A stretch of DNA of 64,000 nt from an uncultured Dehalococcoidales bacterium. GTDB lineage: Bacteria > Chloroflexota > Dehalococcoidia > GIF9 > AB-539-J10. Position 1 is the stretch's first letter; the number at the start of each line of letters is the position of its first letter. The position numbers were made by a program, and so were the translations under genes. Location: assembly GCA_964586515.1 (NCBI GenBank), contig CAZPGJ010000004.1:154539-218538 (forward strand), read 5' to 3'. Positions 1 to 64,000 of the stretch are shown here, one piece after another. The notes under the pieces are model-generated. The model was given only the letters and a program-made list of their open reading frames with translations, had not been told where the DNA came from and made no database searches.

Positions 1-1
1 T

Positions 2-2161
2 TTCCCCGGCGGTGGAGTAGCGCTTATTCGGCCATTCTTTGCCTGGCTTGTCTCTGGCACTATTCTGCTTGTCAGTCACGGGGCAACAACTCTATATCAC
101 ATGGAAGTGATAGCCGCTTACGTGCCTGCTATTCTGGGCGGTCTGACACTTATCCCCGTGTACTTTATTGGCAAGGAACTGTTTAACCGCTGGGTCGGCG
201 TAATTTCAGCTGCTCTAGTTGGCATCCTGCCCAGTGAATTTCTGCATCGTTCGCTGCTTGGCTTTACCGACCACCATGTAGCTGAGACTTTGTTTACCGC
301 CGTGAGCGCACTCTTTCTGATAATGGCCATTAAGCGAGCTCGAGAAAGGGAGATGTCCTTCGGGCACATTCTAAGTAGAGACTGGTCAACTATCAGGAGA
401 CCTCTCATCTATATGCTGCTCGCTGCCATCTTCTTGGGCTTTTATCTCCTTACCTGGCAAGGTGGGCTGTTGTTCGTCTTTATCATATTTGTTTACCTGG
501 TGATTCAGTTCGTAGGGGACCACATGACGCGTAAATCGAGCGACTATCTGTGCATTATAGGCACTCCTCTTTTCCTTATCGCCTTCCTCATGCTTCTTCC
601 GTTATTGGGCAGTGGCAGCTTTGAAGGGCTTTATCGTGTATCTATGCCAATTGCCATATTGGTGCCCGTACTCTTAAGCGTTATCTCGCGGCTCATGTCG
701 GGCAGGAATTTGAGGCCTGTTTACTACCCTTTGGCTCTACTGGCACTGCTTGGAATCGGGCTGGCTGCTTTGCATGCTATCAATCCCTCCCTATTTGGGT
801 ACATGTTCAGCCAATTCAGGGTCTTCAGTCCGGCTGGCGCGATGCTGACTGTCATGGAGGTGCATCCCCTGGACTTGAGCATAGCCTGGGCCAACTTTAA
901 CACCTCCTTCTTCATCTCATTTGTCTCCTTTGCCATGCTTATTTACATCGCTATTAAGGAAAGAAGTGCCGACAAGACCCTGTTCCTGGTATGGAGCATT
1001 ATGATGTTGATAGCAGTCTTTGGACAGCGCCGCTTCGGTTACTACTATGTCGTAAATGCTGCCTTGCTCACAGGGTATTTCTCCTGGAAAATGCTGGACT
1101 TGGCTGGATTGAGAAAATTGCTGGCTAAGCCTAAGGAACTTGTGGGAGCGGTTAAGAAATTCAAGAAAGGGAAAAAAGCCAAGGAGAAAGCAAGGAAAAA
1201 AACATTTATGCAGCCCAGAGGCGCCTGGGTAAATGTCATCATCGTGGGAATAATCCTCTTTTTCGTCGTCTTTTTCCCCAGTATTGGAGTGCGGGGGAAG
1301 ACGCCTACCAAAATTGCTGGAAGTGGTCCGGATTGGTTTTCCATTGGATACACACCGTATATTGCCGCGATGCCAAATCAGATTATGAACGAGGGGTGGT
1401 ATAGCGCATGTGTATGGCTAAGGGATAACAGTCCCGAACCTTTTAGTGACCCCAATTCCTATTATGAGATATACCCGCCGCAGAGTGAGTTTAAATATCC
1501 CGAGACCGCCTACGGCGTAATGTCCTGGTGGGACTATGGCTACTTTATCATGCAGATTGCCCATCGCATACCCAATGCCAATCCTGGCCAGAATGGGGCT
1601 AAGGAAGCCGGCGAGTTCTTTACCGCCCAGAATGATAGTTCAGCCCGGGAAATTGTGGAGCGGTACGACTTACGTACGAAATATGTGATGATTGACTATG
1701 CAATGGCAACGCCAGCGAAGTTCTATGCTATGGCAGAGTGGGCTGGCAGCAATGAAAGCAAGTTTTACGGAATTTATTACGTGCCTTCATCAAGTGGTGG
1801 TGGGCAATGGACATATTTATTCTATCCCACCTACTACGACTCTCTTGTGGTTAGGCTCTACAACTTTGACGGCCAAGCCGTGACTCCCACGAAACCGATA
1901 GTCATATCTTATGAAAATAAGGTGACCAGTACGGGACAGGAGTATATGGAAGTCACCGGTGCGCAATATTTCTCCAGCTATGAAGAGGCTCAAGCTTATG
2001 TCGCAAGCCAGACGTCTGGAAACTATAGAATAGTGGGCACCAGCCCCTTTACTAGCATTGTGCCTCTTGAAGCATTGAACAGCTATGAGCGCGTCTATTC
2101 ATCTGGCGACACTACAAATCAAACAACCGTGAAAGTTTTCGAGTACCTGGGCGGGTCCTGA
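2..2161 (+). CDS. aglB: Archaeal-type oligosaccharyltransferase (AglB/STT3 family), 5'-partial
   Basis: WWDYG motif (SWWDYGYF), GFTDHHVAE, TVME (TIXE-like), many TM segments and a soluble C-terminal domain. The frame of ORF 101..2161 is open back to base 2 (FPGGG..RPFFAWL), so the gene starts before the window. Confidence 0.9.
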   Translation, partial: FPGGGVALIRPFFAWLVSGTILLVSHGATTLYHMEVIAAYVPAILGGLTLIPVYFIGKELFNRWVGVISAALVGILPSEFLHRSLLGFTDHHVAETLFTAVSALFLIMAIKRAREREMSFGHILSRDWSTIRRPLIYMLLAAIFLGFYLLTWQGGLLFVFIIFVYLVIQFVGDHMTRKSSDYLCIIGTPLFLIAFLMLLPLLGSGSFEGLYRVSMPIAILVPVLLSVISRLMSGRNLRPVYYPLALLALLGIGLAALHAINPSLFGYMFSQFRVFSPAGAMLTVMEVHPLDLSIAWANFNTSFFISFVSFAMLIYIAIKERSADKTLFLVWSIMMLIAVFGQRRFGYYYVVNAALLTGYFSWKMLDLAGLRKLLAKPKELVGAVKKFKKGKKAKEKARKKTFMQPRGAWVNVIIVGIILFFVVFFPSIGVRGKTPTKIAGSGPDWFSIGYTPYIAAMPNQIMNEGWYSACVWLRDNSPEPFSDPNSYYEIYPPQSEFKYPETAYGVMSWWDYGYFIMQIAHRIPNANPGQNGAKEAGEFFTAQNDSSAREIVERYDLRTKYVMIDYAMATPAKFYAMAEWAGSNESKFYGIYYVPSSSGGGQWTYLFYPTYYDSLVVRLYNFDGQAVTPTKPIVISYENKVTSTGQEYMEVTGAQYFSSYEEAQAYVASQTSGNYRIVGTSPFTSIVPLEALNSYERVYSSGDTTNQTTVKVFEYLGGS

Positions 2162-2334
2162 GTAAAAATACAGCCATCCATTGCAAGTGGAGGGGGATTT
2201 GTGGGCTCTCATAGTTGGGGCACTGCTAGAACGTCAGTACCAGGTAATAATCCCTGATGGCCTCTTCACGGGAAGCTGGAAAACATAAGACTGCTTACTG
2301 AGCCATCTTGGTATTCCGACCTTTCCTCTTTTGT

Positions 2335-2525
2335 TGTCATTGCGAGCAACCTGCCCGCCTGTTCACCGTACGACTTCGGCAGGCGAGCCAAGGCTTGGCA
2401 GGCGGGAGCGTGGCAATCTCTATTGCCCCCACCGAGATTGCTTCGGCTGACTTCGTCAGCCTCGCAATGACAAAGGGGGTGTCGTGCCTCGCAATGACAG
2501 AAGAAGCGTGTGCCTCGCAATGACA
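2335..2525. repeat. GTCA/TGAC-tagged palindromic (REP-like) cluster with nested insert and three right-end copies
   Basis: TGTCATTGCGAG...GCAATCTC left half, GAGATTGC...CTCGCAATGACA right half; CTCGCAATGACA recurs near 2461, 2488 and 2514. Confidence 0.85.
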
Positions 2526-2614
2526 ATTTGCGTTGTCAAACGCTCTTCTGATAAAGTGCTTAAAAAGTAAGAAGGTGGTAGGTTAGCAATCTTGAGTAAT
2601 GGAGTTAAGCAGGG

Positions 2615-2623
2615 TGGTATAAT
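2615..2623 (+). promoter_or_regulatory. Extended -10 promoter for the rml operon
   Basis: TGGTATAAT about 20-30 nt upstream of the rmlA start; no clear -35. Confidence 0.5.
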
Positions 2624-2654
2624 ATTTGCTACCCCCTAGGGAATGGCATTTGGA

Positions 2655-3722
2655 ATGAAAGCATTAATATTGGCTGGTGGTAAGGGAACTAGACTTAAGC
2701 CACTGACCAACACCTTGGCTAAACAGCTTATTCCGGTGGCTAATAAACCAATACTTTACTACGTTTTGGAGCAAATTGCTGAGGCCGAGATAAGGGATAT
2801 TGGTATTATTATTTCACCGGAAACAGGGCAGAGGATTAAGGAAGTGGTGGGAGATGGTTCAAAGTGGAATGCTCAAATTACCTACATTTTACAATCCGAA
2901 CCTTTGGGTCTTGCCCATGCTGTGAAGACAGCGCAAGACTTCCTTGGCGATTCTCCTTTCTTGATGTTTCTTGGCGATAATCTTATTCAGGGCGGCGTCA
3001 AGAGCTTTGTTAAAGAGTTTACTACAAAGAAGGCTGATGCACTTGTTCTGCTTAAAGAAGTTGCCGACCCACGCCTATTCGGCGTTGCTGAACTAAACGA
3101 AAAAGGCGAGATAACCAGGATTGTGGAAAAGCCACGGGAACCGAAAACTAATCTGGCGGTGCCCGGCGTTTACCTCTTCACCAGGGACGTACATCAGGCG
3201 ATAGACAGGATAAAACCCTCATGGCGAGGAGAACTTGAAATAACCGATACCATTCAACAACTCATTGATTCCGGCAAAAAAGTGTGCAGTCACATCCTCA
3301 CCGGCTGGTGGCTGGATACAGGGAAGAAAGATGACCTCCTGGAAGCTAACCGTATTGTCCTTGATGAATTTATGAAACGCGATTTAAGAGGTGAGATTGA
3401 TGCCGCCAGCCAGGTGGCAGGCAGAGTCGAGGTCGGAGAGGGAACAAGCATAGAACACAGTACCATCAGGGGGCCGGTATCTATTGGTGAGAATTGCCAT
3501 ATCAAGGACTCCTATATTGGTCCTTTTACCAGCATTGCTGCGGGAACGACTATTGAACGGTCCGGCATAGAGCACTCGGTTGTCTTGGAAAACTGCTCTA
3601 TTCGCAATATCGAGCGGTTGAGTGACTGTGTCATCGGTCGGTGTGCAGTCGTGACCAGGCGCGGAGACGGCTTCAAGGCAACCACGCTCTTTATCGGAGA
3701 TGATGCCAAAGTAGAACTGTGA
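2655..3722 (+). CDS. rmlA: Glucose-1-phosphate thymidylyltransferase, long form with C-terminal beta-helix
   Basis: [40 protein letters not shown]; alternative ATG at 2643. Confidence 0.92.
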
Positions 3723-3770
3723 GAAGGGGTCAGGGACTAGAGAATCAGGGGTCGGTATGAGAAAAAGCCT

Positions 3771-4157
3771 ATAACAATTCGTAGTTATCAGGACTTGGAG
3801 GTATGGCAAAGGGCGATGGATCTGGTAGAAGATTGCTATCGACTGACAAAGGAATTTCCCAAGGAAGAAGTCTATGGGCTTTCAAGTCAGTTGCAACGTT
3901 CAGCGGTTTCAATTCCAGCCAATATAGCCGAAGGCCGAGAACGGGGACGTACAAAAGAGTTTCTCCATCACCTTTCAATCGCTTATGGTTCCCTTGCTGA
4001 ATTAGAGACTCACATTTTGATTGCTCGACGCTTGGACTGCGTTAGTGAAGAGAATATAGGGCAATTGATGGATAAAATGGCGGAGATTGGGCGTATGCTT
4101 AATGGTTTGCGGGGGTCTTTAAAACACAGAACCCAGTCCCCGATCCCCAGTTCCTGA
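3771..4157 (+). CDS. Four-helix-bundle protein (23S rRNA IVS protein family); start codon uncertain
   Basis: IRSYQDLEVWQRAMDL..FPKEEVYGLSSQLQRSAVSIPANIAEG signature. The conserved N-terminus lies upstream of the TTG at 3795; the ATG at 3757 is out of frame. Confidence 0.85.
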   Translation: MTIRSYQDLEVWQRAMDLVEDCYRLTKEFPKEEVYGLSSQLQRSAVSIPANIAEGRERGRTKEFLHHLSIAYGSLAELETHILIARRLDCVSEENIGQLMDKMAEIGRMLNGLRGSLKHRTQSPIPSS

Positions 4158-4187
4158 CCCCTACTGGGTGATTAAAGAGGGCAAACT

Positions 4188-4757
4188 ATGCCATTTGCTT
4201 TCAATAGGTTAGAGATTCCGGGGGTAGTCTTGATAAAACCAGAGGTTTTTGTGGATGGGAGGGGTTTCTTTACGGAAACATACAAGATGACGAATTTTGT
4301 TACTGCTGGCATAAAGGTAAATTTCGTCCAGGAGAATCACTCCCGTTCTGGTAAAGGGGTCCTGAGGGGATTGCATTATCAAAACCCACCCTTTGCACAG
4401 GGAAAGTTGGTGAGGGTGATAAGGGGCGAGATATTTGATGTCGCCGTTGACATTAGAAAGGGCTCGCCTACCTGGGGTAAATGGGTAGGGGTAATCTTAT
4501 CGGAAGAGAATAAAAATATTCTCTATGTTCCGGCAGGCCTTGCTCATGGGTTCTGTGTCCTTTCAGAAATTGCCGAGGTCATATATAAAACCACCAATGT
4601 CTACTCCGCTGAATCTGAAGCTGGTATTATCTGGAATGATGAGGACTTGGATATCGAGTGGCCTGTTAAGGAGCCGATTCTATCTGAAAAAGACAAGAAA
4701 TGGCCTGCGCTAAAGAATGCGGATATCAAATTTTACTATGCAGAGGAGGCAAAATGA
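4188..4757 (+). CDS. rmlC: dTDP-4-dehydrorhamnose 3,5-epimerase
   Basis: DGRGFF, QENHSRS..GVLRGLHYQ, QGKLVRVIRGEIFDVAVDIR. Confidence 0.95.
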   Translation: MPFAFNRLEIPGVVLIKPEVFVDGRGFFTETYKMTNFVTAGIKVNFVQENHSRSGKGVLRGLHYQNPPFAQGKLVRVIRGEIFDVAVDIRKGSPTWGKWVGVILSEENKNILYVPAGLAHGFCVLSEIAEVIYKTTNVYSAESEAGIIWNDEDLDIEWPVKEPILSEKDKKWPALKNADIKFYYAEEAK

Positions 4758-5758
4758 AGCTACTTGTCACCGGCGGCGCCGGCTTTATCGGCAGTAATTT
4801 CATTCGTCATATGTGGCAGGCGCACCCGGATTGGGAGATAACCAATCTGGACAAGCTCACCTATGCCGGCAACCTGGAAAACTTAAAAGACATACAAGAC
4901 CAGTCCGGCTACCACTTTGTCAAAGGAGACATAGCTGATAGGAAGCTGGTAGATAAGCTGCTGAGCCAGGGGCCCGATGTCATTGTGAACTTTGCTGCTG
5001 AGAGCCACGTTGACCGCAGCATCCTGGACGCCTCGCCATTCATCGAGACTAATGTTAAAGGGACTCAGGTGCTCCTCGAAGGGGCAAAAAAGCACGGGAT
5101 TCAAAGATTTATCCAAGTGTCCACCGATGAAGTCTATGGCTCTATTAATAGCGGCCGCTTTACTGAAGAATCAACTTTATCTCCCAACAGCCCGTATTCA
5201 GCCAGCAAAGCCGCTGCTGACCTTTTATGTCGCGCCTACTTCAAGACCCATCATCTGACGACAATTATCACCCGCTGCACCAACAACTTCGGACCGTACC
5301 AGTTTCCTGAGAAATTAATTCCCTTGGCTGTCACCAATGCCCTGGAAGATAAACCAATCCCCGTCTATGGCGATGGCCTCAACATCAGGGACTGGATCTT
5401 TGTAGTTGACCACTGCCGGGCTCTGGATGCCGTCATTCAGAAAGGCCAGCCCGGAGAGATATATAATATCGGCGGCGGCAATGAGAAGACCAACCTGGAA
5501 ATTATCCGCAAGCTGCTGGAGCTGCTGGGCAAACCACAGAGCCTGATGCAATTCGTTACCGACCGTCCTGCCCACGACCGCCGCTACGCTCTGGATTGCG
5601 CCAAAATAGCCACAGAACTGGGCTGGAAGTCAGATTATTCCTTTGAAAAAGCTTTGAGCGCTACTGTTGACTGGTATCTAAAGAACGAGTCCTGGTGGCG
5701 GTCAATCAAAAGCGGCGAGTATTCCGAATACTACAAGAAAATGTACCTCAAAAGGTGA
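4754..5758 (+). CDS. rmlB: dTDP-glucose 4,6-dehydratase
   Basis: MKLLVTGGAGFIGSNF, DKLTYAGN, AAESHVDRSI, YSASK; start set at ATG 4754 after GGAGG, overlapping the rmlC stop. Confidence 0.95.
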   Translation: MKLLVTGGAGFIGSNFIRHMWQAHPDWEITNLDKLTYAGNLENLKDIQDQSGYHFVKGDIADRKLVDKLLSQGPDVIVNFAAESHVDRSILDASPFIETNVKGTQVLLEGAKKHGIQRFIQVSTDEVYGSINSGRFTEESTLSPNSPYSASKAAADLLCRAYFKTHHLTTIITRCTNNFGPYQFPEKLIPLAVTNALEDKPIPVYGDGLNIRDWIFVVDHCRALDAVIQKGQPGEIYNIGGGNEKTNLEIIRKLLELLGKPQSLMQFVTDRPAHDRRYALDCAKIATELGWKSDYSFEKALSATVDWYLKNESWWRSIKSGEYSEYYKKMYLKR

Positions 5759-6624
5759 AAGTAGCGGTCACAGGCGCTAACGGGCAACTGGGCACTGATT
5801 TGTGCCGAACCCTGCATAACTTCGATGTCGTTCCCTTTACGCATGCTGATATCGAAATTGCCGATATGGCTTCTGTCAGGGAAGCCATGCTGAAACACAA
5901 GCCGGCTATTATTATAAATACCGCCGCTTATGTTCGAGTTGATGACTGCGAAGACGAAAAAGATAAAGCTTTCCAGGTGAATGCTCTGGGGGCCCGCAAT
6001 GTCGCTGTGGTTGCCCAAGAACTCGGAGCCCGGCTGGTCCACATCAGCACCGACTATATCTTCGGCGGCGAGGCTAAGCCGCGGACTACCCCCTATACCG
6101 AATTCGATACACCTGTTCCCCTGAGCGTTTATGGAAAATCCAAGCTGGCTGGGGAAACCCTTGTCCGCCATCTGTGCCATAGACACTTCATCGCCAGGGC
6201 TTCGGGACTTTTCGGCGTGGCCGGCTCCAGCGGCAAAGGCGGCAACTTCATTGAGGCCATGCTCAGGCTGGCCAGAGAGCGCGATGAACTCAAGGTGGTC
6301 AATGACCAGGTCTTTTCCCCCACCTACACCAGTGACTTAGCCCAAAAAATAGGCCAGCTAATGACCACCGACTATTACGGCATATTCCATATCACCAACA
6401 GAGGCACCTGCTCCTGGTATGAGTTCACCACAGAGATATTTAGGCTGGCTGGCATAAAGACCCCGGTCGCCCCCATAACTTCAGGCCAGTACCCCCAGAA
6501 AGCCCGGAGACCCCGCTATTCGGTGCTGGATAATTACCACCTGCGTCTCCTGGGCATGGACGACATGAGGCCCTGGCAAGAAGCGCTAAAAGATTACCTG
6601 ATAGCCAGAGGTCACATCGCCTGA
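5755..6624 (+). CDS. rmlD: dTDP-4-dehydrorhamnose reductase
   Basis: GANGQLG, HISTDYIFGG, YGKSKLAGE, ARRPRYSVL; GTG 5755 overlaps the rmlB stop. Confidence 0.93.
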   Translation: MKVAVTGANGQLGTDLCRTLHNFDVVPFTHADIEIADMASVREAMLKHKPAIIINTAAYVRVDDCEDEKDKAFQVNALGARNVAVVAQELGARLVHISTDYIFGGEAKPRTTPYTEFDTPVPLSVYGKSKLAGETLVRHLCHRHFIARASGLFGVAGSSGKGGNFIEAMLRLARERDELKVVNDQVFSPTYTSDLAQKIGQLMTTDYYGIFHITNRGTCSWYEFTTEIFRLAGIKTPVAPITSGQYPQKARRPRYSVLDNYHLRLLGMDDMRPWQEALKDYLIARGHIA

Positions 6625-6645
6625 AAGCAATCAGCCCTTTTCCCA

Positions 6646-6905
6646 CGTCATTGTGAGCCCTTCCCCACATGTCATTGCGAGCGACCTGCCCGCCTGCTCG
6701 CCGTACGACTTCGGCAGGCGAGCCAAGGCTTGGCAGGCGGGGGCGCGCGGCAATCTCCGAGATTGCTTCGGCTGGTTTCACCAGCCTCGCAATGACAGGG
6801 CCGTGTCATTGTGAGCCCCGACTTGTCGGAGCGAAGAATCTCCCCTCTCTGCTCAAGTCTGTCATGACCGGAATCGAAGGGCCTGTCCTAAGTAAAGGCG
6901 AACGG
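6646..6905. repeat. REP-like palindromic repeat cluster at the left edge of the TA islet
   Basis: Several GTCATTG(C/T)GAG left halves, one complete unit closing with CTCGCAATGACA, and a nested 57-nt insert matching 2350..2406. Confidence 0.85.
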
Positions 6906-7077
6906 GGCGGGCGGTGTAGAAGGAACATTTTTGAATCCTAAACTGTTATTTTTACCTTTTGATGCTTGATTTTTCTTACTTTGTCCATCTCGTTAGGCAC
7001 ACCTGAAGGTACACCGCTACTCACCTTCACAAACATATATCAGCTATCTAAAATCTTCAGGCAAAACAGCAATTCGC

Positions 7078-7106
7078 TTGCTTCTCTTCTGTATATATCG
7101 TATGAT
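7078..7106 (+). promoter_or_regulatory. Sigma70-type promoter of the TA islet
   Basis: TTGCTT-17 nt-TATGAT. Confidence 0.5.
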
Positions 7107-7152
7107 TGTCCACATTAGGAGTTAAGAAATATGTGTATTATCCGAGGACAAG

Positions 7153-7437
7153 ATGGATAGGGCCAGAATCCTTGAGAAAATTGCTCAGGCACTTAAGGAG
7201 CAAGGTGCAACCAAGATAGCCATCTTTGGCTCCTATGCTAGAGGGGAAGAGAGACCAGACAGCGATATTGATGTCATTGTAGAATTCTCGGAAAAGAAAA
7301 GCCTTCTTGAGCTAGTGAGGATGGAGAGGGAGCTCCATGAAGCATTAGGAATAAAGGTAGACTTGCTGACGGAGAAGTCCATAAGCCCATACCTGATTGA
7401 TATTGTGAAGCAGCAAATGGAGGTAATCTGCGGGTGA
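7153..7437 (+). CDS. Minimal nucleotidyltransferase (MNT) antitoxin-type protein
   Basis: IAIFGSYARGEERPDSDIDVIVEF (GS..DxD motif), 94 aa. Confidence 0.88.
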   Translation: MDRARILEKIAQALKEQGATKIAIFGSYARGEERPDSDIDVIVEFSEKKSLLELVRMERELHEALGIKVDLLTEKSISPYLIDIVKQQMEVICG

Positions 7438-7476
7438 GAAAGGACGGAAGAACTAAGAGCAAAGGAGGTAGTTAAG

Positions 7477-7677
7477 ATGGCGATCAGGGAGCGCCTTATC
7501 AATAAGATACAATCTTTGCCAGAGGATAAGCTCGATGAAATTGCCGACTTCATCGAATTTCTAGAGGTAAAAGGGAAAGCACAATCTGCCCTGGCAGAAT
7601 ATGGGATGGGCGACTATTTGAACCAACTGTCAGCCTACGAAGAGATGCTGGCTGCTGGCAAGATAAAGTGGACATAA
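7477..7677 (+). CDS. DUF2281-like antitoxin
   Basis: LINKIQSLPEDKLDEIADFIEFL pattern; GGAGG RBS; overlaps the PemK/MazF toxin start. Confidence 0.7.
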   Translation: MAIRERLINKIQSLPEDKLDEIADFIEFLEVKGKAQSALAEYGMGDYLNQLSAYEEMLAAGKIKWT

Positions 7678-8012
7678 AAAGAGGAGATATTTTCTTAGTC
7701 GACCTGAATCCTGTTGTAGGCGCAGAACAAGCAGGCATAAGGCCTGCCCTAGTAATACAGGTAGACAGAGCAAATGCAGCTAGCCCTCACACGGTCATCA
7801 TTCCATTCACCACAAGGATAAGAGAGGTTAAGCTACCTTCCCATGTCAGGATACCTGCTGGTATTGGAGGATTGGCAGAGGACTCGATACTTCTGTGTGA
7901 GCAGATAAGAGTCATTGACAAAAGAAGACTGGTGCGGAAGATAGGCAGTATTGGAGAAGACTATTTAGGAGAGCTTGGCATAGCTATCAAGGTGATATTA
8001 GGTCTGGAATGA
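7668..8012 (+). CDS. mazF: PemK/MazF family endoribonuclease toxin
   Basis: RGDIFLVDLNPVVGAEQAGIRPALVIQ, LCEQIRVIDKRRL. Confidence 0.9.
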   Translation: MDIKRGDIFLVDLNPVVGAEQAGIRPALVIQVDRANAASPHTVIIPFTTRIREVKLPSHVRIPAGIGGLAEDSILLCEQIRVIDKRRLVRKIGSIGEDYLGELGIAIKVILGLE

Positions 8013-8029
8013 ACGAGAGTGCGACCCTT

Positions 8030-8140
8030 CAGGGTCGTGCCGCGCGAGGCTAAAGCTGGACCTCTCGTCATTCTGAGTCCCGATGCAATCGGGACGAAGA
8101 ATCTAACCTCTGCTCAGGCCTGTGCTGAGCGAAGTCGAAG
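8030..8140. repeat. Palindromic repeat cluster (CGACCCTTCAGGGTCG unit plus GTCATTCTGAG left half)
   Basis: Perfect palindrome CGACCCT-TC-AGGGTCG; GTCATTCTGAG-(TCCCGATGCAATCGGGA)-CGAAGAATCT; CTGAGCGAAGTCGAAG. Confidence 0.75.
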
Positions 8141-8188
8141 AGGTAAATTTCGCTTGACTAATTTAACTTCCGACTCTAGACTGGGGTT

Positions 8189-8288
8189 GGTGACTATTTC
8201 CGGGAAGTTAAGTAATGATGTTGGCAGGGGAACTCTAAACAGTATACTAAAGCAAGCTGGTCTGAAAGGAGTGGGAAGAGATGTTTAA
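8189..8288 (+). pseudogene. hicA: C-terminal half of a HicA toxin
   Basis: VTISGKLSNDVGRGTLNSILKQAGLK matches the HicA C-terminus; the N-terminal half is replaced by repeat DNA; directly upstream of hicB. Confidence 0.75.
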
Positions 8289-8496
8289 ATATACAATTGT
8301 AATTGAGAAGGCTGATGGTAATTATTCTGCATACTGTCCGGATTTGCCCGGCTGTGTAGCTACGGGGGCAAGTGTAGAGGAAACGACGGAAAGAATAAAA
8401 GAGGCTATTCAATTCCACATTGCAGGACTCAAGGCGGAAGGCTTGGATGTGCCACCGCCTGCCACTACTGCTGCTCTTGTCGAAGTAGCATTGTAG
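8281..8496 (+). CDS. hicB: HicB family antitoxin
   Basis: YTIVIEKADGNYSAYCPDLPGCVATG..EAIQFHIAGL. Confidence 0.88.
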   Translation: MFKYTIVIEKADGNYSAYCPDLPGCVATGASVEETTERIKEAIQFHIAGLKAEGLDVPPPATTAALVEVAL

Positions 8497-8503
8497 AGGA
8501 TTG

Positions 8504-8634
8504 AGAAAGCCCGGAGACCCCGCTACTCGGTGCTGGACAATTACCACCTGCGTCTCCTGGGCATGGATGACATGAGACGTTGGCGAGAAGCACTTAGAGA
8601 GTATATGATAAACAAAGGACATGTTAAACGATAA
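8504..8634 (+). pseudogene. Second copy of the rmlD 3' end
   Basis: Encodes KARRPRYSVLDNYHLRLLGMDDMRRWREALREYMINKGHVKR-stop; direct repeat of 6497..6624. Confidence 0.9.
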
Positions 8635-8761
8635 GGAAACGGTTGCTATGCAACCTTGTATTCAAGTATTATAGAGGATACAGCTTCAGACATAAATACT
8701 CCTTTGAGTAACACTTAGTGGGTGTCTTGGTCAGCTTTGATGGCACTATAGGAGGAAGCTA

Positions 8762-9739
8762 GTGATTGTAGTTCAAACTCCTTTAAGGGTAAGTTTTGTT
8801 GGAGGGGGCACTGATTTTGATGACTTCTATTTATCTCATGGTGGGGCTGTCATTAGTACTGCCATTGATAAATATGTCTTTGTCATTGTAAAGGAGAGAT
8901 TTGATGATCTAATTTGCCTGAACTACACGAAAAGAGAGCGAGTAGAAAGGGTAGATGACCTCGACCATGAGCTCGTCAGAGAAGCTATGAGAATAACGGG
9001 AGTAAGCAAAGGGATAGAGATTACAACCCTTGCTGATGTACCTGCAGAAGGAACTGGCCTTGGTTCATCGAGTAGTGTTACTGTAGGGTTGCTTCAAGCT
9101 CTCTATGCTTACAGGGGCGAACTCAGGACAGCCGAGACTTTAGCTCAGGAAGCATGCCGCATAGAGATAGACATGCTGAAGCACCCCATAGGGAGACAAG
9201 ATCAATACATCGCAGCATACGGCAATCTTCGCTTCATCACCTTCAGCGATGCTGGCGTTGAAGTTGATAAAGTTGAGCTTTCTCCCGAAGAGAAGAGAAG
9301 ACTAAATGATAATCTCCTTTGCTTCTATACAGGCATGACTAGAAAAGCAGGCGAAATTTTAAAGGAGCAGAAAGCAAACATAAACGACCGTCTTAACGTG
9401 TTGGGTGAAATGAAAAAACTTGCCTTTCGGGCGAGAGATGCTATCATGCAAGGTGCTTTTGATGAGTTGGGAGAGATTTTGCACTCAAGTTGGGAATTGA
9501 AAAAGACCCTTGCCAGCAAGATAACCAATCCCCAGATAGACGAAAGGTATGAGGCTGCTCGGAAAGCGGGAGCCATCGGCGGCAAGATTAGCGGAGCTGG
9601 AGGGGGTGGTTTTTTGCTCCTATATTGTCCGAAGGAAAAACAAGATACAGTGAGAAAAATCCTCAAACTTCGAGAGCTTCCTTTCCGCTTTGAGGCAGAT
9701 GGAAGCAAAGTAATTTTTAACTATAGGAGAGAGAGTTGA
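8762..9739 (+). CDS. hddA: D-glycero-alpha-D-manno-heptose-7-phosphate kinase (GHMP kinase)
   Basis: TPLRVSFVGGGTD, GTGLGSSSS, IGRQDQY, GGKISGAGGGGF; next to gmhA. Confidence 0.85.
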   Translation: MIVVQTPLRVSFVGGGTDFDDFYLSHGGAVISTAIDKYVFVIVKERFDDLICLNYTKRERVERVDDLDHELVREAMRITGVSKGIEITTLADVPAEGTGLGSSSSVTVGLLQALYAYRGELRTAETLAQEACRIEIDMLKHPIGRQDQYIAAYGNLRFITFSDAGVEVDKVELSPEEKRRLNDNLLCFYTGMTRKAGEILKEQKANINDRLNVLGEMKKLAFRARDAIMQGAFDELGEILHSSWELKKTLASKITNPQIDERYEAARKAGAIGGKISGAGGGGFLLLYCPKEKQDTVRKILKLRELPFRFEADGSKVIFNYRRES

Positions 9740-10299
9740 AGGTCTTGGATGCTATAGCTAAATACATATCTGGTGTGAGTGCCACATTGGAGAAGCTTCC
9801 AGTAGAGAAGATTGCCGAGGTTGTTAATTCGTTAGAAAAAGCACGACTCGAAGGCAATAAAGTTTTCATTTTTGGCAATGGAGGTTCAGCAGCTACCGCC
9901 TCACATTTCGCCAGTGACCTTTCCAAGGGAGCTATCCGCGAGGGAAAGCCACGGATAAAAGCCTTTGCTTTGACTGACAATACCCCCGTGCTTACAGCTT
10001 GGGCGAATGACACCTCTTATGAAAATATTTTCGCTGAACAGTTGGAGAACTGTGTTGATTCTGGAGACATTGTGATTGGCATCAGTGGAAGTGGCAATTC
10101 GCTAAATGTGCTGAAAGCTATGAATGTGGCAAGGGCCAAGGGGGCTAGCACCATCGGCTTTATCGGTTTTGACGGTGGAAAACTTAAGAGCCTTGTGGAT
10201 ATTGCCATTATAGTTCCCAGCCATAATATGGAGCAGGTCGAGGATGTACACCTGCTTCTTGAGCATGTTATCACCACCTGTTTAAGAGAGGCGCTTTAG
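9736..10299 (+). CDS. gmhA: Sedoheptulose-7-phosphate isomerase
   Basis: FGNGGSAATASHF, TAWAND, ISGSGNS, EQVEDVHL. Confidence 0.88.
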   Translation: MKVLDAIAKYISGVSATLEKLPVEKIAEVVNSLEKARLEGNKVFIFGNGGSAATASHFASDLSKGAIREGKPRIKAFALTDNTPVLTAWANDTSYENIFAEQLENCVDSGDIVIGISGSGNSLNVLKAMNVARAKGASTIGFIGFDGGKLKSLVDIAIIVPSHNMEQVEDVHLLLEHVITTCLREAL

Positions 10300-10300
10300 A

Positions 10301-11281
10301 ATGAATGTTCTGGTTACCGGGGGGGCTGGGTACGTCGGAAGCATCGTCACCGAGCACTTACTAAAACAAAAGCATAAAGTAATTGTCCTTGATAACCTGC
10401 GACAGGGACATAAGGAAGCTGTCTTATCACCCGCTGAATTTGTATTGGGCGATATATGCAGCGTTGAGACACTTGAGGAAATAATTCGCCGTTTTAAGAT
10501 TAATGCTGTAATGCACATGGCAGCCGAGACAGTGGTGGAGTTCTCCATAACCGACCCCTGGAGGTATTTCCAGAATAATGTAGTCGGGAGCTTAAACCTG
10601 CTGGAAGCGATGCGAAAGCACCAAGTCCACAAATTGGTCTTTTCGTCAAGCGCCGCAGTTTATGGAGAACCTGAGTCCACACCCATAGGGGAAGAGCATC
10701 CTAAAGCACCAATAAATGCCTACGGCGAATCTAAGCTTATGTTTGAACGTATTCTTAGCTGGTATGGCAGAGCCTATGGGATTAAGCATATATCCTTGAG
10801 GTATTTTTGTGCTGCTGGGGCGACAAAGCTTCTGGGTGAAGACCATCGTCCCGAGACACACCTCATCCCAAACGTCCTTAAAGCAGCCTTGAACATAAAC
10901 AATCCGGTTTCTGTATTTGGCACAGACTATCCAACGAAGGATGGGAGCTGCATCCGGGATTTCGTTCATGTGGTGGATATTGCCCAGGCCCATCTCTTAG
11001 CTCTAGAAAAGATAGGTGGCCTGAGCGGTAACATTTATAACTTAGGAAATGGCAAAGGGTATTCGGTGCTCGAGGTCATCAAAACTGCGGAGGAAGTTGC
11101 AGGCGTGGAAATCCCGGTCAAATTTTGCCCTCGCCGTCTTGGGGATCCCACAACCCTTGTGGCCAGTGCAGAACGAGCCATGCGAGGATTGGGCTGGAAA
11201 CCTCAATTTTCTAAACTCGAAGATATCGTCGAGAGCGCCTGGCGCTGGCTTAAGGACCATCCTGATGGATATAAGCAATAG
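10301..11281 (+). CDS. galE: UDP-glucose 4-epimerase
   Basis: GGAGYVGS, FSSSAAVYG, YGESK, LRYF, RDFVHVVDIA. Confidence 0.88.
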   Translation: MNVLVTGGAGYVGSIVTEHLLKQKHKVIVLDNLRQGHKEAVLSPAEFVLGDICSVETLEEIIRRFKINAVMHMAAETVVEFSITDPWRYFQNNVVGSLNLLEAMRKHQVHKLVFSSSAAVYGEPESTPIGEEHPKAPINAYGESKLMFERILSWYGRAYGIKHISLRYFCAAGATKLLGEDHRPETHLIPNVLKAALNINNPVSVFGTDYPTKDGSCIRDFVHVVDIAQAHLLALEKIGGLSGNIYNLGNGKGYSVLEVIKTAEEVAGVEIPVKFCPRRLGDPTTLVASAERAMRGLGWKPQFSKLEDIVESAWRWLKDHPDGYKQ

Positions 11282-11297
11282 CTGCATCGTCAAGGCA

Positions 11298-12041
11298 ATG
11301 ATACTTGCCGCAGGAGAAGGCACCAGGCTAAGACCACTCACCTTGGAAACTCCGAAGGTGCTTTTACCTGTAGCGGGTGTGCCACTGATTTATTATACCC
11401 TTGCCTGGCTCAGAAGCCATGGCATAGGAGAAGTATGCGTCAATCTCCACCACCTGGGTAGCAGGATAAAGGAGTCGCTTGGCGATGGCTCTCGGTTTGG
11501 AGTTAAAATCCGTTACTCTGATGAGGATGCACTTCTGGGGACTGCTGGCGGGGTGAAAAATGTTGAGGATTTTTTTGATGGCGCGTTTGTTGTTGTATAT
11601 GGGGATGTCCTTACCAATTTTGACCTCTCGAGCATGATGAAGCTCCACTGGGATAAGCAGGCTTTAGCAACGTTAGCAGTGACCGAGACGTTTAATCCTT
11701 CGGAAGTTGGTGTTGTTCAGATGGAAAAAGGCGGCAGGATTCTCTCTTTTCTTGAGAAGCCCCGGAAGGGAACTGAACCGGGGAATGTGGCGAGTGGTGG
11801 GATATACGTGTTAGAAAGGGATGTTCTTGACTTTATACCGAGCCAGGGCTTTTGCGATTTCGCCTACGACGTCTTCCCTAAACTCATAAGAGCAAATCTT
11901 CCTGTTTACGGGTATGTACTTAGACACGAAGATTACCTCATTGACATTGGCACCATTGACAAATACCTCAAAGCGAATGAGGATGTAAAATCAAGGAAGG
12001 TGAAAATAACGTATGAAGAACAGAGCAGTGTTCCTGGATAG
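11298..12041 (+). CDS. hddC: NDP-sugar pyrophosphorylase, probably heptose-1-phosphate guanylyltransferase
   Basis: MILAAGEGTRLRPLT..PK, LLGTAGG, YGDVL, IDIGT; substrate inferred from the hddA/gmhA/gmhB context; start trimmed from 11049. Confidence 0.75.
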   Translation: MILAAGEGTRLRPLTLETPKVLLPVAGVPLIYYTLAWLRSHGIGEVCVNLHHLGSRIKESLGDGSRFGVKIRYSDEDALLGTAGGVKNVEDFFDGAFVVVYGDVLTNFDLSSMMKLHWDKQALATLAVTETFNPSEVGVVQMEKGGRILSFLEKPRKGTEPGNVASGGIYVLERDVLDFIPSQGFCDFAYDVFPKLIRANLPVYGYVLRHEDYLIDIGTIDKYLKANEDVKSRKVKITYEEQSSVPG

Positions 12042-12627
12042 GGATGGTACTATTGCCCGGGATGTTCACTATTGCCGGCGGCCAGAGGATTTTGAACTGC
12101 TCCCCACCGTTCCTGAGGCGATAAAGCTTCTAAATGATAGCGGTTTCAAGGTTATAGTCATCACCAACCAGTCAGGTATTGCTAGAGGCTATTTTACAGA
12201 GCATACGCTGGCTAAAATTCACGAGAAGATGAAAGACGAGCTTGCTAAGCTTGGAGCGAAGGTAGATGCTATTTACTACTGCCCGCATCATCCTGACGAC
12301 GGCTGCGACTGCCGAAAACCACGAACAGCTCTTTTTCGCCGGGCTGCCCAGGATATGGCGATAGATTTCAATTCGTCCTATGTGGTTGGGGATTTGCCCA
12401 TGGACATAGAAGCTGGCAGAAATTTGGGATGCACAACGGTCCTCGTAGCTACAGAGCCTAAACAAGGAAAGGATATCCTAGGCTCTCCAGATTATACCGC
12501 AGGCACTCTCCTTGACGCTGCCCAGTGGATAACGAGACATGCACAGGCCCTTCACAAACCTAGAAACCTCCGTATCGACCGACGTTCCAGCAAAGCTGGT
12601 CATAATGACAATACCAAGGTAAATTAA
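12013..12627 (+). CDS. gmhB: D-glycero-D-manno-heptose 1,7-bisphosphate phosphatase
   Basis: FLDRDGT, ITNQSGIARG, CPHHP..CDCRKP. Confidence 0.9.
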   Translation: MKNRAVFLDRDGTIARDVHYCRRPEDFELLPTVPEAIKLLNDSGFKVIVITNQSGIARGYFTEHTLAKIHEKMKDELAKLGAKVDAIYYCPHHPDDGCDCRKPRTALFRRAAQDMAIDFNSSYVVGDLPMDIEAGRNLGCTTVLVATEPKQGKDILGSPDYTAGTLLDAAQWITRHAQALHKPRNLRIDRRSSKAGHNDNTKVN

Positions 12628-12961
12628 GGTCTCTTTCGTAAGATAAAAAAATAAAGTCTGAGTCAATTATGCCTTTATCAATTAATACATGGTCAACAGT
12701 GATAAGCAGTCTTGTTATTCAACTGCTGGACTTGTTTCACTGATTAGAGTTAGATACGATGGCTACCGTCTGGTAACAACTGTTTTGTCAAGGAGGAGGC
12801 ATGCGTGGGACGGAGAGACTAGTGGTCAGCTTTGTTCTGGGCCTCGTGACCCTACCCCGTTTTATAGGAAACTGTGAATTAGAGTTTTCTGGTCGTTTTT
12901 GGCATACTCCATTGGGATAAATGTGTTATGTAACACCTGAATAATAGCCTGTTAAAACTAT

Positions 12962-13885
12962 TCATTGTGAGTTAACAGGCTGGCATACCTTCAATTGAAC
13001 AATAAACTCGTTCGAAAATTTTTCTGGTTCATACGCACAACTGATCTCTAGGGGGATATTTGCTAGCTTCATTGCTTGAGGAAATATTTCACAAAATGAT
13101 TCAAAAGTCCACACGGTACAATGGGTATATGCGTCATTCCTTTCTCTTTCAATTAGTTTGATAATATCATCTGCGGAATGGAATTCATGCTGTTTTTCTG
13201 GTTTAAAGGCAGAATAGTCTAAAGTCCATGCATCTTTTGTATCAACTTTGCAAATATTCATAAAACAATCCAGGACTTGTTCAATTGATGGTTTTGTAAG
13301 CCCTTCTAAGTCATAAGCCAGTAATTGGGTTAATGTGGTTTCTCTTCTATAATAATCGAATGTATATCGCCGATCTGGTATTGCGAGGGATATTATACCT
13401 TTTGGTTGTATTATTTTCGCAAGACATCTCAACCAGCCAAGGGGATTCGGACAATGTTCAAGAATATGAGATGCAATAATATAGTCAATCGTTTTTACCT
13501 TGGATAGAATATCTTCGTAGGAAATCTCTTCAATAACAAAATCTACTGGGACGATGTTTCCTATTTCTAACCATCGGGCGCCCTTATATTTCTCCCTTAA
13601 TCGTTCAGTCGAAAAAAGGTTAACATAATAAATAGTGCCTTCGTCTTTCCTAACGACAGGAACATGCAGTGGGCCTATTTCCAGGCCAACGCCTGAAGTG
13701 ACACTACAGCCCATCCGCAATTTGTCATTTCGACTTAATTGATTATTTTGGACTCGTTTGAAACGGGATTTCTTTGCAGTAAGTGTTTTATCAAGCGCGA
13801 ATAATAGGTAGCGCGTGAATGCAAGGGGATGCTTCAAAATACCTTTCTGACCATAGATCTCCTTGGCTCTGTTTATGAGACTCAT
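12962..13885 (-). CDS. SAM-dependent methyltransferase domain protein
   Basis: GLEIGPLHVP, DYIIASHILEHCPNP, LAIPDRRYTFD; visibly AT-rich. Confidence 0.75.
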   Translation of the reverse strand: MSLINRAKEIYGQKGILKHPLAFTRYLLFALDKTLTAKKSRFKRVQNNQLSRNDKLRMGCSVTSGVGLEIGPLHVPVVRKDEGTIYYVNLFSTERLREKYKGARWLEIGNIVPVDFVIEEISYEDILSKVKTIDYIIASHILEHCPNPLGWLRCLAKIIQPKGIISLAIPDRRYTFDYYRRETTLTQLLAYDLEGLTKPSIEQVLDCFMNICKVDTKDAWTLDYSAFKPEKQHEFHSADDIIKLIERERNDAYTHCTVWTFESFCEIFPQAMKLANIPLEISCAYEPEKFSNEFIVQLKVCQPVNSQ

Positions 13886-16800
13886 GGTAGCGCGCTACCC
13901 TGGCCAATCAGTATTGGCGAAAGCTCGCCGAGATGGGAGAACAAGAACCTCATCAACCCCTCATAATCTGTCCGTACAATAATATCGAATAGTCTTCGGA
14001 CCTGTGGCGTAGGATTGTTTCCAACCAGCAGAACGCCAAGGCCGTGCCCGTGCTCAAATTCAAATGACGGGTAGAGACTTTTGACCTCTTGCCAGAATTT
14101 CCATACCCCGAACGTCTCCCCATATTCTTGAGTATCGTGTAACATAATAATTCCACGGTCAGACATCTTGGGCAGCCATAAGTTGAAGTCGTGAGAGACT
14201 GCTTCGTAGGTATGTAGGCCATCAATGTGCAAAAGATCGATGGAACCAGCTTCAAATTGGAGACAGGCTGCGTCAAATGTCTTTCTAATATACTTGCCGC
14301 AATTCTGATATTTTCTATTCAGGATGGACGTGAATTCTCTAAAAACGTCTTCTCCGTAATAGCCGGCTTGTTTATCACCCTGCCAGGCATCAATGGCGAT
14401 GCATTCAATTGCTGATCTCATGTCGCGTGAGGCCTGACATGCTGCGAAAAAGCAATTTCCGTAGTGGGCCCCAAGCTCGACAAAGCGTCTTGGTTTCATA
14501 AAACCCAGAAGGCAGAACAGAAACGGTATGTGTGCCTCCCATGCAGACAGGGCCGGATCTTCGTGAGGCGTAAAGGCCTTTGAGAGGAATTGGCTCAGGA
14601 GTTCTGTCTCCGTAAGCGACTTCAAAAACTCCGTATCTTCGGTGAATGCGGGCGCTAGACTGCCAAACTTCGACGCATTTGCGCAGCTATTAAGTGCAGC
14701 AATTCCCGTCTCTCCTTCTGGATTGCCTGTCCCCACAACCCTAAGGAACTTCTCCAGTTTTTTGTTCTTGTGTTCCTTTAGGAACTCCTTTGCCAGTTGC
14801 AAAAACTTGTAACGGCGGCGGATTTGGGGCAGCGGTTCGAGATGAGCAATATCGAGAGGGGCGCGGGTCCAGCCAGCCGCTAGTAAGTCGTCAATGCTTA
14901 CGCCATCAGCGCTATACAGGCTGGGCTGACCGTAGTACGCGGCGAAGTCACGAACCACATCAAGGCTTAACGTTCCCTTCTTCAGCACCCTTTCAATCAT
15001 ATCTCTCCAATGAAATCCCCACCTGGGGTCCTTACGGGCAGCCGGGAGCGCATCATAAGCGAGATAAATCTGTATAAACTTTAAGGCGAAGTGGTCCAGG
15101 CTGCGAATCGGTATGTGTATCAGCTCACCGAGGTCAACTTCAGTTAGTCCGCTAACTGTCTCGCCCGAGTCATCTTTGACGCCGTGATTTCCCTGGATGA
15201 ATCGCCAGCTCTTGTTAATGAATGCTGATGAATGTATGGCAACCTTCTTGTAGGCGCCTCGAAAGGGGGGAATCAGGCAGGGCGATGCAAATGTAAACTC
15301 TTCATCTGTTGTCAGGGATGCCGGGACGCAGTTTTTCCAATGGAATGCCAGCAGATAGTCACTTTTCGCGTCCTTGATATGCGATAGGAACTCAATCCGG
15401 CTTGTGATGGATAGGAACTCGTCCGCATCAAGGGGGAAAATCCAGGAATCAGGATACTCGTGGGCGGCAATTCCAGCCAGTTTGTTTGTAATGTCCGCCT
15501 GATAATACCCCGGATTGTCGAAGGAAAACACCTTGATATTATCTCGAGCTTCTGCCATCTGGAGGAGGAATTCCCGGGTCCCATCAGTTGAGAGATGGTC
15601 GGCTGTGTAGACCATGTCGAATAGGGCGCAAATGTGGGACATCCATGCCGCAATCATGTCTCCCTCGTTTCTTACGAGGGTGACTGCCACAGCCGCTGGC
15701 TTATCGCCAGCCTTCTTCGCTAACGCCTTCGGTTCACGGAGACTAATTAGTTTAAGAGGATGGAATATGCTTCTTTCCTTCCGATAACTACTCACGATGT
15801 CTTCATATGTCCTAATTACGTCGTCTGTCACATTCTCTATATAAAATTTAGCTATGAAATCTTTTCTTGCATTGGCCCCCACATTCTCTCTAATTTCTTT
15901 GTTCTCTATAAGCAAGACCAGTTTCTTTACCCACTCTTCTTTTGAACCCGCCAGAAAGCCGTTTTTACCGTCTGTAATGCATTTACCGTAACTATCAGTT
16001 CGGGATGCGACGGTGGGGACGCTCACTAAGGCTGCTTCAAAGATTTTCAGTTCACTTTTCCCGGCAGTGAACGGGTTATTTTGTTCCAGAGGTGCGATGT
16101 TGATGTCCAGCCGGGATAGATGGTCGAGCATGTCGAGGTAGGGCATAAACGGTTTTCTGACAATCCTGCTACCGAACCTATTGAATCCTTTGGGCAAGAC
16201 TACAGCGCCTACTATATGTAATTCCGTATTTTCATATCTTTCCAATATCTCATACAGTGCGTCCGCTGCCTCCAAGAAGTCCTTGTCGTGCGTCACTGTT
16301 CCGCTAAAGTAGCCTATCTTTATTTTCTTCTTCTCTTCGGCGTACCCCCTGGACATCAATTTTTCTGCCAGTTCGTACTGAGCTTTATTTATGGTATTTG
16401 GGACGACGAATGTTCTCTTGCCCCTGGCCCGGCTCCTGCTTGCCAGATAATCTGTGGGGCAGGTGGCGAAATCGCATCTGTCTAAAGTGTCACGGAAACT
16501 CTTGGGATACTCATATCTTTGGGAAGCCGTCCAGCTTTTCCAAGGGTATATAAAATTGGCTGATTCCGGTTCGAATACGAGGTCGTCGCAGTCAAAGACG
16601 ATAGGTACGTCGTGCAGTCTGAATTCGTCAATGATTCTTTGCATATTTTCAGACAGGGCTGCCCTGAAGATTATCGCCACATCTGGAGTTGGAAGCTCCT
16701 CCAGCCTTTCCGCGATCCTTTCACGGCAAACGTAACATTCGATTCCTCTGCTCGCTAAACCTTCAATAATGTTATAGACTCTGTACCTGCAGGATGTAAA

Positions 16801-17163
16801 GACAAATTGGCTGACCTCGTCGCCCGGTACGAATACCACCCCCTTTATCGTTCGAGATCCGATGATTCCAGATGAAAGCTTTGAAACCGAAGGGGCATAA
16901 ATTTCGAAGTTGCGCTGCCGTTTAAGGATTTTCGAGACGGCATCTACGCGAAACGATGTATAAACTCTCAGCCACCATCTTCCTTTTATGAAGAAGCTCC
17001 TCCAGCCTTCGTTGCGGATGACCCAGATGGCCCTCAGTCCAAGCTCATAATAGTAGCGCCTTCTGGTACCCGGGCGAAATAGTTTCCTAAGAACCTTTCG
17101 ACGTGTATTCAGCAAGAATTCGTTACCCATGGCTGCCCACCTGTGCATCTCTTTTGCCTGCAA
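13882..17163 (-). CDS. Multidomain glycan enzyme: NEGW module + GT4-like + GT2-like + class I methyltransferase
   Basis: FDCDDLVF / KSELKIFEAA (GT-B); LVRNEGDMI..DHLSTDGT..PLDADEF (GT2-like); ELGAHYGNC..HIDGLHTYEAV (methyltransferase). Confidence 0.85.
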   Translation of the reverse strand: MQAKEMHRWAAMGNEFLLNTRRKVLRKLFRPGTRRRYYYELGLRAIWVIRNEGWRSFFIKGRWWLRVYTSFRVDAVSKILKRQRNFEIYAPSVSKLSSGIIGSRTIKGVVFVPGDEVSQFVFTSCRYRVYNIIEGLASRGIECYVCRERIAERLEELPTPDVAIIFRAALSENMQRIIDEFRLHDVPIVFDCDDLVFEPESANFIYPWKSWTASQRYEYPKSFRDTLDRCDFATCPTDYLASRSRARGKRTFVVPNTINKAQYELAEKLMSRGYAEEKKKIKIGYFSGTVTHDKDFLEAADALYEILERYENTELHIVGAVVLPKGFNRFGSRIVRKPFMPYLDMLDHLSRLDINIAPLEQNNPFTAGKSELKIFEAALVSVPTVASRTDSYGKCITDGKNGFLAGSKEEWVKKLVLLIENKEIRENVGANARKDFIAKFYIENVTDDVIRTYEDIVSSYRKERSIFHPLKLISLREPKALAKKAGDKPAAVAVTLVRNEGDMIAAWMSHICALFDMVYTADHLSTDGTREFLLQMAEARDNIKVFSFDNPGYYQADITNKLAGIAAHEYPDSWIFPLDADEFLSITSRIEFLSHIKDAKSDYLLAFHWKNCVPASLTTDEEFTFASPCLIPPFRGAYKKVAIHSSAFINKSWRFIQGNHGVKDDSGETVSGLTEVDLGELIHIPIRSLDHFALKFIQIYLAYDALPAARKDPRWGFHWRDMIERVLKKGTLSLDVVRDFAAYYGQPSLYSADGVSIDDLLAAGWTRAPLDIAHLEPLPQIRRRYKFLQLAKEFLKEHKNKKLEKFLRVVGTGNPEGETGIAALNSCANASKFGSLAPAFTEDTEFLKSLTETELLSQFLSKAFTPHEDPALSAWEAHIPFLFCLLGFMKPRRFVELGAHYGNCFFAACQASRDMRSAIECIAIDAWQGDKQAGYYGEDVFREFTSILNRKYQNCGKYIRKTFDAACLQFEAGSIDLLHIDGLHTYEAVSHDFNLWLPKMSDRGIIMLHDTQEYGETFGVWKFWQEVKSLYPSFEFEHGHGLGVLLVGNNPTPQVRRLFDIIVRTDYEGLMRFLFSHLGELSPILIGQGSALP

Positions 17164-17314
17164 GATATGCCTTCACTTTCCTGAAGAAGCTGCTCCAGCC
17201 TTCATTTAGGATGACCCTGATAGCTGTCGGCCTGAGCTCGAAGTAGTAACGTCCTCTGACGCTCGGGCGTAAGAACTTTTCAACTGTCCTTTGATACCTG
17301 TTCACAAGACGCAT
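17123..17314 (-). pseudogene. Detached NEGW C-terminal module, probably the frameshifted tail of the GT4 gene
   Basis: MRLVNRYQRTVEKFLRPSVRGRYYFEL..IRVILNEGWSSFF, homologous to the C-terminus of 22719..23816. Confidence 0.6.
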
Positions 17315-18782
17315 GACTATCCCCGGCTGAGTCTGCTATGATTGAGCCTCGGGATTCCTTAAGTAGCTTTTTTGCGAACGCTTTCCGTTCTATGATGTCT
17401 TCGTATATTTCAATTACGTCATCTGCTACATTCTCTATATAAAACTTAGCTATGAAATCTTTTCTTGCATTGGCCCCCACATTCTCTCTAATTTCTTTGT
17501 TCTCTATAAGCAAGACCAGTTTTTTTACCCACTCTTCTTTTGAACCCGCCAGAAAGCCGTTTTTTCCGTCTGTGATGCATTTGCTGTAGCTATCTGTCCT
17601 GGATGCGACCGTAGGGACACTCACTAAGGCTGCTTCAAAGATTTTCAGTTCACTTTTCCCGTCCTTGAGCGGATTATTTCGTTCGAGAGGAGCGATGTTG
17701 ATGTCCGTCTGTGATACATATTCGAGCATGTCGAGGTATGGCATAAACTCTTTTCTAATAACCCTGTCGCCAAACCTGCTAAATCCTTGAGGCAAGTCTA
17801 AGCCACCTACTGCATGGAATTCGGTGTTTTCATATCTATTCAGTACCTCATACAGCGCTTCTACCGCCTCCAGGAAATCCTTATTGTGTAATTTCCCACC
17901 GCTAAAGTAGCCTATCTTTATTTTTTCATTTTTTTGGCCGCAACTCCTGGTCGTCAATTTCTCTGCCAGTTCATATTGAGCCTTATTTATGGTATTTGGG
18001 ATGACAAAGGTTTCCTTGCCTCTCGCCCGGATCCTATTTGCCAGATAATCTGTGGTGCACGTGGCAAAATCGCACCTTTTGACAGTGTCAAGGAAACTTT
18101 TGGCAAACTCGTATTTTTGGGAAGCTGACCACCCTTCATACCAGTCTATGTAATTGGCTAATGCCGGTTCGAATACGAGTTCGTCGCAATCAAAAACCAC
18201 GGGTATATTGTGCCGCTTAAAGGTGTCAATAGTTACCTGTACGTTTTCAGACATGGCTGCTCCGAAGATGACCACCAAGTCAGAGGTTAGGAGTTCTTTG
18301 ATGTTTTGCCGGTTCATCCTGTAGAATACGTTGCACTGGATTCCTTTAGCTGTCAGGCCTTCAATGATATTGAAGACTCTGTACCTGCTTGATTGACTAG
18401 AAGGGTGACGTATCAAATCGCCCGGTAGGAATGAGACCTTTCTGACCGCACTAGTCGGTCCCTTCGACGTAGAAGGTGCATACACCTCTATTGTATCCTT
18501 TGCGACCGTTCCCTTCTTACCCAGTTCATAACGCACTGCGGCTACGGTCTGGCGCAAGCCATGCGTCTTGTAATATCTAAGTGTCCTGGGAACAGCATCT
18601 AGTGGAGGGAATCTGTGTTCCAGCCAGCCTCTTGTTTTTTTGAAGAAACTGTGCCAGCCTTCGTTCCGGATGACCCAGATGGCCCTCAGCCCAAGCTCAT
18701 AATAATAGCGGCTTCTGGTACCCGGGCGAAATAGTTTTTCAAGAACTTTTTGATACATGCCCAGAGGAAATTTCTTACTCAC
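17280..18782 (-). CDS. NEGW module + GT4-like glycosyltransferase
   Basis: Paralog of the GT-B part of 13882..17163 (RYRVFNIIEGL, FDCDELVF, KSELKIFEAA); GTG start. Confidence 0.85.
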   Translation of the reverse strand: MSKKFPLGMYQKVLEKLFRPGTRSRYYYELGLRAIWVIRNEGWHSFFKKTRGWLEHRFPPLDAVPRTLRYYKTHGLRQTVAAVRYELGKKGTVAKDTIEVYAPSTSKGPTSAVRKVSFLPGDLIRHPSSQSSRYRVFNIIEGLTAKGIQCNVFYRMNRQNIKELLTSDLVVIFGAAMSENVQVTIDTFKRHNIPVVFDCDELVFEPALANYIDWYEGWSASQKYEFAKSFLDTVKRCDFATCTTDYLANRIRARGKETFVIPNTINKAQYELAEKLTTRSCGQKNEKIKIGYFSGGKLHNKDFLEAVEALYEVLNRYENTEFHAVGGLDLPQGFSRFGDRVIRKEFMPYLDMLEYVSQTDINIAPLERNNPLKDGKSELKIFEAALVSVPTVASRTDSYSKCITDGKNGFLAGSKEEWVKKLVLLIENKEIRENVGANARKDFIAKFYIENVADDVIEIYEDIIERKAFAKKLLKESRGSIIADSAGDSHASCEQVSKDS

Positions 18783-18920
18783 TGTTGCTTACTTGCTCTG
18801 TCTATTTTGCCTAGAAGATAGCCCTTGACTTGTCTGAAAAAGCTTCTCCAGCCTTCGTCGCCAATAACCCTGATTCAAGAAATAACAAGGTGGTAGACGC
18901 AATTTATTTTCATAACCTAC
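18779..18920 (-). pseudogene. Decayed NEGW C-terminal module of a deleted gene
   Basis: YHLVIS-stop-IRVIGDEGWRSFFRQVKGYLLGKIDRASKQQ-stop; the final TGA overlaps the GTG of the next gene. Confidence 0.7.
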
Positions 18921-19139
18921 TTAGAAATGTATTTGCATATCATACCGTTTTCGCTTTTCGCCTAGGCTCGCGCTCCTTGATTCTCTGCCTTATAAACTCC
19001 TCTATTCTTCCGCATATGCCCTCTTGGTCGGGAAAGGCCTGCACGTAATTGTACCCATTCAGTGCTCTTCTTTCCCGCTCCATGTCGTTTGCATAATGCG
19101 CACTATTTATTGTGCCATAATCTCTGGCACAGGCTTCAG

Positions 19140-19330
19140 GAGATACACATTCTCTCTCACAATTACGGTACGGCATATTTCCTTTAGCCGAGCAATATAG
19201 TTTTGACCGACCTTTGAAGTGGTAACAACGATGGAACTAGATACCTCCTCCAAGCTGCGCAGAAAATACCAGACGTATTCGTCAACCAAATTGTGTCTGT
19301 CAAAATGGCGGAGATACAAACACGTTTCAT
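19140..19330 (-). pseudogene. Frameshifted, truncated RgpF-type rhamnan synthesis protein N-terminus
   Basis: ATG at 19330 (ATGA overlap with upstream stop) gives MKRVCISA; a one-base shift continues HFDRHNLVDEYVWYFLRSL..VIVRENV, typical of the RgpF N-terminus; homology then ends. Confidence 0.7.
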
Positions 19331-22300
19331 TTGCCTTGATCTTGATATGGCTTCCTCACGAATAGCTCGAAGCCTGCTGCAATCTTTTCCTGCGACGTCT
19401 GGCTCAGCCCAAAGAACATCCGCCATATTTTGGAATGACGCAGCGCCGGCTTGCGCCAAAGGTCAACTAACTCACCGCACGAAGTGGATCGAAACATTTC
19501 AGCTGCGGGCTTACCCATATCTGCTTGCAATGCTGACTGAGCCTCCGAGAGGAGCCAGGAAATTGCATAAGCAGGGTTGAAGTTGTCTGATACTTGGAGG
19601 TCAAGAATTTCAAATGGCTCGAACCACTTTTCAAGCCCATAGCGGGTAACATTGTAAAAATGCCACGGTGCTTCATGCGTGGGCTGAAGAAATGCTGTAT
19701 GGACGAGGGCCTGCCCTCCAGGGCGAAGTACACGATAAATTTCAGAGGCTACACGAAGAGGAGAATGATAGTGCTCAAACGCATTCATAGCTATAACCGC
19801 TGAGAACGTGTTATCGGCAAAAGGTAAAATATGAGCGTCAGCCACTATATCAGTGTGGTGAAAGATTGCCGCTTCAACCTCAACTACATTTTCACATCGG
19901 CATATTGTGCCCCCAGCGCTCAAATTTAATATCCATCCTGGTACGTTTTTTATTAACTCTTGTGCGCGGTGGCTTAGTGGATTACTTATGTGGTCCTGCG
20001 GCATTACTTTAGGAGTCGCAAGTCCGGGGAAAAGAATTGGTCGGCCATGAACGATTGGCCACTCGCGTCCGCTACGAGCAGAACGCAGTGTATTGCCATC
20101 TGCCAGTTCGAGTGGTTCGCAAGTTTCAGGACAGCGCAACAGTGGGATGATTTGGTTAAGACGCCCGACGGCATCCTCACTATTTGTAAACCCACTCTCA
20201 CCAGCCTCCGACCCTGATACTTCCTTGACTACGACAGGGCATATCGTAGGCTGGTTGTCTGGGGCTGGTAAGGGCACCTTAAGCCACGGGTGGCGCTTCT
20301 GTATGTAGGTAACTAAGCGCCGCTTGAACACGGGAACCTCCGTCTCCGTTCTGCACAGAGATGCCTCGTGGACGCGGTAACGCGCCAGTACCTCAGGCAC
20401 ATTCCAACCGAACATCCCGCTCTCAGCGAATTTACACCATAAATCGTAGTCCTCCCACCCGTACACTAGGTCATAGCCACCAACCCTACTCCATGCAGCT
20501 TTTCGAACCAAGGCCATGGCATCAATATAATTCCCACCGGCTAGGCGGGTGACATCAAAGGGTTGGTAGCCCATCATAACACTATCGTCACCAAAACGCT
20601 GGATTTGTGGATATACAAAAGACGCCCCTGTTTCCTTGATGACCTCGAGACAGTGAGCAACGCAGTCGGGTAATAGTTCATTGTCAGGATCCAGCGGCAA
20701 GACAAAGGAAGTTTCCGCCTCGGCAAAACCAACATTGCGTGTAAGGTCCAACCCCGCGTTTGTAGCGTTCTTGACCAGCAATGCGCGGTTGAAACGCTCC
20801 GCATGTTGTTTCAGCCACTTCAGGGCAAGGGCAGGCGAATCATCGGTAGATACATCGTCTACCACAACCACGTCAATATCGGGTATAGTCTGCCTGCGAA
20901 CAGAGTTGAGCGCTTGCGTTATATATTGTCGATAATTGTGGAGCGGAATAACCACCGTTACTTCGGATGGACGAAGCGCATCGTGTTCAAAGACGATTTC
21001 ATGTTGAGGAATAGTGGGAACATTAGTCTTTAATTCGCTAGCACGCAAAATTTCAAGTTGGAAAGCTAGCGCTGCACGCCGCCCCCGATGCAATACCTGT
21101 TCAATCAGAGGGGCCATCAGCTCTATTTGCCGCTCTGGGCCGTACGACCAAAGAACATCATGAAAGGCATTTTGCGCAATTTGCCTTCGCAGCTCGGCAT
21201 CTTTAACCAACCTTGAGAGAGCCTCATACCACTGCTCTTCAGTTTCGGCCAAAAAACCGGTTACCGCGTCACGGATTGCTAACCGAAAAGGCTCCGTCGG
21301 GGACGCGACCGTTGGTACACCAACCAGGGCAGCCTCAAAATACTTTAACTCGCTTTTAGCCTCACAAAACAAATTTGTCACCTCAAGGGGTGCAATGTTA
21401 ATATCAAAGCGTGCCATTTCATCAGGTAGTTGATTCAATGGGACAAACGCCCGCCACTCAATTTGGGACTCTAAGCTAGCTAACTCTGGAAACTCAGAAA
21501 TGGCGAGACATTGTCTATCCCGGTAAAAAAGTACCAGACGAGAGTTAGGGTGCTCCCGCAGGACGCGGGCCACAGCACCCGCTGCTTGCCTAAAATCTCG
21601 TTGGTGGGTACGAGTACCAGCTGCGTAACCGATGCGAATTAGGCCGTCTTCTTTTGTGAGCTTACGTCTCCTGACCGCCATTCTTGAAACCCGCAAGGTC
21701 TCTTCATCAAAGCCGTTGGGTAAAATCCAGGTTGGTTTCCCCATCTGGCGCATATGCTGAGCTAATAAGGGAGTGGGAGCAATGCAATAATCGGCCCGAA
21801 GCAATGCCATCCGAACACGCTCATAGACCTGTTGCACGTGTTTTTCATTGAGTTCCTGGCTGCGTATTCCATCTATCACCTCCCTCGCTGCAAGTTTAGG
21901 CTCGAACATGAGATCATCTACGTCAAATACTATGGCTGCGCCGTGTTGCCGGGCAGCGTCGACTGCCAGAGCAACAGCCCCATCCCATCTGGCGCGCCAA
22001 ATAATCAAGATGTCAGCTCTTGAAATTTCAGGTAAACGAGCAGCAATTTCTTCCACCCTTACGATATTCGTAATTGCCCCCAGCATCTTCGCTGCGGCAG
22101 CATATCGTTCAACACGGTAGATATGACCCGGCTGGTCAGGTTCCCCGGAGATATACGTTATTCGAGGCCGTTCAGGTGCGACAAAAGAACTGGCTCGGGT
22201 TGTCACCTGCGGCCCCCCGAGCTCCTCGATTTTGTCTGAGGAGGGCATGTCATCAGAGTTCCGAATATTGCTTGCCACCCTGCGGGGAAGTCGCTGATGA

Positions 22301-22716
22301 GCATCTTGCAGCCTGTCTGCTATCGTGTTATTAAGTACAGCTGCATCTGTAGCGCGCAGGTGGTAAAGGAACTCTCTGATATTTCTTCTGTTGAGATTTC
22401 TAGCAACCGCTTTGGGTTTGATTACAGCCGTGAGTGCTAATCTTGCCAGAAGCCGCCTTCTTGTGCCTGGAGGTAATATCTTGTTGGCAATGCCATGCAC
22501 CTTGTAGTGTCTGGATGTCCCGGGAACAGCATCTGGTGAGAAGAGTCTGTGTTCCAGCCAGCCTTTTGTTTTTTTCAAGAAGCTCCGCCAGCCTTCATTC
22601 CGGATGACCCTGATGCCCCCCAGCACAAGCTGGCAATAGTAACGCCTTCTGCTGCCCGGGCGTAATAGTTTTCCAATAACTTTTTGATACATACTCGGAG
22701 AAGATTTGTTACTCAT
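19327..22716 (-). CDS. Multidomain glycan enzyme: NEGW module + GT4-like + GT2 + Trm112-like knuckle + methyltransferase
   Basis: FDVDDLMF / KSELKYFEAA; VVIPLHNY..VVDDVSTD..PLDPDN; LRCPETCEPL; DIVADAHILPF..NAFEH. Confidence 0.85.
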   Translation of the reverse strand: MSNKSSPSMYQKVIGKLLRPGSRRRYYCQLVLGGIRVIRNEGWRSFLKKTKGWLEHRLFSPDAVPGTSRHYKVHGIANKILPPGTRRRLLARLALTAVIKPKAVARNLNRRNIREFLYHLRATDAAVLNNTIADRLQDAHQRLPRRVASNIRNSDDMPSSDKIEELGGPQVTTRASSFVAPERPRITYISGEPDQPGHIYRVERYAAAAKMLGAITNIVRVEEIAARLPEISRADILIIWRARWDGAVALAVDAARQHGAAIVFDVDDLMFEPKLAAREVIDGIRSQELNEKHVQQVYERVRMALLRADYCIAPTPLLAQHMRQMGKPTWILPNGFDEETLRVSRMAVRRRKLTKEDGLIRIGYAAGTRTHQRDFRQAAGAVARVLREHPNSRLVLFYRDRQCLAISEFPELASLESQIEWRAFVPLNQLPDEMARFDINIAPLEVTNLFCEAKSELKYFEAALVGVPTVASPTEPFRLAIRDAVTGFLAETEEQWYEALSRLVKDAELRRQIAQNAFHDVLWSYGPERQIELMAPLIEQVLHRGRRAALAFQLEILRASELKTNVPTIPQHEIVFEHDALRPSEVTVVIPLHNYRQYITQALNSVRRQTIPDIDVVVVDDVSTDDSPALALKWLKQHAERFNRALLVKNATNAGLDLTRNVGFAEAETSFVLPLDPDNELLPDCVAHCLEVIKETGASFVYPQIQRFGDDSVMMGYQPFDVTRLAGGNYIDAMALVRKAAWSRVGGYDLVYGWEDYDLWCKFAESGMFGWNVPEVLARYRVHEASLCRTETEVPVFKRRLVTYIQKRHPWLKVPLPAPDNQPTICPVVVKEVSGSEAGESGFTNSEDAVGRLNQIIPLLRCPETCEPLELADGNTLRSARSGREWPIVHGRPILFPGLATPKVMPQDHISNPLSHRAQELIKNVPGWILNLSAGGTICRCENVVEVEAAIFHHTDIVADAHILPFADNTFSAVIAMNAFEHYHSPLRVASEIYRVLRPGGQALVHTAFLQPTHEAPWHFYNVTRYGLEKWFEPFEILDLQVSDNFNPAYAISWLLSEAQSALQADMGKPAAEMFRSTSCGELVDLWRKPALRHSKIWRMFFGLSQTSQEKIAAGFELFVRKPYQDQGK

Positions 22717-22718
22717 GG

Positions 22719-23816
22719 TTACTTACTTGCCCTGCCTTTCCTTCGAAGATGTGCCGCCACTTCTCTGAAGAAGCTTTTCCAGCCTTCGTTCAAGATTACC
22801 CTGATGCCACTGAGCCCCAGTTCGTAGAAACGGCGGCGGCGAGTGCCCGAGCGCAGCAGTTTTTCGGTGACTTTCTGGTAGCGGTTCACGAGCTGCATAG
22901 GTATGCTTTGTTGAATCTGGTGTAGCTGGGATTCCAGGCTGTGTATCTGAGATTCCAGGCCATTTATCTGGGAGGCTTTCTCCCGACGGCTCGCCTCGAG
23001 GGAAATTATCCTGGAGTCCCTGGCCCGTAGGGTGCTATTAAGCTCACTAGTCTGCCTTTCGTAGTCTTTCACAAGGCTATCAGAGACATCGACAAGCCAG
23101 CTATTTACATTGACGACCTGTGGCTCGAAATTAGCATCCGAAGCTAGGCCCACGATATACCAAGGTCTTTTCTTATTAGTTCCCGTGAAATAAAATTCCT
23201 TGTCTCTCTTGTCTGTTACAAACTCCCTGTGGCTGGAGTGTTTGTCGGATGAAATGTTCCAGAGGTTTGACCCGGAATAGACCTTCTGCCCCAGCAGGTG
23301 TACATTCCTGAAGTATGTCCCCAATAGTTGCTCGAATTGACTATGGTACAATTCTTTTACATGAAAGGAACTGGTCAAGCCAAGTTCGTCTGTGAGGACC
23401 TTTTTATTCGGTGTTGAGACAATAAATAAACCGTCGTCCTTTAGCAGCCTCTTGACTTCAGACAAAAGCTTGTCGTGTTCCTCTACATGCTCAATGCCTT
23501 CAAAGCAGACAGCCACATCGAACTTCTTCTCGCCTTCAATAGGTACAGCGAGTATGGAGCCTTGTATAAACTCCAGATTGTCTTTTATGTATCTGCCCCT
23601 GGCGTGTTGTACAGTTGGTTTGTCGATTTCCACGCCGGTGACGTGTTCGGCTTCTCTGGCTAACATGTATGTGCCATAGCCCTCGCCGCAGGCAAGGTCC
23701 AATACTTTTTTGCCCTTTACAAAGTGAGAAGCAAAGGCGTACCTGTGAAGGTGCTCATACTGAAGCCGGGTCTCCTCAATCCAAGGCAAAAACCTCTCGC
23801 CCGTGTATTCAAGCAT
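22719..23816 (-). CDS. Methyltransferase + coiled coil + C-terminal NEGW module (WbdD-like layout)
   Basis: YTGERFLP, HLHRY, VLDLACGEGYG, FEGIEH; heptads LESQIHS-LESQLHQ; MQLVNRYQKV..NEGWKSFF. Confidence 0.85.
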   Translation of the reverse strand: MLEYTGERFLPWIEETRLQYEHLHRYAFASHFVKGKKVLDLACGEGYGTYMLAREAEHVTGVEIDKPTVQHARGRYIKDNLEFIQGSILAVPIEGEKKFDVAVCFEGIEHVEEHDKLLSEVKRLLKDDGLFIVSTPNKKVLTDELGLTSSFHVKELYHSQFEQLLGTYFRNVHLLGQKVYSGSNLWNISSDKHSSHREFVTDKRDKEFYFTGTNKKRPWYIVGLASDANFEPQVVNVNSWLVDVSDSLVKDYERQTSELNSTLRARDSRIISLEASRREKASQINGLESQIHSLESQLHQIQQSIPMQLVNRYQKVTEKLLRSGTRRRRFYELGLSGIRVILNEGWKSFFREVAAHLRRKGRASK

Positions 23817-23821
23817 TGCGG

Positions 23822-24559
23822 CTATTTTCCTTGCAGCATTGCCAGATAGTGATTTATTACACTCTCAGTATCACCCATGGTGACAATCTGGCCTTCGTTC
23901 AATAGTATCGACCGGTCGCACAGCTTCTTCACGGACTCCAGGGCATGTGAGACAAAGACTATGGTCCTGCCGTCGGTTTTGAACTGGTTCATCTTGTCCG
24001 CGCACTTTTTCTGGAAGGCTTCATCGCCCACGGCAAAGACTTCGTCTATGAGGAGGGTGTCAGGGGTGGCGTTGATGGCGGTGGAGAAAGCCAGCCGCAG
24101 GAACATGCCGGAGGAAAAGTTCTTCAGCTTCATATTTTCGAATTTCTTGAGCTCGGCGAAGTCGAAGATGTTGTCATAAGCCTTGTCCACCTGTTTTCGC
24201 CCCAGGCCGAGGATGGAGGAGTAGATATAAACGTTTTCGCTGGCAGTTAACTCGGGTTGAAAGCCAACGCCCAATTCCAGGAAGGAAGCAACCTTGCCGT
24301 TCATGCTGACCGAGCCACTGTTAGGGTACAGGACCTTTGCCAGTATTTTGAGCAGTGTGCTCTTTCCCGAGCCGTTCCTGCCGATTATGCCCAGCGCTTC
24401 GCCCTTGTTGACCTCGAAGCTGACGTTCTTTAGCGCCCAGAACTCTTCGTAGCTGAACTGCCTCTTGATAAGGCCGACTACGTTCTGGAAGACCGTGGTC
24501 TTCTTTTCGTGGGGGATGCGAAATCTCTTGGAGACGTTGTCTACGACTATGGCGCTCAT
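23822..24559 (-). CDS. wzt: Polysaccharide ABC transporter ATPase, without C-terminal carbohydrate-binding domain
   Basis: FWALKNVSF, GRNGSGKST, FSSGMFLRLAF, IDEVFAVGD; 245 aa. Confidence 0.92.
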   Translation of the reverse strand: MSAIVVDNVSKRFRIPHEKKTTVFQNVVGLIKRQFSYEEFWALKNVSFEVNKGEALGIIGRNGSGKSTLLKILAKVLYPNSGSVSMNGKVASFLELGVGFQPELTASENVYIYSSILGLGRKQVDKAYDNIFDFAELKKFENMKLKNFSSGMFLRLAFSTAINATPDTLLIDEVFAVGDEAFQKKCADKMNQFKTDGRTIVFVSHALESVKKLCDRSILLNEGQIVTMGDTESVINHYLAMLQGK

Positions 24560-24567
24560 TAGTCTAT

Positions 24568-24735
24568 TTCACCCTCACCTTAATCCTCTCCCGTCCAGGG
24601 CGAGGAGAAATGGTTGGCAGTCCTCTCCCATCGAGGGAGAGGAAAGATAGTCGGCAATTCTCTCCCACCAGGGGAAAAGCAGATTGCCATGTCCCGAGAT
24701 CCCTCGCTTCAGCTCGGGACGACTCGCGATGACGG
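24568..24735. repeat. Repeat cluster between wzm and wzt (CCCTCACC..CCTCTCCC family plus GTCA/TGAC right half)
   Basis: CCCTCACCTTAATCCTCTCCC, CCTCTCCC-ATCGA-GGGAGAGG, and GATTGCC..GTCCCGA..TCGGGAC..CTCGCGATGAC. Confidence 0.75.
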
Positions 24736-24763
24736 CCAAGGCCGTTGTCCACAATTATGGCGC

Positions 24764-25519
24764 TCATGCCAGCTCCTCGGCAAACCGGCGGTGTAATCTG
24801 CCGAAAACGAGGCTGCCCACGAGAAAGGCGGCGGCGGCGAAACCAACGACGACCACAACGCTATACGGTGAGGGCAAAGTCCCGGCGACCATTACATCGC
24901 GGTACATAGTTATGAACTGAGTTACCGGATTAAGCGTGTAATAGGGTAATAGAGAAGCAGGAACTATGCTAATGGGATAGAAGATGGGTGAGCAGAAGAA
25001 GAGGACCTGGAGCAGGACTTGCCATATCTGGTTCAGGTCACGGAAGTAGACATAAAGAGAGGACAAGAGCAGCCCGGCGCCGTAAATGAACCAGAAGAAG
25101 GGTATGTAAATCAGGAGGAACAGCGGCGTCGTGACGGGCAAATGTCCGAGCACGACGACTATTATGAGCAGCAAGACCACAAACGTGAGCAGGGAATTTA
25201 TCAGACCGGACAGGACATCGCTCAGCACCAGTATCTGACGCGGTATGTAGACCCTGGTTACCAGGCTGGCCTTGCCGACGATGGCCTGGAGGCCGGAGTT
25301 GGTGCCGGTGGCGAAGAAATTCCAGGCCATTATGCCCACCAGCAGGTTTATGGCGAAATTCTGCTCTTGGCCGTACAGGTGTCTGAAGACGAAGTACAGG
25401 ACGCCTGCCATCAGAAGCGGGCTGAGCAGAGACCAGAAAAAACCAAGGGCGGTATTCTGGTAGCGGTTCTTGAGGTCAACGGTGGTCAGGTTCCAGATTA
25501 GCTCTCGGTATTGCAACAT
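24764..25519 (-). CDS. wzm: Polysaccharide ABC transporter permease
   Basis: DLKNRYQNTALGFFWSLLSPL, YFRDL, PIFYP, LNPV. Confidence 0.92.
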   Translation of the reverse strand: MLQYRELIWNLTTVDLKNRYQNTALGFFWSLLSPLLMAGVLYFVFRHLYGQEQNFAINLLVGIMAWNFFATGTNSGLQAIVGKASLVTRVYIPRQILVLSDVLSGLINSLLTFVVLLLIIVVVLGHLPVTTPLFLLIYIPFFWFIYGAGLLLSSLYVYFRDLNQIWQVLLQVLFFCSPIFYPISIVPASLLPYYTLNPVTQFITMYRDVMVAGTLPSPYSVVVVVGFAAAAFLVGSLVFGRLHRRFAEELA

Positions 25520-25532
25520 CTTTACGGTTTAC

Positions 25533-25561
25533 ATTATAGCAAGTAATGGACTTTATGTCAC
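25533..25561 (-). promoter_or_regulatory. Sigma70-type promoter for the wzm-wzt-GT operon
   Basis: Minus strand GTGACA-17 nt-TATAAT with TG extension, ending 13 nt before the wzm ATG (near-leaderless). Confidence 0.6.
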
Positions 25562-25831
25562 TTTTGGCATACTGCCCTTCTAGCCGTCAACATGGGACGG
25601 CCCTTCAGGTGCTCTGGGCGTCCCGCTGGCATCTCTTGGTGCACCGAAGCTTATGGAAACCTTCCCGTAGGTCCGACGTCGCGTCCTTTGACGCACCCGA
25701 AGCTAAAGAGGCGAAGCAAAAAGACAACAATTTGCCTGAAGAAAGACGTCCAAACTTGAGGCTGCGAGTTGGACAACCCCAACAGCCACCGGTAAGGGCG
25801 CCGGTGATAATCGAAGAAATTGCTTAACCTC

Positions 25832-26407
25832 TCAATCACAGGGAGGAGTCATTCCTGAGCCCGGCTTCTTCGAGCTTCCATCGCCCCCTGCTAGACCTGC
25901 AAAGTCTTGTGGGCGACCTCTGAATCCGTTGTCTTCTTTCGAATCTTCTTGTTTAAAACGCAGTGACCAACAAAATCCCAAATTGTCAAAAGCCGAGCCC
26001 GCGCTATCTAGAACTTCCGGAGTATCGTAGAAATAGATTTTAGGTACACAACATCTGATAGAAGCGTCGGTTTCTATGGTATTCACCAGCTTAGAGATGC
26101 GTGTTGATTCCACAACTGTATCACTATTAAGCAGGAAGATGAAGTCTCCGTCTGCCAGTTGCACGCCTCTATTATTCCCTTCTGCGAAGCCGTAATTCTT
26201 ATCCAGTGCAAGTATATGGACCCAAGGGAAGGTGTTCTCTACATATTCTACAGACCCGTCTTGGGAAGCATTATCAACAAATACTATTTCGAATCTGTCT
26301 CGGGGATAATCTGAGTTTTCTAAGGAAGCAAAACATTCTCCCAAGAAACGCTTGCCATTGTAATTGACCACGATGGTGCTTACAAAGGGAAGGTTATTGT
26401 TATTCAC
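25832..26407 (-). pseudogene. C-terminally truncated GT2 glycosyltransferase
   Basis: IVVNYNG, VDNASQDGS, NYGFAEGNN, LLNSDT; similarity to neighbour 26459..27430 stops after GFCWSL and the frame ends in repeat-like DNA. Confidence 0.75.
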
Positions 26408-26458
26408 AGGTCCTCCCGACGGCCTGTTCTTACCATCTTGAGTTCACGCATGGCAGCA

Positions 26459-27430
26459 TTACCTCGCAATGTGCAGTAGTTGAGCCCACTCCAGATTCCA
26501 ATTCAGCCTTCGAAGCAAGGCGAAGTCGGAAATCTTTCTTAATAGCTGGTACTGGTCTCGCCGCTGCTTTATATTGCTCCACTCTCGCCACAGGGAAGCC
26601 AGGGCATCAAATTTGGCCCTGATATATGACCGGCCCTTGGCCAGACTATAGATTATTATCATGAGCTCTATTACCAGGAGTATGGGCAGGCAAGCTAGTA
26701 AGGTTAGAGGTTTTAACGTGCTCAATAGCAGAATGTGCCGATTTTTCTCGAGGCGAAATAGTTTCTCAGGGTCCATCTTCAGGCGGTATTTGTGAAAGAC
26801 TGTTGATTCGGGCAGGCAGTATATCTCATGACCCATCAAACGCAGGAGCCAGGAGACGATGACATCGTCGTTCCCCATAAAGCACCACCCGGGTGCGCCA
26901 CCCATCTGTTCGAGCAACTGGCGCCTAATTAGATAGGAGCAACCGCTGACCCCAGGCACGTTCTCAGGGATGACTGAATTATCATCCTCCCTGCCTAGAC
27001 TGCGGCAAAAGCCCAGGCCAGTGATATGAATATTCAACCCCAGGGCGTTGATTTTAGTCCGGTCATTAAAAAGCAAAACCTTAGGCGTTACGGCTCCTGC
27101 CTGCGGGTTCTTATCTAAAAAAGCTACCATAGCACTTAGCCAGTTGGGAGCAACTTCGGTGTCTATGTTGAGTGGCGCAATATAGTCACCAGTAGCATAA
27201 GCTAAGCCAGCATTAATACCACCAGCATAACCTAAATTTTTATCGTTAACAACAAATGTCAAGTCAGGGAACTTGCCTCGAGCGTACTCTAAGCTGCCAT
27301 CGCTGGAATTGTTGTCAACGAAAATAACCTCGAAATTCTTATAGCTTTGTTTCAAGACTGACGAAATGCAAGCATCAAGATGCGACATCCCATTGTAATT
27401 TACTAAAATCACCGACGCTTTCTTTGCCAT
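26459..27430 (-). CDS. GT2 glycosyltransferase (rhamnosyltransferase-like)
   Basis: VILVNYNG, VDNNSSDGS, NLGYAGGIN, LNIDTE. Confidence 0.88.
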   Translation of the reverse strand: MAKKASVILVNYNGMSHLDACISSVLKQSYKNFEVIFVDNNSSDGSLEYARGKFPDLTFVVNDKNLGYAGGINAGLAYATGDYIAPLNIDTEVAPNWLSAMVAFLDKNPQAGAVTPKVLLFNDRTKINALGLNIHITGLGFCRSLGREDDNSVIPENVPGVSGCSYLIRRQLLEQMGGAPGWCFMGNDDVIVSWLLRLMGHEIYCLPESTVFHKYRLKMDPEKLFRLEKNRHILLLSTLKPLTLLACLPILLVIELMIIIYSLAKGRSYIRAKFDALASLWREWSNIKQRRDQYQLLRKISDFALLRRLNWNLEWAQLLHIAR

Positions 27431-27543
27431 AGCCTCCTTCAGACAGAACGCATACTAGCTGACTCCCTTTACAGTATTCAACGTCAGACGCTCTTGAGAA
27501 CTGGTCAATAGTCTAGAGTCGGGAGTTAGATTAGTCAAGGCAC

Positions 27544-27615
27544 TGAGTTCGTCGAGTTTATTGAGTTTGTTGAGTTCATTGGGTTCACTGAGTTTATTGG
27601 GTTTGTTGAGATGGC
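27544..27615. repeat. Degenerate 9-nt tandem repeat (about 8 units, consensus TGAGTTTRT)
   Basis: TGAGTTCGT CGAGTTTAT TGAGTTTGT TGAGTTCAT TGGGTTCAC TGAGTTTAT TGGGTTTGT TGAGATGGC. Confidence 0.8.
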
Positions 27616-27655
27616 TAGATTGCTACGCCCTTCTAGCGAAGGGCTCGCAATGACA
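27602..27655. repeat. 54-bp direct repeat, left copy (REP right half)
   Basis: Matches 28480..28533 with one mismatch. Confidence 0.9.
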
Positions 27656-27796
27656 AAGTAGGGCTACAATTGCGTGAGAAAGGGGATGGGACCGAGGCCC
27701 GGATCTCTACAAATACCAGGGAGCAGCACTTGGTGGGCATCGCGCTACATGAATTGAACTTTCATCGTGATGCTCGATAACCCACTCCATATCTGA

Positions 27797-27825
27797 TTGA
27801 CCTTACACAGGAAGAGAGCTATAAT
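27797..27825 (+). promoter_or_regulatory. Sigma70-type promoter of the RHH-MazF pair
   Basis: TTGACC-17 nt-TATAAT. Confidence 0.7.
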
Positions 27826-27854
27826 GATTGTGGAATGAAATGTGGAGGAATTCG

Positions 27855-28106
27855 ATGGTTAAGAAAGTGATACAGGTTCCGGTTGATGAAGAGTTGCTTA
27901 TTGCACTGGATCAAACGTCCAGGAAGCAAAATAAAGCCAGGGCAGAGTTGATTCGTGAAGCCTGTCAGCATTATCTGGAGCAAGTGGAATCTGAAGAACT
28001 AGATCAGTTATATCAGCAAGGGTATGAGAGGTTGCCCGAGGAATCGGAGTTGGGAGAGGCCCAGATAGCTCTGGCTGGTGAGATTTTGTCCGGGGAGTCG
28101 TGGTAA
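27855..28106 (+). CDS. Ribbon-helix-helix (CopG-like) antitoxin
   Basis: VIQVPVDEELLIALDQ..RAELIREACQHYL; GGAGG RBS before ATG 27855. Confidence 0.8.
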   Translation: MVKKVIQVPVDEELLIALDQTSRKQNKARAELIREACQHYLEQVESEELDQLYQQGYERLPEESELGEAQIALAGEILSGESW

Positions 28107-28424
28107 GTGCGCCGAGGCGAGGTGTGGTGGGCTGAGCTACCACCACCTGTTGGCAGACGGCCAGTAGTCTTACTGTCGAGGGATATTGCATACCGAGTGA
28201 GAACTTCGATTACTGTCGGTATAGTCACACGTATTGCCCGTAACATCCCAGTCGAGGTGCCACTTGGCACAGAAGATGGGATGCCTCAGCAGTGTGTGGT
28301 AAACTTGGATGGCATCCTCACCATTCCTAAAGCCAGGCTGGCTGAGCGAATTACCACCCTTTCACCTCAGAAGATGACAGCTGTTGCTAGGGCGATTATT
28401 TTCGCTCTTGACTTGAAAGTCTAA
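28107..28424 (+). CDS. mazF: PemK/MazF family toxin
   Basis: MRRGEVWWAELPPPVGRRPVVLLSRD, CVVNLD. Confidence 0.88.
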   Translation: MRRGEVWWAELPPPVGRRPVVLLSRDIAYRVRTSITVGIVTRIARNIPVEVPLGTEDGMPQQCVVNLDGILTIPKARLAERITTLSPQKMTAVARAIIFALDLKV

Positions 28425-28479
28425 GTCGGGGAAACGATTTTGGCATGCTTACCTTCAATTTTGACTTTTGGTCATTGAT

Positions 28480-28576
28480 TTTGTTGAGATGACTAGATTG
28501 CTACGCCCTTCTAGCGAAGGGCTCGCAATGACAGAAGTGGTGTGCAATAGCGAAGTAGAAGACAGCTCGCAATGAC
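28480..28576. repeat. 54-bp direct repeat, right copy, plus an extra CTCGCAATGACA end
   Basis: 28480..28533 matches 27602..27655; second right end near 28566. Confidence 0.9.
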
Positions 28577-28598
28577 AAAGAAGAACGCAACGCCAGGT

Positions 28599-29501
28599 TT
28601 ATTTTCGCCTGCTTAAGGTGTTCAGGATTATGCCGGTGAAGATGCTTAATATGCCGGCCATAATGAATAGAGTGGTCAGTACGGTGCTGCCTATTGCTAG
28701 CTCGCCTGTTGCAGAGGCTATATGAACCACTCTGAAGCCGATGATGAGGCCAATCACCAGCAAGATGCCGCCCGCCAGTCCGAAGAAGAACAGGGGTCTC
28801 CTCTGTGAAATCATGACTACTATTCGGCTGATAATTTCTATGCCATGCCTTATCGGGTTGAGGGTTGAGCCATCTATGGTATATATGTTTGAGATGGGCA
28901 CCTCGGTTATCCTAAGGTTCTTCTCCACAGCGCGAACTATTGTTTCTTCTGATACGGCCATCCCCTTTTCCTTCAGCTCCAGTTCGGATATTGCCTTCCC
29001 AGAGAAGGCTCGAAAGCCACATTCGGAATCGGAGATATTGGTTTTTGAAGCGAGACGGGCTGAGTGTAAAAGGACTTTTTGTCCGAGGCGGCGGTAATGG
29101 GGAGTCTTATCTTTCTGTGCCTCTCTAGAGCCGATGGCGAGGTCAAAACCCTCCAAAATGGGTTTGATGAGAGCGGGAATTTCATTAGGGTCGTGCTGGG
29201 CATCGGCATCCAAGAGAACGAAGACATCTGGATTTCTCTTCTTTGCCTCTGCCAGTATGCTCTGGATAGCAGCCCCGTAGCCCTTGTTCTCGTGGTGTCG
29301 GATTACGGTGGCGCCAGCCAGCTCGGCAACCCTGGCTGTGTTATCGCTGCTTCCATCATCAGCGACAAGGACTTCATCCACGTATTGCCTTGCCTGGAGG
29401 ACTACGCTTCCTATATACCTTGCTTCATTGTATGCAGGTATGCCGGCAAGGACACTAACCTTATGTTCTTTGTTTTGAGTGTGAAGTCCAGAGCCTTTCA
29501 T
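28599..29501 (-). CDS. GT2 polyprenol-phosphate glycosyltransferase-like protein with C-terminal TM helices
   Basis: IPAYNEA, DDGSSD, NKGYGAA, LDADAQH, DSECGFRA. Confidence 0.85.
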   Translation of the reverse strand: MKGSGLHTQNKEHKVSVLAGIPAYNEARYIGSVVLQARQYVDEVLVADDGSSDNTARVAELAGATVIRHHENKGYGAAIQSILAEAKKRNPDVFVLLDADAQHDPNEIPALIKPILEGFDLAIGSREAQKDKTPHYRRLGQKVLLHSARLASKTNISDSECGFRAFSGKAISELELKEKGMAVSEETIVRAVEKNLRITEVPISNIYTIDGSTLNPIRHGIEIISRIVVMISQRRPLFFFGLAGGILLVIGLIIGFRVVHIASATGELAIGSTVLTTLFIMAGILSIFTGIILNTLSRRK

Positions 29502-29575
29502 TCTATCTCTACTTTTGCCAGATTGCGGGGTTTGTCAGGGTCATACCATCGATTGATATAGGGAGGTAATAAGCT
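29498..29575 (-). pseudogene. Remnant second copy of the glmS 3' end
   Basis: Encodes INRWYDPDKPRNLAKVEIE-stop; 29513..29542 is identical to 30698..30727. Confidence 0.85.
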
Positions 29576-29718
29576 GTTCGAGTCTAACGTGCACCCACGA
29601 CTTACGGTAAGTAACCCTTTATCTTCCATGACAACTGAAATCATAAGCCATAGCGTAATTCATTGCAAGCCTTGAGTTTGTTAAGCTATACTACATTAAG
29701 TTTTTCGAAGGTAAGGCC

Positions 29719-30651
29719 ATGAAGGTTTTAGTGACTGGCGGAGCTGGCTTTATTGGCTCGCACTTGGTTGACGCGTTAATACAACAAGGGCATCGAGTGG
29801 TTGTGGTAGATAACCTATCAACGGGCCAGCTTGAGAATATTAACTCAGCAGCAGTGTTTTATAAGGTGGATATTTGCAGCCCTGAACTGGAAAGGATATT
29901 CGAGGAGGAAAGACCAGAGCTAGTTAATCATCAAGCGGCTCAAACAGTGATCCAGAAATCGATGGAGGATCCTGCGTTTGATGCGAAGCAAAACATCTTG
30001 GGTGGCTTGAACCTCATTTTGCAATGTGTGCGGTTTGGGGTCAAGAAGATTGTGTATGCATCCTCTGTGGGAGTATATGGCGGACCAAGATATCGCCCGG
30101 TAGATGAAAGTCATCCAGTAAATCCAATGTCCTATTATGGGATCTCAAAACACACGATAGAGCATTATCTTCACGTTTTCTGTCTTGAGTACGCACTGCG
30201 CTATGTAGTGCTCAGGTACTCCAATGTCTATGGTCCAAGGCAGAATTCTAAAGGTGAAGCTGGAGTGGTAGCTATCTTCACTTGTCAAATGTTGCAGGGA
30301 GAGCGTCCTACTATATTTGGCAAGGGGGATAAAACTCGCGACTATGTCTATGTATCTGATGTAGTGACAGCCAATCTTCTGGCCATGGAAAAAGGTGAGA
30401 ATATTATCCATAATATTGGCACTGGGGTGGAGACATCGGATCAGGAAATATTCAATCTTTTGGCTGGGTTGGTAGGGTATCATGGTAGTCCTCATTATGC
30501 ACCGGTGCGGAAGGGGGAGATCTATAGAATTTACCTAGATTATTCGAAAGCCCGAAAGGAAATGGGTTGGCAGCCGCGATTCTCGCTCAGAGACGGGTTA
30601 GCGGAAACAGTTGGGTATTATCGAAGCGTGTTAGCGAAACAACGCATATAG
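29719..30651 (+). CDS. NAD-dependent epimerase/dehydratase (GalE-like)
   Basis: GGAGFIGSH, YGISK, LRYSNVYGPRQ, RDYVYVSDV. Confidence 0.88.
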   Translation: MKVLVTGGAGFIGSHLVDALIQQGHRVVVVDNLSTGQLENINSAAVFYKVDICSPELERIFEEERPELVNHQAAQTVIQKSMEDPAFDAKQNILGGLNLILQCVRFGVKKIVYASSVGVYGGPRYRPVDESHPVNPMSYYGISKHTIEHYLHVFCLEYALRYVVLRYSNVYGPRQNSKGEAGVVAIFTCQMLQGERPTIFGKGDKTRDYVYVSDVVTANLLAMEKGENIIHNIGTGVETSDQEIFNLLAGLVGYHGSPHYAPVRKGEIYRIYLDYSKARKEMGWQPRFSLRDGLAETVGYYRSVLAKQRI

Positions 30652-30679
30652 GAAGTAATGCTGCCGTGTCTTACCTTGT

Positions 30680-32455
30680 TTACTTCACAGTTACCGATTT
30701 TGCCAGATTGCGGGGTTTGTCAGGGTCGCATCCCCGATTGACAGCGAGGTAGTAAGCCAGGAGCTGGAGGGGGACTACGGCGACCATAGGATAGAATAAC
30801 TCATCGACTTCGGGGAGCCTGACCCAGGAATCATAAATGTCACTTTTCCTATCGGAGACGCCGATAATATAGGCGCCACGTGATTTAGCCTCCATAGCAT
30901 TGCTCAGGGTTTCGGAAAAGGTGTAGTCAGCAGGGCAAATCACAACTACCGGTGTGCCGGGCTCTATGAGGGCTAAGGTGCCGTGCTTGAGTTCCCCGGC
31001 GGCCATACCTTCAGCATGGATATAGGAAACCTCCTTAAGCTTCAAGGCACCTTCAGCGGCGATGGCAAAGTTAATTCCTCTGGCTATGTAGTAGACATCA
31101 TTCCTGTCTTTTAGCTTCTGGCTGAGCTTGATAAGCTCGCTTTTGTTCCAGTCCAGAACGCTGATTATCTCGCTGTTCAAGCTGGCAAGCCTGGCTGCCG
31201 CTTCGTCGAAAGAGTTAACCATGGAGAAGGACAACAGGTAGAATATGGCTAGTTGGGAGAGGAAGGTTTTGGTAGCAGCTACGGCTATCTCAGAACCACA
31301 ATTCAGGTAAATGACCTGGTGGCTCAGGTCAGCCAGTATGGAGTTGGGGCGATTGATGATGGAGATAATTTGAGCTCCAGCATCTTTAGCCGCTTTTACC
31401 CCTTCAACTACATCAGTAGTCTCGCCACTCTGAGAAACAGCGAGGACAATGGTGTTTTTGTCCACGGAGCTGGCGAAATAACCGAACTCAGAGGCCATAA
31501 CTACATCGCAAAACTTCTTGCCCACTCTGGAAAAGAGGTATCTGCCGACCAGAGCGGCATAGCGAGAGGTGCCACAGGCAGTTATAATCACTTGCCTTGC
31601 TCTCAGAATGTCTAGGGCAATCTCGTTAAAGCTCTTCTCGTCTTGATGGGCTATTTGGCTAAGCACCTGAGTTTGCTCCATTATCTCCTTGAGCATGAAA
31701 TACTGATAGCCTCCTTTGTGGCTCTCAGCCCAGCTATGGTCGAGCTTCCTGGATTGCTTGACCAGCTTGTTTCCCTGGGCATCGAAGAATTGGATTCCTT
31801 CTTGTGTCAGCATCACCACTTCGTTATCTTCCAAACTCATCACCTGCTTGGTATATTGAGAGAAAGCCAGAGCATCGCTACTAACATAGTAATCGGAGGC
31901 ATCAATGCCCACAATCAGGGGATTATTCCTCCTTGTGCCTATGATTTTGCCGGGGTCATCAAGGGATGTGGCCAGAAAGGCGTAGGAGCCCTCGAGTTTC
32001 GGCGCTATATTTAACACAGCCTGTTGCAGGGAGCATCCGTTTTTGAGCTCATCTTCGAGGAGGTGAGGGATGACTTCGGTATCCGTTTCCGAAGTAAACT
32101 TGTGTCCCATCTTGATAAGTTTCTGGCGAAGCTGCTGATTGTTCTCAATGATGCCGTTGTGAACTATAGCCACTTTGCCACTACAATCGGAATGAGGGTG
32201 GGCATTGAGTTGGGTAACAGCGCCATGGGTTGCCCAACGAGTATGCCCAATGGCTATAGTGCCGGGAAGGCTCGCCAGGTTCTGTTTCTGGATGACTTCG
32301 TCCACCTTGCCGGCATCTTTCCTTATCAATAGCCTGCCATCATATAAAGAGGCTATGCCTGCTGAATCATAGCCCCGATATTCCAGACGCTTTAAAGCAT
32401 CGAGAACAATGGGAACTGCCGACTTCTGACCACAATAGCCAATGATGCCGCACAT
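30680..32455 (-). CDS. glmS: Glutamine-fructose-6-phosphate aminotransferase
   Basis: MCGIIGY, LEYRGYDSAG, GHTRWATHG, PRNLAKSVTV. Confidence 0.97.
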   Translation of the reverse strand: MCGIIGYCGQKSAVPIVLDALKRLEYRGYDSAGIASLYDGRLLIRKDAGKVDEVIQKQNLASLPGTIAIGHTRWATHGAVTQLNAHPHSDCSGKVAIVHNGIIENNQQLRQKLIKMGHKFTSETDTEVIPHLLEDELKNGCSLQQAVLNIAPKLEGSYAFLATSLDDPGKIIGTRRNNPLIVGIDASDYYVSSDALAFSQYTKQVMSLEDNEVVMLTQEGIQFFDAQGNKLVKQSRKLDHSWAESHKGGYQYFMLKEIMEQTQVLSQIAHQDEKSFNEIALDILRARQVIITACGTSRYAALVGRYLFSRVGKKFCDVVMASEFGYFASSVDKNTIVLAVSQSGETTDVVEGVKAAKDAGAQIISIINRPNSILADLSHQVIYLNCGSEIAVAATKTFLSQLAIFYLLSFSMVNSFDEAAARLASLNSEIISVLDWNKSELIKLSQKLKDRNDVYYIARGINFAIAAEGALKLKEVSYIHAEGMAAGELKHGTLALIEPGTPVVVICPADYTFSETLSNAMEAKSRGAYIIGVSDRKSDIYDSWVRLPEVDELFYPMVAVVPLQLLAYYLAVNRGCDPDKPRNLAKSVTVK

Positions 32456-32596
32456 CTTAACCTTCCCCGACTAGAGTGAAGCTAATTGTCTTGAGTACCT
32501 GTGACAACCTCTTTTTTGACTCTTGACTTTCTACGATAGACATGTCGCTAATTAGCTCAATATTAATTATATCGCGATTTGGTTTATATTCAACCT

Positions 32597-33922
32597 TCAT
32601 GCTTGGTTTTCTAGCTTTCTTAGTAGCTCTCTTCTTTTGCCTTCGTCAAGTCTTATTTCGTTGTCCTCTACCTGGTATCGGGGCTCAAGCAGGACCATCT
32701 TATTCGCACCCAGGTCTTGGCTCAAACATACCTGTGGTCCTACGAAAGAATCAGGACCCACTCGAACCCCGGGCATGAGGCTGGCATTTACTCCGATGCG
32801 GCAACCTCGACCCACAATTGCCCCTAGTTTATCATAGGTGGTATCCACCAGAGTATCACCGACTTTTATCCGGATATTCCCTTCATCGAGCCGGAAATTA
32901 GCCAGCACAGTACCAGCACCCAAAGAGCAACCATCATCCACTATGGAGTCACCGATATAATTGGAGTGAAACCAGCAATTATCGCCGATGTAGGAGTGCT
33001 TTACCTCAGTGGAATAGCCAATAACAGAGTTAGAACCAATGTGGCTGTAGTCTCGCACCAGGGCATTATTGCCAATGATGGACTTTGCCCCGATATACAC
33101 AGGACCTCGAATCACAGCATTTTCCAATACCTTAACATTATCGCTCAGGATAACTTTTCCTTCGATGTTCGCTTTCTTGGAGACACGGGCTGAAGAGGCA
33201 ATATAAGGTTGAGCGTTGTCCAGAAAATACTCCATTACTTTGAAGATATGCCAGGGGTATTTTATGGGTGCCCAGAAATCGTTGTGGGGAATCACCTTGA
33301 TCTTGTGTCCTGACTTCACCATGTTGTCCAGGGCGCATTCATAGACATCATCCCTGTTGGTCCGCACGGTTTTAATATAGCGTAAAAGCTCTTCCGAGTT
33401 ATTATGGCAGTGAATCAGGATGTTTACTAGGTTGCTGGGTTCCTTACCGGGAGTGGGCTTTTCCACGATGTGTAGTAGCTCATTTTGAGAGTTTACCTGG
33501 AGATAGCCTCCCGGGAAGTATTTCTGGACTTGATAACCCAGGATATAAGAGGATGTAGAGGTTTTTTTAGCTGCGGCGATGATTTTGGTGTACGCTGAGC
33601 TTGAGAAGACATCATTGGGATTTATGACCAAAAGCTGCCCGTGCAGGAAGGGCTCAGCGCTTTTCAAAGCATCAGCGATACCTGATGACTTTTTTTGTAA
33701 AGCAAGGTCAACTTTTATCCCGGGAATTTTTTTAGTTATTTGCTTTATCTTCGCTGTGTTTTTCGGATTCCCAATGATTACAAAATGACTCAAACCTGCC
33801 TCGCAGGCTACTTCTATTTGATGTTCGAGCAATGGCTTCCCGAGAAAATCAAGAAGGAACTTGTCTTCAGTGATGGGAAACATCCTTTTGCCGCGGCCAC
33901 CGCAGAGAAATACAGCTTTCAC
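32597..33922 (-). CDS. glmU: Bifunctional sugar-1-phosphate nucleotidyltransferase/acetyltransferase (archaeal GlmU type)
   Basis: Nucleotidyltransferase N-terminus plus beta-helix with YIGDSIV, GAGTVLANFR, KLGAIVG; located between glmM and glmS. Confidence 0.75.
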   Translation of the reverse strand: MKAVFLCGGRGKRMFPITEDKFLLDFLGKPLLEHQIEVACEAGLSHFVIIGNPKNTAKIKQITKKIPGIKVDLALQKKSSGIADALKSAEPFLHGQLLVINPNDVFSSSAYTKIIAAAKKTSTSSYILGYQVQKYFPGGYLQVNSQNELLHIVEKPTPGKEPSNLVNILIHCHNNSEELLRYIKTVRTNRDDVYECALDNMVKSGHKIKVIPHNDFWAPIKYPWHIFKVMEYFLDNAQPYIASSARVSKKANIEGKVILSDNVKVLENAVIRGPVYIGAKSIIGNNALVRDYSHIGSNSVIGYSTEVKHSYIGDNCWFHSNYIGDSIVDDGCSLGAGTVLANFRLDEGNIRIKVGDTLVDTTYDKLGAIVGRGCRIGVNASLMPGVRVGPDSFVGPQVCLSQDLGANKMVLLEPRYQVEDNEIRLDEGKRRELLRKLENQA

Positions 33923-35280
33923 CTGTTAGCCTCCACCAGACTTTGAACAAGTTTTTTGCCTTTGTTTATAAGCTCATCAGTCTGTGTCTGCGATGTTGAC
34001 TCGGAGATTACTCGGAGGACAGGTTCGGTGCCACTAGCTCTGATAAGTATCCAGGAGTCAGGAAAATCCAGCCTCAGGCCATCAAGAGTATTTATCTCAT
34101 CATAAGCAAATAGGTGAGCCTTTTCTTTTACCTGAGCCATGACTGACTCTTTAAGTTCATCAGGACAAAAAACCTTTGCTTTTCCGAAGAATAGTCTGGG
34201 CATACCTTGGAAGAATTGTCTGATTTCGCCAGCATTGCTTAGCTGACTTAACAAGAAAAGTGAGGCGAAAATGCTATCGGGATAATAGCCCGCTTCGGGG
34301 ATGATGTAGACACCTACCTGTTCCACTCCTAAGGCAGCATCGAGCTCCTGGGCTAGATGAGCCACAGCGACATCGCCAACCCTGCCTTTAATCACTTCTA
34401 CTCCCAGGTCTTTCACTGCCAGGTCAAGAAGTGTTCCAGTTTCTACTGTGGTGGCAATCTTTTTCCTTCCCGTTTTCTTGACGACCAATCTCGAGATGAA
34501 GGCGATGGGCTCGTTGAAACCGAGGAAACCTTCTTTATCGCAGAAAACAACGCGGTCAGCATCGCCATCAAAGCAAATAGCTAAGTCAGCATTATGTTGT
34601 CTCAGGAAATTAACTGTGTCCTGAAGAGTATCCTCCTTGGGATCGGGGCTTCTCCCCAGGAAAAGGCCATCTGGCTCATCATTTACAGGTAGTACATCAA
34701 GGCCCATCTGGACAAAGATGGCGCTGGCAAAGTTGGAGGCAGCGCCATTGCCAGGGTCAACGACTATTTTTAGGTGAGGATTAAATCCTGGCCGAGAAAG
34801 CTTGCCTTTAATAAAGGAAAGGTATCTTTGTTTCATATCTTGTGCTTGCTCCAAAGTTCCTTTCTTCCCCTGGCGGAATTTTTGTTCAAAATAGACTTTC
34901 TCTATCTCCGCTTCTTGAGCCTGGCTATATCCCAGCGAATTCTCGGTGAAGAGCTTGATTCCATTGAACTCAGGTGGATTGTGGGAGGCTGTGACCATAA
35001 TTCCAGCGGCAAAGCCCGATTCCCGGGTGAGTAATGCCAGCGCTGGAGTAGGCAGAATGCCTAAATCAACTACGTTTATGCCACAGGAAAGCAAGCCTGC
35101 ACAAACTGCTTCCTTAATTACATCCCTGCTTATCCTGGTGTCGGTAGCGATACAAACTGTGGAGGCCGGAGGCAGGGTAGTGCCTATGGCTAAGGCAACC
35201 CGGCGGTAGAAATCGGGCGATAAATCTTGGTTGATTACGCCCCGGATACCACTGGTCCCAAATAGTCTCCTTGTGTGCAT
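33919..35280 (-). CDS. glmM: Phosphoglucosamine/phosphomannomutase
   Basis: LFGTSGIRG, MVTASHNPP, FDGDADR, RASGTEP; start trimmed to ATG 35280. Confidence 0.8.
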   Translation of the reverse strand: MHTRRLFGTSGIRGVINQDLSPDFYRRVALAIGTTLPPASTVCIATDTRISRDVIKEAVCAGLLSCGINVVDLGILPTPALALLTRESGFAAGIMVTASHNPPEFNGIKLFTENSLGYSQAQEAEIEKVYFEQKFRQGKKGTLEQAQDMKQRYLSFIKGKLSRPGFNPHLKIVVDPGNGAASNFASAIFVQMGLDVLPVNDEPDGLFLGRSPDPKEDTLQDTVNFLRQHNADLAICFDGDADRVVFCDKEGFLGFNEPIAFISRLVVKKTGRKKIATTVETGTLLDLAVKDLGVEVIKGRVGDVAVAHLAQELDAALGVEQVGVYIIPEAGYYPDSIFASLFLLSQLSNAGEIRQFFQGMPRLFFGKAKVFCPDELKESVMAQVKEKAHLFAYDEINTLDGLRLDFPDSWILIRASGTEPVLRVISESTSQTQTDELINKGKKLVQSLVEANR

Positions 35281-35294
35281 TTCCTGTCTGCCCG

Positions 35295-35359
35295 TGTCAT
35301 CCTGAGCGAAGCGAAGGATCTCCGAGATTCTTCGGTCGTTACACTCCCTCAGAATGACA
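35295..35359. repeat. Complete GTCA/TGAC palindromic unit
   Basis: TGTCATCCTGAGCGAAGCGAAGGATCTC-CGAGATTC...CTCAGAATGACA. Confidence 0.85.
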
Positions 35360-35488
35360 TGAGGGGTGAGTAGTTGCATTAAGTAGAGGATAGCACGGAA
35401 TCGAGTGGTTGGCAATTAGTACACAATGTAATGATATATGTTAAACTATGCTTCCCGGTCGTAAGCAGCGCTGTTTTGGAAGCATATA

Positions 35489-35935
35489 ATGATAAGGGAA
35501 ATAGCTTTAACTCTGTTAGCCACAGTTTTGCCCATTAGTGAATTAAGGGGTGGTATACCATTGGGCATATCTTTGGGATTGAACCCCTGGTTTACATTCT
35601 TTATAGCGGTCGTTGCTAACGCCTTGATATTTTTCCCCATCTTCTTTATTTTGCGCCTTTTTTACGATAAGCTCTTGTCCCGAATCCCGTTGTTCAACAA
35701 GTATCTGGATAGCTTAAGGAAAAGAGGCAAGCCGAGAGTAGATAAATATGGATTCTGGGGATTATTTTTGTTTGTGGCTGTGCCCTTGCCTCTCACTGGG
35801 GCGTATACGGGGACTATTTTGGCCTGGCTACTGGACATGGATTGGAAGAAAGCCTTTCCTGCCGTTGGGCTGGGTGTAGTTGTGGCTGGCATCGTAGTGC
35901 TCTTAATAACTCTGGGGGTAACTAGCACTTCCTGA
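35489..35935 (+). CDS. Small multi-drug export family membrane protein (COG2426-like)
   Basis: LPISELRGGIP, FVAVPLPLTGAYTG. Confidence 0.8.
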   Translation: MIREIALTLLATVLPISELRGGIPLGISLGLNPWFTFFIAVVANALIFFPIFFILRLFYDKLLSRIPLFNKYLDSLRKRGKPRVDKYGFWGLFLFVAVPLPLTGAYTGTILAWLLDMDWKKAFPAVGLGVVVAGIVVLLITLGVTSTS

Positions 35936-36037
35936 GAACGAAGTTTTTCAGGGGTAACTAAATTAAACTCCAATAATCAATTCAGGAGCGATTTTTGCTA
36001 GGGCGAGCATAACGATCTTAAGCATAGTCGATAATAA

Positions 36038-36073
36038 AAGGCTGGGTATCCTTATGTACAGATACCCAGCCTT
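36038..36073 (-). terminator. Intrinsic terminator
   Basis: 13-bp stem AAGGCTGGGTATC / GATACCCAGCCTT with 10-nt loop, followed by TTATTAT on the minus strand. Confidence 0.7.
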
Positions 36074-36103
36074 CCGGTGATTCTGCCACCTATGATATTA
36101 GCT

Positions 36104-36244
36104 TTAACCCTTCCCTATTCTGAACATCTTGGTCCCGCATACGGGACATACGCCTTGAGTAGCCGGCCTGCGGTTCTTCATGATTATGCTTCTGGTATTC
36201 TTCATTTCCCTTTTAGCACGGCACTTCATGCAGTATGCTTGCAT
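36104..36244 (-). CDS. 46-aa zinc-finger protein (DUF5679-like), not in the ORF track
   Basis: MQAYCMKCRAKREMKNTRSIIMKNRRPATQGVCPVCGTKMFRIGKG; GGAGGT RBS; own terminator. Confidence 0.85.
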   Translation of the reverse strand: MQAYCMKCRAKREMKNTRSIIMKNRRPATQGVCPVCGTKMFRIGKG

Positions 36245-36487
36245 CTGTTCACCTCCCTTTTTGTAAAAGGATAAGCCATCCACTACTAGAATGTCAATAG
36301 GTTTCCCTTAAATATTGTAAAAAGTTTCGTTACTTATGCGTATTATTTCCAATTTGGAGATGAAATTTATCAAATGGTGGACGGATGCTTTAAAAATTTG
36401 ATGACTGAATTTCATGAATATGAAGGTCTCGTTGACGTGTTCACTGGTGGCGGGTTGGGTTACTTACTTAAATGATTTGACCACAAG

Positions 36488-37084
36488 TTAGATGTGAAGT
36501 TGCTGTAGCACTTGGCGTGCCTCCTGACTTGCTCGAGCGCGGTGGCTGATTTGATTCTTCATCTCCGATGGAAGTTCGGCCATGGTCTTACCTAGTTCAG
36601 TAAGAAAAAAAATAGGGTCATAGCCAAAGCCATTTTCTCCTTTAGCCTCAAGGGTGATCATGCCATGACACTCGCCATAACATACTTTAGATTGATCCTC
36701 TGGAGTAGCTATAGCAATGACGCACTTAAAACAGGCTGTTCGTCTCTCCCAGGGAACGCCGTTAAGTTTAGCTAAGAGAAGGCTCACTTTCTCTGCATCA
36801 GTAGCAGCTTCACCAGCAAAGCGAGCTGACTTGACACCCGGCTCCCCATTAAGGGCATCCACCTCCAGTCCCGAGTCATCGGCAAGAGCAGTGAGCTGGC
36901 TTAACTTGGCATAAGTAATGGCCTTTAACCGAGCATTTTGCTCGTAGCTATTCCCCGACTCGGTGACGACTTTTGCTATTCCTTCTTCGGCTAGCGTGGT
37001 TATTTTATAACCAAGACCAGCTAAGAGAAAGCGATACTCCTTGATCTTCCCGGAATTGAAGGTAGCTAAGAGAAGCTTCGGCAT
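36488..37084 (-). CDS. rdgB: XTP/dITP pyrophosphatase
   Basis: LATFNSGK, ADDSGLEVDALNGEPGV, GFGYDPIF, SHRARA; start trimmed to ATG 37084. Confidence 0.92.
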   Translation of the reverse strand: MPKLLLATFNSGKIKEYRFLLAGLGYKITTLAEEGIAKVVTESGNSYEQNARLKAITYAKLSQLTALADDSGLEVDALNGEPGVKSARFAGEAATDAEKVSLLLAKLNGVPWERRTACFKCVIAIATPEDQSKVCYGECHGMITLEAKGENGFGYDPIFFLTELGKTMAELPSEMKNQISHRARASQEARQVLQQLHI

Positions 37085-37091
37085 TTTGTCG

Positions 37092-38186
37092 TTAGATATC
37101 TTGAAATCTTGGTGCCAGCTTCTTTGCCACTTCAGGCATGGTGGTGTATTCCATTTCCTCAAGCGGGAGACGATGCGGTTCAAACGGGCCCATTCGGCGC
37201 AGGAAATCCGCCATAATGTTTGCCTGGTGACGAGCCTCATCGAAAGCAGGGTCATCGAAGAGGTCACGAGGCCCGACAAGCTTGCCATTAGCAATTTGGA
37301 AACCAGCAGCTACCACTCGTGGTGGACCGTCGAAGCGGCAAGGATTACTTTCCCGGACAGCTACCGGCATTAAGGGCCCGTGGTGGGACCCTCTCATCCA
37401 GCCTTCTACTATATGAGGAGATGCAAAGGGTTCTAATACTTCGCCCACGGCGGGAAATTTTCCCTGGGAGCGAACGATGCAGACAGGGTCATCCTTGCCT
37501 ACATATCGGCCTGCCATGAGAGATAGTCTCTGAGTAGAAGAGACAGCAGCGATTTCACCACTCTCCTTATGGTACACCGCTTTAACGGCATAGCGGCTTG
37601 GTGCGCCGAGAAAAACCAGCATGTCGTAAATCTCTTCGGGAGCGTTAAAAGTGATTTTTTTGTGCTTTTTGACGTCGTGGACTTCAAAGGTGAAGCCAGA
37701 GTGCATATTGGAGGCAATAACTAGCCCAATGGTGTTGAAAGGGTCAGCGAATATTTTATATAGTGGCAGATTCCAGGCGCCAGATGCCGTCTTATCTGCC
37801 ATAAATATGACTATGGTTTCAGCCTGGCGCTCGGAAAATTGCATCTCAGCCGTACCAGGTCCCATCCCTTTGACAGTGCCAGAGAAAGCATCAGATAGAA
37901 GGTCCTGCCCGGCACCATGTAGCTTCAAACGCTTAGCTACATTGGTGCATTCCACAAATGTATCCCAGGCTAACTTGTGGACTTGTTCACCATCTTCACC
38001 CTGTTGGTGGGTCATTATCAACTGGAGGTCGTCGCCACAAACTGTAACGTGATAGTCTATGAGCAGCCCCTGGCCTTGGGCATGTTCCAGTTTTTCCTTA
38101 GCCTTTTGTATTACATCGGGGTGGCTGGAAGAATGCCCGACATAGCCACCGACATCTGCTTTGATAACGCTTAAAGTTAATTCCAT
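37092..38186 (-). CDS. fbp: Fructose-1,6-bisphosphate aldolase/phosphatase (class V)
   Basis: LSVIKADVGG, GDDLQL, GAGQDLL, YVGKDDPV, GWMRGSH; AGGAGG RBS. Confidence 0.93.
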   Translation of the reverse strand: MELTLSVIKADVGGYVGHSSSHPDVIQKAKEKLEHAQGQGLLIDYHVTVCGDDLQLIMTHQQGEDGEQVHKLAWDTFVECTNVAKRLKLHGAGQDLLSDAFSGTVKGMGPGTAEMQFSERQAETIVIFMADKTASGAWNLPLYKIFADPFNTIGLVIASNMHSGFTFEVHDVKKHKKITFNAPEEIYDMLVFLGAPSRYAVKAVYHKESGEIAAVSSTQRLSLMAGRYVGKDDPVCIVRSQGKFPAVGEVLEPFASPHIVEGWMRGSHHGPLMPVAVRESNPCRFDGPPRVVAAGFQIANGKLVGPRDLFDDPAFDEARHQANIMADFLRRMGPFEPHRLPLEEMEYTTMPEVAKKLAPRFQDI

Positions 38187-38227
38187 TTTACCTCCTACCA
38201 TAGTTTAACAATGGAAAGGGGTGAACG

Positions 38228-38872
38228 TCAATCTGGGATGAAGATTAGCCCCTCTTCACTATTACCTAAAGCCCCCACTCTATTTTGGTGATAGAGTGAA
38301 GCAGTGTAAGCTGCCACCGCAGCATCGCACAGGTCGTGGTCGAACATGTCTAAATATGGTTTAAGACCAGGTAAAATTTCTCCTAACCTATCCCTGAGGA
38401 AACTCATCCCTTGTTTGGTAGTTTTCCGGGGCACAGTTTTGCCAAAGAGGCGGACTTTGCTGGCAAAGGGATAGACCTCAATGACTTGACCAGCTTGTTT
38501 CACCTCACGGCCAATGCTAGTTTTGAGCTCGATACCACGGTAGATCAAGTCCTTGATAAAGGTTTTCTTGCTAGTGGGGTAACAAGGAATTCCTTGTTGC
38601 CTCAGTTCTTGGTCGCATTGCCTGTTCTTTCTTGGGAATTTGGGCTGGCAAGAGCAACTTTCCTCAAGACAGCATAACCCCAGTGGTAAGCTCAATGGGG
38701 CGTCGATGGCTATTACTTGGGGCGAATAGAAATTTAACAGAGCGACGATATCTCTGTTCTCTGTCAAGAAGCCAAAGTAAACAGGTTGTGATTTGCCATC
38801 CAATCCTAAACAAGCGCTAGGTTTGGCCTCAGTTGAGGTTAAATCAATGCCCAAAAAAGTGGGATACTTCAC
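38228..38872 (-). CDS. DUF429-like predicted nuclease
   Basis: FLGIDL, IAIDAPL, IEVYP, DLCDA. Confidence 0.7.
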   Translation of the reverse strand: MKYPTFLGIDLTSTEAKPSACLGLDGKSQPVYFGFLTENRDIVALLNFYSPQVIAIDAPLSLPLGLCCLEESCSCQPKFPRKNRQCDQELRQQGIPCYPTSKKTFIKDLIYRGIELKTSIGREVKQAGQVIEVYPFASKVRLFGKTVPRKTTKQGMSFLRDRLGEILPGLKPYLDMFDHDLCDAAVAAYTASLYHQNRVGALGNSEEGLIFIPD

Positions 38873-40275
38873 TTTACTGGAGAAGACTGTTTTCCTAACC
38901 GTTTTAATATTTCTCTAGCTGCCACTATACCTGATGCTGAAGCTTGGACTAAGCCTCGGCTGACACCGGCGCCATCGCCAGCAGCGAATATATTATGGAT
39001 CTCGGTCTCTAAACAAGGAGTCAACTTTAGCTGACTAGAGTAGAATTTAACCTCTATCCCGTAAAGCAAAGTATATGGAGAAGCTATGCCCGGAACTAGT
39101 TTGTCCATAGCCTGAAGCATTTCCACTATACTCTTGAGATAACGATAGGGGAGGGCAAAGCTTAAATCCCCCGGGGTTGCCGCTTTCAAGCTGGGTTCGG
39201 TGGAATTATTCTGGATGCGGGCTTGTGTGGAGCGGCGACCGTCCATTAAGTCCCCCAATCTCTGCACTAACACACCGCCGCTAAGGATATTAGCTAGCCT
39301 CGCCAGATACTTACCATAGGCAATAGGTTCATGGAAAGGCTCGGTGAAGGTGGTGCTCACTAAAATGGCAAAGTTAGTATTTTTTGTCCTGGGTTGGGCA
39401 TAACCAATGCCATTGACCGTAATAACAGGGTCGGAGCCACCTGTGGACTCCATAATCACCTCGCCTCCAGGACACATGCAGAATGTTCTAACCCGGTCAT
39501 TGAAACTTCGGGAATAAAATTCGAGTTTTGATTCATACAATGTCGAAGTTAATTTCTCCATGGTTGTAATTGGTACTTCGATTCGGCAACCTACATCTAC
39601 AGGGTTGGAATCGAGACTTAGTTTAAGCCTCTCGGCTTCATTGCATAGCCATTCTGACCCCTCCCTCCCCGGGGCTAGGATTAAGTAGCGACAACTTAGG
39701 CTTTCACCATGGCTAGTTTCAACAGCTTTGACCGCACCATCGTCAACTACAATATTCTCAATTGTTATTCCTAGCCTTATGTCTAATTTAGATGACAGGT
39801 AATTCTGCATAGCCTTCAATGTTTCGTGACAAAGCTCTGTCCCCAAATGGCGCAATTTAACAGGGGTTAATGTGAGCCCGACCGAGGCAGCCTCTCGCCC
39901 CAGTTCAGCTGTATTTGCTCCCATGCCATAAACTTTGAGAGGGGCGCCAAATTTGAGATAGATTGAATCCACATAATCTATAAGTGCTTGGGCTTGGTCT
40001 AAGCCGATAAGTTCTTTGAGCCGGCCGCCTACTTGGGTGGACAAAGTCAGTTTGCCATCGCTGAAAGCTCCAGCACCTCCAAAGCCACTTACTAAATTGC
40101 ACGGGGAGCAGAGTACACAGCGTCCATTTCCGTTTTGAACGGGACAAACACGAGCATCAATTTCTCCTCCCTTGTCCAGCAGCAAAACGTCGAGGCCGGC
40201 ATTACACAATTCCAAGCTGGCGAAGATACCTGCAGGACCGGCACCAACTATGGCGGCATCATAAATTTTGGCCAT
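38869..40275 (-). CDS. FAD-dependent oxidoreductase (COG2509-like)
   Basis: IVGAGPAG, GGAGAFSDGK, FCMCPGG, GDGAGVSRGL. Confidence 0.85.
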   Translation of the reverse strand: MAKIYDAAIVGAGPAGIFASLELCNAGLDVLLLDKGGEIDARVCPVQNGNGRCVLCSPCNLVSGFGGAGAFSDGKLTLSTQVGGRLKELIGLDQAQALIDYVDSIYLKFGAPLKVYGMGANTAELGREAASVGLTLTPVKLRHLGTELCHETLKAMQNYLSSKLDIRLGITIENIVVDDGAVKAVETSHGESLSCRYLILAPGREGSEWLCNEAERLKLSLDSNPVDVGCRIEVPITTMEKLTSTLYESKLEFYSRSFNDRVRTFCMCPGGEVIMESTGGSDPVITVNGIGYAQPRTKNTNFAILVSTTFTEPFHEPIAYGKYLARLANILSGGVLVQRLGDLMDGRRSTQARIQNNSTEPSLKAATPGDLSFALPYRYLKSIVEMLQAMDKLVPGIASPYTLLYGIEVKFYSSQLKLTPCLETEIHNIFAAGDGAGVSRGLVQASASGIVAAREILKRLGKQSSPVK

Positions 40276-40292
40276 TTAGGTTCATCCTAGGG

Positions 40293-41264
40293 TTATTGAC
40301 GTAACCAATCGGTTAAAAGGTTTCCAGATTTAAGGATGTCATCGGCTGCGGAGTATGGGTCGAGCTCTCCTTTTTCCACCCTCTCTATATAGCTACTCAG
40401 TTGCCCATCTTGCTCGATTAACCTGAGCAACTTATGAGTGAGTTTTCGTTCTAGAGTTTTTATGAAGTCCTGTTTTCGTTGGAGTTGGCGACGTTGTGAA
40501 AGTCGACCCTCTTTACAGAGGGCTTGGTGGTGTAATTGAATTTGTTTGTAAAGTTCCTCAATGCCGGCGTCGTTAACTGCTTCCGTGTCTACCACAGGTG
40601 TATTCCACCAACTTGGCTCACGAAGCTGTAGCATAGCTTGTATATCGCGGACAAAGTTGGCGGCACCAGGATGGTCAGCCTTATTAACTACAAATATGTC
40701 AGCGATCTCAAACAGTCCTGCTTTCATCGTCTGGATAGCGTCCCCGGATTCAGGACATAATATAACGAGCACAGTATCAGTCTTCTCCATAATATCTACC
40801 TCGCTTTGCCCTACCCCTACCGTCTCTACCAGGATAGTATCTTTACCAGCGGCGTCAAGCAACTTAATCACGGAGCTGGCAGTTTGTGGTAGCCCGCCCA
40901 CACTGCCACGAGTCGCCATACTGCGAATGAAAACTCCATCGTCAAGATAATGTTGTTGCATTCTTATCCGGTCACCTAATACGGCCCCTCCCGTGAATGG
41001 GCTTGAAGGATCTACGGCAATTATCCCGACTTTTAAGTCTTGTTTCCGCATCAATGCTGTCAGCTTGTCTATCAAAGTGCTCTTTCCTACTCCCGGGGGG
41101 CCGGTTATCCCTATGCAATATGCCTTCCCCAAGTGAGGAGCGATGAGCTTCATTATTTCGGGCACTTGGCTGCTTTCGTTTTCTACCAGGCTGATGACAC
41201 GTGATAGGGAGACGTTTTCTCCCTTAAGCATCTGTTCCACTAGCCTCATAATTTTAGGAGTCAT
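40293..41264 (-). CDS. meaB: MeaB/ArgK-type GTPase
   Basis: GITGPPGVGKST, AVDPSSPFTGG..GDRIRM, ETVGVGQ, VNKAD. Confidence 0.9.
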   Translation of the reverse strand: MTPKIMRLVEQMLKGENVSLSRVISLVENESSQVPEIMKLIAPHLGKAYCIGITGPPGVGKSTLIDKLTALMRKQDLKVGIIAVDPSSPFTGGAVLGDRIRMQQHYLDDGVFIRSMATRGSVGGLPQTASSVIKLLDAAGKDTILVETVGVGQSEVDIMEKTDTVLVILCPESGDAIQTMKAGLFEIADIFVVNKADHPGAANFVRDIQAMLQLREPSWWNTPVVDTEAVNDAGIEELYKQIQLHHQALCKEGRLSQRRQLQRKQDFIKTLERKLTHKLLRLIEQDGQLSSYIERVEKGELDPYSAADDILKSGNLLTDWLRQ

Positions 41265-41417
41265 CTATTATGGGGTGAGGTTATTTTATAGCTTTCCAGA
41301 TTAGCGGTCAAATAAGTTTACTGATATGGTAAGAAGGGCCGAAGCTCAATTCAATTGCGAGCTAAGAAAGTCTGTAGACAGGCACTAACAAAATTGTTTG
41401 GCGATTCGCGTCTTTCT

Positions 41418-42056
41418 TTACACTGGTTTGCCCACAGGCATTATGTATAGGGGCTTAATTTGTTCATCTACCCCGAGGACTGTCCTCACCTCTTCATCAT
41501 CGAAGGCGCCAACTTCCACTGTGGCCAGTCCTAAAGCCACGGCTTGAAGATGGATGTTTTCACCTGCATGTCCTACCTCTATGTGAACATATCTCTCTCC
41601 ACGTCTGCCATATCTGTAGGAAGTCCTGTGATAAAGAGCGCAGATGACAATATCCACCGGGGCGTCGATAATAAATTCTTGGTTCGGAGTTGCTTTGGCT
41701 AAATCTGGTCTTAAATCGGCCGGTTTGTGTAAGCTCAAGGAATGGGAATCTGCTTCATAATGGTAAATGCCGGCTTGTAGTTCTTCGGGGGCTTGCTTTG
41801 CCTCGCTGGTAGTGACACAATGTTTGCCAACGACCACAAAAATTTCTAGGGGATAGGTAGCTCCAGCACTGGGCGCTGCCCTAAACCCTCTAGTTCCGGT
41901 GATGCCCTGGGCCGACCAGAGTATTTGACTCAATTGAGGTGAATCTAGCGGCTCCCTACGGTATCTACGAACTGATCTACGCCTTAGTATCGTTTCCTCT
42001 AATGAAACCTTGCCTTTCAACTGAGGAGAAGGAAGCTTAATTATGGTTTGCCCCAT
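41418..42056 (-). CDS. SagB/ThcOx family nitroreductase-like dehydrogenase
   Basis: RRSVRRY, PSAGATYPLE, EVGHAGENIHLQA, VGAFDD. Confidence 0.88.
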   Translation of the reverse strand: MGQTIIKLPSPQLKGKVSLEETILRRRSVRRYRREPLDSPQLSQILWSAQGITGTRGFRAAPSAGATYPLEIFVVVGKHCVTTSEAKQAPEELQAGIYHYEADSHSLSLHKPADLRPDLAKATPNQEFIIDAPVDIVICALYHRTSYRYGRRGERYVHIEVGHAGENIHLQAVALGLATVEVGAFDDEEVRTVLGVDEQIKPLYIMPVGKPV

Positions 42057-42094
42057 GCCAGATTCTTTGCTACACACAGAATAACAAATAATGT

Positions 42095-43552
42095 TTAGCC
42101 CTTGATAACTCCCATAGGTATAGCCATAGCCACTTTTCTGGAAATGCCAGCTTGGTGAACAACATCTATGACTTCAGTAACATCTTTGTAAGCCTGAGAA
42201 GCCTCTTCAGCTAGCGCAGAAATGCTTCCTGCTTTAACAGTGATACCTCTACTTTCTAGTTCTCGTATGACATCTGTTCCTCTGATACTTCGTTTGGCAG
42301 CACCCCGGCTTAGTACCCTACCCGCGCCGTGACAGGTGGAGCCAAAGCTTTCCTTCATGGCTTTCTCAGTACCCACAGCAACAAAGGAACAACGTCCCAT
42401 GTCTCCGGGCACGAGCACAGGTTGCCCGACCTCTCTGTAGCGTCTGGGAGTATCCTTATGGCCTGCTGGAAAAGCCCTGGTAGCTCCTTTGCGGTGAACG
42501 CAGACCTTAACCTTGCGACCATCTATCGTGTGTTCTTCTATTTTGGCTATGTTATGAGCAACATCATAAACCTGCCTCATGTCCAGTTTCTCAGGACTTT
42601 TACCGAAAATTTTAGAGAAACTTTCTCTAACCCAGTGGGCAATGCACTGTCGGTTAGCCCAGGCATAGTTAGCAGCGCATGCCATAGCACTTAAATAATC
42701 TTGGCCTTCCGGTGACTCTATGGGAGCACAAGCAAGTTGCCGGTCGGGGAGCTTTATCCCATACTTTGATACCACCTGCTCCATGACCCGCAGATGGTCA
42801 GTACATACTTGGTGACCAAAGCCGCGAGAGCCTGTGTGAATTAAAACCAATATCTGACCTATCTCAGCGATGCCCATAATGTTAGCTATGTGGGAATCGA
42901 ATATCTCCTTCACTACTTGAATCTCAAGAAAATGATTTCCTGAGCCTAATGTCCCTGCCTGAGGTGTACCCCTTTTTGCTGCTTTATCGCTTATTTTATT
43001 GGGATCAGCACCACCGAGACATCCACCTTCTTCAGTAACATCCAAATCTTCCTCGGAGCCCAGGCCACGCTTCACTGCCCAACGGGCCCCTTCAACCATC
43101 AAGTGATTCATCTCTTTTTGACTTACCTTTATTTTCCCTTCAGAGCCAAGGCCTGATGGCACGTTAAGAAATAATTCATTAATGAGCTCACTAATTCTAG
43201 GTCGCACTTCAGCTTCGCTGAGATTGGTACGCAATAACCTTACACCACAATTAATATCATAACCCACTCCCCCTGGGGAAACTACACCATCCTTAATATC
43301 CATTGCTGCCACTCCGCCTATAGGGAAGCCATAGCCCCAGTGGATATCCGGCATGGCAAGGGAGTAACCTACTATACCGGGAAGAAAGGCAACATTAGCA
43401 ACTTGTTCTGGCGTTTGTTCCTCACGTATAGATTCCAGCATTTCCTTACTGGCATATATTAGGCCAGAAACCCTCATACCAGTTTTATAATCTTCGGGAA
43501 TCTTCCACCGATAATCGTCTATCTTAATAAGCTGTCCTTGCCAGCGCGCCAT
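42095..43552 (-). CDS. rtcB: RNA-splicing/repair ligase RtcB
   Basis: PDIHWGYGFPIGG, YDINCGVR, GSGNHFLE, HRKGATRA, STCHGAGR. Confidence 0.96.
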   Translation of the reverse strand: MARWQGQLIKIDDYRWKIPEDYKTGMRVSGLIYASKEMLESIREEQTPEQVANVAFLPGIVGYSLAMPDIHWGYGFPIGGVAAMDIKDGVVSPGGVGYDINCGVRLLRTNLSEAEVRPRISELINELFLNVPSGLGSEGKIKVSQKEMNHLMVEGARWAVKRGLGSEEDLDVTEEGGCLGGADPNKISDKAAKRGTPQAGTLGSGNHFLEIQVVKEIFDSHIANIMGIAEIGQILVLIHTGSRGFGHQVCTDHLRVMEQVVSKYGIKLPDRQLACAPIESPEGQDYLSAMACAANYAWANRQCIAHWVRESFSKIFGKSPEKLDMRQVYDVAHNIAKIEEHTIDGRKVKVCVHRKGATRAFPAGHKDTPRRYREVGQPVLVPGDMGRCSFVAVGTEKAMKESFGSTCHGAGRVLSRGAAKRSIRGTDVIRELESRGITVKAGSISALAEEASQAYKDVTEVIDVVHQAGISRKVAMAIPMGVIKG

Positions 43553-43563
43553 CTCCGTAGCTC

Positions 43564-43983
43564 CTAAATGTCGAGAATTATCTGTGCCCTGTAGCCATCA
43601 CTATTTTTATCTAGCTTTAACATATGATATGTGGCTGCTTTTACCCCTCTCTTTATCTTGTGTTTCACTGGGTCAAAACCTTCTCCATGGCAGGTAGCCT
43701 TAAGTTCATTGTGAGTCAAACTTTCAATATCGAATCGGTTGAACAGAATGTGTTTGGCATCAAAAAAGTAAATGAGTTCATTAAGCCATTCAACGAGCAA
43801 GCTGTCTCTGTCATCGCTGCTTACTTTCAGATTGAAGTGCGATTTCTCTTCAATACTTTCGGGCTCAGTGATCAAACTGAACAGAGCCAGAGCAGCGTTG
43901 GAAAAGAGCTCTTCGATATCTGTCCCATAGGCAATGATGCCTATGTCGGCAGCGTGGTCAATTATTTCAAAAGCCTTTTTCAT
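43564..43983 (-). CDS. Archease
   Basis: FEIIDHAADIGI, VKAATYH, ILDI C-terminus; directly upstream of rtcB. Confidence 0.92.
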   Translation of the reverse strand: MKKAFEIIDHAADIGIIAYGTDIEELFSNAALALFSLITEPESIEEKSHFNLKVSSDDRDSLLVEWLNELIYFFDAKHILFNRFDIESLTHNELKATCHGEGFDPVKHKIKRGVKAATYHMLKLDKNSDGYRAQIILDI

Positions 43984-44301
43984 TCCTCTAATGTCCATTA
44001 TACTAAAATAGCAACGACATCTCCATTTATGCTGGCTCTTTTTGCACTTCGCTCAAGCTGTTGTTACAATCAATGCTGAAGACAGTAAAGTAGGCATCTT
44101 CCCCGCGAGCTGTGCGATTTGGCAAATTATCAATTACCTTGTATTATTAAGGTAGTAATGGGCAAATGCCTGTGTCCAATTTGACTTCTGTGTGTGGAAA
44201 GTTATATGGTTCTAGCGATGCAGCGAATAAATACTAAAGACAAAGTGAACCTACAGCTAGCAGCCCATTATAAAGAATTTGTCTGTAAAAGGTAGATAGT
44301 A

Positions 44302-45420
44302 ATGCCCTCCCAGCATTATATGGAATGTGCTTTATCTCTGGCTAGGTTAGCTATGGGATGTACCAGTCCTAACCCGGCAGTGGGGGCAGTAGTTGTTAAG
44401 GATGGACTTGCTGTCGGCATGGGATATACTCAGCCTGCTGGCTCGGATCATGCTGAGATTATGGCGCTCCGTCAGGCTGGTGATAAGGCGCAGAGTGCTA
44501 CCATGTATGTTACCCTGGAGCCTTGTCCTCATTATGGGCGCACTCCACCTTGCACTGAAGCTATAATTGATGCCGGCATTTCAGAGGTTCATATAGCCTT
44601 GCTTGACCCCAACCCTGTGGTTTCCGGGCGTGGGGTAAGCAGGCTAAATGCAGGAGGCATCAAGACCCATATAGGCATGTGTCAGCAAGAAGCTTATGAA
44701 ATAAACGAGGCTTATATTAAGCACATTACTACGGGATTACCATTTGTCGTGGCCAAATTCGCCATGAGCCTTGACGGCAAGATTGCTACCAAAACTGGTG
44801 ATTCTAAATGGATAACCAAGGAAGAGGCAAGAAAGTATGCGCATGCCCTGCGCCATACTGTCGACGCCATAATGGTAGGGGTAAACACCATTATTGCTGA
44901 TAATCCTCGCCTCACCGCTAGAGGTTGTGGTGGTAGAGGTGGTATAGGAAAAATGCAGCCTCTACGTCTGGTTGTTGATAGTAAAGGAAAAGCACCGTTG
45001 AACGCTCATATTTTTGAGCCGCCAGGTGAGGTTTTGCTCGCTGTAGCAGCACCTTTTGACTCTGTAAAGAAGGAAAAATTTGTACAGGCGGGTGCCGAAG
45101 TACTGGAATTGCCGGCCAGAGAAGGCTCGGTAGATATTGTGGAGTTATTGAAGTTGTTGGGGAGGCGAAAGATTGTCACTGTCCTAGTGGAGGGAGGTGG
45201 TAAGCTTCTTGGTTCACTTTTTGACCACCACTTAGTGGATAAAGTATTGGCTTTCATTTCACCGATCATCATTGGCGGCCATGAGGCTGTATGTGTGGGG
45301 GGAAATGGCGTTGACAATATAGCGAAGGCTCTGCGCCTTAGTCGAGTTGACATTAAGAGTTTCGGTGATGACATATTAGTTAGTGGATACGTGGAGAAAC
45401 AATTACCGCAAGAGGCGTAG
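44302..45420 (+). CDS. ribD: Riboflavin biosynthesis deaminase/reductase
   Basis: PNPAVGAV, HAE, TLEPCPH..TPPC, SLDGK, VEGG. Confidence 0.95.
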   Translation: MPSQHYMECALSLARLAMGCTSPNPAVGAVVVKDGLAVGMGYTQPAGSDHAEIMALRQAGDKAQSATMYVTLEPCPHYGRTPPCTEAIIDAGISEVHIALLDPNPVVSGRGVSRLNAGGIKTHIGMCQQEAYEINEAYIKHITTGLPFVVAKFAMSLDGKIATKTGDSKWITKEEARKYAHALRHTVDAIMVGVNTIIADNPRLTARGCGGRGGIGKMQPLRLVVDSKGKAPLNAHIFEPPGEVLLAVAAPFDSVKKEKFVQAGAEVLELPAREGSVDIVELLKLLGRRKIVTVLVEGGGKLLGSLFDHHLVDKVLAFISPIIIGGHEAVCVGGNGVDNIAKALRLSRVDIKSFGDDILVSGYVEKQLPQEA

Positions 45421-45437
45421 GTTCTTAGGTGTCTGGT

Positions 45438-46079
45438 ATGTTCACAGGGATAGTTGAAGAGATTGGTATAGTTAAGGGAACAAGCCGAGACCACTTGGCC
45501 TTCGAAGCCCACAAGGTACTTGAAGGAACGAAGGTGGGCGATAGCATAGCTGTTAATGGTGTTTGCTTAACTGTTGTCTCCTTGGAAAATCATGGCTTCA
45601 GTGTTAATGTTATGCCTGAGACATTACGTTGCACTAATCTTGGTAGACTTCATTATAGCGACCAGGTAAATTTGGAAAGGGCACTGGTACTGGGGGGACG
45701 TCTGGGTGGCCATTTGGTGTTGGGTCATGTCGATGATACGGGAGAGGTAATGGATGTAATCAGCGAAGAAACCGCGCGTATTATGAGGATTTCAGCACCA
45801 GCTAAACTGATGCCGTACATTGTAGATAAAGGCTTTATCGCTGTTGATGGTGTTAGTCTCACCATTGTAGACCTCGATGATTTTTCTTTTGTTGTGTCTC
45901 TAGTAACTTATACTATGGAACATACTACGTTAGGGGGGAAAAGACCTGGGGACGTAGTCAATTTAGAAATAGATATCTTAGCTAAATATGTGGAAAATCT
46001 TAAGGAGCGAAAAAGGCAAAGTTTAAACCTCGAGTTCCTTAGGGAATATGGATTTGTAGGGGGAATAGATGCTGGCTAG
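45438..46079 (+). CDS. ribE: Riboflavin synthase
   Basis: [35 protein letters not shown]. Confidence 0.95.
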
Positions 46080-47271
46080 TATTTCAGAGGCAATTGAAGA
46101 TATAAGGGCAGGCAAGTTTATCATTATCGTTGATGATGAGTCGCGTGAAAATGAAGGGGACCTGGCCATGGCTGCCGAGAAGGTTACCCCTGAGGCGATA
46201 AATTTTATGGCTAAGCATGGGCGAGGACTGATTTGCTTTCCTATTACTGGCCAAAGGCTCGACGAATTAGGAATACCACTGATGGTTACCAATAACACCT
46301 CACGCTACTCCACTGCCTTCACAGTTTCTATTGAGGCCAAGGATAAGGTTACTACTGGCATCTCTGCCTTTGATCGAGCACAAACCATAAAAACGGTGCT
46401 TGATCCTAATACCAAGACGGGTGACCTAGCTCAGCCTGGGCATATATTCCCTATTCGAGCCAAAGATGGTGGGGTGCTAGTACGCGCAGGGCACAGCGAA
46501 GCTATTGTTGATCTGGCTAGACTGGCTGGGCTTTATCCTGCTGGTGTTATATGCGAGGTCATGGATGAGGATGGCACTATGAGGCGTCTGCCTCAACTTG
46601 AAGCTATGGCTTCTAAGTTTGACTTAAAGATAATAACCATCGTTGATTTGATTGCTTACCGTCTTCGCCATGAAAAACTGGTGCAAAGAGTAACCGAGGC
46701 TAAGCTGCCTACTAAGTATGGCGAATTTACAGCCGTGGCTTACAAGAGTGCTGTTGATGCCGCTGAGCATATCGCTCTAGTCAAAGGTGACATATCGAGT
46801 GATGAACCAGTCTTAGTACGTGTTCACAGTGAGTGTCTCACCGGAGATGTCTTTGGTAGTTTGAGATGCGATTGTGGAGCCCAGATTGAAATGGCTTTGC
46901 AAAGAATAGCCAAAGAAGATCGAGGTGTTTTCGTTTATATGAGACAGGAAGGGAGGGGGATCGGGTTTCACAACAAGCTTCGCGCCTATGCTCTTCAGGA
47001 TCAAGGAATGGATACCGTGGAGGCTAATATAGCTTTAGGTTTTGCTCCTGATTTAAGAGATTATGGGGTGGGTGCCCAGATTTTGGCCGACTTAGGTTTA
47101 CATAATATTCGATTACTCACCAATAATCCTAAGAAAGTGATCGGGCTGGAAAGCTATGGGATTAAAATAGTAGAGACTGTTCCCCTAATAGCCCCGGCTA
47201 CTCCTTATAATATCCACTACTTAGAAACCAAGCAAAAGAAGTTAGGACATATTCTAAATCTAGAAAAATGA
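46069..47271 (+). CDS. ribBA: DHBP synthase / GTP cyclohydrolase II
   Basis: [33 protein letters not shown]. Confidence 0.96.
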
Positions 47272-47358
47272 CAAATGACAAAGCTCAAACGTCAAAGAGA
47301 GATAGTGTTTAGGCAGTTGAAATTGATTTGAAATTTGGATTTTGAAATTTGGCATTTG
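47266..47358. repeat. Heptamer repeats in inverted arrangement
   Basis: AAATGAC AAATGAC AAAGCTC AAACGTC, then a short spacer, then TTTGAAA TTTGGAT TTTGAAA TTTGGCA. Confidence 0.7.
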
Positions 47359-47376
47359 TTTATAGGAGGGTAAATA

Positions 47377-47847
47377 ATGGCTAAGCATCATTATGAAGGT
47401 ATCCTGATAGGAAAAGGTCTTAAGTTTGCTGTGGTTGTTTCTCGATTTAATGAGTTAATAACCACGAAGCTGCTTGAGGGAGCAAGAGACGCTTTATTGC
47501 GCCATGGTGTTGCTGAGGGGGACATCGATATTGTCTGGACTCCAGGTTGTCTAGAGATCCCACTTATAAGCGAAAAATTAGCACAAAGTAATAAGTATGA
47601 TGCCATAGTATGTCTTGGTGCGGTAATTCGCGGCGGCACTCCTCATTCTGAGTATGTTGCTTCCGAGGTAAACAGAGGAATTGGCAGAGTGAGTTTGGAT
47701 ACTGGCCTACCCGTAATACAAGGCATAATCACAGCTGATACTTTGGAGCAGGCCATCCAGAGAGCAGGGGCTAAAGAGGGTAATAAAGGCTTTGCTGCTG
47801 CGGTAAGCGCTATTGAAATGGCAAATCTGCTTAAGGCTATTCAGTGA
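47377..47847 (+). CDS. ribH: Lumazine synthase
   Basis: [25 protein letters not shown]. Confidence 0.95.
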
Positions 47848-48091
47848 CTTTATAGACTTTGTCACCTCGCCTTACTCTATCAGGAACTTTTATGCCCACA
47901 AGGTCACCGCGCTTGCCCGCGGTGATGTTAACGCGCTCAATCTGCATAGATTCTACAGCTAGTTCCATGTCTGTAGTGCTGCCCTTGATATGGATTTTAT
48001 CACCAATTTTCAATGTGCCGCTTAGCTCTATACCAGCTACCACAGGCTTAGCAAAAAAATCTGTTACCTTGCCAATCTCTACATCCGGCAT
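47837..48091 (-). CDS. Small translation-factor-type beta-barrel protein
   Basis: [43 protein letters not shown]; GGAGG RBS before ATG 48091. Confidence 0.75.
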
Positions 48092-48203
48092 TTCCAGGAC
48101 CTCCCTTCTTAGAGATAATGTACACCCTTCGGGGTCAAAAATCAACAGGCGAAGGTGATACTGTGACATTCAGCTGGCAGTGATTCAACAAACAGAAGGG
48201 CTA

Positions 48204-48232
48204 TTGACACCGAAAATAGAGAATATTAATAT
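48204..48232 (+). promoter_or_regulatory. Sigma70-type promoter
   Basis: TTGACA-17 nt-TAATAT. Confidence 0.55.
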
Positions 48233-48392
48233 TGAAGTAGCAACTCAAAAGCCCAGCTAAGCCTGGGACCATATGGATCTATAAATCGAACGTCTGAAGA
48301 AAAAGACAACACCGTAATCGTTTCACAATTTTGCTCATTTTGAATGGACTAAGCCAATGTGAACCACAAATATTCAGAAAGGAGGTGATTCC

Positions 48393-48599
48393 ATGCCACA
48401 GTCGATAGAGTATCAAAAAGTGATGACGGAGATAGTGTACATCAATCTGCCTGGCCCAAGCGAGCCCACCGACAGAATGACGGGTGGTGAACTATTGCAT
48501 GGTTTTCTAGCAGATTTGTATGCGACGTCAAACCCAGATACCAAGGCCTTTGTCATGGCTTTGTGCAACAAGTGGAATGTGCGTTACCGCCAACTGTAG
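48393..48599 (+). CDS. Hypothetical 68-aa protein
   Basis: AAAGGAGGTGAT RBS, upstream promoter, plausible composition. Confidence 0.75.
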   Translation: MPQSIEYQKVMTEIVYINLPGPSEPTDRMTGGELLHGFLADLYATSNPDTKAFVMALCNKWNVRYRQL

Positions 48600-48920
48600 G
48601 GCACAACTTGTTAGCTAAATACAGGATTGGCAGCGGCTGATGTCTAGTTCAAGACTAGCATAGAGCACTATTCAAGGTATCCTGGTTAGAAGTTTCGCTC
48701 GAAACAAAAGAGCTGAGCAAATAGACGAGGCCTTCAAACTCGAGGGGTAATTGCGTATTGTCAGCCAAAATGGGACATAATTAAGACAACAGTTGATGGG
48801 TATTTAGGGGCTTGTCCTGCCCCCGGGAGGAAGTAGATAGGTGTATGTAGGTGACGAAAGTGGGACGATTTGACCTTTTGGGGGCCCGGTGTTACCTATG
48901 TGGTCAGCCAGGACAATACC

Positions 48921-48949
48921 TTGACAAGTTGTGCTGCTAAGCTTATGAT
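48921..48949 (+). promoter_or_regulatory. Sigma70-type promoter
   Basis: TTGACA-17 nt-TATGAT. Confidence 0.7.
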
Positions 48950-48996
48950 AGTAAATCAATGAACCCACAAATAAATCTAATTGGAGGTAGTGCGCC

Positions 48997-49317
48997 ATGA
49001 CCGAAAGAAAAGAAGTGCAACCATATAGTCCAGAGGAGATACTTTCCTTCGACCGCATTAGAAGGGCTATGACAAGCAGAGTTTTGGATAGGATAGAAGA
49101 ATTGTGGCAGGGAAAACAGCCTCTAAGTGTTGAGCAGGTGAATGAAGTGATTGCGAGTGAATGGCAGAGAGTAAAGGATGCGGTAAGGTCATCACCAGCA
49201 GCACGGGAAGCTTTCCGTAAGTATTTGGAACGCACCGTCTCTGAACAAATAGACAAGTTGATGAAAGAGGATAAAACTGAGCTGGAATCATTAGGCGTTG
49301 TAGAGAAGAGTCTATAA
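48997..49317 (+). CDS. Hypothetical helical protein (106 aa)
   Basis: GGAGGT RBS and strong promoter upstream. Confidence 0.78.
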   Translation: MTERKEVQPYSPEEILSFDRIRRAMTSRVLDRIEELWQGKQPLSVEQVNEVIASEWQRVKDAVRSSPAAREAFRKYLERTVSEQIDKLMKEDKTELESLGVVEKSL

Positions 49318-49318
49318 A

Positions 49319-49564
49319 TTGGTCCCACAAGATAAAGTTAAGCTAGGCGAACACGTCAACCGAGACCGGGATATAGGTCAGTTGATTAATCACCTCGATA
49401 TGCTAGATGAGAGACTGGATAATTTGGATTCTATAGTAACATCACTTATAGAAAGGGTCATGGGAAGACCTCTTGCTATCGAAGTAACCTGCCCTAGTTG
49501 TGGTCAAACTATACAGATCAATGTCACCAGCGGTGTAAGGCTGCGAGGTAAAGAACAGCCATAG
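49319..49564 (+). CDS. Hypothetical coiled-coil + zinc-knuckle protein
   Basis: LDMLDERLDNLDSIV heptads then TCPSCGQ; starts 1 nt after the upstream stop; start codon uncertain. Confidence 0.65.
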   Translation: MVPQDKVKLGEHVNRDRDIGQLINHLDMLDERLDNLDSIVTSLIERVMGRPLAIEVTCPSCGQTIQINVTSGVRLRGKEQP

Positions 49565-49684
49565 CAAGCATCGTATTTTTATCAATGTTTAATTTCTAAA
49601 CCACCCAATGATAAGTAATCTTCTATTTCTGTCATATTATCAAATGGTTGCCCTGTTTAGCTATGTTTGTTACAATCGTCAAAT

Positions 49685-49757
49685 GGGCGGTTAGCTCAGT
49701 GGTTAGAGCGCTGCGTTGACATCGCAGAGGTCACTGGTTCAAGTCCAGTACCGCCCA
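49685..49757 (+). tRNA. tRNA-Val (GAC), CCA not encoded
   Basis: Acceptor GGGCGGT/ACCGCCC, D arm AGCTCAGTGGTTAGAGC, anticodon loop TTGACAT, T loop GGTTCAAGTCC. Confidence 0.96.
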
Positions 49758-49808
49758 TTTTTTGATGAAATCATGTTTGATTTCTAGATTTATAATAGAA
49801 AGTTAGAG

Positions 49809-51539
49809 ATGAAATCAAAAAAAGGGGATGAGCAACTGGAACGGATGCGTCACTCCGCATCTCATATCATGGCTGAGGCAGTACAATATCTCTTTCCCGA
49901 GGCTAAATTCGGCATTGGGCCGATCATTGAGAATGGTTTCTATTATGACTTTGAGCTGCCACGCCCATTAACACCGGAAGATTTGCCTGTAATTGAGAAC
50001 AAGATGAGGGAGATTATTAGTCAGGATGTACCGTTTGTTGCAGAGGAAATGAGTAAGGATGAAGCGCGTAAGCTCTTTGCTACTCAGCCCTATAAGCTGG
50101 AGCTTATCAACGAAATCACCGATAGCAGTGTAACTATCTATAAACAAGGTTCTTTCACCGATTTATGTCGTGGTCCTCATCTAGCCTCTACGGGTGAGGT
50201 AAAAGCATTTAAACTTACTCATCTAGCTGGAGCATACTGGCACGGTGATGAAAAGCGACCCATGTTGCAAAGAATTTATGGGGTGGCTTTTGAAAGCCAA
50301 CAAGAGCTTGACGATTATCTATTGTGGCAAGCTGAAGTCATTAAACGCGACCATAGAAAACTAGGTAAGGAACTTGACCTCTTCAGTACTCACGAGGAAA
50401 TTGGTCCTGGCTTAATTTGCTGGCACCCCAGAGGTGCTTTGATTCGACTAATCATCGAGGACTTCTGGAGGACAGAGCACATTAAGCGAGGCTATGACAT
50501 CGTTTACACTCCCCATATTGCCAAGCTCGATTTGTGGAAAACTAGCGGGCATTGGGAATTCTATCGGGATTATCTATTCTCACCGATGGAAATTGAGGGA
50601 CAGCAGTATATGCTAAAGCCCATGAACTGCTTGGGCCATATTTTGATTTATAAAAACCAGTTGCACAGTTATCGAAATTTGCCCTTGAGATATGCCGAGT
50701 TAGGCACAGTATATAGGTATGAGCGGGCTGGTGTATTATATGGGCTTGCTAGGGTCAGGGGATTTACTCAAGATGATGCTCACATTTTTTGCCGACCTGA
50801 TCAGGTTGAAGAAGAAGTAACGGAAGTTCTGAACCTGGCACAATTCATGATGTCTAGCTTTGGCTTTGGTGAGTATGAATTGTTGTTATCAACGCGTCCT
50901 GAGAAATATGCGGGCACAGTTTTAATGTGGGAAGAAGCTACGGGATCCTTGAAACACGTTCTAAAGAAACTTGCCTTGCCTTATGAAGTGGATCCTGGCG
51001 AGGGGGTTTTCTACGGGCCTAAAATCGATATTAAACTCAAAGACGCTTTAGGGCATGTTTGGCAAGGTCCTACCATCCAGGTTGATTTCAATTTGCCACA
51101 ACGCTTTAATGTCTGTTATATTGGTGAGGATGGCGTGGAACATAATGTGGTGATGATACATCGCACAGTTTTAGGTAGCATGGAGCGTTTTTTAGCTTGC
51201 CTCACAGAACATTATGGTGGTGTCTTCCCGGTATGGTTATCGCCGGTTCAAACAATAATAATTCCCATAGCAGATCGCCATGTTGGCTATGCACATAAGA
51301 TAGAGGGCGATTTCAAAAATGAGGGTATCCGGGTTCGGGTTGATGACCGCTCTGAGAGGATGAATTTGAAAATAAGAGAGGCTCAACTGGAGAAGGTCCC
51401 ATATATGCTTATAGTTGGTGATAAAGAAATGGCTTCATCCAGTGTGTCACTTCGCTTAAGGAATGGCGAGAATCTGGGCTTAGAAACTCTAGTACAGGTT
51501 GAGAATAGAATAAGGACAGCTATAGAGGCCAAGTCTTAA
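49809..51539 (+). CDS. thrS: Threonine-tRNA ligase
   Basis: RHSASH, DLCRGPH, RDHRKLG, KPMNC, RVRGFTQDDAH. Confidence 0.97.
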   Translation: MKSKKGDEQLERMRHSASHIMAEAVQYLFPEAKFGIGPIIENGFYYDFELPRPLTPEDLPVIENKMREIISQDVPFVAEEMSKDEARKLFATQPYKLELINEITDSSVTIYKQGSFTDLCRGPHLASTGEVKAFKLTHLAGAYWHGDEKRPMLQRIYGVAFESQQELDDYLLWQAEVIKRDHRKLGKELDLFSTHEEIGPGLICWHPRGALIRLIIEDFWRTEHIKRGYDIVYTPHIAKLDLWKTSGHWEFYRDYLFSPMEIEGQQYMLKPMNCLGHILIYKNQLHSYRNLPLRYAELGTVYRYERAGVLYGLARVRGFTQDDAHIFCRPDQVEEEVTEVLNLAQFMMSSFGFGEYELLLSTRPEKYAGTVLMWEEATGSLKHVLKKLALPYEVDPGEGVFYGPKIDIKLKDALGHVWQGPTIQVDFNLPQRFNVCYIGEDGVEHNVVMIHRTVLGSMERFLACLTEHYGGVFPVWLSPVQTIIIPIADRHVGYAHKIEGDFKNEGIRVRVDDRSERMNLKIREAQLEKVPYMLIVGDKEMASSSVSLRLRNGENLGLETLVQVENRIRTAIEAKS

Positions 51540-51565
51540 ATACTGTTCCAGGGGGTAGAAAGAGC

Positions 51566-52111
51566 ATAGTTAAAGAATTATTAACCAATAGAAGAATCAG
51601 AGCCAGAGAAGTTCGTCTCATAGGGGAAGATGGTGAACAGCTGGGCGTGGTGCCTCTACAGAAAGCATTACAAATTGCTTATGAGCGTGGCTTCGATTTG
51701 GTGCAAGTAGCATCAACAATGACGCCGCCAGTATGCCGACTTCTTGATTATGGTAAATATAAGTATGAGCAAACTAAAAAGGAACGCAAGGCGAAACGGG
51801 GCCAAAGAGTTGGCTTACTCAAGGAGGTTCGTTTAAGACCCAAGATAGAAGAGCATGATTTACAGGCAAAAATTAAGACCACGAAGAAATTATTGGAAGA
51901 GGGCAATAAGGTACGGTTAGTGCTAAGGTTTAGAGGACGCGAAATTATTTATCCTGAACTAGGTTGGAATGTGCTGCGTAAAGTGGCTGAAGCCTCGAAG
52001 GAATTAGCCGTGGTAAGTAGCTCCGTTAATGACGAGAGGAGTATAGCCGTGGTCTTATCCCCAGTTTCTCAGAAGAAATCTAAGGAGACAGGAACAAATG
52101 CCAAAACTTAA
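51566..52111 (+). CDS. infC: Translation initiation factor IF-3, ATA start
   Basis: In-frame ATA at 51566 after GGGGGT gives NRRIRAREVRLIGEDGEQLG; DYGKYKYE, KEVRLRPKI. Confidence 0.93.
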   Translation: MVKELLTNRRIRAREVRLIGEDGEQLGVVPLQKALQIAYERGFDLVQVASTMTPPVCRLLDYGKYKYEQTKKERKAKRGQRVGLLKEVRLRPKIEEHDLQAKIKTTKKLLEEGNKVRLVLRFRGREIIYPELGWNVLRKVAEASKELAVVSSSVNDERSIAVVLSPVSQKKSKETGTNAKT

Positions 52112-52295
52112 GACCCATAAAGGGGCAAAGAGCCGTTTTCATATAACGGGTAGCGGCAAGCTGATGCGCACTAAATGCGGTAAGAGCCATTTGAGGCGAA
52201 AGAAGGCTCCGAGAACTAAGCGCCTCTACGATGAAACGATACCGGTTTCCTCAGCGGATAGGAAGAGAGTAAGGAGACTTTTACCCTACAAATAG
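52098..52295 (+). CDS. rpmI: 50S ribosomal protein L35
   Basis: MPKLKTHKGAKSRF. Confidence 0.96.
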   Translation: MPKLKTHKGAKSRFHITGSGKLMRTKCGKSHLRRKKAPRTKRLYDETIPVSSADRKRVRRLLPYK

Positions 52296-52374
52296 ATAGT
52301 AGGGAGAGGAAGTAGTTCATTTTGTTATTAAAGAGAAAAAGATAACGCCCAAGAAGGATTAAAGGAGGAAGAAC

Positions 52375-52740
52375 TTGCCACGAGCTAGAAGCGGGAAAGT
52401 TACTCACAGACGACATAAGAAAGTACTTGAACTGACCAAAGGGCATCGGGCTGCCAGGCACAAGCTTTATACTGTAGCTCATCAGTCTATGCTTCATGCC
52501 TTAGATTATTCCTACCGTCATCGTCGTGAGCGGAAAGGCGACTTCAGAAGGCTATGGATTACTCGCATTAATGCTGCGGCACGGGCTAGAGGGCTTACTT
52601 ACAGTCAGTTTATAGTCGGGTTAAAAAAATCAAATGTAGAAATCGATCGCAAGATGTTAGCTGAGATGGCAGTCAAAGATCCTGAAGGTTTTGCTACATT
52701 AGTAGCTTCGGTAACTGAGAATAACTCACCCCGCTTGTAA
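52375..52740 (+). CDS. rplT: 50S ribosomal protein L20
   Basis: [25 protein letters not shown]; TTG start. Confidence 0.96.
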
Positions 52741-52799
52741 TGACGTTATGCCTGAAAAATCCAGGATTTTTGGATAAGGATAACATTGCGTGGCAGTCG

Positions 52800-53834
52800 A
52801 TGCTGAAACAACTCAAAGACCTTCATGCGCAAGCTCTCGAGGAGCTAAATAAAGTTGATAATCCGCGGGAGCTGGAGTTGTGGCGCGTTCGCCACCTGGG
52901 TAAGAAAAGCAGTTTAACTCAAATTCTACATTCTTTGGCTGCCTTGCCCCTGGAAAAACGACGAAGGGTGGGCGCCCAAGCTAACGAAATCAAGAGAGCT
53001 TTAGAGTCAAGCCTGGAAGAGAAGGGGAAATTACTACAGGAAGCCCTCTTGGCCTCTCCTCGGCAATCCCAAAGATTAGATGTTACCTTGCCTGGTCGGC
53101 CTCTCCCGGCAGGCCGACTTCACCCCACCACTCAAATACTTAAGGAAATTTGCGACGTTTTCCAAAATATGGGCTTTCAGGTAATTGAAGGACCTGACGT
53201 GGAGTGGGATTACTATAACTTTGAGGCCTTAAATATCCCCCAACACCATCCGGCGCGAGATATGTTTGCTACCCTATGGATAGATGCAGGCATAGGGGAG
53301 AAAGCCAGACTTTTGCGTACGCACACTTCCCCGATGCAGATCAGGTTGATGGAGAGGGAACGACCGCCAATAAGAGCCATAGTACCGGGTCGAGCTTATA
53401 GATATGAAGCGACCGACGCCACTCACGAATCTATGTTTTATCAGGTTGAGGGTCTGGCTGTGGATAAGGGCATAACCCTGGCTGATTTAAAAGGCACCTT
53501 GTTTGACTTTTGCCGTTGTATTTTCGGTGAGGAAAGGAAAATGCGCTTCCGCTGCGATTACTTCCCCTTCGTGGAACCCGGGGTAGAGGTAGCCATCGGG
53601 TGTTCAGCCTGCGGTGGGGTCGGCTGCCGACTGTGTGGCTACAGCGGCTGGATCGAAATACTGGGGGCGGGGATGGTGCATCCCGACGTCCTGGCACGGG
53701 TGGATATCGACCCCAAACTTTACAGTGGTTTTGCTTTCGGGTTGGGAGTTGAGCGTATACCTATGCTGCGCTATGGTATTGATGACATCCGCCTCTTTTA
53801 TAGCAATGACCTCAGGTTTCTGAGGCAGTTCTAA
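52800..53834 (+). CDS. pheS: Phenylalanine-tRNA ligase alpha subunit
   Basis: [30 protein letters not shown]; start trimmed to ATG 52800. Confidence 0.96.
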
Positions 53835-53850
53835 ATTTTAAGGTGATAAC

Positions 53851-56322
53851 ATGAAAGTTTCCCTCAAATGGCTCAAAGATTATGTTGACATAAAACTTGC
53901 TCCTGAAGAGCTGGCCAAGATGCTAACCATGGCTGGCTTGGAGGTCAAAAGCATGCAGGCTATAGGTGGCACCTGGGATAATGTGGTAATAGGGGAAGTA
54001 GTAGCAGTAAATCCTCATCCTAATGCTGACCGCCTTAAACTAGCTACAGTTGACGTGGGCACTGAGCAAGTCACCACGGTTTGCGGTGCCTCTAATATCG
54101 GCCTTGGTCAAAGAGTGACTTTTGCCCACATAGGAGCCCGGCTTATAGACCCGCACACTGGAGAAGCTATGGTGCTAAAGCCGGCTAAGATTCGTGGCGT
54201 TGTTTCCGAGGGCATGGTCTGCTCGGAGAAGGAGCTGGGGATTTCTGATAGTCACGAGGGCATTTTGGTATTGCCGCCGGAGGCGCCCATAGGCGCTCCT
54301 CTCGGTGCTTATCTGGGCGATGTGATTTTGGACTTAGATATAACGCCCAACCGCCCCGATTGCTTATCCGTAATTGGCATCGCCCGCGAAATTGCTGCCC
54401 TAACTGGCGAACCGCTGCGCTTGCCTGAGATTCGTTACGAAGAAACGGAAGATTCAATAGGTTCTTTCGCATCCGTTGACATAGCCGCTCCCGACCTGTG
54501 CCCCAGGTACTGTGCCAGCTTGGTTACCGGAATCAAGATAGCCCCCTCCCCGGGCTGGCTACAGCAGCGTCTCAATAGCTGCGGCATGCGTCCCATTAAC
54601 AACGTGGTTGATATTACTAATTATGTGATGCTGGAATATGGTCAGCCCCTTCACGCCTTTGATTATCATAAGCTTAGTGGCCGACAAATTATCGTTCGTA
54701 GGGCTGGAAATGGTGAGACCATAACTACCCTCGATGGCTCAAAGCGTGCTCTTATTCCGGACATATTGGTTATTGCCGATAAGGAGGAAGCTGTCGCTGT
54801 GGCTGGAATCATGGGTGGTCTGGATTCCGAAGTTACGGACAAGACTGACAGTATCCTCCTGGAATCGGCAAATTTTAACCAGGCTGCCATTCGTCGAGGT
54901 TGTAGCCATCTTCAATTCCAAAGTGAGGCCTCGATGCGCTTTGATAAAGGGCTTAATAGCGAGCTTCCGCTACTACCATTGAAACGGGCCACTCAATTGC
55001 TGCTGGAGCTAGCCGGCGGCAGGGTAGCCAAGGGCATAATTGATGTTTATCCCGGGGAATCAGAACCAAAGCCTATATTGCTTTCTGCCCAGGAAGTGAA
55101 ACGTATTTCGGGCTTGGAAGTTACTATTGAGGAAATGCTTAAGGTATTAAAAGCCTTAGGCTTTGAATGCCAGGAGGACAGTGCGGGCTCGCAGATTTTG
55201 GTGTCTGCGCCTTACTGGCGCAGCGACATCAAATGCTCTGCCGACCTCGTGGAGGAGGTAGTCCGCATCATCGGTTATGAAAAAGTCCCGATCACCAGGC
55301 TTGGCTCTCCTTTGCCTCAACAAAAATCAAAATTGTCACAGCCAGCCCAGCAGAGCAATCTCAAGGAGAAATTGCGCAACGTCCTGACTGGCTTTGGCTT
55401 TCAAGAGATATTAACTTATTCTCTGGTCAGCCTGGAGAAGTTGCAAAAGCTTTCCTCGAAGCTTGAGTTGAGTATTCCGCCTTTAAAGGTAGCTAACCCC
55501 ATGACGAGGGAACAAGAATACCTGCGTACCAGCTTGCGGGCTGGTCTTCTGGCCACGTTGGCACATAACCAAAAATTTGAGCAAGCCGGCATAAGGCTCT
55601 TTGAAATTGGCAAGGTATTCTTGCCCCAGCATCCTCACGTCATTGCGACCCTGAGTGAAACGAAGGGGAAGCAATCTCAAGAAGAAAGAGAGCTACCCCA
55701 GGAAAAAGAGATGCTCTGTGCTGTACTCAGCGGCGCAAGGGCAGAATTGTCCTGGCAAGCTGATAAAGAGCCGCTTGATTTCTTTGATGCCAAGGGGATA
55801 GTGGAGAATCTCCTGAACCATTTGGGGCTGAAACCGAGTTTTGATACTGGCGATGATGAAATTCTATTCCCGGGAAGAGGGGCTAATATAATCGTTGAAG
55901 GTGACAAAGTAGGTGTTGTAGGGGATATGCACCCCAGGGTAACACAAGCCTTTGAGCTTTCTGGTGCTGCTTGCCTTATAGAAGTTGACCTGGAGAAATT
56001 GTTGACCAAGATTACTGGAATAAAGGAATATCAACCTCTTCCACGGTTTCCCAGCGTAACCAGAGATATCGCCTTAGTAATAGATGAGCAAGTGAGCTAT
56101 GGAAGAGTAGAGAACATAATCCAAAGCTTCCCGCTAGTGACAAAAATAACTCTCTTTGACCTCTATCGAGGAGAGCAAATAGCCGAGGGCAAGAAGTCTT
56201 TTGCCATAAGGATTATTTACCAATCGCCCAGTCATACCTTGACCGACGAGGAAGTTGACCGGACTCAGGAACAGATGCTTAGTAGGCTGAATCAGGAACT
56301 TGGTGCCAGTTTGAGGGATTGA
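53851..56322 (+). CDS. pheT: Phenylalanine-tRNA ligase beta subunit, with two repeat-derived in-frame inserts
   Basis: [35 protein letters not shown]. Confidence 0.97.
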
Positions 56323-56432
56323 TTCTCTGAATCTAAAGTGAACAATCTGGACTTAATTTCGCTACTAGGTTTAATTTCCTCGAACTTTGCGAAGGTACAA
56401 AGCCTGTGTTAGGCGAAGTTGTCGGAAGCCTA

Positions 56433-57287
56433 TTAAATATTTTTGTAATAAAGAATTTCAGTTATTTTATAGGTAGCTTTGAGAACTTTAAATGCAATTT
56501 CATCGATTTCCATGTCACGGATTATTTTATACTCCTCCAATTTATCAACGGTTACTTTATAGTCCTCTTCTTTTTCGAAGATCTTTTCATATCCTCCTTC
56601 CTTTTTAGGGATCAATTTGTATGACTTTGCCTTACCTTCTGCACCTCTAACCTTTATATTTTTTCTGTTTTTAGCAAAATTCACCATCCACACGATATCT
56701 CCATGGATGAATTTATCCAAAACTTTCCTGCCTTCTTGACTTTTGAATTTAAGTTCCTGAAATGCCTCTTCAATTTCTTGTTTTTTCTCCTTTGGAACTT
56801 CTTCGATTAATTTAACTAAGGAGTTATACTTCTTATCCTTCTTCAACCATTCCAACTTCTTCAATATAACTTCAGATAATTCAGCGTTCCTGGTGGTTTC
56901 CTCCCTTGCTAACTTCTCGGCTAACCTTTCTCTTAGTCCAGACTCAATTGCGGTCCTACATAGACCAATTGTCCCTGCGGGAACTCCTGCTCTAAAACAC
57001 ATACTAGCAAATGTCAAATATTTGAAGATGTCCTTTTCACGCCGAACCCTTTCGAACTCTATGTTTCCTATTCTATCTCTATGTTTCAACAACTCATTAC
57101 TGATATTATTAGCTGCAAGCTCTCGGATGATTTGCTGCTCATGTAGAAAACCATAATTATTCGTTAGCATTTTGTCTATCCCCTCAATATCAGTATCTTT
57201 GGGTGTAAACCCATAGTGATATTTCACTATGTTTTTAATTCGTGCTTTTGCTTCACCAGAGATTGAAGACACCTTTGTTCCGCTCAT
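56433..57287 (-). CDS. AT-rich hypothetical protein, possibly HEPN/DUF4145-like
   Basis: 284-aa ORF with MCFRAG...TIGLCRTAIESGLRE helical pattern; composition visibly unlike its neighbours. Confidence 0.6.
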   Translation of the reverse strand: MSGTKVSSISGEAKARIKNIVKYHYGFTPKDTDIEGIDKMLTNNYGFLHEQQIIRELAANNISNELLKHRDRIGNIEFERVRREKDIFKYLTFASMCFRAGVPAGTIGLCRTAIESGLRERLAEKLAREETTRNAELSEVILKKLEWLKKDKKYNSLVKLIEEVPKEKKQEIEEAFQELKFKSQEGRKVLDKFIHGDIVWMVNFAKNRKNIKVRGAEGKAKSYKLIPKKEGGYEKIFEKEEDYKVTVDKLEEYKIIRDMEIDEIAFKVLKATYKITEILYYKNI

Positions 57288-57336
57288 GTTTAGGCTAAAC
57301 TTCTATAACTACTTGTTTACAAACCAAGTGTCTGTA

Positions 57337-59052
57337 TTACTCAGCTAATTCTTCCTTCAGTAGCCTGTTAACCTCGGCGGCCAAATTGTCTAAAGACAAA
57401 AGCTGGGCTTTGTTCTCCGCGCGCCATTTGGCCTCCACACTCTGGCTCTGTAAAGTGCGTGGGGATAAGGTCAAGCGCAGTGGTATTCCCAGGAGGTCGG
57501 CGTCGTTGAATTTAACGCCGGGAGACTCCTCACGGTCATCGAAAAGCACCTCAATGCCCTCTTTTTGCAAATCTTGATAAATCTTTTCCGCCGTAGGGAG
57601 GACTGCCGATTTTTCTAACGATAGGAGGCAAAGGTAAACTTGATAAGGGGCTGCGGAGAAAGGCCAGATAATACCTTTATCATCATGGCTTTGTTCTATG
57701 ATGGCAGCCAGCAACCGTCCCAGTCCAATGCCGTAGCTGCCCATAACAATAGGGCGGGACTTGCCATCGGTATCCAGGAACGATGCCCCGAATCTCTCAC
57801 TGATGAAGGTTCCTAGCTTGAATACATGCCCCACTTCGATGCTTCGGGTATACGTGAGCTTGTTGCCACACTTGGAGCAGCTGTCTCCAGACCGAGCCAA
57901 GGCAATATCAGCCATAAGGTCAACCTGGAAGTCCCTGGGGTAATTGGCATTCCTGAAGTGATACCCCGGCTTATTAGCGCCGACAATGAAGCTGGAGCCT
58001 GAAGTTATAGAATCATCAGCTACGACTTTTATTCCTTTTATACCTATGGGTGAAGCAAAACCAGCCACAAGTCCAGCTTCATTCACCTCGCCTTCCGTAG
58101 CCAGGCGAAGCTCAGAGCATTTTAGATTGTTTCTCAACTTCGTCTCGTTGACTTCCAGATCGCCCCGAATGACAACGAAGACGAATTCTCCGTCAGCATA
58201 ATAAAACACCGCCTTAAGCGTTTGGCTTGTCGGCACACCGATAAAATCAGCCACTTCCTCTATGGTCTCTGCATTCGGCGTGGCTATCTCCTCGAGGGGT
58301 AGAAGATTCTTCGCTTTGCTCTGGACAGCGGTTTTGGCAAATTGAGCCTTTTCAACATTGGCGGCATAGCCACAGTTGGAGCAATAAATAACCTCATCTT
58401 CACCGTCTTCGGTGAAGACCATGAACTCGTGGGAATCCTTGCCCCCTATAGCGCCACTATCGGCTTCTACCATTAACGCCGGCAGGCAAAGGCGGGCATA
58501 GATATTCTTGTATGCCTGACACATCTTCTGGTAACTCTCATCCAGGCCAGCTTCATCGGCGTCAAGGCTGTAAAGGTCTTTCATGATAAACTCGCGGACT
58601 CTCAATAAACCGCCGCGGGGACGGGGTTCATCGCGAAGTTTTACCTGTATTTGATAGAGGAGCAGGGGAAGCTCCCGGTAACTTTGCACGTATCGGTGGA
58701 CAAGGTCGGTAATAACCTCTTCATGGGTGGGTCCCAGAGCCAGTGTGTGCTCCTTGCGGTCGGTTAAGGTGAAGAGAGACTTGCCGAAGGATATATCCCT
58801 GCCTGATTGCTGCCACAGTTCAAGAGGCTGCAACACGGGCAGCATCACTTCCTGCCCGCCGGCTTTATCCATTTCGTCCCTGACTATATTCTCTATCTTT
58901 CTGAGCACTCGCCACCCCAGAGGCAGATAGGAGTAAATACCGGCAGCCTCCTGAGCAATCATGCCTGCCCTGAGCAGTAGCTGGTGGCTGACGCTTGCTG
59001 CTTCAGCAGGCGCCTGCCGTAATGTCTTGCCAAAAAGCTTTGAGAAACGCAT
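57337..59052 (-). CDS. proS: Proline-tRNA ligase (with INS editing domain)
   Basis: LGPTHEE, RDEPRPRGGLLRVREF, GAIGG, IEVGHVFKLG, GSYGIG. Confidence 0.97.
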   Translation of the reverse strand: MRFSKLFGKTLRQAPAEAASVSHQLLLRAGMIAQEAAGIYSYLPLGWRVLRKIENIVRDEMDKAGGQEVMLPVLQPLELWQQSGRDISFGKSLFTLTDRKEHTLALGPTHEEVITDLVHRYVQSYRELPLLLYQIQVKLRDEPRPRGGLLRVREFIMKDLYSLDADEAGLDESYQKMCQAYKNIYARLCLPALMVEADSGAIGGKDSHEFMVFTEDGEDEVIYCSNCGYAANVEKAQFAKTAVQSKAKNLLPLEEIATPNAETIEEVADFIGVPTSQTLKAVFYYADGEFVFVVIRGDLEVNETKLRNNLKCSELRLATEGEVNEAGLVAGFASPIGIKGIKVVADDSITSGSSFIVGANKPGYHFRNANYPRDFQVDLMADIALARSGDSCSKCGNKLTYTRSIEVGHVFKLGTFISERFGASFLDTDGKSRPIVMGSYGIGLGRLLAAIIEQSHDDKGIIWPFSAAPYQVYLCLLSLEKSAVLPTAEKIYQDLQKEGIEVLFDDREESPGVKFNDADLLGIPLRLTLSPRTLQSQSVEAKWRAENKAQLLSLDNLAAEVNRLLKEELAE

Positions 59053-59055
59053 ATT

Positions 59056-59301
59056 CTACTCTACTATTATGGTGGGTTTCTTAAATAATTTATACGATAC
59101 AAAATTTATAAGTAAAACTGCGCCCTCGCCCTTACAAAACGAGCAAGAAGGTTCAGTACTCACCACATACTCGCTAACACTTGGCTCATGAGTACCACCG
59201 TGGCACTTTGGACATATAACTTTTCTCGGTGTCAATAACTGTGTCAAAAACGTGAAAGTGGCTATAACTAGACTGATTATTGCTAAAGTAACTGCTAACA
59301 T
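59056..59301 (-). CDS. Small membrane-anchored zinc-finger protein
   Basis: N-terminal TM helix, CPKCHGG and CSFCKGEG (DnaJ-type CxxCxG repeats); stops 3 nt before the proS start. Confidence 0.55.
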   Translation of the reverse strand: MLAVTLAIISLVIATFTFLTQLLTPRKVICPKCHGGTHEPSVSEYVVSTEPSCSFCKGEGAVLLINFVSYKLFKKPTIIVE

Positions 59302-59457
59302 GATACTCTTTCCTTTATCTTGTCATTTTTCAAATAAAAGTTATTGATCTACCTCACCCCGAATCCCCTTAGTAGCTCCCTTATTTTAGGAATATTTTCA
59401 GTCATTTTGTTCCTCCTTTGGTATACAAAAGTATAATGACCCTGAGATAGCTAATTA

Positions 59458-60507
59458 TTAGCTGGCCATAGCTTCTATTTCCCTCATCAAAGCTGCTACA
59501 AAATCCTTTTCCTGAAGCACCCTAATCTTCTCGCCTTTTTTGAAAAGAGCACCCTTGCCCTTGCCGCAGGCAATGCCGACGTCGGCATCCTTAGCCTCAC
59601 CGGGGCCATTGACGATGCAGCCCATAACTGCCACTTTAACAGGTTTGCTTAATTTTTCCAGGCGTTTGCTTACTGCCTCAGCCAGAGCAATGATATCAAC
59701 TTCAGCCCGGCCGCAGGAAGGGCAGCTCACTAAGGTGGGACCTCGTTCGCGAAGCCCCAAGCTTTTTAGAATTTCGTAAGCCACGAATACCTCTTCGCAG
59801 GGATGAGCGCTGAGAGAAACGCGTATGGTATCACCAATCCCCCGATAGAGAAGTATGCCGATGCCTATGGCGCTGCGTATGGCTCCCGTCCGGGGTAGCC
59901 CGGCCTCTGTGACGCCCAGATGGAGCGGATAGGGCATTTTATCGGCAATCATTTGATAAGCCTGAATAGTGGTGAGAACATCAAAGGCTTTAAGGGAGAC
60001 CTTGATTAAATCGAAGTCCAGGCTTTCCATAAGCCTTACCTGCTCTAATGCCATGTTGACCATGCGCTCAGCTGGCGGGGCCTTGGGCTGAAAATCGGCC
60101 GGTAAACTGCCGGCATTTACCCCGATACGGATGGGCACCTCTCTTTCTTTAGCAGCAGCTACCACCTTGGCAATTTGCTCTTTGCCTCCTATGTTACCGG
60201 GATTGAGGCGAAGTCCATCAACACCGGCCTGCAGCGCAGCCAAAGCCAGCCGGTAGTCAAAATGTATATCAGCGATAAGAGGTAAGGAAACGCTCCTTTT
60301 TATAGTTGTGAGGCTTCCGGCAGCTTTCTTATCGGGGACTGCTACTCGCACGATTTCACAGCCGCAATCCTCTAGTTTCCTAATCTGGTTTATAGTGGCC
60401 GGAATGTCACGGGTATCGGTCTTGGTCATAGACTGCACCACGATGGGCGCATCGCCGCCAACGATTACGTTGCCAATTCTCAATGGTTTGGAGATTCGAT
60501 GTATCAT
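59458..60507 (-). CDS. ispG: HMBPP synthase
   Basis: VQSMT, ADIHF, RLNPGNIG, CPSCGR, VMGCIVNGPGE. Confidence 0.96.
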   Translation of the reverse strand: MIHRISKPLRIGNVIVGGDAPIVVQSMTKTDTRDIPATINQIRKLEDCGCEIVRVAVPDKKAAGSLTTIKRSVSLPLIADIHFDYRLALAALQAGVDGLRLNPGNIGGKEQIAKVVAAAKEREVPIRIGVNAGSLPADFQPKAPPAERMVNMALEQVRLMESLDFDLIKVSLKAFDVLTTIQAYQMIADKMPYPLHLGVTEAGLPRTGAIRSAIGIGILLYRGIGDTIRVSLSAHPCEEVFVAYEILKSLGLRERGPTLVSCPSCGRAEVDIIALAEAVSKRLEKLSKPVKVAVMGCIVNGPGEAKDADVGIACGKGKGALFKKGEKIRVLQEKDFVAALMREIEAMAS

Positions 60508-61808
60508 ATTCCGAAGCCCTTTGGTAGACGCCAGATATCTACAGATGTTATTAAAACTACGAGTGCAATTAAGAAGGCAGTCCCGATGGTATAGGCCAGG
60601 CGCATTGTTCGAGGCGAAAGACGCTTCCCACGCCTGACCCCTTCGATTAATGCCACCAGCATCCCTCCTCCATCGAGAGGAGGTATGGGGAAGAAATTGA
60701 ATATTGCAAGACCCAGGCTAATCATACTGGCCATAAATAACATGCTGCTGGCACCGGAAGTGCGTACCACTTCCACCGTTAATTGACCGGCGCCTATCGG
60801 TCCAACGAGGGCGTTGCTCGGAGTTTTTATGATTTCAGGGATAGCCTTTACTATGAGCACAGGCATATAAATGATATCCCTAGCCCCCAAATAGACTGCC
60901 TTCCACACAGGAGGTCGCTCTTGTTCGATATGAGCCCCGTCTACCCATCGCAGCTCTACACCCGGCAGGGTTTCGTAGCTGGCATTAGTCAAAGAGGCTG
61001 CAGTCTGGGTCCCGTCTCGCCACAAAACCAGATTTATTGTTCCACCCTCAGGAACGGAACGCAGAGCGCTGGACATGCTCTCGTTATTGTATATGAGTTG
61101 TCCATTGATATAGTGGATGTAATCACCGGCTCTAACGCCAGCCTCATAAGCTGGTGAGCTTTCGTCCACTTGACTTACCATATTCCAGTAAATGTAGACG
61201 CCAACCACTCGCTGCCCTTCTGACGGGTTGAATTCCGGCTTCGCCGCAGTTTGTATTTGTTGCCCGTTCCTGAGCAGAAGCAAGGTTATTTGTGCCCCTT
61301 GTGCGACTGAATTTATTATGTTTTGCATATCTCCTTGTGTATGAACGGGTTGACCATTTACCTCCAGGATTATATCTCCGGGCTCGATGCCCGCTTGTTC
61401 GGCAGAAGAATTATTTACCACTGCTCCGACCATAAGCCCGTTGCCGGCAGGGACACCTACGGGTAGCCCAAGAAAAGCACTGAGCAGAATAAAGGCCAGA
61501 ACGATGTTCATCACCGGACCGGCAGCATAAATTCCTAACCTGGTCCAGGGTCCTTTACCGGCCAGACTTCGGGGTACGGTGGGGTCATTTTCTCCAGCAG
61601 CCTTAACAAAAGCTCCCAGAGGTATGGCATTAACTGAGTATATTGTCTCACCTCGTTTAATACCAAAAAGTCGTGGAGGAATACCTATGCCGAACTCTTC
61701 TACCTTGACTCCGGTACGTTTGGCAGTAATGAAGTGCCCTAATTCGTGAAGACACATTGCCACAAATAGAGCTACTACGAAAAGAATAATGATTACGGCA
61801 ACGCTCAT
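60504..61808 (-). CDS. rseP: M50 intramembrane metalloprotease with two PDZ domains
   Basis: HELGH, NFFPIPPLDGG, two PDZ-like segments. Confidence 0.92.
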   Translation of the reverse strand: MSVAVIIILFVVALFVAMCLHELGHFITAKRTGVKVEEFGIGIPPRLFGIKRGETIYSVNAIPLGAFVKAAGENDPTVPRSLAGKGPWTRLGIYAAGPVMNIVLAFILLSAFLGLPVGVPAGNGLMVGAVVNNSSAEQAGIEPGDIILEVNGQPVHTQGDMQNIINSVAQGAQITLLLLRNGQQIQTAAKPEFNPSEGQRVVGVYIYWNMVSQVDESSPAYEAGVRAGDYIHYINGQLIYNNESMSSALRSVPEGGTINLVLWRDGTQTAASLTNASYETLPGVELRWVDGAHIEQERPPVWKAVYLGARDIIYMPVLIVKAIPEIIKTPSNALVGPIGAGQLTVEVVRTSGASSMLFMASMISLGLAIFNFFPIPPLDGGGMLVALIEGVRRGKRLSPRTMRLAYTIGTAFLIALVVLITSVDIWRLPKGFGI

Positions 61809-61834
61809 CTCTTATCTCTATATCCCGGGTTGCT

Positions 61835-62980
61835 TCATCGCCCAAGCTCCCCGCAGTGACCGGGGGAAAAGCGTGTAGCGCATTCCCTTGCCCAGTTATC
61901 GGCAGCCAGTATTTCCTCCAGGGATGGCTGGCTGATGTTCCGATGTTGCTCCAGTGTTTCTTGCACAATTTTGGCTATATTGGGAAAACTTATTCTATGG
62001 TTGAGAAAGAGCTCTACAGCCACCTCGTCCGCGGCACAAAGCACTGTCGGGTAAGTTCCTCCTAATTTGCCAGCATCCACAGCTAGTTTGAGACAGGGAA
62101 ATCTATCATAGTCTACGGGCTCAAAGTTCAGAGAGTTGATTTTATTCCAGTCAAGGCGGGGTAGTTCTGAATTAGGCCACCGGCGGGGATAGGAAAGAGC
62201 ATATTGAATAGGCAATCTCATATCAGGCCAGCTAAGCTGGGCTTTCAGGGAACCATCCATAAACTCCACCATGGAATGAACGATAGACTGGGGATGAATT
62301 AATATTTCAATACTATCAAAGGGGAAAGAGAAAAGCCAATGAGCTTCGATGACCTCTAATCCTTTATTCATGAGCGTTGCTGAATCTATGGTTACCTTCC
62401 GTCCCATCTTCCATACAGGGTGCTGAAGAGCTTGCTCCGGGGTCACCCTAGCCAATTGTGACTGTGAATAGTCATAAAAAGGTCCTCCAGAGGCAGTGAG
62501 AAAAAGCCTCCGCGGTTTATTTTCTTCCCCCTGCAAGCACTGCCAGATAGCACTATGCTCACTATCAATAGGCAGAATTTGAGCGTGATGGAGGCCGGCT
62601 TCACGAACAATAATTTCACCGGCCATCACCAATACCTCTTTGTCAGCTAGGGCAATCGTCTTGCCTGCCTGTAAAGCCGCTAAAGTAGGGCTCAGTCCTG
62701 CCTTACCTGCAGTGGCCACGATAATGAAATCGGCCTCGGGATGGCTAGCTATTTCTTCTACGGACAGAAATTCCCCGCCATAACTAATGTCAGGCCCCAC
62801 TGAGGAACAAAACATTTTGGGCTGAAATTCACTAATTTGCCTTTCCAGAAGTTTAAAATTTTTGTTCCCTGTCAGAGCTACTACTTTTAATTCGTCAGGC
62901 AAGGCACGGATTACATCTAGAGCCTGCCGCCCTATGGAGCCCGTCGAGCCCAGGATAGCTATTTTTTTCACACCACCCAC
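61835..62980 (-). CDS. dxr: 1-deoxy-D-xylulose-5-phosphate reductoisomerase
   Basis: LGSTGSIG, PIDSEHSA, IDSATLMNKGLE. Confidence 0.96.
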   Translation of the reverse strand: MGGVKKIAILGSTGSIGRQALDVIRALPDELKVVALTGNKNFKLLERQISEFQPKMFCSSVGPDISYGGEFLSVEEIASHPEADFIIVATAGKAGLSPTLAALQAGKTIALADKEVLVMAGEIIVREAGLHHAQILPIDSEHSAIWQCLQGEENKPRRLFLTASGGPFYDYSQSQLARVTPEQALQHPVWKMGRKVTIDSATLMNKGLEVIEAHWLFSFPFDSIEILIHPQSIVHSMVEFMDGSLKAQLSWPDMRLPIQYALSYPRRWPNSELPRLDWNKINSLNFEPVDYDRFPCLKLAVDAGKLGGTYPTVLCAADEVAVELFLNHRISFPNIAKIVQETLEQHRNISQPSLEEILAADNWARECATRFSPGHCGELGR

Positions 62981-63777
62981 ATTACGTAATAGTATACCAC
63001 TGCCCCGACAAAGATGAGGCTATCGAAGCGGTCGAGGATACCGCCGTGTCCCGGTAGCAAATTACCTGATTCTTTCACCTCCATATTGCGCTTGAGCAGA
63101 GATTCAACCAGATCGCCAAGCTGGGCAAAGAGGCCAACGAGAAAGCCCAGGAGTATAATTTGCCAGTATTTAAAAGTGAAAGGAGAAATGAGGTTGAGGA
63201 CCATCGCTACCACAATGGCGGCCGGAATGGCGCTTACTAAGCCCCCTATGGCCCCCTCCCAGGTTTTGGCCGGGCTTATCGTGGGGGCCAGCTTACGTTT
63301 GCCCCACGTCCTGCCAATAAAGAAGGCGCCGGTATCATTGGCAAATGTGGTAAGCATAGCTAGGTAAACCCAGTTTCGACCGTCTGCCAAACTGCGCAAA
63401 TTCAGCCAGTAGCTGAGCATCCAACCCACATAGAGAGCGCCTACTATTGTCCATGCCCAGTTGCGGAATGCCTCTTCTCTCGATGGGCGGAGTAATAGCC
63501 AGATCAAGGAAATCAGCACAGTGGCAGTGATGACTATGGGTAGCACATCGGGGTTCGTGTAATGCGGGCTTAAGACAAGCGCCAGCGCCCATAACAAACC
63601 CAGATAAATCAGAGGCTCTCTTCTGTCAAAATTGGCCATATGGTAGAACTCGTAGGTGCCGGCTAACGCTGCTGCAGCTATGATAAGAGTAAACCAAGGC
63701 CAGGGGTTACCAAACCAGATGGCAAGAATAACGAGAGGCACGCCCACAGCCCCAGTAATAACTCTATACTTGAGCAT
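62968..63777 (-). CDS. cdsA: Phosphatidate cytidylyltransferase
   Basis: NDTGAFF, ISPAKTWEG, GDLVESLLKR, PGHGGILDRFDS. Confidence 0.95.
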   Translation of the reverse strand: MLKYRVITGAVGVPLVILAIWFGNPWPWFTLIIAAAALAGTYEFYHMANFDRREPLIYLGLLWALALVLSPHYTNPDVLPIVITATVLISLIWLLLRPSREEAFRNWAWTIVGALYVGWMLSYWLNLRSLADGRNWVYLAMLTTFANDTGAFFIGRTWGKRKLAPTISPAKTWEGAIGGLVSAIPAAIVVAMVLNLISPFTFKYWQIILLGFLVGLFAQLGDLVESLLKRNMEVKESGNLLPGHGGILDRFDSLIFVGAVVYYYVMWVV

Positions 63778-63863
63778 AGCGCTATTTTAACAGCTTTTAA
63801 CTATATGTTTGCTAGTGTCCAATCTCATGAATGGGTTTCATCAAACCAGCATTGTGTCTGATA

Positions 63864-63890
63864 TGTCACCCTGAGCGACAGCGAATGGTT
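63864..63890. repeat. Degenerate GTCA-type left half
   Basis: TGTCACCCTGAGCGACAGCGAA resembles 35295 onward. Confidence 0.55.
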
Positions 63891-64000
63891 CAGGGGCAAA
63901 GCAACAAGTAGCGAAAGACTGAGAGACAATAATTGAATGTTATCAAACATCTCTAACAATTAGTGCAGATTTTTTGCCGGATATTGATGCTGCGAATTAA

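Follow-up and report, generated by a model that had tools for sequence, protein, structure and literature searches.

An archaeal-type oligosaccharyltransferase and an O-antigen-style exporter in one glycan island of a Dehalococcoidia bacterium

A glycan island with an archaeal-type oligosaccharyltransferase

The window, a stretch of 64,000 nucleotides from an uncultured member of the Dehalococcoidia, harbors a single glycan island of around 35 kb (2-35415), in which an archaeal-type oligosaccharyltransferase, AglB, lies at one end and the sole exporter is an ABC transporter of the O-antigen style, Wzm/Wzt. The island may encode one archaeal-style pathway for lipid-linked protein N-glycosylation in which Wzm/Wzt exports the glycan in place of a Wzx-type flippase, a reading that we hold with a confidence falling slightly short of even. 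The pairing of AglB with such an exporter suggests that long methylated polymers may be N-linked to surface proteins by a new mechanism. If true, oligosaccharyltransferases could be fed by a third route, so far undescribed, in addition to flipping of the Wzx and PglK types, and a bacterial surface protein would naturally carry an N-linked polysaccharide. No paper describing the arrangement of AglB with Wzm/Wzt was found in the searchable literature.

An earlier note on this DNA had ended the island at 35280, but the gene for GlmM runs on to 35415, which is the actual end. The components named in that note, which are AglB/STT3, the genes for rhamnose, heptose and GlcNAc precursors, a polyprenol-phosphate GT2, wzm/wzt and glycosyltransferase fusions, are all present where it had placed them and are matched with strong statistics. 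The region at 44-64 kb contains bacterial housekeeping genes (IF3, L20, PheST, IspG, RseP, ribD-E-BA-H and dxr-cdsA), and the host is therefore a bacterium and not an archaeon.

A hydropathy scan of all open reading frames of 1-36 kb identified only two polytopic membrane proteins, AglB (11 or more transmembrane segments) and Wzm (5), as well as two proteins with two segments each, the AglJ-like GT2 and a flanking small-multidrug-export protein at 35489-35935. Together with domain searches, the scan revealed no Wzx, Wzy, O-ligase or second GT-C protein in the island, which bears out the earlier remark that Wzy and O-ligase are absent, and neither a WecA/WbaP-type phosphoglycosyl transferase nor a WaaL-type ligase was found within the window. 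The island thus has a single exporter, Wzm/Wzt, and a single GT-C transferase, AglB.

The oligosaccharyltransferase

2..2161, forward strand: AglB, archaeal-type STT3 oligosaccharyltransferase (residues 59-777 of the 777-residue protein P0001)

The 5' end of the AglB gene is cut by the edge of the window, so that the first 58 residues are missing and the first catalytic aspartate, D32, lies upstream. The protein matches the Pfam STT3 (E 3e-16) and AglB_core-like (E 7.5e-21) domains, and scores 595.4 bits against NCBIfam TIGR04154 (archaeo_STT3), above the curated family cut-off of 450. Members of the family are expected to have an N-terminal GT-C domain of around 13 transmembrane segments and a soluble C-terminal domain; here, 11 segments are found in the part within the window and 12-13 in full-length relatives, and a soluble C-terminal domain follows.

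The motifs of the family include GFTDHH at nucleotides 260-277 (DHH at 269-277), TVME at 848-859 in the TIXE position, WWDYG at 1526-1540 (residues 567-571) and, at 1694-1720, a motif of the DK rather than the MI type. Residues D32 (LETDSYWY), D148-H149-H150 and T341..E344 (LTVMEV) align with GNDPWYY, NDHH and LTIAEV of Archaeoglobus fulgidus AglB-L (AfAglB-L), and D623..M626..K631 aligns with its DIEMETGK. D32, D148-H149-H150, T341/E344, WWDYG and D623/K631 do not vary among 26 homologues of 68-86% identity. With its catalytic and sequon-binding motifs thus conserved, its sequence intact and its score above the TIGR04154 cut-off, AglB looks catalytically active, and glycan transfer to the asparagine of N-X-S/T is predicted.

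Whether this STT3 belongs with archaeal AglB or bacterial PglB had been raised earlier, and the comparisons favor the archaeal type. The best PDB match is AfAglB-L (E 1e-67), and a family profile matches AfAglB-L at 1.7e-82 and human STT3A at 1.9e-9. PglB chains are not matched by the single sequence at E<=0.01 or by the profile at E<=10, and membership of the PglB-type bacterial enzymes is rejected on this ground and on that of the DK-type motif. The protein is placed in a large Dehalococcoidia clade that is sister to Methanomicrobia-type AglBs.

Precursor supply

AglB lies directly upstream of, and on the same strand as, the genes for the rhamnose and heptose precursors, and the genes for UDP-GlcNAc supply are found at the other end of the island.

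2643..3722, forward: RmlA, long form (glucose-1-phosphate thymidylyltransferase with LbH domain; TIGR01208, 484 bits, cut-off 320)
4188-4757, forward: RmlC, dTDP-L-rhamnose synthesis
ORF 4700-5758, forward: RmlB, dTDP-L-rhamnose synthesis
ORF 5695-6624, forward: RmlD, dTDP-L-rhamnose synthesis
8762..12627, forward: heptose-precursor operon, of the GDP-heptose kind, with the following five genes
8762-9739, forward: HddA-like GHMP kinase
9736-10299, forward: GmhA-type SIS isomerase
10301-11281, forward: GalE-type 4-epimerase
about 11289-12041, forward: HddC-like nucleotidyltransferase
12013-12627, forward: GmhB phosphatase (189 bits, cut-off 178)
29719..30651, forward: NAD-dependent sugar epimerase/dehydratase, 310 residues
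30680-32455, reverse: GlmS, UDP-GlcNAc supply
32597-33922, reverse: archaeal-type GlmU, UDP-GlcNAc supply (TIGR03992, 282 bits, cut-off 292)
33919-35415, reverse: archaeal-type GlmM, UDP-GlcNAc supply (TIGR03990, 423 bits, cut-off 439)

The E values for rmlA/C/B/D (2643-6624) range from 1e-66 to 1e-90. Judged by sequence, the genes for sugar-nucleotide supply and putative initiation are themselves archaeal-type, and the island therefore rather resembles an archaeal-style pathway that is housed in a bacterium and has acquired a Wzm/Wzt exporter. The earlier description of a hybrid of pathways from separate domains of life was, to this extent, overstated. N-linked glycans with repeating units are, moreover, known in Halobacterium.

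Glycosyltransferases, methyltransferases and exporter

The only glycosyltransferases in the island that could use the rhamnose and heptose precursors are those of the convergent gene set that contains wzm/wzt.

12962..13885, reverse: stand-alone methyltransferase, 307 residues
13882..17163, reverse: 1093-residue fusion of a basic N-terminal module of ~50 residues, GT4, GT2 (Glyco_tranf_2_4) and Methyltransf_24
17280..18782, reverse: GT4 of 500 residues with the N-terminal module
19327..22716, reverse: 1129-residue fusion of the N-terminal module, GT4, GT2 and Methyltransf_11
22719..23816, reverse: 365-residue protein in which a class I methyltransferase is combined with a long helix, at about residues 238-304, and the C-terminal module
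23822..24559, reverse: Wzt, ABC ATPase, 245 residues, nucleotide-binding domain only
24764..25519, reverse: Wzm, ABC-2 permease, 5 transmembrane segments
25832..26407, reverse: truncated GT2 remnant, 191 residues (orthologues 345-365)
26459..27430, reverse: GT2 of 323 residues with a hydrophobic C-terminal segment, candidate second-sugar transferase
28599..29501, reverse: AglJ/Dpm1/ArnC-like polyprenol-monophosphate GT2, 300 residues, two C-terminal transmembrane helices, candidate initiating enzyme

The two fusions and the 500-residue GT4 are predicted to be multi-domain, polymerase-like glycosyltransferases. The 500-residue protein and the GT4 part of the 1093-residue fusion are recent paralogues. 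The gene for the former may be frameshifted, since the ~50-residue module occurs once more, in another frame, over its 3' end (17177-17297). This shared basic module probably holds the soluble glycosyltransferase and methyltransferase enzymes at the membrane. The 365-residue protein resembles the chain terminator WbdD in its architecture but has no kinase domain, and its similarity to WbdD (E 8e-5) concerns the methyltransferase fold only. In alignments of the GT2 remnant with its orthologues, no more than its first 136 residues are covered.

The adjacent ABC-2 permease and ATPase, in a glycan cluster with neither Wzx nor Wzy within the window, have the arrangement of an ABC-transporter-dependent system. 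Methyl-capped systems employ a cap-binding domain of Wzt, and the C-terminal carbohydrate-binding domain is absent from Wzt here, which counts against the pathway proposed below; some relatives carry a Wzt of 514 residues. Wzm homologues fall into more than 120 clusters at 73-85% identity.

Proposed pathway

The functions in the proposed pathway are assigned by homology, and the order and coupling of its steps are inferred. GlmS, GlmM and GlmU would produce UDP-GlcNAc, RmlABCD dTDP-L-rhamnose, and HddA, GmhA, HddC and GmhB an NDP-heptose. The AglJ-like GT2 (28599-29501) would load the first sugar, probably GlcNAc, onto polyprenol monophosphate, and the 323-residue GT2 would add the second, a position occupied in relatives by an Alg14/Alg13 pair. 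A chain containing rhamnose and heptose would then be lengthened at the cytoplasmic face by the three GT4-containing proteins and O-methylated by the methyltransferase domains of the fusions and the 307-residue methyltransferase, and the methyltransferase with the coiled-coil-like helix may cap or terminate it. The finished lipid-linked glycan would leave via Wzm/Wzt, and AglB would attach it en bloc to asparagines within N-X-S/T sequons of proteins that are secreted or belong to an S-layer. The idea that AglB draws on this exported polymer, which would couple the two ends of the island, is a conjecture from gene content, and the polymer itself may be long, with methyl groups either capping it or placed all along the chain. 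It is conceivable, with a shade less confidence than for the pathway itself, that a Dehalococcoidia lineage took up an archaeal toolkit (AglB, the AglJ-like initiator, GlmU and GlmM) in which Wzm/Wzt delivers long, polyprenol-monophosphate-linked, O-methylated polymers of rhamnose and heptose to the oligosaccharyltransferase.

Conservation of the island and the case for two systems

A recurring layout is observed among relatives, consisting of a rhomboid gene, AglB on the forward strand, a variable island, Wzt-Wzm on the reverse strand, GT2 genes and GlmSUM. The gap between AglB and Wzm is 22.6 kb in the window, 19.7 kb in Ga0307427_1000493 and 37.6 kb in Ga0315533_1000235, so that the synteny called for in the earlier note extends, at the scale of the island, to two further contigs with AglB, 20-38 kb of variable glycan genes and Wzt-Wzm. 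On a fourth contig, PWUU01000096.1, 8 kb separate Wzm/Wzt from an AglB that belongs to another subclade.

The same genes could, however, constitute two independent surface-glycan systems. AglB would then use a short oligosaccharide assembled and flipped (Wzx/AglR-type) by genes outside the window, and Wzm/Wzt would serve a separate methylated rhamnose/heptose polymer that is lipid-anchored or attached elsewhere, as in a capsule-, lipoglycan- or secondary-wall-polymer-like layer. We consider this a substantial possibility, although on the doubtful side. A Wzx-type flippase is found in 14 other Dehalococcoidia AglB loci, 13 of them more distant and one (L175) of the window's own subclade, and in 10 bacterial loci it is immediately downstream of AglB; Wzx-fed AglB therefore seems to be the family norm, and the genome of the window may encode a Wzx outside it. 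Among ~85 Wzm-centered loci, AglB occurs within 10 kb in only one (L085), and in a close relative (L090) AglB is retained with non-glycan genes after it. The GlmSUM-GT2-Wzm-Wzt block and the leuA-rhomboid-AglB block border on different housekeeping genes, and a small genome that simply gathers all its surface-glycan genes in one island would give the same picture with AglB and Wzm/Wzt uncoupled.

Against two systems stands the stretch from AglB to Wzm in Ga0307427_1000493 (L173 and L135), which is fully covered and in which, as in the window, Wzm/Wzt is the sole exporter and AglB the sole GT-C protein, with no Wzx, Wzy or ligase. The orientation of AglB, co-directional with and upstream of precursor genes whose visible users belong to the wzm/wzt set, also argues for coupling. 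Finally, gene neighborhoods support the AglJ-like GT2 as a link between the two ends. Its homologues are directly beside AglB in four bacterial loci (L027, L028, L031 and L034) and adjoin it in five archaeal ones (L047, L048, L050, L051 and L063), Methanocellales and Methanosarcinales included. In the window's lineage, homologues have Wzm/Wzt as neighbors in at least 16 metagenome loci. In L028, AglB is followed by homologues of the 300-residue and then the 323-residue GT2, and the latter is also kept beside Wzm in relatives (83-89%). The N-glycosylation reading of the earlier note thus stands in part: the archaeal-type STT3, the synteny, the GT2 link and the lone exporter and GT-C protein speak for it, whereas the Wzx genes at 14 other AglB loci and the arrangement in L090 speak against it.

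Chain initiation

The role of the AglJ-like GT2 as initiator is assigned by analogy, since its best NCBIfam match, AglJ (TIGR04182), reaches 154.9 bits against a cut-off of 325 and the window has no phosphoglycosyl transferase. PpgS also matches, and the best PDB matches are DPMS (5mlz) and ArnC. Since the GT2 matches these in addition to AglJ, and in every case falls short of the family cut-off, AglB might be fed by the ABC-exported glycan while the GT2 instead makes a polyprenol-phosphate sugar for extramembrane decoration, as do GtrB, ArnC and GacI, with a WecA/AglH- or WbaP-type initiator encoded elsewhere and a diphosphate-linked carrier. Initiating transferases are indeed often encoded outside O-antigen clusters. 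This version is nevertheless unlikely, as the only GT-C protein in the island able to use such a donor is AglB, and the GT2 directly adjoins the genes for UDP-GlcNAc supply and is kept together with Wzm/Wzt. In addition, Alg14/Alg13-like second-sugar transferases come directly after it in relatives (L083, L084, L115 and L119), which fits an extended primer rather than a side-chain donor.

That the AglB homologue has lost protein N-glycosylation or uses a non-protein acceptor is highly improbable, given its invariant motifs and the retention of the family, as at least 53 of the best 80 loci are from Dehalococcoidia/Chloroflexota.

Comparison with known systems

In Haloferax volcanii, AglJ links dolichol phosphate to the first sugar, and S-layer asparagines receive the glycan from AglB, with the glycan genes clustered around aglB (PMC3871713). 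The island shares with this euryarchaeal pathway, and with A. fulgidus AglB-L (3WAJ/5GMY), the type of AglB and all its motifs, the clustering, an AglJ-like GT2, and archaeal-type GlmU, GlmM and long-form RmlA. It differs in its bacterial host, in having a Wzm/Wzt ABC-2 exporter rather than an AglR/Agl15-type (Wzx-like) flippase, and in its large multi-domain polymerase-like fusions in place of single-sugar glycosyltransferases.

The slg clusters of Geobacillus stearothermophilus NRS 2004/3a and related Bacillaceae resemble the island in rmlACBD, wzm/wzt, a multi-domain methyltransferase-glycosyltransferase (WsaE-like) and methylation. The methyl-capped rhamnan of G. stearothermophilus is exported by Wzm/Wzt and then moved to the S-layer protein, as is proposed here for the finished lipid-linked glycan, and Bacillus thermoaerophilus has an S-layer glycan that contains heptose (PMC2943079). 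In slg systems, however, initiation is by the WbaP-type Gal-1-P transferase WsaP and transfer is O-linked, via the Wzy_C-type O-oligosaccharyltransferase WsaB, whereas the only candidate transferase of the island is an N-oligosaccharyltransferase. No Wzy_C-type (WsaB-like) or WbaP-like (WsaP-like) domains, nor matching polytopic proteins, occur in 1-36 kb, and membership of the slg O-glycan clusters, as defined in PMC2943079, is rejected.

The E. coli O8/O9a pathway (WbdA/WbdD/Wzm/Wzt) likewise has an ABC-2 exporter, multi-domain polymerising glycosyltransferases, no Wzy or Wzx, and a methyltransferase bearing a long coiled-coil-like helix. It differs from the island in its WbdD kinase domain, its cap-binding Wzt, and its WecA and WaaL. 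The host of the island is presumably without LPS.

Campylobacter PglB/PglK is comparable as bacterial N-glycosylation, predicted in the present case, by an STT3-family enzyme with an ABC-type exporter of the lipid-linked glycan. PglB nevertheless belongs to a different STT3 branch of MI type, PglK is an MsbA-like half-transporter, and the glycan is a heptasaccharide on Und-PP that is initiated by PglC.

An archaeal-type oligosaccharyltransferase in a bacterial genome

The first gene of the window encodes an oligosaccharyltransferase that, as the earlier note had proposed, is of the archaeal type. The full-length protein (P0001, 777 amino acids) is found at 100% identity on short public contigs and scores 595 bits against the archaeo_STT3 family TIGR04154 (cut-off 450), and its best solved relative is AglB-L of Archaeoglobus fulgidus (E 1e-67). 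Residues D32, D148-H149-H150, T341-x-x-E344, WWDYG (567-571) and the DK-type D623..K631 match the catalytic and Ser/Thr-pocket motifs of AfAglB-L, and all are invariant across 26 aligned homologues (68-86% identity). Searches with a profile of the family give E values of 1.7e-82 for AfAglB-L and 1.9e-9 for human STT3A, whereas PglB chains give no match up to E<=10, on which membership of PglB is rejected; judged by its sequence, the enzyme is an AglB and not a PglB. Under automated annotation, such AglBs already go by the name 'oligosaccharyl transferase, archaeosortase A system-associated'.

An archaeal host is ruled out by the bacterial IF3, L20, PheST, fused ribD, ribBA, IspG, RseP, dxr and cdsA at 44-64 kb. 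The housekeeping genes in the rest of the window (ribD-ribE-ribBA-ribH, thrS, infC, rplT, pheS and pheT) are bacterial, as are the proS type and the ispG-rseP-dxr-cdsA operon, and the nearest named homologues of both AglB and Wzm are proteins of Dehalococcoidia metagenome-assembled genomes (MAGs). The same bacterial window also carries genes better known from archaea, namely a class V (archaeal-type) fructose-1,6-bisphosphate aldolase/phosphatase and an RtcB-archease pair (37092-38201 and 42095-43998). One Wzm homologue, P0176 (76% identical), has the NCBI label 'Promethearchaeota archaeon' although all of its nearest relatives come from Dehalococcoidia; its contig is probably mis-binned.

With each GTDB species represented by a single genome, 568 AglB relatives were found, and around 53 of the best 80 belong to Dehalococcoidia/Chloroflexota MAGs (32-71% identity). 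The nearest archaeal proteins, at 36-39% identity, are those of Methanocellales, Methanosarcinales and ANME-1/Methanophagales. Since the highest identity among the species representatives is 71% for a partial match and 67% over the full length, the source species is not represented among them. In a neighbour-joining tree, built without support values, nearly all bacterial AglBs form one large clade that is sister to those of Methanocellales, Methanosarcinales and ANME-1, and a small second bacterial group (loci L056, L058 and L067) branches apart. This topology would fit an ancient transfer between the domains, after which the gene diversified by vertical descent. One MAG carries two AglB copies (L035 and L036).

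Apart from PglB of Campylobacterota and of some Desulfobacterota, no STT3-family enzyme is known from experiment to N-glycosylate proteins naturally in bacteria. For cultured Dehalococcoidia, an envelope resembling an S-layer and the absence of peptidoglycan have been reported. Among the searchable literature, no paper was found on Dehalococcoidia with an oligosaccharyltransferase or STT3, nor any joining Wzm with AglB; papers touching Dehalococcoid* and archaeosortase, or Chloroflexi and AglB, N-glycosylation or STT3, hold incidental mentions only. The window points to archaeal-type AglBs as a large and conserved clade within Dehalococcoidia, which bears on the transfer of envelope machinery from archaea to bacteria.

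Gene content of the island

Open reading frame calling with Pfam and NCBIfam scans delineates positions 2-35415 as one uninterrupted glycan-biosynthesis island and bears out the gene content read earlier from the sequence.

Features of the glycan island
2-2161 (+): AglB/STT3, first 58 residues cut off at the window edge
2643-3722 (+): rmlA
3795-4157 (+): 23S-rRNA-IVS protein gene (PF05635, four-helix-bundle family), between rmlA and rmlC
4188-6624 (+): rmlC, rmlB, rmlD
7153-7437: MNT-type nucleotidyltransferase (toxin-antitoxin gene)
7477-8012: DUF2281 antitoxin and MazF
8281-8496: HicB-like antitoxin
8762-12627 (+): heptose-precursor operon (GHMP kinase, SIS isomerase, GalE-type epimerase, nucleotidyltransferase, GmhB phosphatase)
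from 12962, the lowest coordinate (-): 307-aa methyltransferase; GT4+GT2+methyltransferase fusion, 1093 aa; GT4, 500 aa; GT4+GT2+methyltransferase fusion, 1129 aa
23816-22719 (-): methyltransferase with long helix
24559-23822 (-): Wzt
25519-24764 (-): Wzm
between Wzm and the second toxin-antitoxin pair (-): 323-aa GT2 and truncated GT2
27828-28424: RHH and MazF, second toxin-antitoxin pair
29501-28599 (-): AglJ/Dpm1-like GT2 with two C-terminal transmembrane helices
29719-30651 (+): epimerase, the lone plus-strand gene inside the minus-strand set
35415-30680 (-): GlmM, GlmU, GlmS

The minus-strand genes converge on the plus-strand AglB, rml and heptose genes, and scans found no promoters or terminators in the aglB-rmlA gap or at the convergent junction (12.6-13.0 kb). 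A hydropathy scan of 1-36 kb identifies AglB and Wzm as the only polytopic membrane proteins, in keeping with the earlier observation that the window holds no recognizable Wzy or O-ligase. Two-helix proteins in the same interval are the AglJ-like GT2 and a flanking small-multidrug-export protein (35489-35935). Neither a Wzx-type flippase nor an initiator of the WecA/WbaP type is encoded in the window. GlmU and GlmM, beside the AglJ-like GT2, are archaeal-type, with scores just under the family cut-offs.

Several smaller features accompany these genes. The truncated GT2 (25832-26407, minus strand) is a 191-aa remnant. Its orthologues in relatives have 345-365 aa, and their alignment to it stops after the first ~136 residues; the 313 nt that precede wzm show no continuation in any reading frame. 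Toxin-antitoxin genes (MazF, MNT/HepT, HicAB, ParE) occupy equivalent spots in the islands of relatives L085, L087 and L175. The PF05635 gene also recurs in relatives, at times twice, within rml operons or beside glmS (L087 3010-3393; L175 15148-15534 and 16252-16617).

Conserved ends and a variable middle

Within the AglB subclade of the window (56-75% identity), leuB, leuA, an alpha/beta hydrolase and a divergent rhomboid protease are conserved upstream of AglB. The downstream genes vary and are almost always glycan-related: rmlABCD in L011, L089, L091, L175 and L176, the heptose operon (79-92% identity) in L008, a CMP-sugar/aldolase set in L004, L010, L172 and L173, and UDP-glucose dehydrogenase with glycosyltransferases in L037 and L174. 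The exception is L090, where AglB is followed by non-glycan genes. The rhomboid gene, which falls outside the window, lies ~150-400 bp upstream in more than 10 loci of the subclade (for example L173 608-1243, L089 9274-9849 and L174 9113-9706). A Haloferax rhomboid mutant reportedly has an altered S-layer N-glycan, and a functional link between the protease and glycoprotein processing is conceivable.

Wzm is as strongly conserved as AglB (73-85% identity, more than 120 clusters) and sits in a block of fixed order: Ham1, small-multidrug-export protein, GlmM, GlmU, GlmS, AglJ-like GT2, 323-aa GT2 or an Alg14/Alg13 pair, Wzm and Wzt. This block is anchored to housekeeping genes other than those flanking AglB, and variable glycosyltransferase and methyltransferase genes follow Wzt. 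In 53 bacterial genome loci, the 10 kb on either side of AglB hold no Wzm/Wzt apart from two ABC ATPases of 25% identity; with islands of 20-38 kb, Wzm/Wzt falls beyond that distance.

The two ends were joined by locating AglB and Wzm matches on the same contig and reading both ends. Contig Ga0307427_1000493 (24,745 bp) carries AglB at 1354-3696 (+) and Wzm at ~23360-24109 (-), and Ga0315533_1000235 (50,664 bp) carries them at 1146-3500 (+) and ~41129-41878 (-). The intervening gap is 19.7 kb and 37.6 kb, respectively, and 22.6 kb in the window, with the same orientation in all three. On Ga0307427_1000493, where the stretch between them is fully covered, AglB and Wzm are again the only polytopic membrane proteins. 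On PWUU01000096.1 (GCA_003562475.1), where the AglB belongs to another subclade (41% identity), a distance of 8 kb occupied by GT2s and rmlABCD separates it from a Wzm of 76% identity. A search for shared NCBI assemblies through protein accession numbers found no link. The synteny proposed for checking is therefore conserved at the scale of the island, as these three contigs record. As in O-antigen and slg loci, conserved machinery occupies both ends of these islands, and variable sugar-specific genes lie in the middle.

Some islands of relatives encode proteins of 571-606 aa with 8-10 predicted transmembrane helices and no Pfam match (L115 11558-13273; L119 11816-13543; L143 4249-6069; L159 7301-9121), which have no counterpart in the window and could be unrecognized GT-C enzymes, polymerases or ligases.

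AglJ-like glycosyltransferases beside AglB and beside Wzm/Wzt

A homologue of the AglJ-like GT2 is the direct neighbour of AglB in nine loci, of which four are bacterial (L027, L028, L031 and L034) and five archaeal (L047, L048, L050, L051 and L063), and at least 16 metagenome loci have one next to Wzm/Wzt; in L028, AglB is followed by homologues of this GT2 and of the 323-aa GT2. Its best family match is AglJ, at 155 bits (below the 325 cut-off), and its solved relatives include Pyrococcus DPMS and ArnC. In Haloferax, AglJ places the first sugar onto dolichol phosphate, and AglB later moves the glycan to Asn residues of the S-layer (PMC3871713).

In several relatives, Alg14/Alg13-like genes (split or fused, GT28-type) directly follow the AglJ-like GT2 (L083 3275-4213; L084 1087-2048; L115 6136-7052). 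The pair would fit a primer that is then elongated, and by analogy hints at a GlcNAc-GlcNAc-type core like the chitobiose core of eukaryotes and archaea.

Proposed pathway and its rival

In the pathway envisaged here, the AglJ-like enzyme would start a chain on polyprenol phosphate, which the multi-domain glycosyltransferases would lengthen in the cytoplasm with rhamnose and heptose. Up to four methyltransferase activities would O-methylate the chain, the methyltransferase-plus-helix protein possibly terminating it, before export through Wzm/Wzt and transfer to Asn by AglB. The closest working model, by analogy, is the S-layer glycan pathway of Geobacillus stearothermophilus, in which rml genes, the trifunctional methyltransferase and glycosyltransferase WsaE and Wzm/Wzt precede transfer to the S-layer protein (PMC2943079). 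That pathway differs in its transferase, a Wzy_C-type O-OTase, and in its WbaP-like initiator, neither of which is found in the window. The island is a variant of known systems and not a categorically new mechanism.

The earlier note had envisaged methyl-capped polymers joined to a surface protein by AglB. The archaeal-type AglB and the island-scale synteny support this interpretation in part. The Wzt of the window has no cap-binding domain, so that a methyl cap is only a possibility; methylation could instead occur along the chain. Assignment of the 365-aa methyltransferase to WbdD is unsupported, the match (E 8e-5) covering the methyltransferase fold only. In an AlphaFold2 model of this helix-bearing protein made without an alignment (mean pLDDT 41.8), the long helix alone is usable.

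A serious rival holds that a Wzx encoded elsewhere feeds AglB and that the Wzm/Wzt polymer forms an independent surface layer. A Wzx-type flippase lies directly downstream of AglB in 10 loci and occurs in 14 bacterial AglB loci overall, including L175 from the window's own subclade; none is found in ~85 Wzm-centered loci or in the window. We regard this rival as possible, if on the doubtful side. An archaeal-style pathway in which Wzm/Wzt exports the donor of AglB is put forward tentatively, at not quite an even chance, and would plausibly represent an archaeal-type N-oligosaccharyltransferase pathway in bacteria fed by an ABC-2 exporter.

If AglB does draw on the Wzm/Wzt-exported glycan, this would be a new export route for oligosaccharyltransferase donors and an N-oligosaccharyltransferase naturally taking donors of polysaccharide length, of interest for glycoconjugate engineering. 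It would also explain how these uncultured bacteria come by a variable glycoprotein surface, since, much as O-antigen serotype loci do, the island keeps its conserved machinery at the two ends of a hypervariable stretch.

A basic module in the variable region

The three polymerase-like glycosyltransferases and the methyltransferase-helix protein share a strongly basic module of ~50 aa (consensus YQKV.EKLLRPGTRRRYYYELGL.AIRVIRNEGW.SFF), located at the N-terminus of each glycosyltransferase and the C-terminus of the methyltransferase protein. Five module-coding copies of ~120 nt lie on the minus strand.

Module-coding copies
16984-17104 (-)
17177-17297 (-)
18636-18756 (-)
22570-22690 (-)
22761-22881 (-)

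The copy at 17177-17297, additional to those in the four proteins, is in a different frame from the gene for the 500-aa glycosyltransferase (17280-18782), whose 3' end it spans (frame region 17126-17335, minus strand). This gene may be frameshifted, genuinely or by assembly error, and may originally have had a C-terminal module, which would mirror the junction between the methyltransferase protein (C-terminal module) and the 1129-aa fusion (N-terminal module).

A profile search among 1.84 billion proteins found the module in 157 representative clusters. When 58 carriers were scanned against Pfam, domains of the GT2, GT4, methyltransferase and pyruvyltransferase families turned up most often; in the carriers of the window, the module itself falls outside every Pfam family. 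All its occurrences in the loci studied are downstream of Wzt, among the variable genes, where it either separates domains or forms the end of a protein. With a net charge of +7 to +11, it may serve as a peripheral membrane tether or docking element.

What the first reader, a model, noticed from the sequence alone, without database searches (positions are those of the whole stretch)
6497..8634. TA islet inserted at the 3' end of rmlD with the gene end duplicated
6497..6624 and 8504..8634 are direct repeats of the last ~42 codons of rmlD. Over the first 24 codons (KARR..DDMR) I count four differences, all synonymous; the tails then diverge but stay similar as protein (WQEALKDYL vs WREALREYM). 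Between them lie ~1.9 kb of repeats and MNT, DUF2281-MazF and HicAB genes. This is the att-like replace-the-3'-end signature usually seen at tRNAs, here at a sugar gene and with no integrase; alternatively two related glycan loci recombined here.
Basis: partly seen in the sequence, partly recalled or inferred. Interest (0 to 1): 0.65.

Follow-up and report, generated by a model that had tools for sequence, protein, structure and literature searches.

The report
Leftover rmlD gene end behind toxin-antitoxin islet
A 129-base dead copy of the end of the rhamnose gene rmlD sits behind a small, partly decayed toxin-antitoxin islet in an uncultured Dehalococcoidia genome; it is a recombination scar at the edge of a variable sugar-gene locus, seen again and again in relatives, not the footprint of an integrase-driven mobile element.

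Summary
Window 6497-6624 (end of an intact rmlD, 5755-6624) is repeated at 8504-8634. The first 24 codons show four differences, all synonymous; the tails then diverge. Independent assemblies reproduce both ends.

Between the copies lie:
- hairpin repeat (REP) elements;
- MNT without its HepT toxin;
- an intact DUF2281-MazF pair;
- hicA with its 5' half deleted;
- hicB.

There is no integrase here or in about ten related islets.

The architecture (rmlD, toxin-antitoxin genes, rmlD 3' remnant, variable glycan genes) recurs in other Dehalococcoidia contigs, with different cargo, tails and downstream genes. The hicB-remnant joint is shared by six loci. It lies in a 7-nt microhomology, GAAAGCC, between hicB's usual 3' flank and rmlD. 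Remnants sit where a full rmlD sits in islet-less relatives. Tail B travels with the hddA heptose cluster in a relative that has neither rmlD nor hicAB nearby. The intact gene carries the tail typical of its clade.

Best reading: an integrase-free, homology-plus-microhomology recombination scar, followed by exchange within the conserved core.

One point remains unexplained: five different joints begin within about 10 nt of one site. Interest is modest.

The parts
5755..6624 (+). Intact rmlD (dTDP-4-dehydrorhamnose reductase), 289 aa. The GTG start overlaps the rmlB stop. It carries the clade-typical tail ...KDYLIARGHIA.
   Evidence: Pfam PF04321 positions 1-282 of 287, E=6e-91. The same tail and post-stop sequence occur in L010, L011, L013, L015, L016 and L007.
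6497..6624 (+). Repeat copy A: the last 42 codons of rmlD plus the stop codon.
6625..6900 (.). Cluster of REP/MITE-like elements built on the GTCATTGYGAGC motif. It includes a roughly 130-nt nested hairpin element at 6669-6798.
   Evidence: 16 motif hits in the window against 0.87 expected. DNA fold -53.4 kcal/mol, z=-5.5. Contig depth about 40 times that of the flanks.
7058..7446 (+). MNT antitoxin cassette (gene 7153-7437). Its HepT toxin partner is missing.
   Evidence: PF01909 and PF18765. 87% DNA identity to L018, where HepT follows MNT; in the window the similarity stops 9 nt past the MNT stop.
7451..8012 (+). DUF2281 antitoxin (7477-7677) plus MazF/PemK toxin (7668-8012). This is the only complete toxin-antitoxin pair.
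   Evidence: PF10047 and PF02452, E=4.5e-29. 89% DNA identity to the cassette next to the remnant in L007-L009.
8013..8150 (.). Second REP unit.
   Evidence: raised depth
8154..8288 (+). Promoter-like site of hicA (TTGACT, 17 nt, TAGACT) followed by a hicA remnant of the C-terminal 34 codons only. About 155 nt, including the start codon, are deleted.
   Evidence: Pfam HicA profile positions 29-58 of 58 only. Alignment to intact hicA of L004 and L010. Promoter scan.
8281..8496 (+). hicB antitoxin, intact, 71 aa.
   Evidence: PF15919. 92-96% identity to HicB of L004, L010, L012 and L057.
8497..8505 (+). Joint between the hicB 3' flank and the rmlD remnant, lying in the microhomology GAAAGCC. A 1-nt deletion here destroys the ATG that is present in relatives.
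   Evidence: Side-by-side sequences. One contig in run X6 carries the extra T.
8504..8634 (+). Repeat copy B: a dead rmlD 3' remnant of 42 codons plus stop. It has a GC-rich core of the resident type and an AT-rich foreign tail B.
   Evidence: (PF04321 positions 248-282). Tail B plus the intergenic region is 75.5% identical to L137, where it again precedes hddA.
8641..8655 (+). Short GC hairpin directly after the remnant's stop codon. It looks like a terminator and is probably the former rmlD terminator of the donor allele.
   Evidence: consensus match only
8762..9739 (+). hddA-like GHMP kinase, the first gene of the lower-GC heptose cluster (hddA, gmhA, epimerase, nucleotidyltransferase, phosphatase).
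   Evidence: Pfam; composition; relatives.

Best explanation
The second rmlD end is a recombination scar at the border between the conserved rml operon and a hypervariable glycan locus of a Dehalococcoidia bacterium.

Toxin-antitoxin (TA) cassettes collect in the REP-rich spacer just behind rmlD. At some point, DNA ending in the hicAB cassette was joined to the last 128 nt of an rmlD gene. The left side recombined by homology in the rml operon. The right side joined illegitimately at the 7-nt microhomology GAAAGCC, which hicB's own 3' flank shares with rmlD. This resembles homology-facilitated illegitimate recombination or a template switch. The result is an intact rmlD, the TA DNA, and a promoterless rmlD 3' remnant in front of the downstream genes.

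Later exchanges within the conserved 72-nt core swapped the remnant's tail and the glycan cluster behind it. In the window this gave tail B plus the hddA heptose cluster. The same process kept the core similar to the resident gene.

The islet then decayed: HepT was lost, hicA was truncated, and the start codon in front of the remnant was lost.

No integrase is involved, and the remnant itself has no function.

Shown: the anatomy, its recurrence in relatives, the microhomology at the joint, the linkage of tail B to hddA, and the absence of an integrase.

Inferred: the order of events, and whether the hicB joint arose once and was inherited or arose repeatedly at the same microhomology.
For: 1. 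The architecture recurs with different cargo and different downstream genes:
- L010: rmlD, REP, hicAB, remnant, GtrA.
- L004: rmlD, UPF0150, REP, hicAB, remnant, WcbI.
- L057: rmlD, REP, hicAB, remnant, small membrane-protein (TM) gene.
- L005/L006: ParE-type islet, then remnant.
- L007-L009: 5.4 kb of TA modules, then remnant.
- L144 and L140: further variants.

2. The hicB-stop plus 8 nt plus remnant joint is the same in the window, L003, L004, L010, L057 and (diverged) L055, although these carry different tails.

3. hicB is followed by GATGAAAGCC|AATTCAYGGATTATCACC plus REP, with no remnant, in L012, L009, L059 (behind AglB) and L060 (a housekeeping context). This is therefore hicB's native flank, and the joint lies in GAAAGCC, which is also present in rmlD (CCCAGAAAGCC|CGGAGA). 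The 18 nt that follow are not a decayed remnant.

4. L057's remnant plus spacer is colinear with islet-less L013: rmlD end, post-stop sequence, ACGCAAGTTGACA promoter, TM gene. L012 is the same locus with hicAB but no duplication. Remnants in L055 and L140 (and probably L005, where only a short NAD_binding_8 ORF follows) precede a DAO-type gene, as full-length rmlD does in L017, L022 and L024.

5. Tail B, the intergenic region and hddA (90% aa identity) occur together in L137-L139. There the remnant is a decayed pseudogene, and neither rmlD nor hicAB is nearby.

6. The window's intact gene has the clade-typical tail A and post-stop sequence. GC drops from about 0.55-0.59 to about 0.45 across the locus.

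7. L004 carries a further, more decayed remnant 4 kb downstream. L056 and P0138 are rmlD genes with internal deletions. The L056 joint sits at a microhomology. These show that such illegitimate events are common here.

8. No integrase or recombinase Pfam hit occurs in any islet.

9. Joining at 3-10 bp microhomologies beside a homologous anchor is the documented signature of HFIR (PMC6382021, citing de Vries and Wackernagel 2002).
Against: The order of events cannot be proven from sequence alone.

Five junction types have unrelated left partners: hicB, ParE, DUF2283, a 29-aa ORF, and the P0133/P0136 type. All begin within about 10 nt of the same rmlD position. Random illegitimate joining does not predict this, and it could point to a site-preferring process.

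No relative was found with a full-length, tail-B rmlD directly in front of hddA.

Within-genome homogenisation of the core rests on few informative sites, except in L005.

Only assembled contigs were available, not raw reads, so rare excision or deletion forms could not be seen.
Confidence: 0.65

Rival explanations
1. A decayed or non-autonomous site-specific integrative element. An integrase, since lost or acting in trans, inserted toxin-antitoxin-carrying DNA at an att site inside the rmlD 3' end. The element supplied a replacement gene end and left the original end as attR, as prophage e14 does at icd/icdC.
For: Direct repeats of a gene's 3' end flank accessory DNA. Five junction types with unrelated left partners start within about 10 nt of one rmlD position. 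The e14 icd/icdC precedent exists for a protein-coding gene (PMC13626634).
Against: No integrase occurs in this or about ten related islets. Toxin-antitoxin genes end 8-38 nt from the remnant, which leaves no room for arm sites, and those flanks show no significant similarity to hicB or its flank. The hicB joint is accounted for by hicB's own flank. Other boundaries lie at about -30, +17, +40, +45 and +75 nt. The intact gene's tail is the native clade type. The site shows no hairpin and no excess synonymous conservation.
Confidence: 0.1
2. An in-situ tandem duplication. Unequal exchange between GAAAGCC in rmlD and GAAAGCC behind hicB on sister chromosomes duplicated the segment from the rmlD end through REP and hicAB. 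The second hicAB copy was later deleted, and the tail and downstream cluster were replaced.
For: In L057 both tails are of the resident type. In L004 the remnant is followed by the same REP, and possibly a remnant of the hicA upstream region, that follows full-length rmlD in L010 and L012. The microhomology is the same.
Against: This needs extra steps to reach the window's state: loss of the second hicAB copy and replacement of the tail. No locus with two hicAB copies flanking a remnant was found. The L007 remnant is fused to the 5' end of a wzx gene of a different cluster type, not to the wzx that follows it, which favours exchange between genomes.
Confidence: 0.15
3. The remnant is kept because it does something. 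It might provide a signal in cis for expression of the downstream cluster, or it might encode a 42-73 aa micro-protein consisting of the RmlD C-terminus.
For: Several junction types place an in-frame ATG in front of the remnant: hicB-type ATG|AAA, L144 MLCIVGDA|ARRP, and L007 fused to 33 wzx codons. The window's remnant has no frameshift or internal stop.
Against: The window's copy has lost the ATG. The L137-L139 copy carries a frameshift and a stop yet still precedes an intact hddA. Promoter-like sites lie downstream of the remnant, not inside it. The core shows no excess synonymous constraint.
Confidence: 0.05
4. An assembly artefact that joins two strains or loci at a shared rmlD segment or at a REP repeat.
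For: All short-read assemblies break inside the REP at 6670-6800.
Against: The two copies share no 31-mer, because their differences are spaced less than 31 nt apart. Both flanking contigs have equal depth in three runs, and copy B lies in one contig with both hicB and hddA. The same order is contiguous in independent contigs L004, L010 and L057.
Confidence: 0.02

Closest known systems
[quoted passage not shown] 2002, as cited in PMC6382021)
   Same: There is a long homologous anchor on one side (the rml operon, 85-93% identical among relatives). The joint on the other side lies in a 7-nt microhomology. No recombinase gene is present. Foreign DNA is gained next to the anchor.
   Different: The process here is only inferred from natural sequence and has not been observed. 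The illegitimate joint fell inside the recipient's copy of the anchor gene, so a 128-nt duplication resulted instead of a deletion. Natural competence of these uncultured Dehalococcoidia is unknown.
Prophage e14 at icd/icdC in E. coli K-12 (Hill et al. 1989, as described in PMC13626634)
   Same: An intact gene whose 3' end is followed by accessory DNA and then a C-terminal pseudogene fragment of the same gene. Differences in the shared part are mostly synonymous.
   Different: e14 encodes its own integrase and excises site-specifically. Here there is no integrase, the cargo consists only of toxin-antitoxin cassettes and REP elements, the cargo differs between loci, and the intact gene carries the native tail.
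Gene remnants at recombination junctions of O-antigen and capsule loci bordered by conserved sugar-nucleotide genes (from my own knowledge of enterobacterial and streptococcal polysaccharide loci; not checked in papers here)
   Same: A conserved biosynthetic gene marks the edge of a hypervariable glycan cluster. Cluster switching leaves truncated gene copies and shifts in GC content.
   Different: The host phylum is Chloroflexota/Dehalococcoidia, with an AglB-type oligosaccharyltransferase nearby. The scar is coupled to a toxin-antitoxin islet and recurs at nearly the same position.
Type II toxin-antitoxin islands at chromosomal hotspots (MazEF, HicAB, MNT-HepT)
   Same: Several small toxin-antitoxin cassettes are stacked in one intergenic hotspot, some with the toxin lost and the antitoxin kept.
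   Different: Only DUF2281-MazF is complete here. No activity has been tested.

Membership tests
Integrase-mediated integrative element (e14/icd type) | Direct repeats made of the target gene's 3' end flank the element | tested here: met
   6497-6624 against 8504-8634
Integrase-mediated integrative element (e14/icd type) | A tyrosine or serine recombinase gene inside or next to the element | tested here: not met
   Every ORF between the repeats is MNT, DUF2281, MazF, a HicA remnant or HicB. None of the related islets has a recombinase.
Integrase-mediated integrative element (e14/icd type) | Conserved element-end (arm) sequences adjoin the repeats in independent occurrences | tested here: not met
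   The left partners of the remnant differ (hicB, ParE, DUF2283, 29-aa ORF, wzx') and show no significant similarity to hicB or its flank.
Integrase-mediated integrative element (e14/icd type) | Excision or circular junctions, or an empty site carrying the distal tail | tested here: inconclusive
   No such joint appears in contigs of 8 runs, but raw reads were not available. Empty sites exist for tail A (L011, L013). None was found for tail B.
HFIR / microhomology-mediated illegitimate recombination scar | The joint lies in a short (3-10 bp) microhomology between the two parental sequences | tested here: met
   GAAAGCC is present in hicB's native flank (L009, L012, L059, L060) and in rmlD, and the joint is exactly there.
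HFIR / microhomology-mediated illegitimate recombination scar | An adjacent long homologous anchor | tested here: met
   rmlB and rmlD are 82-93% identical as protein among the closest relatives, directly upstream of the joint.
HFIR / microhomology-mediated illegitimate recombination scar | RecA-dependent uptake of foreign DNA is demonstrated | not testable with these tools
   The organism is an uncultured MAG lineage.
RmlD, dTDP-4-dehydrorhamnose reductase (PF04321) | Full-length match to the family profile | tested here: met
   Copy A's gene matches profile positions 1-282 of 287, E=6e-91. Copy B covers only positions 248-282 (E=1.2e-5) and is a fragment.
MazEF-type type II toxin-antitoxin pair | PemK/MazF toxin with an overlapping upstream small antitoxin gene | tested here: met
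   PF02452 E=4.5e-29. The DUF2281 gene overlaps the toxin gene by 10 nt. Activity was not tested.
HicAB type II toxin-antitoxin pair | Intact HicA toxin upstream of HicB | tested here: not met
   Only HicA profile positions 29-58 of 58 remain. About 155 nt are deleted relative to L004 and L010.
MNT-HepT toxin-antitoxin pair | HepT (HEPN) toxin gene next to MNT | tested here: not met
   MNT is followed after 40 nt by DUF2281. The L018 orthologue has HepT.

The most novel reading that the evidence does not exclude
The position CAG|AAAGCCCGG, 128 nt before the rmlD stop codon, may be a preferred break or docking point in these Dehalococcoidia. Toxin-antitoxin cassettes and whole glycan clusters would be captured there repeatedly. 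The cause could be a recombinase or nuclease acting in trans, or break-induced copying from a relative's locus followed by microhomology end-joining. That would make rmlD a protein-gene 'attachment site' for an integrase-free cassette array.
Probability: 0.12. Interest if true: 0.6.

Novelty: new member of a known kind. Interest (0 to 1): 0.33.

Why it matters
The finding documents, in an uncultured and little-studied phylum, how cell-surface glycan loci are reshuffled. A conserved rml operon serves as the recombination anchor. Toxin-antitoxin cassettes pile up at the border. Each exchange can leave a short gene-end scar, and these scars can be read as a record of past events: the tails track the downstream cluster, and one relative carries two scars.

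For annotation, it warns that the 42-74 aa proteins labelled 'dTDP-4-dehydrorhamnose reductase' in metagenome databases are such scars. It also warns that a duplicated 3' gene end does not by itself indicate an integrase-driven island.

If the clustering of junctions at one site proves to be site-specific, it would point to an undescribed way of capturing cassettes.

Tried and rejected
- Rfam (gathering thresholds) and tRNA scans found nothing near the locus; the only tRNA is at 49.7 kb. There is therefore no tRNA-type att site.
- I looked for a full-length tail-B rmlD directly upstream of hddA in the closest HddA relatives. None was found. L137-L139 have only the decayed remnant, L143 has other genes, and L140 has rmlD 6 kb away.
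- I tested whether the left flanks of the non-hicB junctions (L137, L005, L007, L140, L144) are decayed hicB ends. They are not significant (P=0.05-0.97).
- I tested whether hicB's AATTCAYGGATTATCACC flank is itself a decayed rmlD remnant. It is not significant, and the best alignments fall at inconsistent positions.
- I tested whether L007's wzx' fragment duplicates the wzx gene that follows it, which would indicate a simple tandem duplication. It does not; it matches the wzx of L015-type clusters.
- I looked for a hairpin at the common boundary. There is none (z about 0).
- I looked for extra synonymous conservation in the core, which would suggest an embedded DNA or RNA element. There is none: rank 110 of 267 windows. 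The high nucleotide identity comes from amino-acid conservation.
- I looked for an islet-loss joint (about 6570 to 8580) in contigs of eight runs. None was seen. Only REP-to-REP skips appear, and they cannot be assigned to this locus.
- The apparently longer fragments P0006-P0008 were checked through P0008, which is a gene cut by a contig end. The others sit on contigs of similar size (about 1-2 kb) and were assumed to be the same, so all were dropped as evidence.
- An apparent similarity of window 7000-7060 to the promoter of the small membrane-protein gene of L011/L013 was not confirmed by blastn, so I do not claim it.
Full report
**1. The observation**

Window 6497-6614 and 8504-8621 form a direct repeat of 118 nt at 86% identity. 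The alignment extends to the two stop codons at 6622-6624 and 8632-8634.

Copy A is the end of an intact rmlD. The gene starts with GTG at 5755, overlapping the rmlB stop, and encodes 289 aa. It matches PF04321 over profile positions 1-282 of 287 with E=6e-91.

Copy B starts 8 nt after the hicB stop codon. It has no start codon and covers only profile positions 248-282.

The first 24 codons are identical as protein and differ at four synonymous sites. After that the tails read PWQEALKDYLIARGHIA* and RWREALREYMINKGHVKR*. tblastn gives E=1e-20 for copy B, so this is not a chance match.

**2. Not an assembly artefact**

Logan contigs of three sediment runs reproduce 5600-6698 and 6712-9400 without a single difference. 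Depth is equal on both sides: 26.7 vs 26.9, 136.8 vs 145.1, and about 8 vs about 7. The only break lies in a repeat that is about 40 times deeper than its flanks.

The two copies share no 31-mer. Copy B is contiguous with both hicB and hddA. No contig joins the two copies with the islet removed. Only contigs were available, so rare forms cannot be excluded.

**3. What lies between the copies**

- 6625-6900: REP/MITE-like elements built on GTCATTGYGAGC. The motif occurs 16 times in the window against 0.87 expected. The 6669-6798 unit folds into a nested hairpin (z=-5.5).
- 7058-7446: an MNT cassette whose HepT toxin is missing. The orthologous cassette in L018 has HepT. In the window the similarity stops 9 nt after the MNT stop.
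- 7451-8012: an intact DUF2281-MazF pair, 89% identical to the cassette next to the remnant in L007-L009.
- About 8013-8150: a second REP unit.
- 8154 onward: the hicA promoter-like site, followed directly by the last 34 codons of hicA. About 155 nt, including the start codon, are deleted. An intact hicB follows.

Two of the three modules have therefore lost their toxin. There is no integrase and no nearby tRNA or Rfam match.

**4. Organism and setting**

The closest RmlD genes (76-89% identity) are all from Dehalococcoidia/Chloroflexota MAGs. The locus is a glycosylation island. An AglB/STT3-type transferase is followed by rmlA, a 23S-IVP gene, rmlC, rmlB and rmlD. The islet comes next, then a lower-GC heptose cluster (hddA, gmhA and others) and glycosyl- and methyltransferases.

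**5. The architecture recurs**

A search with the 43-aa remnant peptide returned only short 'RmlD' proteins. Their contigs show the same layout.

| Locus | Layout |
|---|---|
| L010 | rmlCBD, REP, hicA-hicB, remnant, GtrA-like gene |
| L004 | rmlACBD, UPF0150, small ORF, REP, hicA-hicB, remnant, REP, WcbI; a second, more decayed remnant lies 4 kb further on |
| L057 | rmlD, REP, hicAB, remnant, small membrane-protein gene |
| L003, L055 | hicB, then remnant, close to the contig start (upstream context cut off) |
| L005, L006 | rmlD, antitoxin-ParE, remnant |
| L007-L009 | rmlD, 5.4 kb of toxin-antitoxin modules ending in DUF2281-MazF, then a remnant fused to 33 codons of a wzx gene |
| L144 | MNT, DUF4258-DUF2283, remnant, UPF0150 and more |
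| L140 | rmlD, UPF0150, a tail-only remnant, DAO |

Most species-representative genomes of the clade have a single rmlD and no remnant. In those genomes rmlD is followed by one of the following:
- a small membrane-protein (TM) gene plus a glycerophosphotransferase (L011, L013, L016, L020);
- a DAO oxidoreductase (L017, L022, L024);
- toxin-antitoxin genes without a remnant (L012, L015, L018, L019).

None of the islets contains a recombinase.

**6. The hicB-remnant joint**

In the window, L003, L004, L010 and L057 the sequence is hicB-TAG-AGGATTGATG-AAAGCCCGGAG... L055 has a diverged form. The window has lost one T, which removes an ATG.

In L012 and L009 (both behind rmlD), L059 (behind AglB) and L060 (next to housekeeping genes), hicB is instead followed by AGGATTGATGAAAGCC|AATTCAYGGATTATCACC plus REP. 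That sequence is therefore hicB's own flank.

rmlD reads CCCAGAAAGCC|CGGAGA at the corresponding point. The joint thus lies in a 7-nt microhomology, GAAAGCC. The 18 nt after it in the native flank are not a recognisable decayed remnant. Joints at 3-10 bp microhomologies next to a homologous anchor are the hallmark of homology-facilitated illegitimate recombination (PMC6382021).

**7. The remnant sits in the native position of an rmlD end**

Islet-less L013 reads: rmlD stop, AAGCAACCAGCCCCTT, one REP unit, ACGCAAGTTGACA, TM gene.

L057 reads: remnant stop, ACTCAGCTAGCCCTT, ACGCAAGTTGACA, the same gene.

L012 is the same locus with hicAB inserted in the spacer and no duplication.

The remnants of L055 and L140 precede a DAO-type gene, just as full-length rmlD does in L017, L022 and L024. 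L005 probably fits too; there only a short NAD_binding_8 ORF, possibly a DAO N-terminal fragment, follows.

**8. Tail B belongs to the heptose cluster**

The closest HddA relatives with usable context (90% aa identity; L137-L139) have AglB, a UDP-sugar dehydrogenase, a 2-epimerase and a 29-aa ORF. A decayed rmlD remnant follows, with a frameshift, an internal stop, and a tail reading REYMTNKGYVK*. Then comes a 75.5%-identical spacer and hddA-gmhA. Neither rmlD nor hicAB is nearby.

Similar tails occur on full-length rmlD genes of more distant lineages (L005, L034, L056, L140). The window's intact gene has the tail and post-stop sequence typical of its own sub-clade.

In both the window and L137, the remnant combines a GC-rich core of the resident type with an AT-rich tail. 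The tail and spacer are about three times more diverged than the core. In L005 the remnant core carries the lineage-specific codons of L005's own rmlD. This pattern fits exchange or gene conversion inside the conserved core.

The core's high nucleotide identity across the clade comes from amino-acid conservation. Pairwise amino-acid identity is 92.6%, the highest among the sampled 24-codon windows of the gene. Synonymous constraint is not exceptional (rank 110 of 267 windows).

**9. Interpretation**

The best-supported account is an integrase-free recombination scar. Toxin-antitoxin cassettes gather in the REP-rich spacer behind rmlD. A homologous exchange in the rml operon was combined with an illegitimate join at GAAAGCC. 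This placed the segment from the rmlD end through REP and hicAB in front of the last 128 nt of an rmlD. Later exchanges through the core brought in tail B with the heptose cluster. The islet then gained the MNT and MazEF cassettes and lost HepT, half of hicA and the ATG.

The hicB joint may have arisen once and been inherited, or it may have arisen repeatedly at the same microhomology. The evidence does not decide this. An in-situ tandem duplication is a possible first step.

The e14 icd/icdC case (PMC13626634) is the closest look-alike. Its defining features, an integrase and conserved element ends, were tested here and not met.

**10. What remains unexplained**

Five junction types with unrelated left partners start within about 10 nt of the same rmlD position. 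Offsets are given relative to the first A of AAAGCC:
- hicB type: -1
- ParE type: -3
- DUF2283 type: +2
- 29-aa ORF type: +5
- P0133/P0136 type: about -5

Other boundaries lie at about -30, +17, +17, +40, +45 and +75.

Two factors explain why all remnants are short. Long direct repeats would delete the islet, so only short ones survive. The protein search also favours short ORFs. Neither factor explains the peak at one position.

The site marks the start of the most conserved amino-acid block of the protein. It has no hairpin. A preferred break or template-switch point, or a recombinase acting in trans, cannot be excluded. I give that reading about 12%.

**11. Verdict**

Its meaning is ordinary in kind: a gene-end scar plus a decaying toxin-antitoxin islet at a glycan-locus border. 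It is nevertheless a clear, recurrent example in an uncultured phylum. Interest is modest.

Noticed in passing
window 2266-2526, 6647-6816, 8067-8140, ~27.6 kb, ~28.5 kb, ~35.3 kb: A family of REP/MITE-like elements built on GTCATTGYGAGC, with terminal inverted repeats and nested hairpins (z=-5.5). There are 16 motif hits in the window against 0.87 expected. Contig depth suggests about 40 copies. The elements flank hicAB cassettes in several unrelated contexts (L012, L059, L060) and break every short-read assembly. They produce spurious ORFs of the 'CHCEA...' kind.
   Followed up: partly
window 3795-4157; L005:7059-7424; L007:1138-1563, 2241-2606, 4678-5061; L015:~11350-11850: Genes for the 23S-rRNA-intervening-sequence protein (four-helix bundle, PF05635) sit in different intergenic gaps of the rml operon in different relatives, and are absent in L004 and L010. 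This looks like another small gene family that moves within the locus.
   Followed up: no
window 101-2161: An AglB/STT3-type oligosaccharyltransferase with the WWDYGY motif lies at the head of the glycan locus of a Dehalococcoidia bacterium. It is conserved in relatives (L005, L137, L059). This suggests the island serves protein N-glycosylation or a related lipid-linked glycan pathway.
   Followed up: no
L003:109-243, L004:5797-5925, L010:3980-4108, L144:1289-1441, L007:10001-10222: In several junction types an in-frame ATG precedes the remnant, giving called ORFs of 42-73 aa that consist mostly of the RmlD C-terminus. Databases label these 'dTDP-4-dehydrorhamnose reductase'. The window's copy lost the ATG through a 1-nt deletion.
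   Followed up: partly
L056:1066-1345; protein P0138: These are rmlD pseudogenes with large internal deletions. The N-terminal 57 codons (L056) or 21 codons (P0138) are joined to the C-terminal end. In L056 the joint sits at a CCGC microhomology. They show frequent illegitimate deletion in this gene.
   Followed up: partly
L004:10010-10102: A further, strongly decayed rmlD 3' remnant (RAKRTGYSIPDHYYLRPLGTDDIR..., E=5e-5) lies between methyltransferase genes, 4 kb downstream of the first remnant. It suggests serial rounds of cluster replacement.
   Followed up: no
window ~27544-27608; L007:9120-9256 and 9945-9995; L058:976-1027; L061 several: Short tandem repeats of the AACAAACTCNATGAACTC type recur in intergenic DNA of toxin-antitoxin islets and at one place in the window. 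They were seen only as BLAST side hits.
   Followed up: no
window 7153-7437 and 8154-8496: Two antitoxins are kept without a working toxin: MNT without HepT, and HicB with a truncated HicA. Only DUF2281-MazF is complete. This is the usual direction of toxin-antitoxin decay.
   Followed up: yes

Follow-up and report, generated by a model that had tools for sequence, protein, structure and literature searches.

A module of about 50 residues that recurs in enzymes of glycan assembly is a genuine, unnamed and previously undescribed conserved family. It probably serves (we put the chance at roughly 55%) as a cationic, aromatic, amphipathic three-helix 'foot' that would bring glycan enzymes without transmembrane (TM) segments together at a membrane-proximal assembly site. 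ABC-transporter-dependent glycan assembly relies on complexes of coiled-coil terminators and polymerising glycosyltransferases (GTs), and to our knowledge how such components locate one another and reach the membrane is understood for a few enterobacterial models only. The module provides a sequence-recognisable handle for the terminator–polymerase junction in many uncultured bacteria (Dehalococcoidia-type and other MAGs), and it marks the place where the machine changes between its fused and its split form.

Six module copies beside a glycan exporter

The window, the whole 64-kb stretch of DNA that was analysed, holds six ~50-aa copies on the minus strand, arranged as three tail–head pairs and sharing the consensus …RPGTRRRYYYELGLxGIRVIxNEGWRSFF…. 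A first-pass annotation had reported six copies, and an HMM derived from them, scanned over the 64 kb in six frames, detected exactly these (T1, H1, T2, H2, T3 and H3; 45–113 bits) at or near the positions given there. The best score elsewhere was 9 bits, apart from one weak half-copy in the H1 protein (22423..22497, minus strand, aa 76–100; KILPPGTRRRLLARLALTAV; 14.6 bits, domain E 0.31), which we tentatively regard as an extra half module. The copies are only 60–81% identical in DNA, so the conservation of the module is at the protein level.

Three consecutive minus-strand genes open the locus: wzm, the ABC-2 permease of a glycan exporter (24764..25519; Pfam ABC2_membrane, E 2.9e-19), wzt, the 245-aa exporter ATPase (23822..24559; ABC_tran, E 2.2e-21), and a methyltransferase gene that ends in T1. 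This is the conserved order wzm–wzt–[tail-bearing gene], and close homologues of the window wzt (E down to 1e-139) lie directly upstream of module genes in related loci. The window Wzt carries no C-terminal carbohydrate-binding extension. The methyltransferase (22719..23816, 365 aa) is, to judge from its architecture, a candidate chain terminator. It has a class I SAM methyltransferase domain (aa 19–160; Pfam Methyltransf_11/23/25/31), a short putative coiled coil of ~80 aa (aa ~247–324; heptad pattern INGLESQIHSLESQLHQIQQ and sub-threshold matches to coiled-coil-type Pfam families) and, at its C terminus, T1 (22722–22898; MQLVNRYQKVTEKLLRSGTRRRRFYELGLSGIRVILNEGWKSFFREVAAHLRRKGRASK and stop; 96.9 bits). 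T1 shows 0 deviations at family-conserved columns and is the sole tail in the window that is both intact and attached to an enzyme.

The H1 gene begins with an ATG 2 nt past the T1 stop (19327..22716, minus strand) and encodes 1129 aa with the head module H1 (22516–22716, core 22546..22695; …YQKVIGKLLRPGSRRRYYCQLVLGGIRVIRNEGWRSFLKKTKGWLEHR; 87.2 bits), GT4, GT2 and methyltransferase domains. Between its stop and T2 lies a gene-less minus-strand stretch of about 450 bp (18875..19326), the ORFs of which have no Pfam match; presumably it is what decay has left of the gene body to which T2 once belonged. T2 itself (18782–18874, minus strand; IRVIGDEGWRSFFRQVKGYLLGKIDRASKQQ and stop) is a truncated tail that can be read in its second half only (HMM positions 31–53, 32.8 bits); the sequence from 18875 to about 18920 is degenerate and contains stops. 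As the first-pass annotation had noted for this decayed tail, its stop overlaps the next start, TGA with the GTG of the H2 gene. The H2 gene (17280..18782, minus strand, 500 aa) encodes a head module (18582–18782, core 18612..18764; 91.6 bits), a conserved 'RYYKTHGLRQTV' helix and a GT4 domain of GT-B fold assigned with Pfam; the AF2 model (mean pLDDT 87) matched the GT4 enzymes MshA, PglA and PimA in Foldseek. The nearest GT4 homologues of this protein keep the YYxxHGL helix and lack the head module.

T3 (17123–17314, minus strand) is, as had been described, a detached tail, a 63-aa ORF that shares 35 nt with the end of the H2 gene and also overlaps the start of the H3 gene; it has 7 deviations at conserved columns, among them G17S, T18V and L28P. 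The H3 gene (13882..17130, minus strand) encodes a head module (16936–17130, core 16966..17115; 76.5 bits) at the N terminus of a large GT protein with GT4, GT2-like and Methyltransf_24 domains. Because of the junction geometry in other loci, its start is likely the ATG at 17130 (ATGGGTAA, overlapping the T3 stop) and not the mechanically listed TTG at 17163. Of two sequence signatures proposed for the copies, the tail start M(Q/R)LVNRYQ was found in T1 and T3, and the head extension T(K/R)GWLEHR is present in H1 and H2.

All three tail–head pairs are thus present, but they are not independent, because T2|H2–GT4 and T3|H3–GT4 are parts of one ~1.6-kb tandem duplication. T2 and T3 have decayed and the copies are mosaic: by sliding-window identities, the H2 module DNA is pieced together from stretches that resemble H1 and stretches that resemble H3, which supports recombination among module copies. 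The earlier proposal that the repeat DNA supplies homology for swapping cassettes is consistent with this mosaic 5' end of the H2 gene. T1|H1 is the only intact junction in the window. T2 and T3 would be scars carried along by tandem duplication of a [tail–head–GT4] unit, after which the module copies would have swapped patches by gene conversion.

Tail and head types in related loci

The module family comprises 162 representative clusters at E ≤ 1e-3. Neither the host proteins nor the isolated modules matched Pfam-A or NCBIfam over the module, even at E ≤ 10; the best PDB match to the module sequence was not significant (E 0.13), and its motif strings had no match in the literature, in line with the first reading that no named family exists. 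About 25 columns are at least 80% conserved in a 73-sequence alignment, with GT..R..Y.L.L.GIRVI.NEGW..F invariant. The module evolves under purifying selection, with dN/dS of 0.27 for the tail/internal type and 0.26 for the head type at a near-saturated dS of about 0.7–1.

Among 158 domain hits, 71 modules are internal, 39 lie at the C terminus, 31 at the N terminus, and 17 stand alone; some of the stand-alone copies outside the window are truncated or damaged. Most often, a fusion protein carries one internal copy (30 loci). The domains that precede the module are Methyltransf_11/24/FkbM, PS_pyruv_trans or GT2, in every case with a coiled coil behind them, and those that succeed it are GT2+GT4, GT4+RgpF or GT2+WbsX. 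Of 29 related loci that span 9 kb or more, 20 have wzm–wzt directly upstream, and the other nine have no wzm/wzt inside the fetched flank.

Adjacent pairs number 22 in 73 non-redundant related loci. Their order is fixed: the upstream copy is always of the tail type, VILNEGW (with one partial exception, locus L032), and the downstream copy is without exception of the head type (VIRNEGW or a variant of it). Eighteen pairs straddle a gene junction and four are in-frame fusions; the projected gap is about 32 nt. At 7 of the 18 split junctions the stop codon overlaps the start codon (ATGA/GTGA), which suggests coupled translation. Tail-to-head adjacency recurs far above chance and with stereotyped spacing, as had been surmised from the window. 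Unpaired copies are also found (16 tails without a following head, 8 heads without a preceding tail), and some proteins carry a tail module and no head. The types differ consistently (L36 versus R36, K41 versus R41, AHL versus WL in tail and head, respectively). Identity between loci is 73% for tails and 71% for heads, above the 68% between tail and head within one locus, which indicates that the tail/head duplication is old.

These data also bear on the notion that the copies have no function, being scars of recombination or linker sequence, and that their adjacency merely follows from duplication. We consider this very improbable: the decay of T2 and T3, the damaged stand-alone copies elsewhere and gene conversion among copies would fit it, but the purifying selection (dN/dS about 0.27 at near-saturated dS), the conserved columns across 73 sequences and the retention of both subtypes in many loci with differing flanking enzymes argue against it.

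Proposed membrane targeting and its alternatives

We searched the four host proteins (T1, H1, H2 and H3) for TM segments and found none; the maximum KD(19) was 1.45 versus 3.10 for Wzm. The modules carry a net charge of +9 to +12, 6–13 aromatic residues and hydrophobic moments of 0.7–0.94. AF2 placed helices at residues 7–17, 23–41 and 43–57 of the H2 module (pLDDT 72–84), joined to the GT4 domain by a low-confidence linker, and tail and head have the same predicted helices and are both strongly cationic. Cationic, aromatic, amphipathic helices on TM-less proteins are, at the sequence level, what a peripheral (in-plane) anchor would look like, and the membrane anchoring offered earlier as an alternative to docking is consistent with this physico-chemistry. 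We infer that the module targets the membrane, that a complex is assembled and that the methyltransferase acts as a terminator, the first because the enzymes lack TM segments and yet must act on a lipid-linked acceptor, and because the module is very basic, aromatic-rich and amphipathic.

The invariant residues are more specific than a generic amphipathic anchor requires, which hints at a defined partner or ligand. The module might bind not bulk membrane but a specific anionic target at the assembly site, such as the undecaprenyl-pyrophosphate chain end or Wzm/Wzt. The invariant RRR, aromatic and NEGW residues, the tight wzm–wzt synteny and the placement of the module where the coiled coil ends on the membrane side would suit such binding; against it, nine of 29 loci of at least 9 kb have no wzm/wzt in the fetched flank, and the module resembles no known lipid- or transporter-binding domain in the PDB, Pfam and NCBIfam searches. 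We hold this to be improbable. The subtype differences, for their part, are not obviously explained by a pure membrane anchor.

The first-pass annotation had proposed, beside membrane anchoring, docking in gene order as in polyketide synthases (PKSs). In the form that we considered, the tail of the coiled-coil protein would bind the head of the next GT as a helical-bundle heterodimer; the polymerases would thus be recruited to the ruler at its base, and the order of recruitment might follow that of the genes. Fixed order and spacing in 22 loci, subtype-specific residues, stop/start overlaps suggestive of coupled translation, the joining of very different enzymes by the same junction and purifying selection on both types since an old duplication all speak for a specific pair, and the recruitment of WbdA by the C-terminal region of WbdD offers a precedent (PMC11231755; PMC3482155). 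We nevertheless think it unlikely, and strict PKS-like ordering finds no support. Both partners are paralogues of like charge (+9 to +12), a single internal copy is the commonest arrangement, and orphan tails and heads are common. In the window, two of the three tails are degraded; H2 and H3 follow truncated and degenerating tails, which leaves no room for ordered docking pair by pair. The AF2 model of P0013, a natural tail–head tandem in one frame, showed no confident packing (pLDDT 34–58 over both modules, from a shallow alignment of 27 sequences); the same model has a continuous 51-residue helix before the module. Tail and head may still associate more loosely within one complex.

In the membrane-foot reading, the module, with its three short predicted helices, would be the foot, next to the membrane, of a glycan assembly machine that depends on an ABC transporter. 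Its basic form would be a single polypeptide of WbbB-like layout, with the coiled coil of a capping methyltransferase or pyruvyltransferase, then the module, then the polymerising GTs. An old duplication would have yielded the tail and head types, and a split of the protein between them would have left the tail on the terminator and the head on the polymerase, a WbdD/WbdA-like layout. Each copy would direct the enzyme that carries it to the anionic surface of the membrane where assembly takes place, and would thereby co-localise terminator and polymerases, with direct tail–head contact as an optional extra. Points against this reading are the low AF2 confidence for the P0013 modules, the shortness of the putative coiled coil in the window methyltransferase and the missing carbohydrate-binding domain of the window Wzt.

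A bolder and, in our view, doubtful proposal makes tail and head a cognate, portable connector pair: a tail at the foot of an oligomeric coiled-coil ruler would capture head-tagged polymerase GTs on the membrane, and connector DNA would be the crossover site that re-assorts terminators and polymerases, and fused and split enzymes. The window contains three different head-tagged GTs. If true, this would amount to a docking code for glycan assembly lines with which uncultured Chloroflexi-like bacteria re-assort terminators and polymerases. If the two types bound one another, or both bound one site, they would provide a simple transferable tag with which to assemble or re-wire glycan polymerase complexes, and their HMM would be useful for annotating terminators and polymerases in metagenomes; if the module were a membrane anchor only, it would add a neat but unremarkable case to a familiar theme.

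Comparison with known systems

PKS and NRPS docking domains are short helical elements at the C and N termini of successive proteins, across gene junctions, fused or split. The module is likewise found at protein ends across gene junctions, fused or split. PKS partners complement each other structurally, whereas tail and head are paralogues of like charge; the module mostly occurs as one internal copy, and no colinearity with a pathway is evident.

The commonest relatives resemble WbbB of Klebsiella pneumoniae O12 and ORF6-O7 in joining capping enzyme, coiled coil and GT modules in one protein, and WbbB/ORF6-type orthologues occur with or without C-terminal GTs (PMC11231755). The likeness to WbbB is one of layout, with the module at the coiled-coil/GT boundary. 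The terminator of WbbB and ORF6 is a Kdo transferase or methyltransferase-kinase, whereas here it is a methyl- or pyruvyl-transferase, and no conserved junction module is described for either WbbB or ORF6. Proteobacterial terminator–GT proteins (for example, in Mesorhizobium) have an unnamed 'STSWRxTxPxR … YxREGxxGIxRR' element after the coiled coil; in full-length P0013 homologues it stands where the module would be. Like the module, it is basic, ends in xEG-hydrophobic-xx-hydrophobic-basic and has no Pfam family; it differs in length and signature, and profile–profile comparison detected no homology (hhalign probability 1.7%).

The C-terminal region of WbdD binds the membrane through an amphipathic helix and recruits the polymerase WbdA; its coiled-coil terminator is a membrane-associated scaffold, and fused and split layouts are both known (PMC11231755; PMC3482155). 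A search for WbdD homology gave generic Rossmann methyltransferase similarity only (4azs, E 8e-5, aa 36–126), the PDB constructs being without the WbdD C-terminal region. Unlike WbdD, the window methyltransferase has no kinase domain and a much shorter coiled coil; unlike WbdA, for which no such copy is described, the window polymerase bears a paralogous module copy; and the window Wzt is without the carbohydrate-binding domain by which the cap is read in the Escherichia coli O9a system. As with WbdD of E. coli O9a and K. pneumoniae O3, the terminating-methyltransferase candidate is encoded beside wzm–wzt. Its SAM methyltransferase domain, a putative capping domain, lies at the N terminus, where its relatives have methyl- or pyruvyl-transferases. 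A putative coiled coil and a non-catalytic C-terminal segment follow as in WbdD, and, as in the WbdD/WbdA pair, the multi-GT polymerase is a separate protein.

Module copies in the window and their history

An HMM of the module copies, run in six frames over all 64 kb, confirmed the arrangement described in the first-pass annotation: six copies of the basic NEGW module on the minus strand, with a tail copy (T1-T3, ending the upstream gene) followed by a head copy (H1-H3, starting the downstream gene) at three places. These were the sole matches above 9 bits, with the exception of a weak half-copy at residues 76-100 of the H1 protein. In gene order, wzm (24764-25519) comes first and wzt (23822-24559) follows. 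T1 (22722-22898) is the C-terminal module of a 365-aa methyltransferase, and 2 nt past its stop lies the ATG of the H1 gene, which encodes a 1129-aa GT4-GT2-methyltransferase protein with the module at its N terminus. No gene is recognisable in the ~450 bp (18875-19326) that separate the H1 stop from T2 (18782-18874), a truncated tail comprising the second half only, and the TGA of T2 overlaps the GTG start of the H2 gene, a 500-aa GT4 with an N-terminal module. T3 (17123-17314) is a 63-aa ORF that consists of a tail and nothing more; it precedes the H3 gene, which encodes a GT4/GT2-like/Methyltransf_24 protein of ~1080 aa that again starts with the module. The tail start M(Q/R)LVNRYQ, the T(K/R)GWLEHR extension after two heads and the overlapping stop and start at the decayed tail had all been described correctly, although the extent assigned to that tail (~18779-18920) was too long.

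Alignment of the six peptides revealed nine invariant columns, including I..VI..EGW.SF. As DNA the copies are 60-81% identical, and the module is thus conserved as protein and is not a recent DNA repeat; a plain DNA repeat or mobile element was rejected on this ground.

The three tail-head pairs are not three independent events. T2-H2-GT4 and T3-H3-GT4 are two units of a tandem duplication of ~1.6 kb, with repeat spacings of 1598-1653 nt and GT4 bodies that are 68-100% identical. At its 5' end the H2 gene is mosaic: two stretches, -23 to +36 and +127 to +184, are 78-82% identical to the H1 unit versus 50-70% to the H3 unit, and positions +37 to +96 are nearer to the H3 unit (90-93%), as is the GT4 body throughout. 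Such a pattern suggests that module copies have undergone gene conversion, and it supports the earlier suggestion that module DNA supplies homology for exchange. We note that the 3' parts of the GT4 domains in the H2 and H3 genes (~17400-17560 versus ~15800-15960) are 98-100% identical over ~100 nt, with the remainder of these domains at 68-90%; the near-identity indicates recent gene conversion. T1 fits the family consensus at all conserved columns, T3 departs from it at seven (including G17S, T18V and L28P) and T2 lacks the first 30 module positions, so that T1-H1 is the one tail-head junction still intact, and T2 and T3 resemble scars. The spacer upstream of T2 contains short ORFs only, none with a Pfam match, and is probably the decayed body of a gene that formerly ended in T2.

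Several further features of the locus were apparent. The wzm-wzt interval holds an insert of ~208 bp (24535-24767, minus strand) between the two copies of a 25-nt direct repeat, which duplicates the first wzt codons (24535-24559 versus 24743-24767, 88%). The insert carries two 37-nt palindromic units in tandem (24584-24620 and 24621-24657), yields a 67-aa ORF with the Wzt-like start MSAIIVDN and resembles a small REP/MITE-like element inserted with target duplication. A GT2 fragment of 191 aa (25832-26407), unusual at its C terminus and probably a broken or frameshifted gene, adjoins a full 323-aa GT2 (26459-27430). Sugar-nucleotide genes (GHMP kinase, two epimerase/dehydratases, nucleotidyl transferase and GlmS-like amidotransferase) flank the cluster on both sides, at 8762-12627 and 29719-32455, and the entire 8.7-32 kb region thus forms one glycan biosynthesis locus.

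The module family and its physical character

As the first-pass annotation had supposed, the module belongs to no named family: no entry in Pfam, NCBIfam or PDB matched it, the module profile hit no PDB sequence below E 0.13, and its motif strings occurred in no searchable paper. A word-indexed homologue search with a 55-aa profile, the sensitivity of which is limited by the index, found 12 short proteins only. The family count comes from searching the profile exhaustively against 1.84 billion representative proteins, which gave 162 clusters at E <= 1e-3. Domain hits were internal (71), C-terminal (39), N-terminal (31) or in proteins of <=110 aa (17), and some of the terminal hits will be fragments at contig ends. 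Genomic matches were all MAGs (four Dehalococcoidia/Dehalococcoidaceae, two binned as Pirellulales, one Methanocellaceae and one Deltaproteobacteria), and the window sequence itself was present in metagenome assemblies only. The family is rare and so far confined to uncultured lineages.

Pfam annotation of 29 relatives placed Methyltransf_11, Methyltransf_24, FkbM or polysaccharide pyruvyl transferase enzymes, and sometimes a GT2 or radical-SAM block, N-terminal of the module. Between the modifying enzyme and the module lies a coiled coil, the end of which (…QQIQxSIPMQL…) is also conserved. C-terminal of the module are polymerase-type glycosyltransferases, GT2+GT4 in 6 of 10 and otherwise GT4+RgpF, GT2+WbsX, GT2 or GT4. 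Of the 29 related loci spanning 9 kb or more, 20 had close wzm/wzt homologues directly upstream on the same strand.

Each copy carries a net charge of +9 to +12 in ~58 residues and 6-13 aromatic residues, and helical hydrophobic moments reach 0.7-0.94 in 11-residue windows. The four host proteins contain no TM-like segment (maximum 19-residue Kyte-Doolittle mean of 1.45, versus 3.10 for Wzm). AF2 modelled the H2 protein with a mean pLDDT of 87 from a 125-sequence MSA. Its head is predicted as three helices (7-17, 23-41 and 43-57; pLDDT 72-84) with a break at NEG, followed by a low-confidence linker (58-71), a helix at 67-91 ('RYYKTHGLRQTV…') and a standard GT-B GT4. Foldseek matched the GT4 body only. 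The nearest GT4 homologues lack the head and retain the second helix (67-91), which marks the head as accessory.

Tail-head pairs across related loci

The survey of pairs covered 84 related loci, each scanned in six frames, and 73 remained after redundancy removal; the loci had been gathered with the six-copy alignment and are biased to copies containing I[RW]VI[RLG][ND]EGW. The non-redundant loci held 22 adjacent pairs, 18 across a stop codon and 4 in frame within a single polypeptide (L012, L015, L048 and L071). The order was constant in all 22, tail type upstream and head type downstream; the upstream copy of L032 is the sole one to read VIR, not VIL, and downstream copies read VIRNEGW or K/W/H/V variants of it. 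In split pairs the gap projected for full-length modules was ~30-45 nt. Stop and start overlapped as ATGA/GTGA at 7 of the 18 distinct junctions, and most of the rest were no more than 30 nt apart. The tail consensus reads QLVNRYQRivEKLLRpGTRRRRYYELgLTGIRVILNEGWKSFFRKVKAhLrgr, and the head consensus, which often starts only at M19, …myqkvl.KLl.pGtkmRYYYrLVLaGIRVIRNEGWRSFfrKfk.WLr.R. Many heads are half-modules that begin from the Met at profile position 19 (MRYYYxLVL…), as in L002:1198-1260, L024, L056 and L083. In L002 the ancestral ATG that overlaps the stop of the tail can still be recognised, but a stop codon closes its reading frame, so the first helix of the head was secondarily lost.

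The same loci also contained 30 single internal copies, 16 headless tails (each with at least 300 nt downstream) and 8 heads without a tail, and in several a tail-bearing gene was followed by a headless gene that itself ended in a tail. Adjacency scoring thus upheld the fixed order proposed by the first-pass annotation, but these many unpaired cases leave its strict docking of consecutive enzymes in gene order, as in PKS assembly lines, unsupported. Tail and head are moreover like-charged, and two of the three tails in the window are decaying. P0013, a natural protein with the layout methyltransferase-coiled coil-tail-head-GT2-WbsX, served as a heterodimer proxy: a 51-residue helix runs into the tail, and AF2 predicted no confident packing within the tail-head tandem, in which both modules were modelled at low confidence (pLDDT 34-58), an outcome that weighs neither for nor against docking. 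The membrane anchor offered alongside docking is plausible, and a looser tail-head association may also exist.

Between loci, nucleotide identity was 73% for tail-tail and 71% for head-head comparisons, higher than the 68% for tail-head within a locus, and the duplication thus predates these loci. A locus's own tail and head were slightly more similar than cross-locus pairs (permutation p ≈ 4e-4). For tail and head types alike dN/dS was ~0.27, with dS near saturation. A test for clean tail/head recombinants found single internal modules to be tail-like at positions 1-36 and intermediate at 37-54, a suggestive pattern that fits either fission after tandem duplication or fusion by tail x head recombination.

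Comparison with glycan chain-length machines

Module-bearing proteins share their architecture with the machines that set chain length in ABC-transporter-dependent glycan synthesis, where a coiled-coil ruler bears the terminating enzyme at its distal end and the polymerase at its membrane-proximal end. WbbB and ORF6-O7 have their polymerase GTs fused behind the coiled coil, orthologues exist both with and without the GT part, and the coiled-coil protein has been described as a membrane-associated scaffold (PMC11231755; PMC3482155). The module occupies exactly the post-coiled-coil site, in fused, tandem and split states, and on this basis we read it as the putative membrane-proximal foot of such a machine. 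Its action is most likely the targeting of otherwise soluble enzymes to the anionic membrane surface; each copy would thereby bring its enzyme to the lipid-linked acceptor, and terminator and polymerases would be gathered at one place. Because GT..R..Y.L.L.GIRVI.NEGW..F is invariant and tail and head differ consistently, something more specific may also occur: tail and head may touch each other, or the module may bind a particular ligand or partner.

In full-length homologues of P0013 from Proteobacteria, the place of the module is taken by another unnamed element, STSWRxTxPxR…YxREGxxGIxRR. Homology between the two was rejected (hhalign probability of 1.7%), and they are equivalent in position only. 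Outside the window, in proteobacterial proteins of the terminator-coiled coil-GT layout (P0160, P0243, P0250 and the Mesorhizobium proteins P0173-P0210), STSWRxTxPxR stands straight after the coiled coil, often with YxREGxxGIxRR ~40 residues on; this motif lacks a Pfam family and could merit separate description. The module would work like the C-terminal region of WbdD, a likeness of proposed function; WbdD and the window methyltransferase share generic similarity only (E 8e-5). The module is a sequence-defined form of an already known functional element, and what is unusual is its paralogous tail and head arrangement.
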